Of a stretch of DNA of 64,000 nt, positions 1 to 64,000 are shown one piece after another. Source of the stretch: Mustelus asterias (lineage: Eukaryota). The stretch lies in contig NC_135804.1 in the NCBI RefSeq assembly GCF_964213995.1, positions 59,520,001 to 59,584,000 of the forward strand. The letters are read 5' to 3'. A model generated the notes under the pieces. That model was not told the origin of the DNA. It saw only the letters and a list, made by a program, of their open reading frames with translations, and ran no database searches. The translations under genes and the position numbers were made by a program. The stretch's first letter is position 1. Each line of letters opens with the position of its first letter.

Positions 1-665
1 CCTTTACCACCCTCCGAGGCAGTGCATTCCAGGCCGTCACCACCCTCTGGGTAAAAAAGGGCTTTCCTCACATCCCCCCTAAATCTCCTGCCCCTCAACC
101 TGAACGTATGTCCTCTTGTGACTGTCCCTTCAACTAACAGGAGCAGCTGCTCCCTACCCATTCTGTCCATGCCCTTCATTATCCTGTACACCTCAATCAT
201 GTCGCCCCTCAGTCATCTCTGCTCCAACGAAAACAATCCAAGCCTATCCAACCTCCCTTCATAACTTAAATGTTCCATTTCAGGCAGCATCCTGGTGAAT
301 CTCCTCTGCACCCTCTCGAGTGCAATCACAATCTTCCTATAATGTGGTGACAGAACTGCACACAATACTCCAGCTGTGGTCTCACCAAAATTCTATACAA
401 CTCCAACATTACTTTCCTGCTTTTGCAATCTATGCCTCGATTGATAAAGGCAAGTGTACCGTATGCATTTTTCACCACCACCTGCCCTTCCGACTCCAGA
501 GATCTGTGGATAAAGACGCCAAGGTCCCTTCGTTCCACAGAACTTCCTAGCGTCGATCATTCATTGAATGCTTCCTTATCAAATTACTCTTTCGAACGTG
601 TATCCCCTCACACTATTCAGGGTTAAATTCCATCTGCCACTGAGCTGCCTATTTGATAATTCCAT

Positions 666-1481
666 TGTGGTGATATAAACAGGGCCAAGTTTTAAGGCTG
701 ATAAAATTGGATATCCTAAATTAAAGAATTGGCCATATTCAAATCAAACGCAGTCAAACCTCAGGCAGGCCAATTATACAAACACACAAACGTGTCTGGG
801 CCTGACCCATCAACCACCCATCAAAGGTCGTTATACTCTACTTGAGACTTAGCAGGAGATCGTGGCACCTCATTGAAATGCATCGGCCTATTGTTAGAAG
901 TGCAGATCGAACCAGACTTTCTGTCACCAAGAGTTCCTGTAGATACCTTATATGATAACAAGTGGAGATGGACATCTGGGGGGGCGGACCCTGGTGTCCT
1001 GTCAGGCAGACATCAAGAAACCCACTGGGTTTTGGAACCCTATCCTGGGACCTCATTGGCCGGAAGCCAGAGAAGTTTCTGGAAAGGCAAGCAGGCTGGG
1101 GGATAAAGGGACACATTTTCAGACACACTGCAGCGAAGACTCGACAGGGGAGACGGCCGTGACCATTCGGAAGACTGACCTGAGAAGGAAGGCAAGAAGA
1201 AGCGACCATCGAGACTCACCTTCGTGATGACGGACCAGAGGGACTTAGAGAATCGGACCAGCAGTTCAACCAAACCATCTTTACGGGTAGTATACTTGAA
1301 TCTGCTGGGTTATCCTCTTGTTTTATGTGGGTAATTTAAGGATTAATAGTGTTATTATTGATAAACTTGTTGAACCTTTACTTGTGTTTGTCCTTTGTCC
1401 ATCTTGCAAATAAGGGCACCGGGGTAAAACCTTGGAGTAAGTAAACTAGTTGAAAGTATCTGAGAATTAACAGGTACAACA
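666..1481. mobile_element. Solo LTR (816 bp, TGT...ACA, 4-bp TSD CCAT)
   Basis: CCAT(662-665)|TGTGGTG...TACAACA|CCAT(1482-1485); CR1 sequence resumes on both sides. Confidence 0.8.
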
Positions 1482-3447
1482 CCATCTATATCTTCTTATA
1501 GGTAGTTAGCCTTGCTGCTAACCACCTGGCAAATCTTTGTGTCATCTGCAAACTTATTAATGCTTCCCCACGAAGTCATCAATATCATTTCCATAAAGGA
1601 CAGATAATATAGGACCCAACACGGATCCCTGTGGTATGCAAATCGACTATGGCTTCCAGTCACGAAAGCAGCCTTCTGCCATCTCTCTCTCGTACAATAG
1701 TACCAATTCTGAATCCACTTTATCAAATTGTCCTCTTCCCATGTGCATTTACCTTCTTTACAAGTCTCCTACTTGGAACATTATCAAAGGCTTTGCTGAA
1801 AACCATTTTAACTACGTCGACTGCACTACCCACGTACACACACCTGGTGACCGCCTCAAAAAATTCAATCAAATTTGTTCGGCATGATCCCCCCCTGATG
1901 AAGCAACAATGACTATCCAAGTGGGTATAGATTCTCTCCATCAGAATTTTCTCCAAAGGTTTCCCTGCCAATGACGTAAGACTCACTGACCTGTACTTCT
2001 TTGCTTTATCTCAGCAACCCTTCTTAAATAGTGGAACCGCATTGGCTGTTCTCCAGTCATCTGGCAACTCCCCCGTGGCCAGAAAGGAATTGAAAATTTG
2101 GGTCAGAACACCTGCAATCTCCTCCCTTGTTTCCCAGAGCAGCCTAGGGCAAATCCATCGGGACCTGGAGATTCATTCTCTTTTAAGGCTGACAACGCTT
2201 CCAATACCTTGTCCTTCCCTATGTCAATTTGCTCAAGAACCTCACAGTCCCTTTCCCTGAATCCCATACCATCGTCCTCATTGTCTTGGGTGAAAGAGGA
2301 TTCATTCAATCTCTACCAATGTCCTCTGGTGCCACCTACGGATTGCCCTCTTGGTCCCTAATGGGCCCCACTATTTCCCTCGTTAACATCTTCCCATTGA
2401 TATTATTAGAGAATATATTGCGATTTTCTCTTCTTTTTCCAGACTGAAATTTCCCATACCCCCCCCCCATGCTTTCCTATTCGCTTCCTTAAGCTCCAAC
2501 CTGCACTTCCTGTACCTCACTAATGTTTCCACTGAATTGCTCCCCTTCCACTTTATAAGAAGGCTTTCTTTTCCTTCTCATTGTATTGTGAATATCTCTG
2601 GTCATCCATGGTTCTCTTGGCTTGTTATGCCTTCCTGTCACCCTGGAGGGAACATGCAGGACTTGCACCCTCCCCATTTCATGTTTGAATGCCCCCACCC
2701 ACCCCCGCCCCCCGCCCCACCCCACTGCTCTTCTGAAGATTTGTCATTAGTAGCTGTTCCCAGTCTACCTTGGCCAGATCCTGAACTATTTTACTAAAAT
2801 CCGCTCTCCCCAATCTAAAGTCTTTTTTTGCAGCTCGTCTATTTCCTTGTCCATAACAAGTTTGAATTGTACCATGTTGTGACCGCTATCACTAAAATGC
2901 TCCCCCACCATTTCCTCAACTTCTTGTTCGGCTTTATTCCACATAATTGGGTCTAGCATAGATCCTTCCCTTGTTGGACCTTCTACATATTGATCTGCAA
3001 AGTTCTCCTGCACATATTTCAAGTAATCTATTCCATCCAAGCCCTCACCTCTATGCATATTCCATTTATTGTTGGGAAAGTTAAAATCACCTAATATAAT
3101 AACCATATTGATATTGTTTTTACACACATCTGCAACTTGAGCACATATTTTCTGCTCAATATCCCTCTGACTATCTGGGGGTCTATAATAAAGACCTAAC
3201 AATGTGGCTGTCCCTGTTCTATTCTTAAGCTCTACCCATAAAGTTTCATCAGAACCCCTTTCCAAAATTGATTCCCTTCCAAAATTGATTCCTTCATTAA
3301 TAATGCAATGCCTCCTCCTCTTTTATCTCCTCCCCTGTCCTGTCTGAAGATTCTATATCCCAGATGTTGAGTTGCCAATCGTGCCCTTCCTTCAACCATG
3401 TCCCTGTGATGGGCACGATATCACATTATGTATGTGCCACTCAACTC

Positions 3448-3670
3448 AACCGAATCAAACAATTCAAGAACATCTACTTTCCTGCTGCCATCAGACCTTT
3501 GAATGGGGCCTATCTCATATTGAGTTGATCACTAGCCATGACTGTAACACTACATTCTGTACCCTCTCCTTTCCTTCTCTATGTACGGTATGCTTTACTT
3601 GTATAGCATGCAACAAACAATACTTTTCACTGTATACTAATACATATGACAATAATAAATCAAATCAAAA
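3448..3670 (+). mobile_element. Rex1-like LINE 3' end fragment
   Basis: Matches the 55620-55866 3' end including the AATAATAAATCAAATCAAA tail. Confidence 0.7.
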
Positions 3671-4899
3671 TTATCACTTTCAATTCATCCGTTTTACCTG
3701 CAATTCTCCTGGCGTTAAAGTAGAAGCCATCCAGCCTGGCGTTACTCCCTTGAAACTTGATACAGCTGCAATCCCTCTGACTTGATTGTTTTACTCTATG
3801 ATTTGGTGCCCTTATTCTGTGCACCCGCCCCCCGCCCGGCCCCCCTCGCGCCCTTACCCCCACCACATTAATTTAAACTCCGCCCAACAGAACTAGCAAG
3901 AATGTTAGTTCCAGTCTGATTCAGATATAGAACGCCCGCTTGTACAGGTCCCACTTCCCCAGAAATTGTCCCAGTGATCCAGCAGTCTAAAACCCTCCTT
4001 CTGCACCAACTCTTAAGCCACGCATTAATCTGCAGCATCCTACTATTTCTGTGTTCGCTAGAACGTGGCATTCGGATTTCGACCCGAGAGGTCCTGCTTT
4101 TTAATCTAATGCCTAACTCCCTGAATACTTGATGCAAGACCTCACCCCTCTTTCTATCATTGGTACCAATATGTACCATGACCTCTGCCTAATCACCCTC
4201 CCCCTTCACGATACACGGCAGTCATTCAGTAACATCACGGACCCTCGCACTAGGGAGGCCACCTATCATCCTGGAGTCACGTTGATGGACACAGTAGCGC
4301 CTATCTCTCACCCGATTATAGAATCCCCTATTACCATTCCGCTGCTACTCTCCCCTCCCCCTCCTGTACAGATAGGCTGCTTGTGGTCCCGGAAGCTTGG
4401 CTCTGCCAACACCGCCTCGAGGAACCAGCGCCCTCATCAGGCTCCAAAATAGAATACCGATTTGCTAGTAAGACACCAGGGGACTCCTGAACAAACTGCC
4501 TACACCTTCCTTCCTCTAATTCCTTCAGCTGCGGTGCAACCACCTTCCTAAATGTGCTACCCACAATGTTCTAAGACTCGCGGGTGCTCCACGATGTCTC
4601 CAGCGCCCATTCCAGCTCCGAAACCCGAGCTTCAAGGAGCTGCAGCTGCCTCCTTTTCAGCACTCATGCTGGCCCCGGGCACTGTAATTGTGCCCGGCCT
4701 CCCAGATGAAGCAAGAAGATCCAACCACAGCTCCGAGCTCTATCAAATTGCAGAGATTGCTTTGGAAAAGTGCCCTTGCATTGGAAGAAATGAAATGCAA
4801 CCCCATTATTCAAAGAGAGGTGGAAGAGAAAACTTTGAATAAAAAGCAAGTTAACCTGACCTCAGGAATAGGGCAAACCCAAAATCCATTGGAAAGGAC

Positions 4900-5830
4900 A
4901 TTCTAACAGAGCAAGTAGAAACTTAGGCAGAGCTCATTCAGATTTATGAAAGGAAAATGGTGTTTGACGAGTTCATCAGATAGTTGTAGGTTGTAACGAG
5001 TAAGACTAATGAGGGATAATTAATGGCTTTGGTACAGTTGAACATTCAAAAACAAAATAGCCCATATGCGCCAGATGATAAACCATCAAACTGTGCTACC
5101 TTAGAAGGGCGTACTGAATGAACGTGGCTGAAAGATATATCAGCAGAGAGGAAAGAAAACTGAGAAATATATTGCCCATTTTGGGTTGGCAGGCTATAAC
5201 TAACACAACACCATAAGAATCAGCGCTTGCACTTGACGATTTGCAATATATGTGATCAACAGAGATGACTGGGTTCAACGCAATGATCCTTTTTCGGCGG
5301 TACAATGTTCCATGGCGCAGTAAACTGTGAGAAGGACGCAAAAAACATTGCAAAGGAATGTAAGCTGAAGTGAGTGCTGAAGAAAATTGCGGAATAGAAG
5401 CAATGTTTTGATATGTGAAGCTATCCACGTTGCAAGGAACAAAAAACGAAAAGGAGAATATGTTTCAAACGTGAGAGAATCAGAAACGCTCCAATTCCAA
5501 AGGACCTGGGCGTCATTTTGCCCCAATGACCGGATATTAACATTCGCTAGGGGAAAGCAAGAAATATGTTGATCGTTGTTGCGATTGGATTGTAGTATAC
5601 GTGTAAAAGTCCTTTTGTTCCTACTATTTCGCAGCGTCCTGTTCAGACAACATCTTCTATTCCTGGAGTATTGTGTGCAATTTTGTTTTTCTCATCTCCA
5701 TGAATATATCGTTAACTTCGAGGGACTGCAAAGTATGTGTACTGAATTTATTCATGTGACGATGGCATTGTTCTATGAGAGAAACAATAGTAGACTAGGT
5801 CTATGTTATACCTAACTTTGAAGAATAGGA
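4900..5830 (+). mobile_element. Old degraded CR1 fragment (counterpart in unit B at ~36720-37610)
   Basis: Residual RT 3' motifs (LEYCVQF). Confidence 0.55.
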
Positions 5831-6082
5831 GATTTCACATTGAAGTTTGTATAATTAGCAGTGCGACACAAGGGAAAACTCACCAAAGTTTGGAGTCATA
5901 ACTACAACCAGGGAAGATGGATGTTTTTTTTTGGAAGCGAATGATCTCAACCACGCAACAACACTGCAGGACATAGTCATCGTAATATCCTAGACGCAAT
6001 CATTTTCGGCTGCTTCGTCAGATACCTTCCGTCCATCATAGGGTCAGCAATGGGGATGTTCGCTGATAATTTGGGGGACTCT

Positions 6083-6225
6083 GGTATAGTAGAAGTGTCA
6101 TTGGATTTGTAATCCAGAACCCTGGACCAATTCTCTGGAGACATGGGTTTTGATCCCTCCACAGTTGCTGGTGGAATTTGAATTCATAAATGAATCTGGA
6201 ATTGTAAAACTAGCCTTAGTAATGC
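6083..6225 (+). mobile_element. tRNA-derived SINE 5' fragment (non-HE1 shark family)
   Basis: Degenerate A/B boxes followed by GCTGGTGGAATTTGAATTC; same family as 10280-10640. Confidence 0.5.
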
Positions 6226-8157
6226 TGGAGATGGTCCTTACCTGACGCTCAAGTTGTGTTGTCAGTGATCAGTACAAACGATAACGTTGCCCAGCGCCTT
6301 ATATTTCTGGAAACGGGTGTTTCATTAAATGAGGAGCTTTGAGGTAAATGTTCCGCCATCAATAGCGAACACCAAACAACTGATATATAATGGATGGAAG
6401 GTAATCGAAATTTCGGAAGATGGTTTCAGAACATTAACTTGTGGATCTCCTGCAGCGATCCCTGGCGTATGACGATTGAACTACAAAAATCATTGCCAAC
6501 TTTCTTCCAGCTAGATATGATTCCATCCTGTTAAGAGTTTTCGTTCGTGTTCCAATCGACTTTAAAATTACCAGGGGTCTATGATGCCACATTCTGTCAA
6601 GTGCTGTCAAAGTCAGTCACTCTGGAATTCAGCGCTTTTGTCAAGTTTGGACAAAGTCTGCAATGAGACTGAGAGCCGGCTGCTCCCGGCAAGGAAGCCA
6701 AACTGGGCACCAGAACATTGATGAATAACTGTCGCTTAGCCGCACTGTTGATGACAGACTGCGTTACAGTTTCGATGATTTAGTGTAGAATGATAGGATG
6801 CAATTGGGCGGCTAGTATTACTCTCGCGAAGTCAGTTAACGGTTGTGGGAAAAAATGCCGACTGGAAAAAATGATGTGAATGTTTAATGATTTATAACCC
6901 AATGCTGCACAGGCAAGTTCCAAGGACCCTAAACAAAAGTCTGCAAACAAATAGAGCTGCAATTTTGTTGTGAGATGGTATCTTTGAAAATTGGAACGCA
7001 TTCGTCCAAAGTTGCTCTCTTTCTTATTTTAGCCTTGCATGGAGCAATTTAAACGGACGGATAAATGCGTCCGTTTGAAGAGGTGACAAATTGAAAGTAA
7101 TGCCCAAATTTCACTCACTTAATAACTTTTAAATTTAGGACATATTGCCGCAGATCACATTTAAGAATGGGCTTGATTTGAAACTTGGTACTGGCCTGTT
7201 TCTAATCATTTTATGTGGCAGCAATGAACTGAACATCAGATCAAATGTAAACCTAGCCATTTACGAAGTGAGAGTTATGGTTTAAACACTCACGACAGAG
7301 TCAATAAATAATTATCTGGGTACTGTTTCAATCAGCAGCGAAAGCAATTGAAAGCTCTCGTCCAAAGCCCCGTTTATAAAATCAAAGCTACATGTGTTCT
7401 CACCGGCATGGCTGAAAACACGCGTAATAACATCAATTCAAAGACAGTTGAAAAAAATTAGCAGCACGACAACACTGCGTTTAGAAAATTACTGTCTCCT
7501 CCCCACCGCCTATACTACTTTTAATTCTACTGCCCTGTTATCATCTGAAAAAATTAAACGTGGGCAAATAAATCGACCTATGGCAGAAGAAAATTAATGA
7601 ATTTACATTCTTATCCTGAGCCCAGCTATGTTGACCTGCTCAATCGAAAAGACTACTGCCACCAATAGCTGTTTAGATGAGCACATGGAATTCCAAGGCC
7701 AGTCGTGCAAATATACAATTACATAAACGAAACAATTTCTAGAAATCAAAAGCAAGAACAGAAGGGTCAAAGTCATAATCAATTTTCTGAGTTGTTCGTG
7801 GTTACTCGCAATATACTTAAATATATTAGTATCTCTGCCGAGGTGAAAATTTTCCGGTATAAAACTTTACAGTTAAGAAGATCAATAACAAGTACCCAAT
7901 GGAAAATACAGGTGAATATTATAAATTGCCAAACAACAATTATAATTGCAGTGAATAACACTAGACTACAATCTTGTCAAGTATATTAATTAACAGTTGA
8001 ATTAAATACATTCTGGTTCGTAGGAAGATACACACATAGGGACATAGGACACAGGAATAGGCCATTCAATTCTTCGAGCCTGCCGCGCCATTTAATGAGA
8101 TTATGGCTGATCGTCCGTCTCATGGTCATTTTTCGCACGATCCCCATATTCCTTAAC

Positions 8158-8295
8158 ACAAAGGCAAAATACTGCGGACGCTGGAATCTGGAACAAAAGC
8201 AGAAAATGCTGGGGTACCTCAGAAGGCCTGACGACATCTTTGGAGAGAGAATGGAGCTAAGATTTCGAGTCTGGATGACCCTTCGTCAGGGCTCA
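8158..8295 (-). mobile_element. Penelope-related short element carrying a hammerhead motif
   Basis: Minus strand GAGCC-CTGACGA-A-GGGTC-ATCCA-GACTC-GAAA-TCTTAGCTC; inserted in a CR1 3' fragment and absent from the unit B counterpart (~41270). Confidence 0.6.
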
Positions 8296-10279
8296 AATGT
8301 TGCTTCATACCTTCACTGTTTAGAAATCTATTGGTGTCTGTTTTGAGCAGCCTCACTGACCGAGTCCTCCGGGGTAGAGCATTCTCAAGATTTGTAACGC
8401 TCTGAGTGAAGAAATTACTCCTCATCTTAGTCCTAAAATGCCTATCCTTATTCTGAAGCAGCATATTCTGCTCCTATCGGCCGGCATCCACCGTCACGGA
8501 TACTACCCACCCTCACAAGCGAAAATCATCATTAATATTAGTAATTAAGTAAAGAACAGACTGGCATATGGGTAGGATCTATATTTTTACTTATTTCCTT
8601 TTGCACGCAGTATTTCTGAAATTAGACCAAAATAATAAACATGCAGCCAAAGATTCCAGCAATTTCTACACATTTTCATGCAGAAGTGTAATGAGCAACT
8701 GATGAGTAGTGAACTTCCGTTGTGGATTTGCATATCAGCTGGACATCCCAGAGACATTAAAGCGAGTCGCCTGCGACGCAGAATATCTGGAACAATTACA
8801 CTAATATTGTATACACGGAACAAAACTTTTGTAATCTTGCACATCCCGAACAGTTGCCGGAGTGTGGCGACCAGGGAATTTTCACAGTAACTTAATTGCC
8901 GTGTTCATGTAAGCCTACCTGTGACACTAAGAAATAAACTAAAAAAAATTCTTAATATATGAATGCCACTTAATTTAGATATAGTTTGATTCCTTGAGGG
9001 AAACTTCACACTTCCTCATGTTGTTTATATACTGCTCTGCTTTAATTGGTAAACGATTCATTATTGTTTAAAACTGGGTGGATTGGTACACGGAAATAAC
9101 TAGGAATGGTATAGTTGATCCTTGCTCTGCCTTCCTCAACTCTATTCCACGATTGAGCATCTAAATTAAAGTTCTACCCACTTCATAACAGCTCATGAAC
9201 CATTTGTGTCGTTTGCTTTGTGGCACCCACAATATCATACCTCAGTGGAAAGCACCAGCTTGAACAACCTCATGCCAATCTTATTGCGAGCCTAAGGTTG
9301 ACTGACTGTTGAAATATAAAGCAAGTGTTTCAGTATTTGGTCCAAGCTGTGTTTTGTAAAAATACTGGCACAGTCAACTGATCCGACATGGTATTTACCA
9401 CTGACAGGTTGAAAGTGGTAAATTCGATGGTGAGGAACGTTTCAGGAATTGACGTTATGTTTCGTGCTCTGAATGAATGTTCTACAGTTTTCCAATTTGC
9501 GAATATATCTGCAAACTAAACAAAAAGAAAGCAGAAGTTAGCGATTAACCTCTATCAAAATGACAGGTTACAAAATAATTCAGTGGTAGAAATGAATGTG
9601 TAAAGATAAAGATGGGCGGTCTAGAAATGTATTACTCAAAGCCAACTAGCGTAATGTTCTACTGCTTTTATTGGAACGATGTTTCTGATATTTTGATTTG
9701 AATGTTGCAAAATCGGGAAGAGAGCTTGCACAATAAGATGTTGCATTGATCCCATTCATCCTATTGTGGTGATGCGGCAATGTCTCAGAATGTGATTAAA
9801 TCGGTTGTGCCGCGGAGATATATGTGTTTACAATCCTTTCGCTTTAGAGTTCTGGTCAGGAAGCCTCAGTTCTCTTCGTGCCATTGTTAATATTAAGTCA
9901 TCCGGTAAAACTCGCTGCCAAACAGCCGTATACCATAAACCGTGTACTGGTTATGAAGAAATAAGCCGTAAATCCAATGGTATCAGTCGCAAAAAACAAG
10001 AAGCGAATTGGCAGTTGTATGTCCTGGTGCGAGAATGGGCTTTCGCAAGAGAAGCGTGCTCGCGGTCTTGCCATTGAAGTTGTGCCACGAACAGAACACT
10101 AACCTGTTGTTGTCTGAACGAAGAATTGCAAAAACTGTGGTTGTGTCATGTTTGTGCGACTAGCCTCAATCCAACGAACGTTGCTGGAGATCTGAAGTGG
10201 AGAATTTGAAATCAGACTTAAAAATACAACTGGCAGCATGATTTGGAAAAGTATGTTTCAGGCAAACTGTTGGTTTTTT

Positions 10280-10640
10280 TATTGTTTGGATGTGGGTGTC
10301 GCTGGCTAAGCCTTTGCTAATTACTCTTGAACTGCATGGCATGCTAGGTCATTTCTGAGGGCTGTTTAGAGTCAACCATATTGTTGTGGACTTCAGGTCA
10401 CATGTCGCGAAACCGGGTAAAAGCGGCAGATTTCCTTCCCTAAATGCCATTCGTGATCCAGAAGAGTTTTACAACAACTAACAATGAATAGTTTCATGGC
10501 TGGCATTAGAACATTAATTCCAGATTTTCTTTAATCATTTAATTCAAATTGACTTCATCGGCTGCGCTCCAATTCGAACCCTGGTCCTCGGCACATTATC
10601 CTGGGTCTCTGGAATACGAGTGGCAATACCACAGCCCCAA
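10280..10640 (-). mobile_element. tRNA-derived SINE, near full length
   Basis: Minus-strand GGGTTCGAATT B box and ...CCAGCGACACCCACA tail shared with LINE 3' ends at ~39410-39480 and ~51030-51115. Confidence 0.65.
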
Positions 10641-10857
10641 TGTGCTATTCCTGCTTCCCCTATAGTCGAAGCGTTTTGCTAATCATCTTTCCGTTAGAGA
10701 AACATACATGGCCTCTGGACTACATATGACTCCAGTCCTAAACTATTATTGTGTACTCTAATCTGTTCCCTGAAAAGGGGAAGTAACGCAGTGAGTTGTA
10801 ACGAAACGTCAAGGAGAACAGCACGTACCTCAAGACAAAATACTCCTAACATTGTAC

Positions 10858-12826
10858 GAATTCCACCAAATTAGTCAAAAATCACCTGCCCTTTATGAAC
10901 CCATGCTGCGTCTTACCAATGGGACAATTTATATACCGATGTCTCGCTATTTCTTCCTTGATGATAGATTCAAGCATTTTCCCTACTACAGAAGTTAAGC
11001 TAAGTTAACCGGCCTATAGTTAGGGAATTCCACAGATTCACAACCCCTTATGTGAAGAAGTTCCTCCTCAACTCAGTCCTAAATCTGCTTCCCCTTATTT
11101 TGAGGCTATGCCCCCTGGCTCTAGTTTCACCCGCCAGTGGAAACAACTTCCCTGCTTCTATCTTATCTAGTCCCTTCATAATCTTATATGTTTCTATATG
11201 ATCGCCCCTCATTCTTCTGAATTCCAATGAGTATAGCCCCAGTCGAGTCAGTCTTTCCTCGTAAGCCAACCCTCTCAACTCCGGAATCAACCTAGTGAAT
11301 CTCCTCTGCACCCCCTCCAGTGCCAGCATATCCTTTCTCAAGTAAGGAGACCAAAACTGTACACAGCACTCCAGGTGTGGCCTCACCAGCACCTTATACA
11401 GCTGCAACATAATCTCGCTGTTTTGAAACTCCATCCCTCTAACAAATTCCATTTGGCTTCTTAATTGCCTGCTGCACCTGAAAACCAACTCCTTGAGATT
11501 CCTGCACAAGGACACGCAGGTCCCTCTGCACAGCAGCATGTTGCAAGTTTTTACCATTTAAATAATAATCCATTTTGCTGTTATTCCTACCAAACTGGAT
11601 GACCTCACATTTATCAACATTGTACTCCATCTGCCAGTCCCCCGCCTACTCACTTAGATTATTTATATCCCTTTGCAGATTTTCAGCGTCCTCTGCACAC
11701 TTTGTTCTTCCACCCATCTTAGTGTCATCTGCGAATTTTGACATACTACACTTGGTCCCCAAGTCCAAATCATCTATGTAAATCGTAAACAATTGCGGTC
11801 CCAACACTGATCCCCGGGGCACACCACTAGTCACTGATCGCCAACCAGAAAAACACCCATTTACCCCCACCCTTTGCTTCCTGTTAGTGAACCAATCCTC
11901 TATCCATGCTAATACATTACTCGTAACACTGAGCACCTTTATCATATGTAACTGTCTTTGGTGCGGCACCTTGTCAAATGCCTTCTGGCAATCCAGATAC
12001 ACCACATCCACAGGCTTCCCATTGTCCACTGCACATGTAATGTTCTCAAAGAATTCCACCAAATTAGTCAAACATCACCTGCCCTTTATGAACCCATGCT
12101 GCGTCTTACCAATGGGACAATTTATATCCAGATGTCTCGCTATTTCTTCCTTGATGATAGATTCAAGCATTTTCCCTACTACAGAAGATAAGCTAACCGG
12201 CCTATAGTTACCTGCCTTTTGTCTACCTCCTTTTTTAAACAGTGGCGTCACATTTGCCGTTTTGCAATCTGCGGGAACCACCCCAGAGTCCAGCAAATTT
12301 TGGTAAATTACTACTAGTGCATTTGCTATTTCTCCCACCATTTCTTTTAGTACCCTGGGATGCATTCCATCAGGACCAGGAGACTTGTCTACCTTGAGCC
12401 CCATTAACTTGCCCAACACTACCTCCTTCATGATGATGACAGTTTCTCGGTTCTCACCTGCCATAGCCTTCCTGTCATCAATGTTTGGCATCTTACTTGC
12501 ATCTTTCACTGTAAAATCTGACACAAAATACCTGTTCAATGCCTCAGCCTTTTTCTCATTTCCAGTTATTACATCCCCCTTCTCGTCCTGTAAAGGACCA
12601 ATGTGTACTTGAGCCACTCTTTTTCGTTTCATATATTTGTGGAAACTTTTGGATCTGTTTTTATATTCTGAGCTAGTTTACTCTCATAATCCATCTTACC
12701 TTTCTTTATAGCTTTTTTCGTGGCTTTCTGCTGATCCCAATCCTCTAGGTTCCCACTCATCTTTGCCACTTTGTATGCATTTTCTTTCAATTTGATACCC
12801 TCCTTTATTTCCTTCGATATCCATGG
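10858..12826 (-). mobile_element. CR1 LINE RT fragment with a duplicated internal segment
   Basis: Minus ORFs with KSPGPDGMHP, NYRPVSL, GVPRGSVLGP, KFADDTK, RPHLECCVQFW; 10858-11022 duplicates 12051-12210. Confidence 0.88.
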
Positions 12827-13622
12827 AGACAAGAGGTTTAAAGGAACAGCACAAGATCAGAGATATCTGACGTTTGGAGTGGAAATGCGCTACAGCTCAA
12901 CCCTATCCACCGATTAATAAAGGTTAGTCCAGCTGACATGTTGCGAGAAGCACGACTCATAATATCATGCTAGCTTTTTGATTCAGATCTACTAAATCGA
13001 CACAAAGCAGGAACCTACCACAGGCTGAATGTCTGGTCCTTACTTCGTTAAAGTTTCATATCTCTTTGCAATCATCTGAATGTGTCGTTTTCCTTCGCTT
13101 CTGCTCGCAGCTCCATGCGCAGCTATCACTAAACATTTTCATGAACATTCTTCGCTGCTGGACTGAAGCACGTGGATTTGGGCCAAATTTTCAGCTCTGG
13201 TTGAATGAAGCTAAAATTTGCCTCAGCAATTCTGGTCTAGAGAAAGACAGATGAGCGGGATGATTAATCCGAATTGCTATTCCTGAGATTTTTGCGAGAA
13301 TTCTGGATGCGCGGAGGCTGGTGGAGATCTGGATGGCACTTCGCTCAGAGCGCCCAAGGCTATTTATTTGCTCACTTACACTGCCTATCCTCTTGCACGA
13401 AGACAAACCCCTTAGATGAGATGCTGCAGAATTGCCCACTCCTGCGGTCTGAATCGACATTTTGAGGAATGATCAACGGTAGATGTTGACGAAGAAGATT
13501 ATTAGAACATAGTGATACAGGAGCGGATGAAAAAGCATTGCTTTTCGCATGGAAACTTCGAACGCTTAGGAGGAGACCTCCGACTTCCCGGACTCTCACC
13601 ATTACCGATCACAATACACAAC

Positions 13623-13655
13623 TTTAGCCATGTGATATCTCGTGTCATGGTCACA
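13623..13655 (+). promoter_or_regulatory. Conserved proximal promoter motif of gene A (E-box CATGTG + TGGTCACA)
   Basis: ttagccatgtgatatctcgtgtcatggtcaca, ~130 nt 5' of the ATG; conserved in gene B amid diverged flanks. Confidence 0.4.
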
Positions 13656-13757
13656 CATTCCGTTTCTTTGTACATGCAATCAATTTCTTTACCAAATCAT
13701 TCAAGGCATCGTTGTTATTTGCTGCGAGTGGCAAACGTTTATTCTTCATTTTACAGT

Positions 13758-13812
13758 ATGTCGCTGAGAACTGCAGTTCAGTGTATGGTTCTTCTGTGGA
13801 TGGTCTGGACAG
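13758..13812 (+). CDS. Gene A exon 1: leader peptide [18 protein letters not shown](G)
   Basis: ATG at 13758, hydrophobic core, CAG|GTACTG phase-1 donor. Same 55-nt length as the paralogous exon 43778-43832. Confidence 0.8.
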
Positions 13813-16800
13813 GTACTGTTGCTTGTTATATGTTGCCATTCAGAATACCTTAATTTCTATTTTAGAATATTCGCAAAGGTTCTACGTTAAAAATTAGATG
13901 CGTTACAGCTCCAATTCGATCGTTGGTGCTTCTTAATTGTTCTTGTACTTTACTTATCTTAGTTTTTGTTTTCTTTGACGCATACAGTTCATCGCCGTTC
14001 TTTTTTTATAGGTGCGAAAGTAACATGGAGCAACGTGGATCAGTTCCCTAAACATTTGACGGTTGCCAGGGCTGACAATGTTTCCATGTTCTGCACATTT
14101 CCCATATTTGAAGACGCTCCTGAAGGTTCTTGGTGGAAACGGGGCGAGGAATCTGTTCTGGAACCAGACAGCAGAAAGAAAATTTATCTAAAGAAGGGCA
14201 GTAGTTCATTTGAAGTTCTGAATGCGAGTGTTGCAGACTCCGGAATGTATCACTGTTCAGTAAAACATCAACAGAATAAGATTGGGGATGGAAGTGGCTC
14301 CCAGCTCACCGTGTGTGGTAAGTATCACTGTACCGCGGAAAGGATGCTTTTCAGCTGTGTGTGATTTATGTAATTTGAACATATCACGAGATGAAAATCT
14401 GGATTCGTTTTTCGCTGCTGGTATTTCATTTCTGTTGACCTGCAGGTTCAACGGCCGTCAATTGCCTGTCTCCTGATTCGCACCACTGCCCAAGATCAAC
14501 TTCACCCACTCCCTGTCTATCCTCGTGACGTTATAAAGTGTTTTTCATCCAACGAGTGCAGTTGGTTCAGTTATCACTGTTACTGAAAGTGATACTGACA
14601 TAAAAAGATCGCATCAACTCTGAGATTGAGATTAATCAATTGGATGAGTTGCTCGATTTTCTTGTCATCGAAACATCAGTGCCTAAGTGCAAACATTGAA
14701 CAATTTTAACACGGCCTCTGTCGAATCTTTTGTAAACGATTAATTCATGTCAATAGGTCCCAGAATTTACCTTTGTTAAAAGCTCAATAGTGTTAATCTC
14801 TTCTCATTGAATGGGCGGCACGGTAGCACAGTGGTTAGCACTGCTGCTTCACAGCTCCAGGGACCTGGGTTCGATTCCCGGCTTGGGTCACTGTCGGTGT
14901 GGAGTTTGCACATTCTCCTCGTGTCTGCGTGGGTTTCCTCCGGGTGCTCCGGTTTCCTCCCACAGTCCAAAGATGTGCGGGTTAGGTTGATTGGCCATGC
15001 TTAAAAATTGCCCCTTAGAGTCCTGAGATGCGTAGGTTAGAGGGCTTAGCGGGTAAATGTGTAGGGATATGGGAGTAGGGCCTGGGTGGGATTGTGGTCG
15101 GTGCAGACTCGATGGGCCGAATGGCCTCCTTCTGCACTGTAGGGTTTCTGTGATTTCTTTCTGGGTTTCTGTGATTGCTTTCAATATTTCACGCACCAGT
15201 TAACTTTTGAACTCATGCTTTATATTGCCAAGCTATTATTTTTTAAACTGAATTGTCCAAATTTTGATTTGAGAAAGATTCTTATACATGCGTATGAAGA
15301 GGATGGAGTTAAGTCTGACACATCGAGTTGAGGTCTATCCACCATAATGTAACTGAATATCAAAGTAACCGAGCAAGATGGAAAGGCCTACTCCTGTTCC
15401 TATCTTGGTACTCAATGCTGCACGCTTGTGTCAGTTGATAACATTGTTTGAGATGCCAAACTTTCACTGAATATTCCTGCAATGCATATCAGAGGGCATG
15501 CGGTGATCTTAACCTGAATGTTGCTTTTCAACCGAAGTCCTGGGATATACAGGACAGTGAAGATATCAATTGCCTGCTTTGAGACCCTTTGGCGTCAGCC
15601 AGTTGGATTCCTCAAAACCAATAATTCCAGACAGACTATCACCGAACGTTCCTGTGTATTCCTGCTGTTTAAATCAGGATTTCTATTTAAATTCCCCAAA
15701 CCTGACACGGAAGTTACAAGACAGCAGAAAACAATATCCTCATTCGCTTGCACGGATAATCTATAGCATTGCCTATTACAGCTAAAAAAGAATCTATGGT
15801 TTTAAAAAATGCAGGCATTCTGAATCACTTGGAGTAAAGGTTAACATTATTAACTCTTTAAACTGTCACCGCTCTGTGTTCCTGCTTTTTAAACTGTCAC
15901 CGCTCTGTGTTCCTGCTTTTTAAACTGTCACCGCTCTGTGTTCCTGCTGTTTAATCTGTCGCCGCTCTGTGTTCCTGCTTTTTAAACTGTCACCGCTCTG
16001 TGTTCCCACTCTTTAAACTGTCACCGCTCTGTGTTCCTGCTTTTTAAACTTCTTTCCCAGTGCACTCTGAGGAAGGGGAAAAAGGGTTCAGTGTTCCATT
16101 GGAGCAATTCTTTTTCTTTGTAGCAGTAAGTTATATGGAGGGGATGGAAGTGAAGGCAGTGCAATGTGCCTCCTGCAGAATGTTTGAGGTGAGGGACACC
16201 GTCAGTGTGTTTGCTGATTACACCTGTGGGAGATGCACCCACCTGCAGCTCCTCCAAGACCGCGTTAGGGAGCTGGAGCTGGAGTTGGATGAGCTTAGGG
16301 TCATCAGGGAGGCAGAGAGGGCCATAGACACAAGCTTCAGGGATATGGTTGCTCCAGGGAATGAAAATAGATGGGTGACAGTGAGAGGGGCTGGGAGGAA
16401 GCAGTCGGTGCGGGGTCCCCTGTGGTCGTTCCCCTTAGCAACAAGTATTCCACTTTGGATACAGGTGAGGGGGGCGACCTACCAGTGGTAAGCCGCAGTG
16501 ACCAGATCGCCAGCGATGAGTCCGTCCCTGTGGCTCAGAAGGGAAAGGGGGAGAGCGCTAGAGCTATAGTTATTGGGGACTCGTTTGTTAGAGGGATAGA
16601 TAGGAGGTTCTGTGGCAACAAGAGAGACTCACGGATGGTATGTTGCCTCCCGGATGCCAGGGTCCGTGACATCTCCGTCTGTGTCTTCAGGATTCTAAAG
16701 GGGGAGGGGGAACAGTCACTAGTCGTGGTGCACGTCGGCACGAAAGACATCGGTAAGAGAGGGGACGGGGATTTAAAACAGCTATTCAGGGAGCTAGGGT

Positions 16801-19800
16801 GGAAGCTGAGAGCCAGGACAAAACAGGTTGTCATCTCTGGTATGTTGCCGGTGCCACGAGATAGCGAGTTGAGGAACAGGGACAGAGTGCAGTTAAACAC
16901 ATGGATGTAGGGATGGTGTAGGAGGGAGGGTTTCAGCTATGTGGATAATTGGAACACTTTCTGGGGAAGGTGGGACCTGTACCAACAGGACGGGTGCACC
17001 TGAACCAGAGGGGCACCAATATCCTGGGAGGGAAATTTGCTCCAGCTCTTCGGGGGGGTTTAAACTAATTTGTCAGAGGGATGGGAAAAGGAGTTGTAGT
17101 CCGGAGGTCAGTGAGTGTAGTGAGGTACTGGGAAGGGTATCATGGTCAAAGGTGGGTACCAGCAGACAAGAAGGTGGGTTGAAGTGTGTCTACTTCAATG
17201 CAAGGAGCATCCGATATAAGGTAGGTGAACTTGGGGCATGGATTGGCACTTGGGACTACGATGTTGTGGCCATTACGGAGACATGGGTAGAACAAGGACA
17301 GGAATGGTTGTTGGAAGTTCCGGGGTATAGATGTTTCAGTAAGTGTAGGGTAGCTGGTAAAAGAGGTGGGGGAGTGGCACTGTTAATCAAGGAGAGTGTA
17401 ACGGCTGCAGAAAGGCATTTCGAAGGGGATCTGCCTACAGAGGTAATATGGGCTGAGGTTAGGAATAGGAAAGGAGCGATCACGTTGTTAGGAGTTTACT
17501 ATAGGCCCCCAAATAGTAATAGAGATGTGGAGCAAGAAATTGCGAAGCAGATTATGGATAGGTGTGGAGGTCACAGGGTAGTTGTCATGGGGGACTGTAA
17601 CTTTCCAAATATTGATTGGAGCCTTTATAGGTCGAATAGTTCGGATGGGGAAGTTTTTGTGCAGTGTGTGCAGGAGGGATTCCTGACACAATATGTGGAT
17701 AAGCCGACAAGAGGTGGGGCCACATTGGATTTGGTAATGGGAAATGAACCGGGCCAAGTGTTGGATTTGGTTGTGGGAGAGGACTTTGGAGATAGTGACC
17801 ACAATTCGGTGTCTTTTGTTATTGCAATGGAGAGGGAGAGGGCCATGCGGCAGGGCATAGTTTACAATTGGGGGAGAGGTAATTATGATGCAATCAGGCG
17901 GGAATTAGGAAGCATAGGATGGGAACAAAAATTGTCAGGGAAAGGCACGAATGAAAAGTGGAACTTTTTCAAGGAACAAATACTGCGTGACCTTGATAGG
18001 TATGTCCCTGCCAGGCAGAGAGGAAATAGCCGAGTGAGGGAACCATGGTTCACAAAAGAGGTGGAATGTCTTGTCAAGAGGAAGAAGGAAGCGTATGTAA
18101 CGTTGAGAAAACAAGGTTCAGTTGGCTCGATGGAGGGTTACAAGTGAGCAAAAAATGAGCTGAAAAAGGGGCTTAGGAGACCTAGGAGGGGGCATGAGAA
18201 GTCCTTGGCGGGTCGGCTCAAGAAAAACCCCAAGGCTTTATACTCTTATGTGAGGAATAAAAGAATGACCAGGGTGAGGTTGCGGCCGGTCAAGGATGGC
18301 AGTGGGAATTTGTGCATGGAGTCAGAAGAGATAGGACAGGTGATGAATGAATACTTTTCTTCGGTGTTCACCAAGGAGAGGGGCCATGTTTTTGAGGAAG
18401 AGAGGGTGTCACAGGCTGATAGGCTGGAGGAAGTAGATGTTCGGAGGGAAGATGTACTAGCAATTTTGAATAAACTGAAAGTTGATAAGTCCCCTAGGCC
18501 TGATGAAATATATCCTAGGAGTCTTTGGGAGGCAAGGGATGAGATAGCAGAGCCTTTGGCATTGATCTTTGCGTCCTCACTGTCCACGGGGATGGTGCCA
18601 GAGGACTGGAGAGTGGCGAATGTGGTTCCTCTGTTTAAGAAAGGGAATAGAAAAGACCCTGGTAATTATAGGCCGGTTAGTCTTACTTCCGTTATCGGTA
18701 AGTTGATGGAAAAGGTCCTCAGGGATAGGATTTATGACTATTTAGAAAGATGCAGCTTAATCCGGGATAGTCAGCACGGATTTGTGAAGGGCAAGTCTTG
18801 CCTCACAAATTTGATAGAATTTTTTGAGGAGGTAACTAAGTATGTAGATGAAGGTAGTGCAGTTGATGTCATATACATGGATTTTAGTAAGGCGTTTGAT
18901 AAAGCCCCCCATGGTCGTCTTATGAAGAAAGTAAGGATGTGTGGGATAGAGGGAAGTTTGGCCGATTGGATAGGTAACTGGCTATCTAACAGAAGACAGA
19001 GGGGGGTGGTGGATGGAAAATTGTCGGACTGGAAACCGGTAACCAGCGGAGTGCCACAGGGATCAGTGCTTGGTCCTCTGCTATTTGTCATTCTTATAAA
19101 TGACTTGGAGGAGGGGGCTGGAGGGTGGATCAGTAAATTTGCTGATGACACCAAGATTGGTGGAGTAGTGGATGAGGTGGAGGGCTGTTGTAGGCTGCAA
19201 AGAGATGTAGATAGGATGCAGAGCTGGGCTGAAAAATGGCAAATGGAGTTTAACACTGACAAATGCGGGTGATTCATTTTGGTAGGACAAATGTAAATGT
19301 GGATTACAGGGTCAAAGGAAGGGTTCTGAAGAATGTGGAGGAACAGAGAGATCTTGGGGTTCATATCCATAGATCTCTGAAGGTTGCCACTCAAGTGGAT
19401 AGAGCCGTGAAGAAGGCCTACAGTGTGTTGGCGTTCATTAACAGGGGGTTTGAGTTTAAGAGCCGTGGGATTATGCTGCAACTGTACAGGACCTTGGTGA
19501 GACCAAATTTGGAATATTGTGTGCAGTTCTGGTCACCTCACTACAAGAAGGATGTGGAGACACTGAAAAGAGTGCAAAGGAGATTTACCAGGATGCTGCC
19601 TGGTTTGGAGGGTAGGTCTTATGAGGAAAGGTTGAGGGAACTTGGGCTTTTCTCTTTGGAGCGGAGGAGGTTGAGAGGAGACTTGATAGAGGTTTGTAAG
19701 ATGATGAGGGGGATAGATAGAGTGAACGTTCAAAGACTATTTCCTCGGGTGAATGGAGTGGTAACTAGGGGGCATAACTATAGGGTTCATGGTGGGAGAT

Positions 19801-22729
19801 ATAGGAAGGATGTCCGAGGTAGGTTTTTTACTCAGAGAGTGGTTGGGGAGAGGAATGGACTTCCTGCAGGGATAGTGGAGTCAGAAACTTTAGGAACATT
19901 TAAGAAGCTATTGGATAGGCACATGGAGAACTTCGGGATGATCGGGAGGAAATGGCTTGATTTGAGTTTCAGACAAAGCTCGGCACAACATCGTGGGCCG
20001 AAGGGCCTGTTCTGTGCTGTACTGTTCTATGTTCTATGTTCTATTATCTTGAAGTTAAAAATTACCCGTTTAACAATAGGATAAATAACGAAACATTTTC
20101 GTAATAAAGTCAGATAAGTTGTGACAGTCGATCTAGCTGACACAATTAGTATGAACTTTATATTCATTTACGGGTTTTATTCATTTACTTGCTGGGCCAG
20201 CATTCACTGCCCATCCCCACTCCAGAGGGAATTTGAGATCAATCACAGGCCAGGTAAGAATGGCAGATTTCCTTCCCCAAAGGAAAACATGGAACCAGAT
20301 GGGTCGTTACGCCAATCGACATTGGTTTCATGGTATTTCCAGATTTTTATTCGATTCAAATTTCACTATCCAACTGTGGGCTTTGAAACCAGGTCCCCAG
20401 ATCTGGCTCTGGGTCTCTCCAGTGACAACAGCACTACACCACTGCTGTTCCGTAAACAACTGTAATGCAGATTTTAATCCATACATTTATAATCAACATT
20501 TATAATGCCTTTATTGACATTAGAGACATTTCGGCGATTCACGGTCTTCATAGTCAGAGGATAATGTGCGTGGTAATAAATGAAATATTCGAACATCAAC
20601 GAATTTTAAAGTAGGCACGCAAAACAACATACGGCAAGTACATTATGCGAAAAACGAAAGAGGACTCCACTGCTCCGTTCTGACTGCGTGGCCCAGGCAT
20701 CTGTATACACATAGAGATGAATTGCATTCGGGCCATCGCTGCTAACCCCAATAGTTTGCCAGGACCTGATGTTTCCTTTCAATGTCGCGTACCTCCATGT
20801 ATGCGAACAATACCGCGAGATTCAGTCCCGCTGTTTACGATACACCCGCATACTTTGCAGTGCGCCGTTAAATTATTTCTAAAATGAATACAAACACGAT
20901 GTTTAAGAAATCACAGAGCGAATAACTATTTCCACTGTTAAGAGTGTAACATAATTGTTGCGGCATACAAACGCCAATGTGTTCTTTACATTAAAAATTA
21001 CCTTCTATTTCCCTGTTAAAGTTCCCCCAACCCCCCTGAAACTCGTTCAGGTTGAAGGGATTTCTGCAACTTCTCTGAGATTCGAGTGTAAAACGGCTGC
21101 CTTTTACCCGGAGGATTTCAAAATCTCCTGGCGCAGAGATGGTGTGGGAATTCTGGCCGGAATAGAAACTGTGAGACACAAGACAGTGGATGGTCTCCGA
21201 GAGGTCTCCAGCTCTTTGGAAGAGGCACAGCCTGCTTCGAGCCGAATAGTTTATACGTGCCTGGCATCTCATATCTCCCTTAAGGTGCCCGCCAGTGTCA
21301 GCTATATCGACATTCAAGGTAAGATTGGGCACATTTGCAGCAGCAAGTGCATTTGCAGCGTCCAACCTATAGTTATTTATTAAACATTTAGCAGGGCAGC
21401 TGTTCAAACACAAAGTTGCAGGGTTCTTTATTCTCAATGTCACATCAATGTAAATGAATTAAAATACCATGGTTTGTAACTGCAGGAGAGGGAATATTTC
21501 CCTGAAAAGATCTGAAACGGGAGGGCGATGTGCGAAGTACTCAAAACTGAAAGCTCATTTGTTATCAAATTCTTGCCAAATGAAATGAACGTACACATGA
21601 AATGGATCAGTTTTAGCAGTATCACTTTAATTGGACAATTCCTGTGTGGAACTTTAGCCAAGGATATCGTTCAAGGACATTTCCTCCATGATCCAGATCC
21701 TTTTGACCATTATTGAACTGTTTCTCTTTGATCCAAACACTAAACTTCGGGGGAAAAAAATGTTCCGCCTGGAGTTACATCATTCATTGAATTCCTTATT
21801 TCATTATTTTAACTCTCAAACTGCGAAGGCATAAAAATTGCTTCCAACGCTCCTCTGGTTGCAATTTCGGTTGTGGACCCTTTACTCCAATAAACAATAC
21901 CCTATTACAGTTATTAGCACTGTGGGTGTAAACTTTAAAAATGAGGAAACTACAGTGCAAGTACAGAGCATTTGGCGCTTGATCCGTGTTCTGGTGCGAG
22001 TGCATCTGCCATGAGGGAAACGACCCAAGCTACCAAACTGAATATCAGAATCCGAAAGCATAACTTTCGGCCTGATGAAGTTAACCGTGCGGGAAGATCA
22101 TAACCTGATCATCAGCGAGCTAAATTTTGATCGCTGAGGGCGGTGTTGTGTGACCGAGTGGTACTGTCCCACATTATTATTATAGGGTCCAGAGGAACAT
22201 TTCTGTTTTTTCCTGCACAGCCAAAAATAATTTTTAATTCATTTGTTTGGGATTTCTTTACCTATTTTGCTGTTACATCTGGTAGAAAGAACAAGCACAC
22301 ATATTATATCCTAAAATGGACATCAGTGTCCTATTTGAAGAGAAGCCAATTGCCGACAAAATGGCGCTGGCACCAAACAACAGGCTGTCTTGGAAGATGG
22401 AGTGGATTGTGTTAAAATGTTCACATGGTGCTCAATTTGCAGAGCGTCTTTTGAGGGTATTTTCCATTCGCTCGACTTTGGAAATTTAATATCGGTTACA
22501 AAGTTTAGAGTAGCAATTGTATGGAGCTCTTTCATGTCCAGAAGCCAGCACTATTTGGTTTCATTCAATAATTCATATGTACAGACAATTTATGTGTATA
22601 TTTTAATCCTGCACTGCAGATAACAGTTTCCGGAACATGATGATTTTACGGCTTGTTCTGGGTTGTTTGATAATTCTTGGATTGCTGGGCATAATTGTGG
22701 ATGGACCATGTAGCATCTTTCAAATGAAG
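13758..22729 (+). CDS. Gene A: non-rearranging VJ-C1-TM Ig-superfamily receptor, join(13758..13812,14012..14317,21022..21318,22620..22729, plus an unidentified 3' exon)
   Basis: Four exons with canonical AG/GT boundaries and compatible phases (1,1,1,0) give 256 open codons: signal peptide + V-set + C1-set + TM. The exon structure is matched by a paralog at 43778-49005. Confidence 0.88.
14012..14317 (+). CDS. Gene A exon 2: V-set Ig domain with germline-encoded J-like G strand
   Basis: Acceptor ttttttttatag, donor G|GTAAGT, 306 nt. B-strand Cys (SMFC), C-strand WW, DSGMYHC (DxGxYxC) and GSGSQLTV J-like motif. Confidence 0.92.
14813..15157 (+). mobile_element. HE1-type SINE (V-SINE)
   Basis: A box TAGCACAGTGG, B box GGTTCGATTCC, V-domain TGTGGAGTTTGCACATTCTC..GGGTTTCCTCCGGGTGCTCCGGTTTCC, CR1/HER1-like tail. 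Confidence 0.9.
15857..16050 (+). repeat. 31-bp tandem repeat x6 (TTTAAACTGTCACCGCTCTGTGTTCCTGCTT) at the CR1 5' end
   Basis: Directly visible head-to-tail units without spacers. Confidence 0.95.
15857..20043 (+). mobile_element. Full-length CR1 LINE in the V-C1 intron of gene A (mildly disabled)
   Basis: ORF1 CxxC..CxxC, leucine zipper and GDS esterase; ORF2 APE (YFNARS, YRPP, SDH) and RT (FADD). In-frame TGA at 18145-18147, frameshift near 19268, (TTCTATG)n tail. Confidence 0.95.
20170..20445 (-). mobile_element. tRNA-derived SINE (same family as 10280-10640)
   Basis: GGCAGATTTCCTTCCC core and degenerate tRNA head on the minus strand. Confidence 0.6.
21022..21318 (+). CDS. Gene A exon 3: C1-set Ig domain
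   Basis: Acceptor ccctgttaaag, donor G|GTAAGA, 297 nt. C1 signature [16 protein letters not shown]...DG..VSSSL...[11 protein letters not shown]. Confidence 0.92.
22620..22729 (+). CDS. Gene A exon 4: transmembrane exon (D)[36 protein letters not shown]
   Basis: Acceptor cactgcag, donor AAG|GTAAGG (phase 0). Hydrophobic stretch containing Arg; paralogous to 48902-49007. Confidence 0.85.
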
Positions 22730-24306
22730 GTAAGGGGACGCCGTTTTAATTCAGCAAACCACGTTCAAAGTATATACACAGTTAACACTGGTGGGCTGGA
22801 AATGGGAAATGTGCTTTTGTCCGTCGTTTCTCCGGTAATTTAAGGCTCACGGGTAGTGATATTAAATTTTGCTATGAAGTAACTCACAACATAGAAGGCC
22901 ACCACTTTTACCACGACAATGCTCATATTTAGTGCTGCTGAAAAATGACAGAGATGAAACGTTAAATCTGTTTCCCTTCCAAATTGTGCCGCCTGATCTG
23001 CCGAGCTTTTGCCACGTTTTCTGCTTTTATTTTATATTATATTAGTTTTCGTATTAAATTCAGTTTCGGGCATGATATGCCAAGTAATAAACACCGAATG
23101 TCAGTTTTGAACGCTGGTTTAGTTTTATCTCCTTTCGTGAAAATGATTTTGGTTTCAACTTCTCACTTGAGATATTTGAGCACAAACTTCCGGCTAGCAT
23201 TGCAGCGCAGCACTGCTGGCGGTTTGGTCTTTTTTCAACGACGAAAAACGAGATCCTCTGCTTTATATGTTGGCCGTAAAAGCCCAATTGGTCATTTCGT
23301 AACTGAGCATCGTGGAGCTCACTCGTGTCCTGATCAGAAATTAGTTTTCAATCTACTTCGCTGAAACCGATTCATTTTTCATTCATTTCAGTAATCTATG
23401 TGGTTAGGAACGTCCCGTGTTGTTTTTTTAAGAACACGTTGCACTTTCAGCTGCTGTGAAAGACTGCATGCCAATATTGATCCGTTCTTCTGCTTTGCAC
23501 GATTTTTATGTATGGTTGGAAAATTTATAATACAAACGCCACTTTCTGAGCACTGTTTTCCATTTTGCGTTAAACTCTGCTAAAATTATGCTGTTAGGAA
23601 TCTGGCAGAGGTACTTTATTTCGGAAATATGCCTCTCATGATGAAATTTTCAGCACGTTTACATGTATAATTTTATCTATTTTGCTTCCCTTCTCAAGGC
23701 ACTGTGTCTAGCTGCGATGCCCACAATCTTCTCGCCCCACCAAATCGTTTCGTATTACTGTTAAGGCGTGAGCGTCACGTTGTTGAACTCAGAGTCGTCA
23801 TTTTTAGATTAGCAATTTAAATCGAGGCCCTGGGATAAGCATCTGGAGTAGAATGTAATGCTAATTTCCCCCAGCTATCCCTGAAAACCCAGACAGCTTC
23901 ATATTTTCAATTGTTGCAGAACAGTGCATATAGTATACGACATAGAGGACACCTAACCTGCCATCTTACGATGAGTACGTCTCGGTGCGACAGCGAAGGG
24001 TTGCATACGTATTCATTCAGTGCTACATGGAATTTTTTTTCACATGTGCAAGAGATCACGGGATACCAAGCGACAGCTTGAAAATTTCAATTCAAATATA
24101 TAACAAGAGCCTTTTTTTAACTTAAATGTCATTCTACATTGAATGAGTGGAAATCCGTCAATTCCGGATAGGTAATGAGGAGTTAACGTTTACCTTTTAT
24201 ATAAAAGGGATGTAACACATGATTACTCACACGCACAATAATCAAAGTTTTCGCCAAATGAAACTGAAAACGCAAATTCAACTTTAGCAAGCTGATATTT
24301 TGTAAT

Positions 24307-25943
24307 CCCATTTTCCAGCTTTTGGTCCATAGACCTCTATGCTATGGCATTTCAAATGATCGTCTAAATACTTCTTAAATGTTGTGCGGGTTCCCGCCTC
24401 TACCACCCTTTCAGTCAGTGAGTTCCAGATGATCATTACCCTCTGGGTGAAATGATTTCCTCTCACATCTCCTGTAAACCTCCTACCCCTTAACTTCAGT
24501 CTATGCCCCCTGATTATTGACCCCTCTACTAAGAGGAAATGTTCCTTCCGAGCCACCATACTTATGCCCCTCATAATTTAATTCATCTCAATCAGGTCCC
24601 CCACCCCCACAGCCTTCAGTGATCCACGGAAACCAACCCCAGCCTATTCAGTCTCTCTTGTTAACTTAAATGCACCAGGCCCAGCTGAATCTCCTCTGCA
24701 CTTTCACTCGTGCAATCAATTCTTCCCTATCGTTTGGCGACCAGAACTGCATACACTACTCCAGCTATTGCCTAACTAGAGTTCATACAGCTCCATCATA
24801 AACACCCTGCTCTAATATTAAATGCCTCAGCTGATGAAGACAAATATCACATATGTTTTCTTAACCGCTTATCTACCTGTCCTGCTATCATCAGAGATCT
24901 ATGGAGATGCACACCAAGTCCCTCTGATTCTTTGTACTCCCGAGGATCTGATCATTGGTTGTACATTCCCTTACCTCTTAGTGCTCTAAAATATATTACT
25001 TCACACTTTTCGAGGTTGAATTTCATTTGCCACCGTTCTGCCCATCGAACCAACCCGTCCATATTCTAAGCCTTTGCTCCTCGCAGTTTGCCACACCACC
25101 AATTTTTATGTCCTCTGCGAACCAACTTATCATACCACCTATATCCACGTCCAGAATATTATTGTATACTACGAAAAACAAATGGCCCAGTACCAATCCT
25201 GTGGAAGACGACTGGACACAGGCTTTCAGTCACAAAAACAATCTACCAACATCACGCTCTCCCTCCTGCCGCTAAACCAATTTGGCATCCAGTTTGTTAA
25301 ATTGTCCTGGATCCCATGGCAATCCCATCTTTATCAGCCTCCCATATGGGACCTTGTCAAAAGCTTTACTGACGTCTATGTAGAATACACCAACTGCACT
25401 ACCCTCACCGACACACCGAATCACCTCCTCGAAAACGTCAGTCACATTTGTAAGGGATGATCTCCCTTTGACAACACTGTGCTGATTATCCTTGATTAAT
25501 TCTTGTGTCCCCAAGTGCAGATTAATTATGTCCCTCAGAACTTTTTCCAATAGTTTCCTATCACAGAAGTTAGTCTCACTGGCTTGTAATTTCCTGTTCT
25601 TTTCCTACTTCCCTTTTTGAAAAACGGTACCACATCAGCTATCATCCAGTCCTCTCGTGCCTCTGCTGTTGGACTTTAACCTGGTGTTGTGAGACTTCTT
25701 ACTGGGTTACCCCAGTCCAACGCCGTCATCTCCACATTATGGCTCTGCTTTGGCCGGGGAAGATTAGAAAATTATCGCCAGAACCGCTGCAACCTATTCC
25801 CTTGCCTACCACAGCAGCGTAGGATGCAGCTCATCTGGGCCTGGGAATTTATCAACATAAGCCCCGTTAAAACCTCCTCTCTCTTAATGTTTATCAACAT
25901 CAGGCCCGTTAAAACCTCCTCTCTCTTAATGTTAAGTTCTAAC
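24307..25943 (-). mobile_element. Degraded CR1 (A-specific insertion) containing a Penelope-like fragment (~25667-25745) and a 42-bp tandem duplication (25848-25931)
   Basis: RT fragments (VSKAFDKVP); flanks rejoin in unit B at ~50051-50090. Confidence 0.8.
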
Positions 25944-26579
25944 GTTGGAAATGGTGGCATATTCATTAAAATTAAATTTGCCTCGGTCTTGGTTGTATTT
26001 AGTGTAAGGATATTTTAATAATTACAGTCGAATAACAACGAAGGGATGTAATTGGAGACAGTTCCATTAAGTTAGTAATAGTTTGATGTGATACAGATGA
26101 GCGTGCATCTATGAGTCCAGAAATATAGATGCAGTGCTGAATTTACTTGCGGATCTTGGGAAATTAATGCTGACGCAATTAAGTGGGAACTGTTTGTGAA
26201 TATAAAATTGAAACTGTAATTAAAAGATAGTGCATCGTTTGGAAAACAAATTTCAATTTTATTTTTGATCGGTTAAGATCGATTGATAATCTCCGCCTCT
26301 GTTGATATCGACACGAGAGCAATACCTTAAAATTGGTTAAGAAGAACACGTGTTCCGGTACAGGCGGAAGAAGAAACACACGAAGCAAGGAACAAGGTGA
26401 AGGAGCCACAATCGAGACGAATCAGGGGCGCATCCAGCATTCGCTCACAACCATTTTCAGCTGTATTTAGACACACTTTTTTCCTACAGCATTAGAATAT
26501 AAAAATACAGTTGTTAGTTGGCGCCCGTGCATAAAATGAGTCAGTGCATTCCTTGTAAGTGCTGTAACAAGAATGGAGA

Positions 26580-27868
26580 GTTAGAACATAGAACAGAGAA
26601 CATTACAGCGCAGAACAGGCCCTTCGGCCCACGATGTTGCACCGACCAGTTAAAAAAAAAAACTGTGACCCTCCAACCTAAACCAATTTCTTTTCGTCCA
26701 TGAACCTATCTACGGATCTCTTAAACGCCCCCAAACTAGGCGCATTTACTACTGATGCTGGCAGGGCATTCCAATCCCTCACCACCCTCTGGGTAAAGAA
26801 CCTACCCCTGACATCGGTTCTATAACTACCCCCCCTCAATTTAAAGCCATGCCCCCTCGTGCTGGATTTCTCCATCAGAGGAAAAAGGCTATCACTATCC
26901 ACCCTATCTAAACCTCTAATCATCTTATATGTTTCAATAAGATCCCCTCTTAGCCGCCGCCGTTCCAGCGAAAACAATCCCAAATCCCTCAGCCTCTCCT
27001 CATAGGATCTCCCCTCCATACCAGGCAACATCCTGGTAAACCTCCTCTGCACCCTCTCCAAAGCCTCCACATCCTTCCTGTAATGTGGGGACCAGAACTG
27101 CACACAGTACTCCAAGTGCGGCCTCACCAGAGTTGTGTACAGTTGCAACATAACGCTACGACTCCTAAATTCAATCCCCCTACCAATAAACGCCAAGACA
27201 CCATATGCCTTCTTAACAACCTTATCTACTTGATTCCCAACTTTCAGGGATCTATGCACACATACACCTAGATCCCTCTGCTCCTCCACACTATTCAAAG
27301 TCCTCCCGTTAGCCCTATACTCAACACATCTGTTATTCCTACCAAAGTGAATTACCTCACACTTCTCCGCATTAAACTCCATCCGCCACCTCTCGGCCCA
27401 ACTTTGCAACCTGTCTAAGTCTTCCTGCAAACTACGACACCCTTCCTCACTGTCTACCACACCACCGACTTTGGTGTCATCAGCAAATTTGCTAATCCAC
27501 CCAACTATACCCTCATCCAGATCATTAATAAATATTACAAACAGCAGTGGCCCCAAAACAGATCCCTGAGGTACACCACTTGTAACCGCACTCCATGATG
27601 AATATTTACTATCAACCACCACCCTCTGTTTCCTATCCGCTAGCCAATTCCTGATCCAATTTCCTAGATCACCCCCAATCCCATACATCTGCATTTTCTG
27701 CAGAAGCCTACCATGGTGAACCTTATCAAACGCCTTACTAAAATCCATATATACCACGTCCACTGCCTTGCCCCCATCCACCTCCTTGGTCACTTTCTCA
27801 AAAAACTCAATAAGGTTAGTAAGGCACGACCTACCTGCCACAAAACCATGCTGACTATCACCTATCAA
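26580..27868 (-). mobile_element. Young 5'-truncated CR1 with uninterrupted RT/C-terminal frame (~400 codons)
   Basis: ORF 26678-27883; (TTCTATG)-type tail at 26582-26603; empty site in unit B at ~50700. Confidence 0.93.
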
Positions 27869-29752
27869 TTGGCCGTGGATCAATCCTCATGTTGAAATTT
27901 TAGGAGGGCTGGCACCTATCTTGATGTATGAATCTCGTCAATTGAAAGTATTTTAAAATTAAATTTAACTCTTGATTTTTAGACGTATCACATTACTTTA
28001 AGTAAATAAACATTTCATGTGTCTTTTTACCGTCGACTTTGGAAATGACTGAGCGAGCCTTTCCTGTTCATAGAATTTAAATCTGAGTTGCATTCCGGTA
28101 TCTTCAACACCAGTCCATGCTGGTTGTATACCTGTCTCTGTAAATATTCCATGAACGAAATAAAAAAAACGAAGAAACGATACATTGTCCACTTTCTTCA
28201 CTTCCGGAGAAAATCTTAAACCGGTACTCTGTTTCCCTCTTCTGGGCATCAGTAGACTGCACAACATCTATTATTTCAGCGAAGGACAAGGAGATCTTCC
28301 GGTCAGCTGTTTCTCAATACTCAGCTCTTAAATTCGAGTATATCTTTGAGAAACCTCCCAACGTTATTTTGTGTTTAGGGTCTAAAACAGCACCTGTTTA
28401 CTCAGTTACAACTAATAACTTTAACATTAATTATTGGTTTTGTGAAATGCTATAGGATGACTGTGTAGGCTTTACGGCGCCACGTCAATGGAAACTCACT
28501 ACTTTCCTTTACAATTGTAAGCGTATAGTCGGGGAAACTTTCACATTATAAAGTGAATGTATTCAGTTCCCACATTTGTACAAACAAATGTCTGAATTTG
28601 AATTGAGAATTCTTAGATATCCATTAAGGTTAAATATTCCATATTTCAATTAATTTTAAAAGCATGTAATCGTTGAGAATATGAGACGCAAATCAATGAG
28701 TGAGAGATAATTGAATATAAATATGACTCAAGCAGGGAGTGATCTCATCAGCTCGCAGAGAGATACCGTCCAGTCAAACGAGTTGTTTCCCGCACTGAAA
28801 CTGGATTAGTTTGAGATGAACCCTGTCGTTAATGCGAAGTGTGTCCGAAATAAAATAACTGCAATTCGCACCAGGAAAGCAAATAACACACGCAATGGTC
28901 GTTTTTCTTCAACTTGATTATCTCTAATGTGGAATCTTGCATAATTTCTGCAGCCTTGACCTGTCGATTAGCATGCGTAACATGCGTGTATTTGCATGTT
29001 TTAATCTGAGCTTTATATGTTGGGGAGATATCCAAGTGAAATATTTCATCTTCACATGATATATGCAGGTGGAAATCATTGCCGAGCGAACAGGAGTGGA
29101 GGCTCCAACAAATGAACACATCTGGTCCACCAGTGTATTTTAAGATCGGCAGATTGCCCTCCGGATATGGCCTGGGCCATATGTGACACTAATCGCACAG
29201 CAATGTGCTTAATTTCAACTGCTTTCCGAAATGCCTTGCAAGCTACTTAGTTGTATCAAAAAGCTGCAGCGAAGATGAAAAATATTAAAAACGTTGAGCG
29301 CTGCCGCGTGGAATTTGAAAAGTCTTGCTGACCAATACCTATGTATTATATACAAAATTGGCAGAACCAAGAGAGCCTGACTTAATCAAACGCACTGCAA
29401 CTCATCTTACAAGCAATATCCGGGCGTACACACTGTCCCACCAGCAGAAAATGCTCATCAGTCGTGGCATCTTTGTAGTTTACAGTCAGCAGGGTATGAC
29501 CATAGACGTCCTCAGCATTGGCACTCTGCTGCTCGAAGTCCAATGATACCTGATCAATTGCAGCCAAGCAAAACCTCTGCCTGCTTATAGCATGCTGACC
29601 CCTCTCAGGTGAAGAACCAGAGTTCTTTCCTGTTGAACACTACTTGAAAGGACACTAAAAATAGAGGAAACAGAATGTATTCTGCATCGAAGATGTCAAT
29701 ATGTTTCACCAAGAATGGCTCGATAAATGCCCACTTTTTCCATGTTAATTTT

Positions 29753-30071
29753 CATAGAATCCTGCAATGCAGAAGAAGGCCATTTGGCCCATTGAGTCTG
29801 CACCGACCAAAATCCCACCCAGGCCCTATCACCATAACCCCATGCATTTACACTCGCTAGTCCCCATGACACTAAGGGGCAATTTAGCATGGCAATCCAC
29901 CTAACCCGCACATCTTTGGATTGAGGGAGGAAACAGGAGCACCCGGGGGAAACCTACGCAGATACGGGGAGAACGTACAAACTCCACACAGACAGTGACC
30001 CAAGTCAGGAATCGAACCCCGGTCCCAATTTCTGTGAGGCAGCAATGCTAACCACTGTGCCACTGTGCCGC
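29753..30071 (-). mobile_element. HE1-type SINE
   Basis: Reverse complement of the 14813 element. Confidence 0.88.
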
Positions 30072-31139
30072 ATAAGTCCTCACCCTTTGGCAGGTGAAGC
30101 CCTCGTGAATATTCAAAACTTGGGGCCCAATGGTGTAATTTAAGCCACGATGTTATTTTGACCCTGAGCCATGTGAAATGCTCACAGTGCTAACCCTGCC
30201 CAGGGACTCTGCTGAAACAGGGGTCCTGGACCTGCAAAGAGCCCAGGTGAGTAAAAACATTTCATGATTTGAAAGTTTTCTTGTGGGCCTGGGGGAGTTG
30301 AAGTGCTCCTCCGGTCCTCATAAGGAACCCCAGGGCGTCTGCTGACCAGGATTTCCTTTCTCCTCATGTGATTGCCACCCGCTCAGATCTCTGCCATCAT
30401 TTACCAGTTTCCACTTGTCGCTGGTGACGATCTCTGGCCACATGATTTCCCACTTCCCAATATTGGCTGTTTCTGTAAATTGTATGTATGGGTTCGTCAT
30501 CATTCGCCCTCCAATGGTCTTACTCAATTGCAAGTCACATGCTTGATTTCTCCTTCTAAATCCATGACCAAACCCAAGTGCGCACTCTTTCACTGAAATT
30601 GGAATGTAGACATCCTTGAATGATTGAATTTAAGCTGGTGAAATGAGACTATAAAAGATTCAGATGTTGACAGTGTCGTTTTCTCTGTCAATGAATGTGA
30701 GCAGAGCCCCGCCTCAGAGGCTTATAACATAATGTCCCGTGTCTGCAGCATTGCTGTACACTGGGCGCCTGAGCACCGTATTATCATTATAAACTATGCT
30801 TCAAGCTGGCTCACTATCCATCTCATTTTATAAGTGCAAATTGGAAGTGCCTTTGGTATTCGCAGACTGTGCATTGTTGTGTTTAAGATGCTGACCAAAG
30901 TGCCAATGTAAACAGATTCCCTAATGTGTTCAGATTGATGATTTAAGCATTTGAAGATCGCTTCAAATGCTGTGTACCCACTTAATGGGAGGTGAAGTCT
31001 TCAATTTGGCCCAGAAGTGCACCCCAGCCGTCCAGGCCTAGTTGGGCTTGCGTTTGGTGGACCTGGCCCGGAACAAGATCTGCTCGCACATTCACTGTGG
31101 CCCCACACATTGGAAGAAACCTGCACCATGAATCAGACG

Positions 31140-31325
31140 GGACGCGATGGCACAGTGGTTCTGCATCACAGCGCCAGGGATCCGGGTTGAATTCCAAGGT
31201 TGGATGTCTCTCTGTGTGGAGTTTGCACGTTATCCCCATGTCTGCGTGGGTTTCCTCCTGGTGCTCCAGTTTCTTCCCACATTCCAAAGATGTGCAGGTT
31301 ACGTGGATTGCCATGCTAAATTGCC
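31140..31325 (+). mobile_element. HE1-type SINE, 3'-truncated
   Basis: tRNA head plus V domain. Confidence 0.75.
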
Positions 31326-31344
31326 TTATGAACAGTTGAGTTCC

Positions 31345-33440
31345 CATCACTGATCCCTATGACACAACACTCGTTACATCTTGCCACCCTGAAAAGGATC
31401 CTTTCATGCCATTCTCTGCTTCCTGTTACCCAGCCAATATTCCATCCATGCTAATATTTACCCCTCTATAACATGCACAATTATTTTCCACAATTATCTT
31501 TAATATGGCACTTAATCAAATGCCTTCTGGGAATTTAAGCACAGTACAGCAGCAGGTTGTCCTTCATCCATAGCACGGGCTACTTCCACAAACGTCTCCA
31601 ATAAGTTGATTGAACATTATTTCCCTTTCATGAAACCATGTTGACACTGTCCAAAAACATTGAGCTGATACAGGCGCCCTGCTGTAACTTCTTTAATAAT
31701 AACTTCTAAAATTTTCCCTAGGACCGTTGTCTGGTCGGTAATTTCTCAACTTCTGCCTGTTTCCCTTTTTAAGTAATGGAGTTACATTTGCTACCTTTAA
31801 ATCTAATACGACCTTCCCCAAACTTAGGGAGTTTTGGAAAATTAAATCCAATGCATCAACTGTCTCGCTACACATTTCGTTAAACACCCAGAACGAACTC
31901 CATTAGGGTCTCTACTCACGTCAGCCCGCAGCTCCAACGTGTTTGCTCGGTATGAATTATCTGGTGACTGTAAATATTTTCAATTTCTCCCTTCCTTCCA
32001 TTTTGTAGTTTAAAACTGATGTTGGTATGTTACTTCCATTCTCTATAGTGAGGACTTTTCAATTCATCTTCCATCTACTTATTTTCCATTATCAATTCCA
32101 GAGGCTCACTTTCTATGGTAACACTTTTCACTTTGTTAACACTTCACTTCTTTCAATATTTACGAAAGCTCATTCCATCTGTTTGTATATTTTGGCTAAT
32201 TTGCATTAGGTTCCCCCTTCTTAATCTTTTAGTCGTCCCTTACTGTTTCTGATGTTTCTACGAATCTTCTGATCTGCCACCTATCTTTGCACAATTATAT
32301 GGTTTCATTTAAAGTTTGATACCATCTTTAACCTTTCCAGTTAATCATGGATGGTGGGCTCGTCCCTTGGATTTTTCACACTCATTGGAATATCCCTATT
32401 CTGTGCATTCTGAAATATTCCCTTAAACAATTGCCACTGCATCTCTGATGCCCTATCACTTGACCTATTTTGCCAATCCGCTTTAGCCAGCATAGCGTCC
32501 ATGCCCTCACAGCTGTCCTTAGTTTAAAACAACCTTTATCCTTCAAACTGAATGGAAAATTCACTCATTGAATCCATACAGTGCAGAAGGAGGCCATTCT
32601 TCCCACTGAGCCTGCACCGCCATTCTGACAGTGTATTTTGCCCAGGCCCTCACCCCGCCCTATCCCCGTAACGCTACGTGATTTACCATGGCTAATCCAT
32701 CTAACCTACATATCTTGGGACACTAAGAGGCAATTTAGCATGGCCAATGCACCTAAGCTGCAAAACCTTGGACTGTGCGAGGAAACTAGAGTACCCGCAG
32801 GAAACCCCCACAGACACAAAGAGAATGCGCAAACGTCACACAGGCAGTCACGCATGGCGAGAATTGAATCCGGGTCCTTGCCGCTGTGAAGCAGCAGTGC
32901 TAACCATTGTGCCATCATGCTGCCCATATCATATCATGGTTGCTGATACCTCAGGGTGCCTTCGCAATGAGAGCATTAATTGCTCCAATCTCGTTGCACA
33001 ATACCAGGCCTAGCATAGCCTTGTCTCTGGTTGGCTGCGGAACATATTATTCTAAGCAACTTTCCAAAAGGTATTAAATGAACACCTCAATCAGGCTACC
33101 TTTGTCCTTCTGACTTTTCTCGCCCATATGTAAACTAAAATCTTCCACGATTACCATCGTACCTCTATGAGAAGCTCCAATTATTTTCCCTTTATACTCC
33201 ACCCGACCATGTGGTTACTGTTCGAGGGCCTGTACACAACTCCCACAAGTGACTTCTTACATTTACCATTTCTCAACTCGAGCCAAATCGTTTCAACGTC
33301 CTGGTTTTCTGAATTGAGGTAATCTGTTCTATTGTGTTCATACAACCTTTAACTAATAGAACCACCCCTTTACATTTTCCAGGCTTCCTGTCGTCTCGAA
33401 ATATCCTTTGCCTTTCATTAGTCAGTTTTCAAATCATGTC
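31345..33440 (-). mobile_element. Degraded CR1 interrupted by an HE1 SINE
   Basis: ANVTPLLKKG..NYRP motif at 31693-31887. Confidence 0.7.
32570..32925 (-). mobile_element. HE1-type SINE
   Basis: tRNA head, V domain and tail on the minus strand. Confidence 0.8.
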
Positions 33441-34939
33441 CTGCTGCGGTCATGCCCCTGTAGATCCTCCAAATTCGGTGGCAAGAATGGTGATCCAACC
33501 ACAGCATCATCTCCCAAGGTACATATTGAACGTCGAGGCACTAATCACTCCAAATTTGTTCCGCCCGACGGCACATAACCGTTCTTCTGGGAAATCGATC
33601 TCTGCAGGAATCTCCCAGAATAGATCCCGAGGAGGAGAGCAGACGCATTTTTTGGATGTTCCGAAAGATTCGCAGATGGGTCAAATATGCCGACTGACTC
33701 ATGTGTGAACCTGGCTTTTGAGTAACGAAAATTCAGAAGATTCTTTGGTAATGAACCAAGAACATCGGGCGCATTCATCGCCATGTGCACAGTCGCATTT
33801 GAGGCCGCGCAGAAAGCGCTGTAACCTCCAGGCAACTTATCTAATCAATCCCTCAGGATCATCCTCTCCACATGTGTCTGAGTCTGCAGATCACATCTTG
33901 GGCTTATCAACCATCTGAGAACCTATCGACCTGCAGTAGGAACAAGTCGCCCTTGATCCCGAAAGACTATCTAAGGGAAACAGAAAAAGAACATTGCGGG
34001 AGCAGCTGACCTTCAATATGATCTGCATTTCCATCATTCACCAGAACTCGACCAAGCATCCCAGATGTTGTACATGATAATCTAACTGTAGAATCTCTAC
34101 ATTGCAGAAGGAGGTTATTCGGCCCACTGAGTCTGCACCGTCTCTCAGAAACAGGATCATACACAGGCCTCCCCGCTGCCCGATACCCGCAAATTCATCA
34201 AATCTGATCTTGGATGACAAACAGCAAAACCATTTTAACCAATTTGAATTTCAGTAATCTAATTTCAATCTGCTACATTGTAGCTGGGTGTCAATAAACA
34301 ATTGATTCAGACATGATTTTTGAAGCATGTGTGCGTCTTCTGGATTGAAAATAACTCTGGTCTGATTGCCTCATATTCTCATTCGTACAGTTTGAATACG
34401 TAGTTGGTTTTAAGAACTAAACCATAATAAACCTGAAGGAATAACCTTTCTGTCGGTGTTTACTGATAATAGGCTTTTCCAACAAGGATCAAATTTGCAA
34501 CACTAATTGTTCTGCCGTGACACTTTTTAAAAAGTGAACAAGTTGTTCAGCGATTGCTTGCATTTAATTATATTTTATATTCGATTTACTTTTCTAATGA
34601 TCACAGACAGAATAATGTTATTCGGCCTGAAGTGCCTGTGCGTGTTTAATCGATTTCCGCACTCCAATTTTATCCCAATAACCCGTCAAATTAGTCTTCC
34701 TCAGGTGCATGTCCAACTGCCTTTAGAAATTCCCTCTGAAATCCAATTCCACTCTTCTTTCAGGTAACGCATTCCAAAACTTAAATCTTTGTTTGAACCG
34801 AAATCTCTTAATTTCCTTTCAGGTCACCTTTCGAACTATTTTGGCATATTTCTGTGGCCTCTGGTTACTGACCCAATCGTTTCAAACTGGAGGTGTATAA
34901 TTCGGGTCTGAATTGTTTTGATCTGGTGGCGTATTGCAA

Positions 34940-36079
34940 CATATTTCAGGCAGTCAGCATGTTCGAATTATCACGTATTCTATTTGACTGTCGCGGTGCA
35001 GAGAAGATTTTGACCGTTTGGTTTATGCAGCTCTCAAATTTATTTGTAACAGCGGGACAGGTGCGCGACGCTCCCCTGCAAATAACAAGTTGTGGTCTAT
35101 TACTTCATTTCTCCATAGCAACAGTACAATTTTAAATATAGCTCATTGCAACATTGTGCGATACCGCCACATATATATCAACAAGAGTCACGATCACAAT
35201 CAACCACCTGCATTTTATTTCTTTGCATCCATACATAAATTCTTCTATCCTGAAGACGGAATATCGGAGCCTTTCTTATATTTTTCGAAATTATGCAAAT
35301 AAAACATTAATCGCAGCCGTTTTTGCTATCCCTCTACGACAGAGACGTTACATAACTTCCACGCGGTTTCTCCATAGATTACAACACTCTTCCGCTTATC
35401 ATATCGGACCCAGAAATGTTTTTGTTGGCCAGTAAGGTAGAATTAGCATACAACTGAATTTCCCGCAATTGTAAGTGCTTTGGCTGGAATGCACCTGCTT
35501 AAGGTTGCTCATTTTACTGTACTTTAGACTATATTTCACTCCGCTCTGCTGCAGCAGACGGGATGCTCATGGGCCTGAGTCGCAATGTATTGAATCACTG
35601 TATCTTACCGTCGAGAATCCACACGTGAAGGCGTTCAGGTAGCAGGAAAGGCTGTACCACTTTCAACTGTCATTGTAGCTGCTGCCCTCAAGACAGGTAG
35701 ACATTGAATGAAGTGTCTTTGGTGGTCACTGACTAATTAGACGTTGATTGAACGAATGCCTTTTACTGATTAGGGTCACTGAATGGTGCATGAGGTCTTG
35801 ACGGCCACTTATGTGTGGCATGTTCTATACAGCCTATTTCATCGATGGCCCTGAGTACAATTAACGTCTCCGCCTGGTGCCCTGGAGGGTTTACACATAA
35901 TCGCTGACCCTCTTGAGAATAGCATTGGTCACTCCTTGATGCTACGGAGAATTGTAGCCTGTGAGATCCGCATCTTCCCAGTAATTTCATGAAAGGTACG
36001 GACCCATGGACATTGTGAGGAATTGTGCTCTTCTGAGACACTGCAATTCGAGTCGCCCAAACCCAATTGGTCCAGCTCG
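34940..36079 (-). pseudogene. Decayed intron-less relic of an SRCR-EGF-ZP domain protein (probable processed pseudogene)
   Basis: Hand translation with frameshifts gives AGPIG/LGDSNCSVSEEHNSSQCP..WEDADLTG (SRCR C-terminal half, 36079-35957), DQCYSQEGQRLCVNPPG..DEIGCIE (EGF-like, 35930-35823) and QDLM..VTLISK..TLH..TCLEG..W..LNAFTCG (ZP-N-like, 35812-35609), then weaker KFSC, RIYV and LH(R)D ZP-like motifs. Stops and frameshifts are present. Confidence 0.5.
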
Positions 36080-37979
36080 AATTGAGGGAGAGTGAATAAA
36101 CTAATGATGACCTCTATGGATAGCCTCTATAGATCAATCCCAAGCCATGTGGTTTTCCCATTCCCTTGGAACATGGGGACATACAATATAAGAGCAGGAA
36201 TAAGCAGTTCAGCCCCTCGAGCCTGTTGCACCACTGAGTAAATCATGGCTGATCTCATCTCGGCCTCATTTCCAGCTTCCCGAATTAAAAGCCCATTTTT
36301 CTCCTCCTGAAATTTGTTTAGTGTTGCGTCATCCATTGCAATCTGCGCGACGCTTTGAGTGAAGTAATTCCTCCTCATTCTTGTTTTAAATCTGCCACGC
36401 CTTAACCTACAACTATGGCCTGACCTTCCAGAATGCGCAACATTTTGGCACTATCCCTTGCACTATCTTTACAGTCCACCTCAGCCAAAACCTTCCTCTT
36501 GAAATTATTTTAGGAGAAAGTATAACCCCCTCCCCACCACGCCATGTTCACCTACCCCTCCACCAACTCCCTCCCCCACCAGCCTCCCCCACCCCCAGTA
36601 CCACCACCATTCAGCAGCATTTGCGTTGCTGGCGCTGTTACTCGGTTGCAACGAATCGGACACTTGGGGAATAACTACTGGTTATGGTGCATTTGGATTT
36701 AAAATAAATAGTTTATGAGGCTCTATTTGTTAAACTATTAAAACTGGAGATCGGGGGATGGTCATTTTATAAAAGCGTCGCTTAAAGATTTATCAATGGA
36801 CAGTAAAAAGATGTTATGAATATATTGGCTTTTTTGGGTTGGTAGGCTATAAGGTACATTGCACCACAAAGACCAGCACATGATCTTAACCATTTATAAA
36901 GCATGTTAGCGACACAGAGGATGGGACTGAATGTAAAAGATCCAAGTTTACAGGCGATACCGAGTTACATGACAAAGCAAGTTGTGAAGAGGATGCTAAA
37001 TTGCTGTAAAGGAATATAAACTGAAATGCGTGATAAATAAGAATGGCAGATGGCATATAAGGTGAGGGAATGTAAAGCTATCCACTTTGGATTTAAAAAT
37101 ATGAAAAGCAGAAAATTGTATTAACAGCGAGACAATGATAAATGTATGTATTCAAGAGACTTGGGTGTCCTTGATCATGAATCACAGAAAGTTAAGATGC
37201 AAGTCCCTAATTGCAGGAAACAATGCTCGCCCTTTTGCAACAGGTTTCCTACTATTCTCAGTGTCCTTTTGACACAAATCTACCATTCCTGGAGGACTGT
37301 GTGTAATTTCCATCTTCCCATCTACGCTAAGCTTAGATGGGCTGGAATCGAGTTCATGAACTGATTCCTGTGATGAGGGTGTTGTCCTATGAGAGAGAAA
37401 ATAATAGACTCGGCCTTCATTCTCCATAAATGAGAAGAGTAAGTGGATTGCACATTGAAATTTACAAATTATTAAGGAGATCCTCAGGCTAGGTACCTGA
37501 AAGATGCTTCCCCTTACTGCGGAATACAAAACTAAGAGTTACAGACTCAGGATAAATGACCAGTCATTTAGGGCTGAGTTGACAGGAAGTATCGTTACTC
37601 CAAGGTTGCGTCAATTTATGCTTCAAGAATAGGGGAACCATTTCCTGTACAAACGCAGTATCAGTCTAAGTGTGTGCTGTTATACTAAATAAACAAGTTT
37701 GCTTGCCACAGGCTAAAAATACTGTGCAGTTCTTAATAAAGAGCAAGTTCTTGAATCCATTTTTATGTATCAACTATTGACGCTGGGCAACATGCTTTTG
37801 GCGAGTCAGTGAATGATGAATGTATAGAATCAGGCTATTTCGGTAAATGAAGCTCCCAACTCCTTTGATCTCTGAAGCTGCGAATAATTGATTGCAATTT
37901 TCTTTGTTAAACACCAAGAAATATTTTCTGAACCATGTGCTGAAGAAATTTCTTACCCCATGCATCTGTCAGAACAATG

Positions 37980-39480
37980 TGTCTGGGATTAAGGGAATTT
38001 ATTCCCTCAGAGCATTGCGAATCTTTGGAACATTCTACCCCCGAGAACAGTGGAGGCTAAGTCATTGAATTACTGAATTGGACAAATTTCGAACTTTCGG
38101 GAAGACAACGGTCGTGAAACAATGTCAGGAAAGTGGAGTTGAGGTCAAGGTCCATGATCTTATTGCATGAAGCAGCAACAGAATTTCACATAGCTGCAGT
38201 CTATAACCTGATGTATTGGCATATTCCCCACTCTAACATTGCGATCAAGCCGCAGTACCAACCCTGATTCAATGAAGAGTACAATAAGGCATCCCTGTTG
38301 GGATTAACTAAGTGGAACATTGTGCCATACAAACATTGGACTTAGGTGCAGGAGAAAGCCATGCTGCTGGTCTAGCCTGCTCCACCGTTCAATAAAATCA
38401 AACTGGTCTGGTTATGGCCTCAACTGCACGTTGCTATCTGTCCCAAATAAATCTTAACTTGGTCTTGAATAATTTCAGTGATACAGCCTCTGCTGCCCTT
38501 TGGGAAGACAATTCCACGAACTAACGTCACTCTAGCAGAAATTAAAAAAAAACCTTATCCTCTTTAAAATGGAGACCACCCACAGTTCTCGTGTGCACCA
38601 CAACTGACAACAGCCTCTTGGTGTCTAACAAGTCAAGCACCCCCAGGGTCTTATGAATTTCTATAAGATAAGCTTTCATCTTCTGATCGCCAATGGGTAT
38701 AAGCCGAATTTGTTTCACCTTTCTTCATAGGATAAGCGCTTCATCACAAGAATGAATCGAGTGAACGCTCTCGCTACTGCGTCTGACACAATTATATATG
38801 CTTTTTAAAAATGAGATCAAAACTATACACCGTATTTCCGATGTGGTCTCACTAATGTTTCGGATGATGAATGGGGTGCTCGTCAAACTTACGAGTTTGA
38901 TATGAATGAAATTCTGATTTTTGAGCGTGGTTCGACCTGAACTCATCCAGGAATATAGTGCCTGCGCCATTACACGTTTGGCATGTGCTTCTTAGATGGG
39001 AGACAGGCTATCTTGCAGCCAGGGTGTGAGAAACGCCCCGCGGAATTCATAGCTTCTGGCTTGTTTTTTGAGTTTCACCATTTACTTGGTTGTTGCCGTT
39101 AGGTCTCTGATCAATGCTGAGCCCCAGCAGGTTGACGATTTGAGATTCAGCGACGGTAATGCCGCTAAGTGCCAAGAGCACATCGTTAAGATTACTTTTG
39201 TTGGACTTGGTCCTTGCTTGACACTCATGTGGTTCGATGTGAAATGTCACTCATCAGCCGAAGGGTGTATGCTGCCAAGGTCATTCTGCAAATGGATACG
39301 GACTGCTTCGTTATCTGAGGAGATGTAAATGGACGTAAATACTTTGCAATCATCAGCGAATATCCCATTGCTGACAAATGGGTACATCTACACTACATGT
39401 ACTGCAGAGGTTGAAGAAGGCTGCTCACGAGCAGGCGCAATTACGAGTTGTCACCAGACAGCGACGTCCACATCCCTTGA
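37980..39480. mobile_element. Cluster of degraded CR1/other LINE fragments in both orientations
   Basis: CR1 3' UTR/RT remnants at ~37980-38170 (+) and ~38310-38860 (-); another LINE remnant ~38860-39480. Confidence 0.5.
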
Positions 39481-42154
39481 AAGAATGAAAAAAAAATGAC
39501 GCAAGCAGGGAAATTAATGAAGCTACGGAGATGGTTTTGCCTTGAACTCTGCTCCGCGGAGCTCATGCAGCGAGGGCTGGGGGTGATGATTGAGCAGCAA
39601 CCACTCTCGTCTTTCTTCCATCCAGTTGTGAGCAACCCCTCTTATTCCCATTGGCTTCAATTGTACCTTGATGTCACACTCGGTCAAGTGCTGTCAAAGT
39701 GCTGTCAAAGTCGGTAACTTTCACGTCTCTTCTGGATTCCAGTGTTTTTGTCCAAGTTTGGACAAAGACTGCAATGAGGTCGAGAGCCGAGTGCTCCTGA
39801 CTGACTGATCATCATTGAGCAGGGTATTGCTGAGTAACTGTGGCTTGATAGCACTGCCGATGACAGATTCCAATATACTGTTGTTTATTAATTATTAGAA
39901 TGGTGTAGCGCAATTGGCTGGATCGCATTGCACCTGGTGAATTCTTATAGGGAGAAGCAGACGGAAAATTCTGCTGTGAATCCTTAACGATTCCTAACCC
40001 AATGTTGCACTTGACAATTTCAAGGACCCGAGACGAGAGTCTGCAAATAAACAATTGGTTTGTTGTGAGATAGCACCTTTGTAACTTGAAACGCCTTCGT
40101 CCAAAATTCCTATCTTTCCTATTTTAGCACTTGCACGAAGCAATTCAAGCAGACAAATGCATCCGGTTAAATAGGAAAGATGCACATTGCAGGCAATGCC
40201 AAAATTGCTCACACAGTGTATCAGCAGGGCGGATTTCCACGAAGAACGTTTAAGAATGGGGTTGATTAAACCTTCGGACTGGCCTATTTCTAATAGTTTT
40301 ATGTGATGGTAATGAACTGAGCATCAAATGAAATTATAAACCTGGCCATATAGAAAGTGAGAGCTATGGTTAACCAACCACTTCAGGAACATCTGAATAA
40401 TTCCCTGGATACTAATCAATGATCAGTGAAGGCAAATGAAGTAACTCTTGTTGCAAACCCCCGTTTTTAAATTCAAAACTTTATTGATTCTTGCCTACAT
40501 GGCTGCATCACTTAACTCAGATCAAACATAATTGTACAAAATAGATAACACATTAACAGTGAATTCTCAAAATTGCTGTGAGGCCAAACATGTCTCCTTC
40601 GCGCCGCCGATATTATTTTTAATTCTGCTGCCATTTATTGTCTGGAAAGATGATTAGGAGGTTCAAAAAATTCGACACATGACAGAAGCAAATTACGAAA
40701 TTTACATTAATTTTATGATTCTTTAATAGGTAGCACACTTGAGTTATTCCCGTGAGGAAAAATAATGAATTTCAACCATGTTGACCCCACAATCGAAAGC
40801 CTACCGTCGCAAAAGCAGCATTTTGAGCCCATAGACGTTCAAGACCAGATGTGCAGCTTTATAATAACATAAAAGAAGCACCTTTGGAAAAGCAGGGTGA
40901 GCACAGAAAATATAAAAGTCAGAATCAAATATTAGACAACGACAAGCAACACATTTAAATATGCTACTCTCTTTGAAGGATTGAAATTATTTCGACATAA
41001 AACTTTACTGTCTGGCAGACCTTCATCAAGTACCCACAGGAAAATGTGTTTTGCCAACAACAAGTATAATTGCAGTAAATGTTGCCATTATGTAATCATG
41101 TAATATCAGACGGCATCTGAATTAATTCCTTCCGGTCCATAGAGACTTGGAAAGATAGGGACGTAGGAAATAGGAGCATGAGTAGGCCATACGGTCCTTC
41201 AATGCTTCTCCTGCATATAATTACATCTTTGTTCATCGGCTACCTCACCGTCTTTTTCCAGCAATAACCCCACATCCCTAGATGACTTTAACAAGTAGAA
41301 ATCAATCGATGCCTGTTTTGAACATTCTCAATGACTGCGCATCAATAGCTCTCTGGGCCAGAAAATTCTTAAGATTTACCATCCTCTGTGTGAAGACATT
41401 CTTGCTCATCTCATTCTACAATGACTCCGTATTCTGAGTCTGTTTTATTTTATTGTTAATATTGTTAGTGGTAGTGCTTAAATTTTTTTTAAAAACATGT
41501 GCATTTGCGTTGAAACCATATTTTATTTCATAGTGCATACAACATATTTGAGAATTACGGCAGCAGCCTGCGACGCAGCGAATCTGGAGCAATTAAACAA
41601 ATATTGTATGCACTTTATTACTGTCACCTTGCATATAAGTTTCCATGCTATTTTATTCTTTCAGTTAAGCTTCACCCTCACTCAAGTTGTTTAGGTACTG
41701 CTCTGGTTAAACCGTTAAAATTACTAATTATTGGCTAAATCTGATGGATTGGTACAGAGAAAGAATTGTACAGTTGATCTTTACTATTCTTTCTCATAAC
41801 TCTTTAGTTCACGGTTGAGCGTCCACGTTAAGGCTCATCTCTACCTCATGACAGCTCATATGCCATCTTGTATCGTTTGCTTTGTCGCACCTCGATACCG
41901 GACCTTCATTGCAGATGCCTCAGTGGCTTAAATTATTTCATATTAAATTTGCGTAATCTTAAAATGGAATAACTGTTGAAAAATGAAGGAAGAATTTTAA
42001 TATTTAGCCCAACTTGGGGAAAAATTTGTACAAATTCTGACACAATCAACTAATTAAAGATGCCATATGCCACTTACATATTGGACTGGATTCAATGATG
42101 AGAAATATCTCAGATCTTCACTTTAACTTTGGTGCAAGGAATGAATTCTAAATG

Positions 42155-42555
42155 GCTTTTCCCGATGGACGATGGTGGAAGATGGTCCGGGGTGCGTGGG
42201 GTCCTTGATTATGCCGGCTGCTTTTCCGAGGCAGCGGGAAGTGTTGACAGAGGAAGGTCAGAGGGCAAGAATCCTGCAGCGAGTAACTCGCCTCCTGACA
42301 ATCCAAAGCGTGTTCATCATCACAAGGTCCAAGTCAGGAGTGTGATGCGATAATCACCACTTGCCAAATGTCTGCATCATGTCAATGGATAGGAGGCTGG
42401 TTTGAGTGATGGACTGGGCTTCATTCACGACCCTTTGTAGTTTGTTGTGGTCTTGGACAGAGCAGGAGCCATACCAAGCTGTGATACAACCAAAAAGAAT
42501 GCTTTGTATGGCGCATCTGTCGAAATGGGTGAGAGTTGTAGCGAACATGCCAACT
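42155..42555 (-). mobile_element. Rex1-like LINE 3' fragment
   Basis: ORF fragment SILFGCITAWYGSCS..KLQRVV, homologous to ~55370-55590. Confidence 0.7.
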
Positions 42556-43645
42556 TGTACAATAAACGGTTACATTTCTCTCATTGAGCCTGTTTCAGTG
42601 ATAGCGCAATGTTTTCCAATGCGATTAAAACGACTGCGCTGGGTAAATTAAATATTAAATAATGTTTACAGCCCTTTCTGCTTACATTTCTGGTCAGGAA
42701 GATTCGGCTGCGTTAGAACAAGCGTTAATACTAAGTAATTCGGTAACATTCACTGCCAAAATATGCCGTGTACCATAAACCATGACCGAGCCATGGATAA
42801 ATGTGCCGTACGTCAAGTGATATTAGTCACAAAAACAGTGACACACAGTGGTCTGCTTTGGTACGAGGAAGCATCTTCGTAAGAGAAAACGTACTCATGG
42901 TCTCGCCACTCCGATTGTGCAATAGACAAGGCGCAAACCTATTGTTTTCTGAACGAAGAATAGCTTTAAATGCAGGTGGGTATCGTTCTTGTCGCCAGAC
43001 TCACAGTAACTTCATTGCAGGGTTAATATAAGTCTACTTGTGAAACGAATAAATAAATTTTAAAAACTCAATGCAACGAATGCCACACGGCATCGCAGGA
43101 GGGAAATCTAATAAACTGAAATCAATTTAAAACTTAAAACGCCATTAACAAGAAACACTATTTACTAACAAATTACTTTGTGGATGTGATAAATGTGAAA
43201 ACTGTCGTAAACCCTCCCATGACGCTTTGAGTTGCAGTAAAAATCCACTCTTGTTGTCGTCGACGCACTGGAATGAGGAATGGGGAGATGATCAGGAGTT
43301 TTAGCCAGAATTGTTATTCCAGTAATGTCGCTACACGTTGTTTGAGGTCTCGATCACACTCGGCCCTAAGTACTCAGGACGAAAGGTTTGCACATTTTGT
43401 GCTCCGACAGGAAGTAGAATGTCTTTGATGAAGTGCGGCAGGGCCGCCTGCGGCCTGCATCGTTATTTCCAAGATTGAATGAAGGGTCGATGGACTTGAG
43501 GTGACAATGATAATTACTGGAACGAAGTTTCCAGAAAGTGGCTGAAAAACATTACTCTTCAAGAGACAGCTTTTCGGCTGGCATTAAGGTCAGCTTCTAC
43601 TTCGCAGACACACACAGAGAAATGTAAACGCATCCAATACGCTGT

Positions 43646-43678
43646 TTTAGTCATGTGATCTCTCATGTCGTGGTCACA
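43646..43678 (+). promoter_or_regulatory. Conserved proximal promoter motif of gene B (GTCATGTGA E/M-box + TGGTCACA)
   Basis: ttagtcatgtgatctctcatgtcgtggtcaca, at the same distance from the ATG as in gene A. Confidence 0.4.
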
Positions 43679-43777
43679 TGTTTCATATATTTAACCTTAA
43701 GACCTATTTCTTACGCAAACTATTGTGGATACCATTCTCATTTGCAGCAAATGGACAAGTAACGCATTATTTGCAAC

Positions 43778-43832
43778 ATGTCGATACAAGTTACAGTTCA
43801 CTACATGGCTCTTCTGGGCGTGTTTTGGCCAG
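43778..43832 (+). CDS. Gene B exon 1: leader peptide MSIQVTVHYMALLGVFWP(A)
   Basis: ATG at 43778, CAG|GTACAT donor; homologous to the gene A leader. Confidence 0.8.
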
Positions 43833-46800
43833 GTACATTTAGTTATTAGATGCTGCCGGTTTCACAACAGCAAATCTTAATTTAAAAGACTCGACAGCTG
43901 TTACCCACTGTACAATTGGATACTGTGCTTCTCTAATTCGATTGCTTGTTTTTATAATTTACTTCTCTCAGTTGTTTTTCTTTATCTGTTACCTCACCAC
44001 CTTTGTTACTTTCCTGACAGCCGCCGGAGTAACTTGGAACGAAGTGGTTCAGATCCCTAAATACTTGAAGGTGAGCAGAGGCGCGAATGCTTCCATGTTC
44101 TGCACATTTCCCATATTTCAAGATGTGCCCGATGTTCGTTGGTGGAGACGCGGAGAGCAATCCTTTCTCCAACCAGACAGCAGAAAGCGATTTGATGCGA
44201 ATAAGGGAAGTAGTTCGCTTGAATTCCTGAATGTGACTTTTGCAGATTCCGGAGTGTATTATTGTAAAGTAAAATATCCAGAAAAATCTAATGAAACTGG
44301 AACTGGCACCCAGCTTACTGTATACGGTAGGTGTTATTGTAAACGGGTGGGTTTCAGCTCAGCGCCATATATGCAATTTGATCCTTTTTTATCACTGGAG
44401 GAAAAGTAAGAGCGAATTCCTTTTACAGAACACTGGACTGTCCTCCATTGACCTTGATGCACAGTGGATATATTAGTACGAATAAAAGCAAATGGTGGCG
44501 GATGCTGGAATTTGAAGCAAAAGCAGAAAATGCTGGAGAACCTCAGCAGGTCTGATAGCCTGTGTAGATAGAGAACAGAACTAAAGTTTTAAATCTGGAT
44601 GACCTGCTCTGACGAACGGTCGTCAAGTCTCGAAACATTAGCTCCGTTCTCTCTCCACAGATGAAGACAGAGCTGTTGAGATTTTCCAACAGTTTCTGTG
44701 TTTGTTATTTTAGATTCGAAATCATGTCATGGAAAAATGCGAAATAAAGAGACAACATTTTGAAAAAAGTCAGCAGGCCAAGGAGCTTATGTGGGGAGAA
44801 AAAACGCTTTCATTGTCGATTATGAAAATCGATCTGAAACGTTAGCTCGGTTTCTCGACACAGATGTTCCCTTACCGGCTGAACATTCTCCGTATTTTCA
44901 GTTTGTATTTGAGATTTCCTGCCTCTGCAGTGTTTTGTGTTGATGGTTGAATGGGATTTTAGTGTCTCGTTCCTTCATGTCACAATGACGGTGCCACAAC
45001 TCAACAATGGAATCAACTTTAACACCTCACAGGACAAACCTTTTGCAAATTTTGAAGATCAGTTTATTAATCTGAACAAGGAAGGAATATTCACTGCGTG
45101 CTCGGTGACACCCGCAGTTAGAACTGCGAAGAGTAACAAACCAAAACGAGCCCAAAATGGAGGTGACTGCAAAGAGAAATAAGTTTTCGATGGAAGTCAG
45201 CCCAGTCATTCACGGTATATCATTTTGTTGCAGGTTCCCGTTTCCAAATCGTCTCTGTGCCAAGTTCGTTGAGCTAAATCAGGAGGCGAAAATCAATTGG
45301 GATTCTTACTCCTAACTGCTCCCGGTTTAAGTTGAACAATTTGGTAATATTTACAAGGGACTAGACTGTAGCTAAATTCCACCCAAAGGTCAGAAGCGTT
45401 GCGTTATTTTGCCAGTCACCTTAAATCGGTCTTCTGGTTATCGACTCTTGTATCACTGAAAACACTTTCTCTTTATTGACTTTATCAAAACTGATCAGAA
45501 CTTTCAAAGTCGCTATCCAGCCTCCTCTAAACATTATCACGTCTAAGTAGAACAACCGTAGCTTATTCCGTCTCTGCATATAATCCAAGTCCTCTCACCC
45601 TGGTAAAGATCCAACATTCTCAGTGCCTTCATAATAAACTCAGGTGAAAACTCCCCAAGCACAGCGACGAATTTTCCTCAAACCAGATCTTTTTTTCCTC
45701 TAACTGCTCGAAACTGCCGATGTAACACTTTCTATACCCCTGTGACCGAAATTTGTGATGGACAAAGTTTTGCTATGTTTCGGTGTCAACCCTATGTCCG
45801 CAGTTTAGACTTGGTACATGTGTCCATTTATATGTTTCACATTCCAAACTTTTCACAAACCGGATTCTGCAACCCAGTGAAAGGAAGGATCTTGCCCTCA
45901 ATGCTGGATTCCACTCCGGGTTCGAGACTTTGCAGGGCAGTAAAGGTGCCCGATGCTTTTGTTTGAACCTCTTGGATACGCCATCTGAATTTCCTATGAT
46001 ATTGTCAGAACTGATAAAGCGGAGGCTGGATATCACCGAACATTCATATAAACATCTGGGATCCCTTATTGTAATTCATGATTCCCATGTACACTTCCCA
46101 TGCCCAGACGAAAGTTGTGGTAGGAGATCAAGGGAACACTGGCTTCTTTCTACCCAGCAGGTTAAAACAAGCCCATATGAAAATAATTGAAGAATTCTGA
46201 GGCTTTACTGGAATAACAGCCAACGTAATATTTAATGTTAATAATGCATGTAAATTACTAATTTTCTACTACTACAATGTCGCAAAAGTGGCCTCGTAAG
46301 TAAAATATATTAAACAGATTGATTATAATAAATAAATCTATGTAAACCTAACAAGGAACTTTACAAGGTGATTGTGGATAGAGTGGGCGGACTGATAGAG
46401 CGTTTCGCATCAGAAAATGGTAAATTTGGACTGCTCGAAGAAAAATCTTCTCCAGACAAAATGCGTTCAGCTGACCGAATGACGCTACAGAAGAGCACAC
46501 GCCTGGAATTTACGGCTCAAAAAACAAAATACTGCGGATGCTGGAAATCTGAAATGAAAACTTAGTCAGACCTGATGTGTTTACCCAGCATTTTTTGTTT
46601 TCATCCCTGGAATTAACCCCTGGGTTATTTTTCATATTCGGTTTCAGTCATCCGTATGGGTATTATGATCTATATAGATATATGTAATTATCAAAATATA
46701 ATCTTTCCTGGTTTACAAAATAATCGAACCTTCGCCCCTCCTCGAGAAAGATCCTTTCATGAATGATGCAAGAATTGAAACCTTCAGCATAGACACTGAA

Positions 46801-49005
46801 ATGTTATATAATCAACAGTATCTTGTTTGGAGTCGATTTAGATATCGGAGATATTTTGATTTCACACACATTTTGATTTTACACATTAACCGAAAAAATC
46901 TGTTTTGAAACTAACTAAATATTCGAAGCGGCCATTTTTTCAAATCATCACACTTTAGTACGTCAATGATTCTTGCAGAAAAAAAACCTTAGTAGAACCC
47001 AATGTTCGTGCAGCCTGTTTGGTGCTCCCTTTCTGATATATTCAGGCCGAAATCTCACTCGAGGTCACTGCTGCCACACACAATTTCGCGCTAGGATCTG
47101 CTGCTTTATTTCCGAACTGTGATACTTTCTTCGCTGGTTGTTATCAAGTCTGGGAGATTGTTCATCTTTGTGTATCGCTTGCTAGACATCCGGCATTTTT
47201 GCTGAGCATCGGATAACATTGTATGCAATAAATGCACGTCTGAAGTTTCAAAAGCACGATAACTGTTATTGCCGTACGAGTGTAAAAGCGTATCGAGGTT
47301 AAGCCACTGAGAATATTCTCCTTTCAATTCAATTTTTTTTCATCCTGTTAAAAGTTCCCCCAACACCACTGAAAATCGTTCCGATTGAAGAGAATTCAGC
47401 GACTTCTCTAAGATTCGAGTGCAAAACGGCTGCATTTTACCCGGAGGATTTAAAAATCTCCTGGCAAAGAGATGGTGTGGAAATTCTGGCCGGAATAGAA
47501 ACTGTGAGAAACGAGACAGTGGATGGTCTTTTTGAGGTCTGCAGTTCTTTGGAAGAAGCGCAGCCTCTTCAGAACGGAGTCGTTTATACATGTCTGGCAT
47601 CTCATATCTCCCTTCAGGTGCCCGCCAGTGTCAGCCACACGGTCATGCAAGGTAAGGTTGGAAACATTTACTGCAGCGAGTGGGGGGAAATGCTCCAAAC
47701 TGTAGTTATTTATTAGATAGGAAGGGGCAATTGTTTAAACTTGAATATACGGGGTGAATGTGGACTTAATCGCGATGTCACATCAATGAAAATGAATTAA
47801 AATAATCAAGATGGTCGTTGGAGAAGGGAGAATATGTCCCTGAAAAGATCTGAAAAGGGAAGTTGATGTGCGAACAGTTCGAAAGTGAAAGCTTATTTCT
47901 CACCAAATTCTTACCAAATGAACTGGATCGGCTTTAGTATAGTCATTTTTAATTGGGACCGTTCCTGTGTGCAACTTTAGCCAACATCGTTTGAGGGCAT
48001 TTCCTCCACAATCCAGATACTTTTGACCATTATTAACCTATTTCTCTTTTACCCAAACATAAACTTCGGAAACACCTTCTTTCATCTGGTTTTACTTCAT
48101 TCACTGAATTCCCTCGTTCTTTAAATTTTTGGAAATGCTGAAGCAGGAAGAATTGTTTCTCATGCTCCTCTGGTGACAATTTCGGTTTTGGACCCTTTAC
48201 TCCAATAAACAGTTGTTCATTACACTGTGGGTGGAAACTTTATAAATAAAGGAATAACAGTGCAAGTACAGAGCATTTGGTACATGTTGCCTGTATTGGT
48301 GACAGCGTGTCTGCCATGCCAGGAGCCGACCCAACCTACCAGGGCGAATATCAGAAAACCTAAACTATGTGTCGTCCTGATTAAGTTAGCCGATCACAGA
48401 CTGATCACCAGCGAGCTTTATTTTCATCGATGAGGACGGTGTTCGGTGCCCAACTTGTAGTGTCCCACGTTATTATTATAGAGGTGCACTTTTGTGATTT
48501 TTCTACCCAGCCAAAAATATGTTGGATTTTTTTTAAATTGTTTATTGGCATTGCTCATAACCGACCGGAGAGAACAGAGCAAACACATTCTGACTGAAAA
48601 TGGACATCATTGTCCTCTGAGATTTGAAGAAAAGTCAATAGCCAAAAGAATGGCGCTGGCACCGAGCAACAGGCTCTCTCGCAAGGTGGAATGTACTATG
48701 TGAACACGTTCACTTGATTCTCAGTTTGGGGATTGTATTTTGAGGTTATTATCGTACGTTAATTGAATTTAATATCGGGTCCCAAGTTTAGAGTAGCAAT
48801 TGTATGGATCCCTTTCAGTTATAGAAGCCAGTGCTATTTGCTTCCATTCGACAATGCTGATATAAACAATTAAATGTACATATTTTAATATTGCATTGTA
48901 GAGTACAGTTTCCGCAATGTGATGATTTCACGGCATGTTCTCGGCTTTTTGATAATTCTTGGACTGCTGGGCATAATTGTGAACCATGCAACAGATTTCA
49001 ATTGA
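43778..49005 (+). CDS. Gene B: non-rearranging VJ-C1-TM Ig-superfamily receptor, join(43778..43832,44021..44326,47355..47651,48902..49005), 253 aa
   Basis: 55+306+297+104 = 762 nt open frame ending in TGA at 49003-49005; all splice sites canonical. Confidence 0.9.
44021..44326 (+). CDS. Gene B exon 2: V-set Ig domain with J-like G strand
   Basis: Acceptor ttcctgacag, donor G|GTAGGT, 306 nt. SMFC, WW, DSGVYYC and GTGTQLTV motifs. Confidence 0.92.
44480..44935. mobile_element. Penelope-related foldback (inverted) short elements with a degenerate hammerhead at ~44606-44645
   Basis: Arms GCAGAAAATGCTGGAGAACCTCAGCAG.. and ..CTGTTGAGATTTTCCAACAGTTTCTG are inverted; CTGACGA..GAAA core. Confidence 0.55.
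47355..47651 (+). CDS. Gene B exon 3: C1-set Ig domain
   Basis: Acceptor cctgttaaaag, donor G|GTAAGG, 297 nt. [16 protein letters not shown]...DGLFEVCSSL...[10 protein letters not shown]. Confidence 0.92.
48902..49005 (+). CDS. Gene B exon 4: TM and 7-aa tail (E)[33 protein letters not shown]
   Basis: Acceptor cattgtag; TGA 49003-49005 lies 2 nt before the donor AG|GTAAGA at 49008. Confidence 0.85.
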
Positions 49006-52000
49006 AGGTAAGAGAACGCCATCTTAATTCCGTAAACCACGTTGAAAGTACATACAGAGATAACATTGGTGGGTTCGAAATGGGCAAGTCAAGTAATAAA
49101 TTCCGAACGTCAATTTTGAGTTTTGGCTTAGTTTTAGCTGCTTTTATTAAAAAAGGGTTTGGTTTCAACCTCTCACTTGAGAAAAATGAGCACGAAATAT
49201 TTCAGAGCAGCACTACTGGAAGTTTGGTCTTTCAATCGATTAAATAGGGCACCCTCTGCTCTGTCCGGTCGCCGCAATGACCTCATGGGACATTTTCGTA
49301 ACTGGGTATCGTCGTGCTCGCTGATCTCCTGATCAGTATTTCGCCTTTAATCTTCTTCGCTGAACCCGACGCCCGGAATAACGATCTGGAGAAGAATGTA
49401 ATGTTGATTTCCATCCAGCTCTCTCCGAAAACACAGATAGTTTCATCTTTTCCAGAGGACATCCAAACAAACATCTTCTAATGTGTTTGTCTCCGTGCGA
49501 TTCCCAAGCGTTGCACACGTCTTTATTAGGAGTCAAAGGGTAATTATTTACGTATGCAAGCTATGGCTGGATACCAAAGCCTTTTGGCTAACATTAAGGC
49601 GTCGCATCAAGCCCATGATTGGGTGCAATGCCTTATCTTGTCAGTTTGGACTTTCGTTGTCTCTCTTGTGGGGACCATGAATTGGAAGCAATTGAAATTT
49701 GAATTTAGTTTTTGGAGCAAGAAAAGAAAGAATTCTGGTTTTCCGGATCCACTCTGCGCATTGGTTTTCTAACTTTATGGAGTAAAAAATTAAAAAAATA
49801 AATCGCTGCATACCAAGTGAATGCAGACAGTTTCAATATGTCAGCTCAGATATATAACCGAGAGCTGTATTTGTATTTAAATGGTATTCTATATCTAATG
49901 AGAGAAAATCCGTCTTTGGTAATCAGGAGTTCACATTTATCTTTTCTATAAAAGAGATGTAACACATTATTACACACAACACACACACACACACATACAC
50001 AGAAGAATCCAACTATCGCCAAATGAAATTGAAAGCATAAACGCAAGTTTAGGAAGCTGATGGTTTTGTAATATTGGAAATGGTTACATATTTTTCTGAA
50101 TTGTGCTTGCCTAGGCCCTGGTTGTATTTATGGTATGGATATTTTAATAATTATCATTGAATCACAATGAGAGGATATCTTTGGAGACAGTTCCTTTAAG
50201 TTTGATATTGATCCAGTTGAATGCGCATCTGTGAGTCTAGAAATATAAATGCCGTGCTGAATGTACTTGCGGATCTTTGGACATTAACGCTGACGGGATG
50301 AAATAGGGAACTGTGTGTGGGTATAAAGTAGAAAAGAGTAACAAAAATAAAGTGCATTGTTTCGAAAACACTTTTCAATTTTGTTTTTAATAATCAGGTA
50401 AAGATCGGCTGATAATTTCCGCCTCTGTCCATAATTGCACAAGAGCAATACCTTGACCTTTGGGAATAAAGAACCCACGTGTTCAGATACAAGTGGAAGA
50501 AGAAATACACGAAATAAGAAAGAAGATGAAGAAGCCACAATCAAGACGGATGAGGGGCGAGTGCAGCATTCGCTTACAGTCATTTTAATTTGCATTTCAC
50601 TACACTATCTTTCTGTAAGATTAGAATATGAAAATACAATTGTAGTTGGCCCTGTGCAAAAAATCAGTTTAGTGCATTCCATGTAATGCAGCAACAGCAA
50701 TGGCCTTGTTTGAATGCTCATGTTTTTGTATTTTTCGGTGGGGGGGGGGGGGGGGGGGCGCGGCGCTGGCACATATCTTGATGTATGAATCTCGTTAATG
50801 GAAATTATTGTTTTCAATCAATTTAATTTTGAATACAAATACGCATCACAATACTTCCAGTAAGTAAAACTTTCATATGTCTTTTTATCGAAGCCATTGG
50901 AAATGTTTGCGAGAAACCGCCCTGTTCATGTAATTTAAATCTGAGATGTAATGCGGGACCATCAACAACAGTCCATGTTGGTTGTATTTCTGTCTCTGTC
51001 AACAGTCAGTAGGTGAAAACTGTAGTGGTTCGAGAAGGCAGCACAACACCATCTTCTCAGGGATAATTAAGGATGAGCAATGAATGCTGGCCTCGACAGC
51101 GACGCCAAGCCCATGAAGGGATTTTTAAAAAGGAAGGATTGCTTTCAAAAAATGAAGCCACTTTCGTCCCAGATGACTGCTTGTCTTTTTCAGGCGGGGG
51201 GTGGGGGGACGGGGCGGGGCGGGGGGGGGGGGGGGGGGGTGGGGGGAGCTAACTGGTGGTGCTTTAAAATGAGGAACATCGCGTCTCATGCGAACGACAA
51301 GGCTCAGGAGCCGGACCTTCATAAAAACCTCAGCAGATATGAGAACTGAACCTGTGCGTTTGGTATCAGGAACTAGCCATCCTACGACCTGATCTAACCA
51401 TCTCCAAGCAGTAGCCATGATCTCCTGGACGTTCAACTGACTGCAAAATATCTTGCTCTTATTTCAACTATGAACAAGACGATCTTCCGGTCAGCTGGTC
51501 CCAATCAGACAGACCTTAAAGTCAAGTAAACAATCGAGACATGTTTCAGCATAAATTTCTGTTGTTACGACCTTCTGCCCTAATTTAGTATTTGATTGCC
51601 AAGTTATGAACTTCACTTCAAATTTGGACACGTTTAATGTGGAATGCGATCGGACGAACCGTGGACGTGATTTTGGCACCACATCAATGCAAATCCGTCA
51701 ATTTACTTCACCATTGCAAGCGCACAGTCGGACAAACTTTCACAAAAAACAATCTATTCAGTTAGACACATCTGTACAATCAAATATCAAATTTTAAGTT
51801 GAGAAGTTTTCCATATTAATTACAATTGAATATGAATTATTTCAATTAATTTTAAAAGCATGTAATCGTTGACACTGAATCAATCAGTGAGAGATCGGTA
51901 TTAATGTCCACGGCACCCAAGAGGAAATGATCTCACCGGATCGCTAACAGATACCACCTAGTCAAACGCGTTGTTTCCCGTACTGAAACTGCAAACTGGC

Positions 52001-52234
52001 TTAGTTTTGACATAAACGTTCTTGTTAAACTGTACCTAAAAATAACTAATTCGCATCAGGAAAAGCAACAAAAGTAATCAATTGTCCTATTCCCTCAAAG
52101 TGATTTTCTCTCATGTGGAAGATTTCACGATTTCTGCAGCCCTGCCATGCCAATTGACATGTATATTTTGCATGCGTTTGCATGTGTGTGTTTTGTGTGC
52201 CTGTGCACATGTCGGGTGATATCACAGTAAGATG

Positions 52235-52325
52235 TGTAACAACACCAGGTTAATGTCCAACAGGTTTATTTGGTAGCAAATGCCACTAGCTTTCGGAGCG
52301 CTGCCCATTCGTCAGGTGGAGTGGA
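52235..52325 (-). mobile_element. Penelope-like terminal fragment with minimal hammerhead (B-specific insertion)
   Basis: Minus strand CCAC-CTGACGA-A-TGGGC-AGC-GCTCC-GAAA-GC-TA-GTGG; absent at the paralogous site ~29035. Confidence 0.7.
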
Positions 52326-53138
52326 CAGGATGTCCTTCATCCTTGCATGACCCATGCAGGTGGAAGTCACCGGCGAGTGAACAGCGAATAAACCCGCCTG
52401 GTCGACCAACACATTGAGGAAAGCAAGTCCGCCATCCTTACACAGTCCGTTCTACATGTGATTTCAACCCCACGACAATGTAGGTGACTCGTAACTGCTC
52501 TCTGAAATGCTTTGCAAGCTGCAAATAGTTGCAGAAAAGGCGAGAATTAAAAACAGGCATCCCTTGCCCAGTGGAAACTGCCAAGTCCTCCTCATTAACA
52601 TCTATGGATAAACACCAAAATTGGCAGAGGTAAAATAGGCTGATGCGTTCAAACACGTCTCCTCTTCCACCAGAGGCGCAAACATCCTAAACCACTGCTA
52701 AACAAACAACAAAGATGCCCACCGCTCTATCAATCACCCATACTTTGGCAAATCAGACCACAGGGCTGTGCTCCAGCTCCCGGCTTACAAGCAAAAGCTG
52801 AAGCGGGAGAATCCATCAAAGAAAGTCTTGCAAAGCTGGTCTGAGGAATCGGATGATCGTCTCCCCGGGGCTGCTTGGAGTCAGTGGACTGGTCACTATT
52901 TAGAAACTCTGCGACCAGTCTGAACGAGTACGCCACTAAAGTAACTGGCTTCATTCGGAAGTGTGTAGAAGACTGGGTGCCAAAGAGGCAAATCCGTGTG
53001 TTCCTAACAGGAAACCATGGGTGAACAGGGATATCCACTGCTTGCTGAATTCCAGGTCCGAGGTGTTCAAGTCAGACGACACTGACCTATACAGGTTGCA
53101 TGTGTATTTGAGGAAGGGAAAGGGTTAATGTTTTTTTT

Positions 53139-53915
53139 TGTAGCCAATGTATTTTGTGCCTAAAAGGTTGAACTTTGTATCTGGAATGCATCATAGCATA
53201 ACCCTTCCTTATGGCTAGTCTCCCCTTTGTTTATATTGCTCCTGGTAGTAGTATAAGCCATTTGTTCATGTCATTCATCTTTAACTTTTAGTAGCACAAG
53301 CCATTTGTTCTTGGTTTCATCTTTAACTTTAAGTAGTATAAGCCATTTGTTCATGGTTCCCTTGCTTGTTTATATCATTCTGATAAAACAGACAGTTAAA
53401 TGTAGATGTAGGGTTGTAAGTCTTACTTTTTCCATAGGCTTGTGTACGATTTAAACAAAGGAAGCAGCTATCAAATGGTAGAGTGCGAGAATGGCCGTTT
53501 GAAGGAGGACTCCCACTGGGACAGCTGCAATCACACACAGTCACTTCAAAGGAAAAGCTGCGGGAAGAGCAGGGGACCAGAGGTGGCACCTTGACAACAA
53601 CGACCAGGAGAATTGTGCTTTATGACCCAAGGATACCAGATAGTCTCTAACCATGATCCAGAGACTATCAGAAGCTGTTAAAGGAACTATAATTTATGAT
53701 CAAGGACTGTTAACTGGACTTTGCTTCATGACTTGTATTGGGAACCCTGATGTATAAAGGTCCACACTTCTTGTGTTCAGGGAGAACTTTGGTTTCCGCT
53801 TTCAAGGGGTCAAGTTCTCCCATAAGCTTGTGAGAATGAAGCCTACTCTATTTTGACTCATACCAGCCTCAAGAGGTATATTTACCGACTTCAGTATTCG
53901 ACATTGTATTCTACA
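53139..53915 (+). mobile_element. Putative solo LTR nested in the Rex1-like element
   Basis: TGTAG...CTACA termini, TATA-like GTATAAA, internal ~44-bp repeats at 53245-53358. No clear TSD. Confidence 0.45.
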
Positions 53916-53962
53916 AAGATGCATGTGTCTTTATATGCCCTGTTTGTGAACAGAACTCCCAC

Positions 53963-53999
53963 TTACCTGACGAAGGAGCTGCGCTCCGAAAGCTAGTGG
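53963..53999 (+). ncRNA. Minimal type I hammerhead ribozyme motif in a Penelope-like terminus (~53916-54060)
   Basis: TTAC-CTGACGA-A-GGAGC-TGC-GCTCC-GAAA-GC-TA-GTGG: core boxes, 5-bp stem II, palindromic AGCT stem III and stem I with wobble pairs. Confidence 0.65.
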
Positions 54000-56639
54000 C
54001 TTTTGCTACCAAATACACCTGTTGGACTTTAACCTGGTTTTGTGAGACTTCTTACTGTCTGTCCAAAAAGCCAGATACGATCTAAGGAGATCAATCAAAG
54101 ATGCCAAAAGACAGTATCGAACCAAACTAGAGTCCCAGGCTAGCCACACCAACCCCCGCGGACTATGGCAAAGACTGCAAGACATAACGGCCTACAAGAT
54201 GAAGGCGTGTAAAATCGGCGGCTCCAACGCACCCCTCCCTGATGAGCTCAATGCATTCCAAGCCGGTTTTGAGCAAGAGCTCAGCGAGAGCATGCCCTCC
54301 ACCCTGGAAGCCCTGGATGAACCTGTATCTGTGGTCACCATTGCAGATGTCAGAGCAGCTTTCTCGAAGGTAAACCCATGGAAAGCGACTGGCCCGGATG
54401 GGGTGCCGGGACGAGCACTCAAATCCTGTGCAGATCAGCTAGTGGGAGTATTCGCAGACACCTTCAACCTCTCTTTACAACAATCTGAAGGCCATATCGG
54501 CTTCAAGAAGGCAACCATCATTCCGTTACCTAAGAAAAACCATGCAGCGTGTCTTGATGACTATCGGCAGGTGGCTCTGACATCCATCATTATGAAGTGC
54601 TTCCAAAGGCTCGTCATGGCACGAATCAATTCCAGCCTCCCGGACTACTTGGACCCACTACAGTCTGGCTATTATAGCAACAGATCCACAGCAGACGCAT
54701 TCTCCCTGGTCCTGCACTCAACCCTGGAACACCTAGATAACAAGGACACCTATGTCAGCCTCCTATTTATTGACTACCGTTCAGCCTTCAACACCATTAT
54801 TCCCACAAAACGCATCTCCAATTTCCTAGCCTGGCCCTCAGCGCCTCCCTCTGCAACTGGATTCTGGACTTCCTAACTCACAAACCACAATCAGTAATGA
54901 ATGGCAACAACACCTCCTCCACGATCGTCCTCAACACCAGTTCCCCACAAGGTCGTGTTCTCAGCCCCCTACGATACTCCTTATACACCTATAGCTGTGG
55001 GCCAAATTCCCCTCCAATTCGATTTTCAAGTTTGCTGACGACACCACCGTAGTGGGTCAGATCTCAAACACTGACGAGACAGAGTACAGGAATGAGATAG
55101 AGAATCTGCTGACCTGGTGCGGCAACAAAAATATCTCCCTCAATCTCAACAAAACAAAGGAGATTGTCATCGACTTCTAGAAGTTTAAAGGAGAAGATGC
55201 TCTTGTCCACATCAATGGGGATGAAGTAGAAAGGGTCGAGAGCTTCAGGTTTTTAGGTGTCCAGATCACCAACAACCTGTCCTGGTCCCCGCATGCCGAC
55301 ACTATAGTTAAGCCCACCAGCACCTCTACTTTCTCAAAAGACGAAGGAAATTTGGCATGTCTGCTGCGACTCACACCAACTGTTACAGATGCACCATAGA
55401 AAACATTCTTTCTGATTGTATCACAGCTTGGTATGACTCCTGCTCTGCCCAAGATCGCAAGGAACTACAGAAGTCGTGAATGTAGCCCAATCCATCAGCC
55501 TTCCATCCATTGATTCTGTCTACACTTCCCTCTGCCTCGGCAAAGCAGCCAGCATAATTAAGGACCCCACGCACCCCGGGCATTCTCTCTTCTACCTTCT
55601 TCTGTCGGGAAAAAGATACAAACGTCTGAGGTCACCTACCAACCGACTCAAGAACAGCTTCTTCCCTGCTCCTGTCAGACTTTTGAATGGACTTACCTTG
55701 CATTAAGTTGATCTTTCTCCACACCCTAGCTATGACTGGAACACGACATTCTGCACTTTCTCGTTTTCTTCTCTATGAACGGTATGCTTTGTCTGCATAG
55801 CGCAATAAACAATACTTTTCACTGTATGTTAATTCATGTGACAATAATAAATCCAATCTAATCAAATAAATTAAATGCTCCGTTTCTTTCACGAAAACTG
55901 ACCAATACGAAACTGAAATACCATAACATATGGCGCTGAAGAATAATACGATCTAAACATCATAACTAAAATTAACATCAGGAAATTTACCTCAGACCAT
56001 TCAACGCGTTCGCTTTCGCAATGTGGGGATTCCTCTCGCAGAAGATTCGAAAACTTTGACGGCACTGGCATGTCACCTAATCATGAAAATATATGTGAGC
56101 GTGTGTTCATATGTTTACATCTGTAAGTGTGTGCCGAGGTTATACAGTTGCATAACTGTCATCCTGAACTGAGACATAAAGGTGACGTCATTGTCGAAAA
56201 ACTAAAGTAAACAATTTAATATTTCCCCAGCCAGGGAAACATTATGCAATAATAATTTCGCAGCCCAATAATCCGACATGGGACATGTCATTGACTCGTT
56301 GTACTAAATCCGGTAGGAGAAATGTGTCAGATCTTGGCTCCATCTTTGGTCCTGGGAATTATTTTTCTAATTTGGCAATAAATCTGCAAAATAAAATAAA
56401 TAAATTCAGAAGTAGCTTCTTCGAAAAATCACAGATCGTAACAAAAATATTTCGACTAGGTAATCTTTCACTTTTATGGTTAGGTTAATGTTTCCGATAT
56501 TTTAATCTGAATGTTGTAATATTAGCAAAATAACTCACGATCAAATATTCCCATTTATCTCATTCATCTTGTTGCAGAGAGAGAGCAACACTTTCGGAAG
56601 GTGATTAAAATATCGCGAGGACAGCTGTGCTTACGGTGC

Positions 56640-56925
56640 TTTCTGTTTAAATTTCTGGTCAGGAAGCCTCGGCTGCTTTCGTGCAAGTTTTAATCTTCGA
56701 TCATCCAATATAATTCACTGCCAAAAATAAAATAAACCATGTGGTGGTTATGAATAACTGTTGCCGGAAGTCAAGTGAAAGCACTCGCAACAGAATTTGG
56801 TGAATTGGCTGTTGTCTTTTCTGGTCCCAGGAGGCACTTTTGCAAGAGAAAACGTACTCGTGGTCTCACTAATGAGAAGTGCCGTTGGCAGAAACGAAAC
56901 CGCTTTTCTGAACGAAGAATTGCAA
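56640..56925 (+). repeat. Third copy of the upstream conserved block (others at ~9840-10130 and ~42675-42965)
   Basis: Shared anchors TTCTGGTCAGGAAG, CTGCCAAA, ATAAACC, AAGAGAA, TCTGAACGAAGAAT in the same order. Confidence 0.8.
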
Positions 56926-57189
56926 CATTTGATGTTGTCTAATTTTTATGTTATTGGACGTAAACCAACAAGTGTGAGGTGAAATCTCAATATACCAATT
57001 TGAAATCTGTTTGGAAAATAAGAAAGCCATGAAACAAAATGATTATTTGCTTTAAAAAATGTTTCACTGCGACTCATTTTATGGATGTGACTAAAGCTTA
57101 AAATAGGAGTTATCAGAAAAGCTGAGCAAGACACTGTTGGGCTGCTGGAAGTTCACATTGTTCTCTTAGCCGAATAGTTTCCTTCGGTA

Positions 57190-57860
57190 TGCACGTGCAG
57201 TCCGTAATGCAAAAGGCAAATGCGATGTTGGCATTTATCGGGAATATAAAAGTAGAGAAGTGTTGTTGCAATTTTATAGGACGTTAGTGAGACCACATCT
57301 GGAGTGTTGTACCCTGTTTTGCTCTCCTTATTTTAAGAAGGGTGTGTTGGCGTTGGAGGCAGTTTAGAGGAATTTCACCAGATATATTCCCAGGATGAAG
57401 TGGTTGACGTTTAAGGGGTGATAGAACAGTTTGGGCTTGTACTCACTGGAGTTTGGAAGGATAACAAGGGATCTGATCGAGGTATATAAAATTTTAAAAG
57501 AGATTGATAAAGTAAATGCAGAGCAAATGTTTCCTATTGACGGGCAATCGAGAGCAAGAGATCACGGGTATAGGTTGCAAGCCAGTAGATTTAAAACTGA
57601 GATGAGGAGGAACTATTCTCGCAGAGAGTGGTGATTTTGTGGAATTCGCTGTCCTATAGCGCAGTGGAGTCTGAATCGCTGAATGATTTTAAGAAAGGGA
57701 TAGACATATCTCCAACAAAAGAAGAACGGAGGGATATAGGGAAGAGGTGGGAAGGTGGATTTGAGATCAGGGAGAGATCAGACATAATCTGATTGAATGG
57801 CGGAGCAGGCTCAAAGAGCTAAATTTGTCGACTTCATTCCTCATTCCTATGTTCCTATTA
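57190..57860 (+). mobile_element. CR1 3' fragment
   Basis: GLYSLEF..DLIEVYKI..RFKTEMRRN; ends in CCTATGTTCCTA. Confidence 0.8.
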
Positions 57861-58689
57861 ACGGACTAACGATGGATTTGGGAAAACCTGGACTGAGTCC
57901 CAAACTAGTATGGTTGGCTCTGACCTGTCCTCTGAATAGGTCGATCAACGCATTCGGTTGCAACGAAACTTGAAAGAGAAATCCCGGCGTACCACTTGGT
58001 CTTGGCAAAGGGCTGAGCCCAAAACCAGGAGCAAAATGAAGATGAAATCATGCATTCGGAGCGCCGCTAATGGCGTGCGTTTCAATTAGTTTGCTTGCTT
58101 TCAAAGATGAATAAGCCGGTTTAAAACAATGTTGCTGATTTTTCGCCCGCTCCACTTCTGCTCTTGAAAGTGAATCAGTTGTGCATTCTACAATGAACAC
58201 AACGTGAGCGAACTGATCATTCTTCAAGCGTGATTCCCAATGGTGATAGAACGCGGCACTGGACCCAGAACTGACCCATAGAGAACGGTCAAATATGTTT
58301 ATGACTTGGACCAGGGAGGCCGACTGCAAAGTTGAGACAGGTGAGGAAATGAATTTCAGTCCTGCGCCCTGGAAGCCCTTACCGTTCCCGAACAGAGCAT
58401 CCAAATGGTCCTGAAATTGTTCAATTGATTTTTCTTTTGCTGCACTCTTCTAACTGCTACGAATTTAAATCGTAAAAAAATGGAGGTAACTACCCTTAGC
58501 AGGGATGGTGGTTAGAATTTAACATCTGGACGTTCTCTGCCAGAAAAGGTTGTTGAATCGCAGTGCGCTTTATATGGAGTGATATGTGGAGCTGCACGAT
58601 TTACTTCTGTGGTGCAATATTTTGGATGTCTACAATGTTTGCTAATACCACATTCTTAGTATTCTATAATTCGTATTCAAGAAGGGAAG

Positions 58690-60420
58690 TAGGGGGAAAA
58701 AACAAGTACCTACAGGCCTGTGAGTCGAAACTCAGTGGTGGGGAAATTTTTAGAAAACTTTCTGAGGGGCAGAATTAATCTGCATTTCGTGAGACAAGGA
58801 TTAATCAAGAGCAGTCAGCGTGGCTTTGTCAGGGGCGATCTTGTCAAACAAATTTGATTAATTTTTCGAGGAGGTGATTGCGTGTGCAGATTAGTGCAGT
58901 GCAGTCCATGTACTCTGCATGGACTTCCATAAGGATTCTGACAAGGTCAAATGGGAGACTGATCAAGAAGATTAGAATCCATAGGATCCACGGCAATTTG
59001 GCTAATTGAATGTAAAATTGACTTAGTGGCAGGAGGCAGAGTGTTATGGTCGAACTTTGTTTTATGACTGGGGGCCAGGGCCCAGTAGTGTGCCCAAGGA
59101 TCTGTGCTGGGTCACCTGCTGTTTGCATTGCACATTAATGATCCAAACGTGAATGTGGAAGCTGTGTTCAGGAAGTTTGCAAATGGCACGAAAAGTTGTG
59201 GTGTGGTATACAGGAGGAAAGCTTCGAATACGGAGTGATAGAGTTGGTATGGTCAGATGACCCCTTAATTGAGGGGCCAAGAACATGGTGCATATATTGA
59301 AGATAAGGAGCAGGAGATTTAGAGGTGATTTGAGGAAAACCTTTTTCACACAGAATGTGGTGGGAATCTGGAATTCACTGTCTGAAAGGATGGTCGAGGT
59401 GTGAACTCCTACAGCATTGAAGAAACCTTTAGCTGAGCACTTCAAACGCCACATACCTCCAACTTTCACGTCTGGATCAATAATGTACACTGCAAACAGC
59501 AAGCAACCCAGCACCAATCCTTGGGCCAAGTGCTGAAAAATGGGATTAGAAAATAGATATGTTAGGATGTCAGATCAGAAATCCCAAGGGATGGTATGAA
59601 ACCAGACTGGACCCCAACATTTTTTTTTATTTTTGGCATAAATGTGAGGAAAGGATACTTCGCCTTAGGAGTAATGCCACGAACAAATCAGGGATCTTTT
59701 GTTTATCAAAACACCTTTATTCATATCACAGTTTAAGCAAAAGTCTAACAAAATGACACATATGAACTCCTAACTGTGGAACATTCTTTAAACATGTAAA
59801 GAAACAACAATTAACTTCTCACTCATCACCAGTCAGCTCCAATTAAACAATATTTCTCTAATAGATTTGAACCTCTCTTTAAATATGGTTAGCATAACCT
59901 GCTCTGACTTGGAAAACAGACTGGGAGCTTTCAGGGAAATCTTTCAGAAACAGGGAGAGAGATAGAGAGAGAGAGCTGCTTGTAGGCTGCTATCTTTAAA
60001 CAGCCTTCTCCAGCAACTGCTGCTTTTTAAATAAAATCTCTTTTTCTGCTGCAAGCCCAACTCCTCCCATTTCTCACATCACATGATTCTATCCCTATAT
60101 ACCTAACTTACCTTATTACTTTAATCAAAACACACCCTATCAAGCCTTCTGATAAATAAACATTTACATGATTAAAATGAGTAATTATCCTGCCTTTCAG
60201 CATCGGCGACATTCCACCCATACAAAGGGATTCTTTGTCGGAAACCAGTGATTCTTAAAGAACCCCCCCCCACCAACTTTCCCCCTCCCCGCCCCCCCCC
60301 CCCCCGCCCCCCAAACATAAAAATGTTAATAGTCCAGTATTATCGCGGTGCTTGATGGCTGGCACAGATACGTTGCTTGAAGGGCCTCTTTCTGTGCTGT
60401 AAAATTCCATGATTCCGATA
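58690..60420 (+). mobile_element. Degraded, rearranged CR1 with an LTR-like insertion at ~59560-60346
   Basis: The CR1 3' UTR GGGATTAGAAAATAGATA|...|GGTGCTTGATGG is split by a TG-initiated ~790-bp segment with minus-strand AATAAA. Confidence 0.55.
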
Positions 60421-60931
60421 GTCATCAAAACTGGAACAGGTCGCCCGACGGAAATGCAACGAGTTCGCGTTGCCTTACATTATCATTAAATTCCGTGATA
60501 AAGGCTTAGTCACTGAAATTTGCCTGTTGCTATTAACTGGTAACGAAATGTCATAATGATGTAACTCAAGTGATCTGCTTCCAAAATAATTCAATTTTAA
60601 TGGCGCGACAGACATGCTAAAATACACAAATAGCTGTAATTCTTATCCTTTTAAGGCTTGTTAATCTTCCAGTTGCCTGTCAAACCAAAGGACGTACATT
60701 TGCTGTTCATTGCTTCCAAATTTTAAAGACTTCCATCTGGGTTATTGCGCCTTGTCCGCAACAACATGCATTAACTTATAAAGGGAATTTCTCAGAACAC
60801 GGGTCCTGTTTCCAAGGATCTGTCATTTCTCTCTACAAATACAATTCTTTTGAAGGACGTTGTGGGAGGCTCGGGAGGTCCCCGAGCAGAGATATTTAAA
60901 TCATTGACAGGTACAGGCGATGTGCCTTAAC

Positions 60932-61252
60932 CATAGAAACATAGACATCCTACAGTCCAGAAGGAGGCCATTCGGCCCATAGATTATGTACCGACCACAA
61001 TCCCACCCAGGCCTTATTCCCATCACCTTCATTTGCTAATCACCCTGACGGTAGGGTCAATTTAGCATGACCAATCAACCCAACCCGCACATCTTTGGAC
61101 AGTGGGAGGAAACCGGAGCACCCGGAGGAAACCCACGCAGACACGGGGAGAAAGTGAAACCTCCTCACAGACAGTAGTCCAAGGCAGGAATTGAACCTGT
61201 GTCCCTGGCGTTGTGTGTCAGCAGTGCTAACCACTGCGCAACCGCGCCGCCC
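60932..61252 (-). mobile_element. HE1-type SINE
   Basis: tRNA head plus V domain on the minus strand. Confidence 0.85.
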
Positions 61253-62800
61253 TTAAGATTGAAGAATGGCAAATATTGTGCCTTTGTTTAAGAAGGGCTG
61301 CACTGAAAAGCCCGGGAACGACAGACGGTGAACTTAACTTATGCAGTGAGTAAGTTGTTAGTAGGTATTCTGAGAGACAGGATCGACAGGCATTTAGAGA
61401 GGCAAGGATTGATTCGGGACAGTCAGCATGGCTTTGCGAGTGGAAAATCATGTCTCACGAATTTCATTGAGTTTTTTTGAAGGGGTAACCAAGAACGTAG
61501 ATGAGGGCAGCGCAGTCCACGTTTTCTACATGAACTTTAGCAAGCCTTTGACTAGGTACCACATGGTAGGGTGTTGCACGAGGTTAAATCTCACGGGATC
61601 CAGAATGAGATAATCAATTGGAAACAAAATTAGCTTGACGACAGAAGACAGATGGTGATTGCAGAGGATTTTGTTTTCCAAACTGGAGGCCTACGATCAG
61701 CGGTGTGCCTCAGGGATCTGTGCTGGGTCCACTGTTATTTATCATTTTTATGAATGATTTGGATGATAATTTATGGGGCCTGGTTAGTAAGTTTGCAGAT
61801 GACACCAAGATTGGTGGCATAGTGGACAGTGAAGAAGGTGAGCAGGGTGGTGAAGAAGGCATTCGACATGCTTGATTTCATTGGTCAGAACATTAAATAC
61901 AGGAGTTAGGACGTCTTGTTGAAGTTGCACAAGACATTGGTAAGGCCACACTTCGAATACTCTGTACAGTTCTGGTCACCCTATTATAGAAAGGATATTA
62001 TTAAACGAGAAAGAATGCAGAAAAGATTTATTAGGATGCGACCGAGACTTAATGTTTTGAGTTTTAAGGAGCGGCTGGATAGACTGGGACTTTTTTCCCT
62101 GGAACGTAGGAGTCTTAGGGGTGATATTATAAAGGTCTATGAAATAATGATGGGCATAGATAAAATAGATAGTCAACATATTTTCTCGAATGTAGGGTAG
62201 TCTAAAACTAGAGGGCATAGGTTTAAGGTGAGAGGGGAAAGATACAAAAGGGTCCAAAGGGGCATTTTTTTCACATAGAGGTTGACGAGTGTCTGGAACG
62301 AGCTGCCAGATTCAGTAGAGGCGGGTACAATTTTGACTTTTCAAAAGCATTTAGGCAGTTTCATATGTAAGATGGATATAGAGGGATATGAGCCAAATGC
62401 AGGCAATCGGGAGTCGCTGAGTTGTAACAACTGGATGGCGTGGACAAACTGGGCTGAAGTGCCTCTGTCCATGCTGTAAACCTTTATGACTCTATGACCC
62501 TATGACATGATCTCAAAGTAAGGGTCTCCCATTTGTAACAGAGATGAGGAGGAATTACTTCTCTCAGAGGGTAGTGAATCTGTGGAATTGTTTACCACAG
62601 AGGGCTTTAGAGGTTGGACTGTTTAGTATGTTCTAGGCTGAGATAGACAGATTTTTAATCAGTAAGGAATGCTAAGATTACAGGGATAAAACAGGAAGCT
62701 GGATTTGCAGATTATCATTTCAGATCAGTCATGAACTCATTGAAGCAGACTGGATGGGGGGCCAAATGGCCTTCTTCTGCTCCGATGTCTCATGGCCTTT
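61253..62800 (+). mobile_element. Degraded CR1 RT/3' fragments
   Basis: [17 protein letters not shown] and RPHFEYSVQFW motifs; CTATG-type tail at ~62500. Confidence 0.8.
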
Positions 62801-62804
62801 TCAT

Positions 62805-64000
62805 TTCATTTAACTTATTATTGTCACGTGTATTGGGATATATTGGAAAAGTATCGTATCTTGAGCAACACGGTCAAACATATATAGTTCATAGAGTGCA
62901 TGGGGAAGACGGAATGGGGAGGGTGCAGAGTATAGTGTTGCAGTTACAGATAGGGTGAAGAGAAAGATCAACTTAGGATCACTTTGACGGCAGCAGGGGA
63001 GAAATTGTTCTTGATTCGGTTGATAGGTCATCTGAGGCTTTTGTATCTATCTCCCGACTGAAGATGGTGAAAGAAGATATGACCGTGGAGCCCGGGGTCT
63101 TGAAAAAAGGCAGCTGCTTTTCCTGGGCAACGGGAAGTGCAGACGGAGTCAGTGGAGGTTGGTTTGTGTGATGGACTGGGCTACGTTCACAACCCTTTGC
63201 AATTTCGCGCGGCCTTGATCAGAGCAGGAGCCATATCAAGCTGTGATACATCGGAAAGGGTGATTTCTATGATGCGTTTGTAAAGATGAGTGAGAGTCGG
63301 AGCAGACAAAGTTCCAAGTTTTGACCCAGCAGCAATGAGGAAACGGCGATATATTTCCAAGTCAAGATGGTATGAAACTGAGGGGGAACCTATAGGTTAC
63401 TATAGTGTTACCAAGCATCTGCAGCCCTTGTTCTTCTTGGTTTCAGAGGTCACAGTGTTGGAAGGTCCTGTTGAGGGAGCATTGGTGAGTTGTTGCAGTG
63501 CGTTTTATACATGGAGGCCACTGTACATACGTGTTGGAGGGAGTGAATGTTGAAGGTGGCGAATGGGCCTCCAGTCAAATAGGCTGCTTTGCCCCTGGAT
63601 GATGTTGAGCTCCTGAAATGTTGATGCAGCTCCATTTATGCATGCAACTGGAAAGCACTCAATCACACTCCCGGCTTGAATTGTCGATGATGGATAGGCA
63701 TTGGGAAGTCATGATTTGAGTTATTCGTCACCCAGTTCCCAGCCTCTTACTTGCTCTGGTAATCACAGTATTTATTTGGTTGGTCCAATTCTGTGTCCAG
63801 TCAACGGTAACACCCAGGATGCTGATAGTGGGGAATTCAATGAGGACAATTTAATTGGAGATTGTTGGATTCTCTCTTGTTGGATTTGGTCATTGCTAGC
63901 ATGTGTGGCGTGAATATAACTTGCTACTTATCAGTTCAAGCCTGAATGTTTTTCAGCACTTGCTGCATTAGGACATGGACTGCATCAGTATCTGAGATTT
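62805..64000 (-). mobile_element. Rex1-like 3' end (~62805-63310) followed by another degraded LINE fragment
   Basis: Reverse-complement similarity to ~55380-55860 and to the ~38860-39360 remnant. Confidence 0.55.

What the first reader, a model, noticed from the sequence alone, without database searches (positions are those of the whole stretch)
13758..49005. Tandem cluster of non-rearranging antigen-receptor-like genes (leader-VJ-C1-TM) in a shark-type genome
Seen: two spliceable genes with open exons, each with a single V exon already containing a J-like G strand (GSGSQLTV / GTGTQLTV, no RSS or intervening DNA), one C1-set exon and a TM exon. This is the layout of one TCR chain, fixed in the germline. 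Established: C1-set domains are largely confined to Ig, TCR, MHC/b2m, tapasin, SIRP and some B7-family proteins such as B7-H6; germline VJ-type V domains occur in NKp30/NCR3; VJ-C1 genes (PRARP/VJC1-type) are discussed as candidates for the pre-RAG antigen-receptor precursor. Inference: this is an expanding innate receptor family combining an NKp30-like VJ domain and charged TM with a C1 domain, probably uncharacterised or loosely annotated as SIRP-, Ig light chain- or NCR3LG1-like.
Basis: partly seen in the sequence, partly recalled or inferred. Interest (0 to 1): 0.9.

Follow-up and report, generated by a model that had tools for sequence, protein, structure and literature searches.

The report
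Shark germline VJ-C1 activating receptor genes
Two neighbouring shark genes encode membrane receptors built like one T-cell-receptor chain but fixed in the germline; they belong to a large, loosely annotated shark and ray receptor family with activating and inhibitory members.

Summary
Two tandem + strand genes (13758-22729 and 43778-49005, both probably extending further 3') each have four exons. These are a 55-nt leader, a 306-nt V exon ending in a J-like G strand, a 297-nt C1-set exon, and a TM exon with an Arg. All junctions are AG/GT in phase 1. No RSS lies near either V exon. A RefSeq model from Scyliorhinus canicula (P0002) joins the same exons at the same points.

The genes belong to a family found across cartilaginous fish. 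All 28 word-search hits appear to be chondrichthyan, as are 26 of 30 looked-up HMMER hits. NCBI names them inconsistently: SIRP-alpha-like, B7-H6-like, Ig-lambda-like, TAPBPR-like, TCR-beta-like.

The family has Arg-TM short-tailed forms, like the two here, and ITIM/ITSM long-tailed forms on near-identical ectodomains. That makes it a paired-receptor family, closest in design to SIRPs but with one C1 domain.

No RNA evidence could be obtained; the four runs found behave as DNA. Likeness to NKp30 was not shown. First-reader notes of this scan record the same family elsewhere in this genome. Key papers (Kinlein 2021, Fu 2019) were not held, so earlier description cannot be excluded.

The parts
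13758..13812 (+). Gene 1 leader exon (ATG 13758; 55 nt, ends in phase 1; donor GT 13813)
   Evidence: weak tblastn matches of family leaders
14012..14317 (+). Gene 1 V exon with built-in J-like G strand ([10 protein letters not shown]), 306 nt, phase 1 in and out
   Evidence: Pfam V-set 31.6 bits and I-set 32.2 bits; 95% identical to P0001, 73% to P0003; no RSS heptamer nearby
21022..21318 (+). Gene 1 C1-set exon, 297 nt, phase 1 in and out
   Evidence: Pfam C1-set 23.3 bits, cut-off 21; PDB matches UrIg2, TAPBPR, Ig light chains
22620..22729 (+). Gene 1 TM exon ([37 protein letters not shown]), Arg in the helix; 110 nt, ends in phase 0 at donor GTAAGG
   Evidence: 78-82% identical to the TM of P0002/P0003
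26272..26328 (+). Gene 1 remnant of the family's terminal exon: acceptor AG changed to CG, stop at the second codon, no AATAAA after it
43778..43832 (+). Gene 2 leader exon (55 nt, phase 1)
   Evidence: 68% identical to the P0003 leader
44021..44326 (+). Gene 2 V exon with built-in J-like G strand (ETGTGTQLTV), 306 nt
   Evidence: Pfam V-set 50.6 bits; 79% identical to P0002
47355..47651 (+). Gene 2 C1-set exon, 297 nt
   Evidence: Pfam C1-set 34.3 bits; 78-81% identical to P0002/P0003
48902..49007 (+). Gene 2 TM exon ([34 protein letters not shown], stop 49003-49005, two bases before the conserved donor)
   Evidence: DNA contigs of two runs cover the exon end without gaps (records 8 and 14)
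50398..50470 (+). Gene 2 conserved terminal exon. In phase 1 it reads GKDRLIISASVHNCTRAIP-stop (stop 50454-56), followed by AATAAA at 50465-70. It would be in frame only if C1 is spliced directly to it, skipping the TM exon, which would give a secreted form
   Evidence: the same C-terminus occurs in P0003, P0006, P0008 and P0018
13612..28000 (+). Duplication unit, copy 1. It aligns with 43635 to about 50856 in blocks of 67-80% nucleotide identity; the V-C1 intron is not alignable
43635..50856 (+). Duplication unit, copy 2

Best explanation
The window holds two tandem paralogues of a multigene family of non-rearranging type I membrane receptors found across cartilaginous fish. The ectodomain is a V domain with a germline J-like G strand followed by one C1-set domain.

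Both genes are of the family's activating type. They have an arginine near the outer end of the TM helix, an acidic or His boundary at the inner end, and a cytoplasmic tail of a few residues.

Inferred mechanism, none of it shown here: the V domain binds a still unknown ligand. The TM arginine pairs with the TM aspartate of an ITAM adaptor of the FcR-gamma, CD3-zeta or DAP12 kind, which signals. Sister genes carry near-identical ectodomains on an uncharged TM with ITIM/ITSM tails and deliver the opposing signal through SH2 phosphatases. This is a paired-receptor system like SIRP-alpha/SIRP-beta, KIR or LILR.

Gene 2 may also make a secreted form by skipping the TM exon.
For: Shown:
- Exon structure, splice phases and open frames.
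- V-set and C1-set domains, exon by exon.
- No RSS near the V exons.
- RefSeq protein P0002 is colinear with the same junctions.
- Family range: 27 of 28 rows show a chondrichthyan species and 1 name is cut off. Of 30 looked-up HMMER hits, 26 are chondrichthyan.
- Two forms exist. Eleven stored proteins carry the Arg-TM motif R-x-[ILV]-L...II-V-[DE]-H with tails of 6-49 aa. Many others have an uncharged TM plus tails with LTYAAL- or TEYAQL-type motifs.
- S. canicula P0003 (Arg-TM) and P0005 (other TM) share 203 of 219 ectodomain residues.
- The act/inh label changes at least 7 times on the C1 tree.
- Purifying selection between the two genes: dN/dS is 0.45 for V and 0.44 for C1.
- Each gene has its own S. 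canicula counterpart in the V tree: gene 2 with P0002 (SH-aLRT 99), gene 1 with P0001 and then P0003/P0005 (97-98).
- The terminal exon and polyA signal of gene 2 are conserved.
Against: - No RNA evidence. No listed run is on record as RNA. The four runs laid cover introns like exons and show no splice joints.
- The 3' end of gene 1 is damaged: the terminal-exon acceptor is lost and a stop is present. Its TM exon ends in a different phase from its relatives, so it may be decaying.
- The TM exon of gene 2 is out of frame with the family's terminal exon and stops early.
- Adaptor pairing, ligand and cell type are inferred from other receptor families, not tested.
- The act/inh labels used come from a crude pattern rule; 54 of 106 proteins were left unclassed.
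Confidence: 0.7

Rival explanations
1. They are true members (co-orthologues) of the SIRP family, so the SIRP family dates to the jawed-vertebrate ancestor and is not a separate shark invention.
For: NCBI's automatic names give PTPNS1-like or SIRP-beta-like for 10 of the 28 rows, and again. The features match: a V with a J-like strand, a C1-set domain, paired forms, and inhibitory relatives with four spaced tyrosines (for example TAYATL, TVYAQT, LTYAAL, AVYAEV in P0012). From recall, these resemble SIRP-alpha's two [IL]TYADL-type and two [TS]EYAS[IV]-type motifs. One relative, P0004, has two C1 domains. The Atlas lists a 'SIRBL protein' cluster among the look-alikes of P0002.
Against: There is one C1 domain, not two. 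The TM charge is Arg, not the Lys of SIRP-beta (recalled). No SIRP chain is among the best 60 PDB matches of V or C1, as single exons or as family profiles. No tetrapod SIRP was identified among the best 150 HMMER representatives as far as looked up. A 2026 survey dates the SIRP family to Tetrapoda (PMC13262535, passages read). No SIRP sequence could be obtained, so no tree was made.
Confidence: 0.3
2. They are the shark 'NCR3 (NKp30) family' already described by Kinlein et al. 2021 (nurse shark, GenBank MT914154-MT914161), so the family is in print under that name.
For: The V domain is compact and scores as I-set as well as V-set. The G strand reads G-x-G-[ST]-x-L-x-V. There is a TM arginine and a short tail, as in NKp30 (recalled). 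Nurse shark NCR3 genes exist as a multigene set (accession list in PMC12227049, passages).
Against: PMC12227049 calls NCR3 an 'MHC-linked VJ domain gene' and does not call it VJ-C1. Neither it nor PMC10751288 lists a VJ-C1-TM family when discussing VJ-C1 candidates. None of the named rows is called NCR3-like; some are called 'NCR3 ligand 1-like'. Human NKp30 is absent from the best 60 PDB matches. This scan's MHC-type notes all lie on other pieces of the genome (unchecked).
Confidence: 0.2
3. One or both genes are unexpressed relics (young pseudogenes) of the family.
For: Gene 1 has lost the terminal-exon acceptor and polyA signal. Gene 2 has a stop two bases before the TM exon's donor, and its TM exon length is not a multiple of three, unlike relatives such as P0008. 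No RNA was seen.
Against: All eight leader, V, C1 and TM exons are open with intact splice sites. dN/dS is 0.44-0.45. Short, variable tails are normal for the Arg-TM class, at 6-49 aa. The early stop of gene 2 still leaves a complete TM and a 7-aa tail. P0002 of S. canicula also ends after a short tail.
Confidence: 0.2
4. The two genes encode the two chains of a germline-encoded TCR-like heterodimer.
For: They are tandem, with divergent V (57% identical) and similar C1 (78%). The domain layout is that of a TCR chain.
Against: There is no cysteine in the short connecting piece between C1 and TM. Both chains carry the same basic TM residue rather than complementary charges. Each has a separate S. 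canicula counterpart alongside inhibitory paralogues, as expected of a birth-and-death receptor family.
Confidence: 0.05

Closest known systems
SIRP family (SIRP-alpha, -beta, -gamma; PTPNS1)
   Same: N-terminal V domain with a J-like G strand, followed by a C1-set domain. Clustered paralogues have similar ectodomains and opposite signalling parts: a four-tyrosine ITIM tail in relatives and a basic TM residue with a short tail in the two window genes. NCBI's commonest automatic name for the family is SIRP-alpha-like.
   Different: One C1 domain instead of two. Arg instead of Lys in the TM (Lys recalled). A much larger expansion, seen only in cartilaginous fish so far. No sequence-level grouping with SIRPs could be shown here.
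UrIg / UrIg2 (non-rearranging shark VJ-C1 genes; PMC12227049, sections read)
   Same: Single-exon VJ domain with a split leader, and C1-set domains. UrIg2 (PDB 9dmx) is the best whole-chain PDB match of the gene 1 C1 exon (E 1.1e-9). Its third C domain scores 36.7 bits against the family C1 profile.
   Different: UrIg has three C domains and is secreted. UrIg2 has nine or more C domains. Here there is one C1, a TM with Arg, dozens of paralogues and paired inhibitory forms.
NKp30 (NCR3)
   Same: Germline VJ-type V, TM arginine and short tail; an activating innate receptor (features recalled).
   Different: NKp30 has no C domain. It is not among the best 60 PDB matches. No relative is named NCR3-like.
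Unnamed VJ-C1-TM proteins of bony vertebrates (P0161, caecilian Rhinatrema, 'uncharacterized'; P0158, source unnamed); possibly the PRARP family of Fu et al. 2019 (paper not seen)
   Same: Colinear V(J)-C1-TM. P0158 is 31% identical to P0002 over 243 residues, pairwise E 3e-28. Pfam finds V-set and C1-set. There is a basic residue in the TM and a short tail.
   Different: Lys, not Arg, in the TM. They form a long separate branch in the V tree (SH-aLRT 100). Whether they are PRARPs was not tested.
TCR and Ig light chains
   Same: Leader-V(J)-C1-(TM) layout with phase-1 exons. The best single-domain match of the family C1 profile is an Ig lambda constant domain, at 38.8 bits.
   Different: No RSS and no separate J segment. 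No connecting-peptide cysteine. The genes are germline-fixed.

Membership tests
Rearranging antigen receptors (Ig/TCR) | V and J as separate segments flanked by RSS | tested here: not met
   The J-like strand is continuous with V in one exon that ends at a splice donor. No heptamer lies within about 60-130 nt of either V exon.
Rearranging antigen receptors (Ig/TCR) | C1-set constant domain | tested here: met
   Pfam C1-set 23.3 and 34.3 bits, cut-off 21. Family profile against Ig lambda C: 38.8 bits.
SIRP family | V domain with J-like strand followed by C1-set domains | tested here: met
SIRP family | Two membrane-proximal C1 domains (V-C1-C1) | tested here: not met
   Only one C1 exon lies between V and TM in each gene, and there are no further family matches in the window. 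P0002 has the same V-C1-TM order.
SIRP family | Paired inhibitory (four-tyrosine tail) and activating (basic TM residue, short tail) members | tested here: met
   The window genes have Arg-TM and short tails. Relatives have ITIM/ITSM tails. The P0003/P0005 ectodomains are 92.7% identical.
SIRP family | Phylogenetic grouping or shared synteny with tetrapod SIRP genes | not testable with these tools
No SIRP appears in the best 60 PDB rows.
NKp30 / NCR3 | Single V domain joined by a stalk to the TM, no C domain | tested here: not met
   A C1 exon is present in both genes.
NKp30 / NCR3 | V-domain sequence similarity to NKp30 | tested here: inconclusive
   Human NKp30 chains are in the PDB (recalled) but are not among the best 60 rows for the gene 1 V exon or the V profile. 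Lower ranks are not shown by the tool.
NKp30 / NCR3 | Arginine in the TM and a short tail | tested here: met
UrIg / UrIg2 | VJ domain followed by three or more C1-type domains | tested here: not met
   There is one C1 exon. The defining architecture comes from PMC12227049.
PRARP (Fu et al. 2019) | V-C1-TM-tail genes of bony vertebrates (recalled from the title and citing text only) | not testable with these tools
   The paper is not held and no named PRARP sequence was available. Candidate relatives P0158 and P0161 are 31% identical.
B7-H6 (NCR3LG1) | Sequence grouping with B7-H6 | tested here: inconclusive
   B7-H6 (6yjp_C) matches the C1 exon at 24.4 bits, below TAPBPR (30.9) and Ig light chains (about 28). 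The V domain carries a J-like strand.

The most novel reading that the evidence does not exclude
This family, found across cartilaginous fish, is a surviving lineage of the pre-RAG type of VJ-C1 membrane receptor. Its C1 domain is closest to Ig light-chain and UrIg2 constant domains. Its inhibitory members carry a SIRP-alpha-type four-tyrosine tail. That would link SIRPs, the unnamed VJ-C1-TM genes of bony vertebrates and the antigen-receptor chains to one ancestral receptor that already worked as an activating/inhibitory pair, and it would move the origin of SIRP-type receptors from tetrapods to the jawed-vertebrate ancestor.
Probability: 0.2. Interest if true: 0.8.

Novelty: new variant of a known kind. 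Interest (0 to 1): 0.55.

Why it matters
Single-exon VJ domains joined to C1 domains are sought as relatives of the gene that the RAG transposon split to create antibodies and T-cell receptors. Recent work puts forward UrIg and UrIg2, with few copies per genome (PMC12227049).

This is a different case: a family of probably dozens of VJ-C1 membrane receptors per genome. It occurs in sharks, rays and chimaeras, has activating and inhibitory forms, and is hidden under inconsistent automatic names.

If it is related to SIRPs, it dates that checkpoint family much earlier than a recent survey does (PMC13262535). It also gives sharks a candidate NK- or myeloid-type paired receptor system, which is poorly known in this group.

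Tried and rejected
RNA evidence was tried and failed. The look-up of sequencing runs listed no RNA run. The four runs laid on 43700-49690 behave as DNA. Contigs cover introns, and the only joints link three high-copy repeats at 44.5-44.7, 46.5-46.7 and 49.5-49.7 kb.

A direct comparison with NKp30, SIRP, PRARP, TCR and IgL sequences was not made. The PDB searches show only 60 rows, and multi-domain chains fill them.

The Atlas gave only generic V-C1 and V-set look-alikes.

A search of this scan's notes for SIRP-region marker genes found nothing.

Considered and rejected:
- Germline-joined Ig light chain. A TM exon is present, no RSS is found, and the family has ITIM forms.
- Tapasin or TAPBPR. 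There is no N-terminal domain, and the proteins are about 260 aa.
- A third gene copy or inhibitory-type TM or tail exons in the window. None was found, and the best tail matches had E > 0.3.

Literature searches that found no description of this family. The searched library lacks Flajnik 2012 (PMC3709836), Kinlein 2021 (PMC8273117), Ohta and Flajnik 2015 (PMC4594805), the UrIg paper (PMC10530332) and Fu 2019. Supplements were not opened, and those of PMC10751288 and PMC12227049 may list such genes.

Full report
**What is there.** The window is typical shark-type DNA, full of CR1/LINE fragments. It contains two paralogous genes on the + strand.

| Exon | Gene 1 | Gene 2 |
|---|---|---|
| Leader | 13758-13812 | 43778-43832 |
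| V | 14012-14317 | 44021-44326 |
| C1 | 21022-21318 | 47355-47651 |
| TM | 22620-22729 | 48902-49007 (stop 49003-49005) |

In both genes the leader is 55 nt, V is 306 nt and C1 is 297 nt. Each of these exons ends in phase 1, and every junction is AG/GT. tblastn of each exon against the window finds only these two copies, and tblastn of all stored family proteins under 520 aa adds none.

**Not rearranging.** The V exons run from the A strand through ...[23 protein letters not shown] and ...YYCKVKYPEKSNETGTGTQLTVY straight into a splice donor. No RSS heptamer lies in 13950-14450 or 43950-44450. The three weak heptamer-spacer-nonamer matches in the window are far from the genes.

**Domains.** Exon by exon, Pfam gives V-set 31.6 and 50.6 bits (cut-off 26), with I-set nearly as good. 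It gives C1-set 23.3 and 34.3 bits (cut-off 21).
- Against the PDB, the best whole-chain match of the gene 1 C1 exon is UrIg2 (9dmx, E 1.1e-9). Its best single-domain match is TAPBPR at 29.5 bits, followed by Ig light chains. B7-H6 scores 24.4 bits.
- A 12-sequence family C1 profile scores 38.8 bits on an Ig lambda constant domain and 36.7 bits on the third C domain of UrIg2.
- The V exon and a 12-sequence V profile give only generic matches: I-set adhesion proteins, antibody and TCR V domains, and amphioxus VJ-C2. Neither NKp30 nor SIRP V domains appear in the 60 rows shown.

**Relatives.** The V exon alone found only P0001, a 135-aa unspliced ORF from ENA that is 95% identical. Using the mechanical ORF around the gene 2 V exon, scored on the V part, found P0002. 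This is S. canicula 'tyrosine-protein phosphatase non-receptor type substrate 1-like isoform X2', 259 aa and 79% identical in V.
- P0002 reads leader-V-C1-TM plus four residues, with joints where I placed them.
- With P0002 as query, the word search gave 28 proteins. Of these, 27 show a chondrichthyan species and one name is cut off. NCBI's names are listed under the first-reader verdict.
- HMMER against 1.84 billion representatives gave 1600 proteins at E <= 1e-3 and 63 at E <= 1e-30. Giant multi-Ig proteins also score through many stretches.
- Of 30 hits looked up, 26 are chondrichthyan: sharks of five orders, rays, skates and the chimaera Callorhinchus. One is a salmonid Ig-like protein, one is a caecilian 'uncharacterized protein', and two are unnamed.
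- Within each species, the members looked up sit on one large record, for example 12 of Heterodontus on a 99.65-Mb record.
- The nearest proteins outside cartilaginous fish, P0158 and P0161, are also V(J)-C1-TM, with a Lys in the TM. They are 31% identical to P0002.

**Paired forms.** The family has two membrane parts.
- The first, as in both window genes, has the motif ...R-x-[ILV]-L-x-[FIV]-L-[VI]-I-L...I-I-V-[DE]-H followed by 6-49 residues. It is found in 11 stored proteins.
- The second is an uncharged G/A-rich helix followed by long tails with LTYAAL-, TAYATL-, TEYAQL- and AVYAEV-type motifs.
- In S. canicula, P0003 (Arg-TM) and P0005 (the other TM) share 203 of 219 residues from leader to the end of C1.
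- By a crude pattern rule, 12 of 106 proteins class as activating and 40 as inhibitory, and 54 remain unclassed. That label changes at least 7 times on the C1 tree.
- From recall, the four-tyrosine tails resemble that of SIRP-alpha.
- No inhibitory-type TM or tail exon is present in the window.
- This scan's unchecked notes report an inhibitory neighbour about 23 kb upstream of the window, and further copies over more than 10 Mb of the same piece and on other pieces.

**History of the pair.**
- In the V tree, gene 2 groups with P0002 (SH-aLRT 99). Gene 1 groups with P0001 (97) and then with P0003/P0005 (98). The duplication is therefore older than the split from the S. canicula lineage.
- In the C1 tree both genes sit in one 24-row clade (95), close to all three S. 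canicula proteins.
- Between the two genes, dS is 0.60 in V but 0.29 in C1, and dN/dS is 0.45 and 0.44. This suggests purifying selection on both domains. It also suggests either homogenisation of the C1-TM half or exchange of V exons.
- The duplicated block runs from about 150 bp upstream of the ATG to about 1.8 kb past the TM exon of gene 2 (13612 to about 28000 against 43635-50856). LINE insertions interrupt it in gene 1.

**3' ends.** Relatives end in ...GK[DEG]RL.IS.S... (P0003, P0006, P0008, P0018). That exon lies at 50398-50456 in gene 2, with an acceptor AG, a stop, and AATAAA nine bases later.
- It is in frame with the phase-1 end of the C1 exon. Skipping the TM exon would therefore give a secreted form like P0006.
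- The TM exon of gene 2 is 106 nt, not a multiple of three, and it stops at 49003-05, leaving a 7-residue tail.
- In gene 1 the homologous piece (26272-26328) has lost its acceptor, has a stop at the second codon, and lacks the polyA signal.
- The TM exon of gene 1 ends in phase 0. If it is not spliced, it would read 37 more codons to a stop at 22841, with a polyA signal at 22861. This is unresolved without RNA data.

**Reads.** No RNA run is on record for this stretch. Four runs from one study, kept as contigs, cover exons and introns alike, so they are DNA.
- They confirm the locus, including the end of gene 2's TM exon, without gaps (records 8 and 14).
- They differ from the window at many sites.
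- Of the listed exon differences, V has E7K, I11V and V35A plus 2 synonymous changes. C1 has L18R and C62S plus 1 synonymous change. TM has 1 synonymous change. A further 92 differences were not listed.

**How it probably works (inference).** The proteins are type I receptors whose V domain binds a ligand and whose C1 domain acts as a spacer.
- The arginine four to five residues into the helix would pair with the TM aspartate of an ITAM adaptor, as for NKp30, NKp46 and Fc-alpha-RI (PMC6514059, passage, for NKp46).
- Sister receptors with ITIM/ITSM tails would oppose the signal.
- The ligand, cell type and adaptor are unknown.

**Known or new.** The kind is known: germline VJ plus C1 receptors (SIRP, PRARP, UrIg), and paired activating and inhibitory families.
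- What differs is the single C1 domain, the Arg-TM exon conserved across shark orders, the size of the expansion, and its restriction so far to cartilaginous fish.
- Nine full-text searches found no description of the family.
- The two Flajnik/Ohta-group papers I could read discuss VJ and VJ-C1 candidates without mentioning it.
- The most relevant papers were not held: Kinlein 2021 on the shark NCR3 family, Flajnik 2012, and Fu 2019 on PRARP. I put about a one-in-five chance on the family already being in print under the NCR3 name.
- The proteins themselves are already in RefSeq for many species.

Noticed in passing
window 16060-20084 (+): A CR1/LINE-like element with long sense-strand ORFs (402, 355 and 273 aa, with reverse-transcriptase-like motifs by eye) sits inside the 6.7-kb V-C1 intron of gene 1. 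The gene 2 intron is only 3.0 kb and does not align with it.
   Followed up: no
window 26678-27883 (-) and about 24284-25550 (-): Reverse-transcriptase ORFs (401 aa and fragments) are inserted in the duplicated block downstream of gene 1's TM exon. They account for the gaps in the gene 1 / gene 2 alignment.
   Followed up: partly
window 44500-44699, 46500-46699, 49500-49690: Three short stretches reach summed contig depths of thousands to tens of thousands in all four runs, and they are joined to each other in some contigs. They are copies of a very high-copy repeat in the introns and 3' flank of gene 2.
   Followed up: no
window 47541 (gene 2 C1 exon): The window allele has an extra cysteine (EVCSSLEE). 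Contigs of three runs read Ser there, which is the family consensus. Other listed exon differences are E7K, I11V, V35A and L18R.
   Followed up: partly
window 47914-47923: Insertion polymorphisms of 12 and 17 nt occur in the C1-TM intron and differ between runs.
   Followed up: no
window 13406-13471 (+): The N-terminal extension of a Heterodontus model (P0006 residues 3-24) matches at 64% identity about 300 bp upstream of gene 1's ATG. This may be a conserved 5' exon or UTR, or a shared repeat.
   Followed up: no
P0158 and P0161 (not in the window): Bony-vertebrate V(J)-C1-TM proteins with a Lys in the TM and a short tail. One is from the caecilian Rhinatrema, where the model is fused to an unrelated N-terminus. 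The other is from unnamed Logan contigs. They are the nearest relatives outside cartilaginous fish and may be PRARPs.
   Followed up: partly
P0004 (Chiloscyllium plagiosum): This family member has two nearly identical C1 domains in tandem, a recent C1 exon duplication. It shows that the number of C domains is plastic in this family.
   Followed up: no
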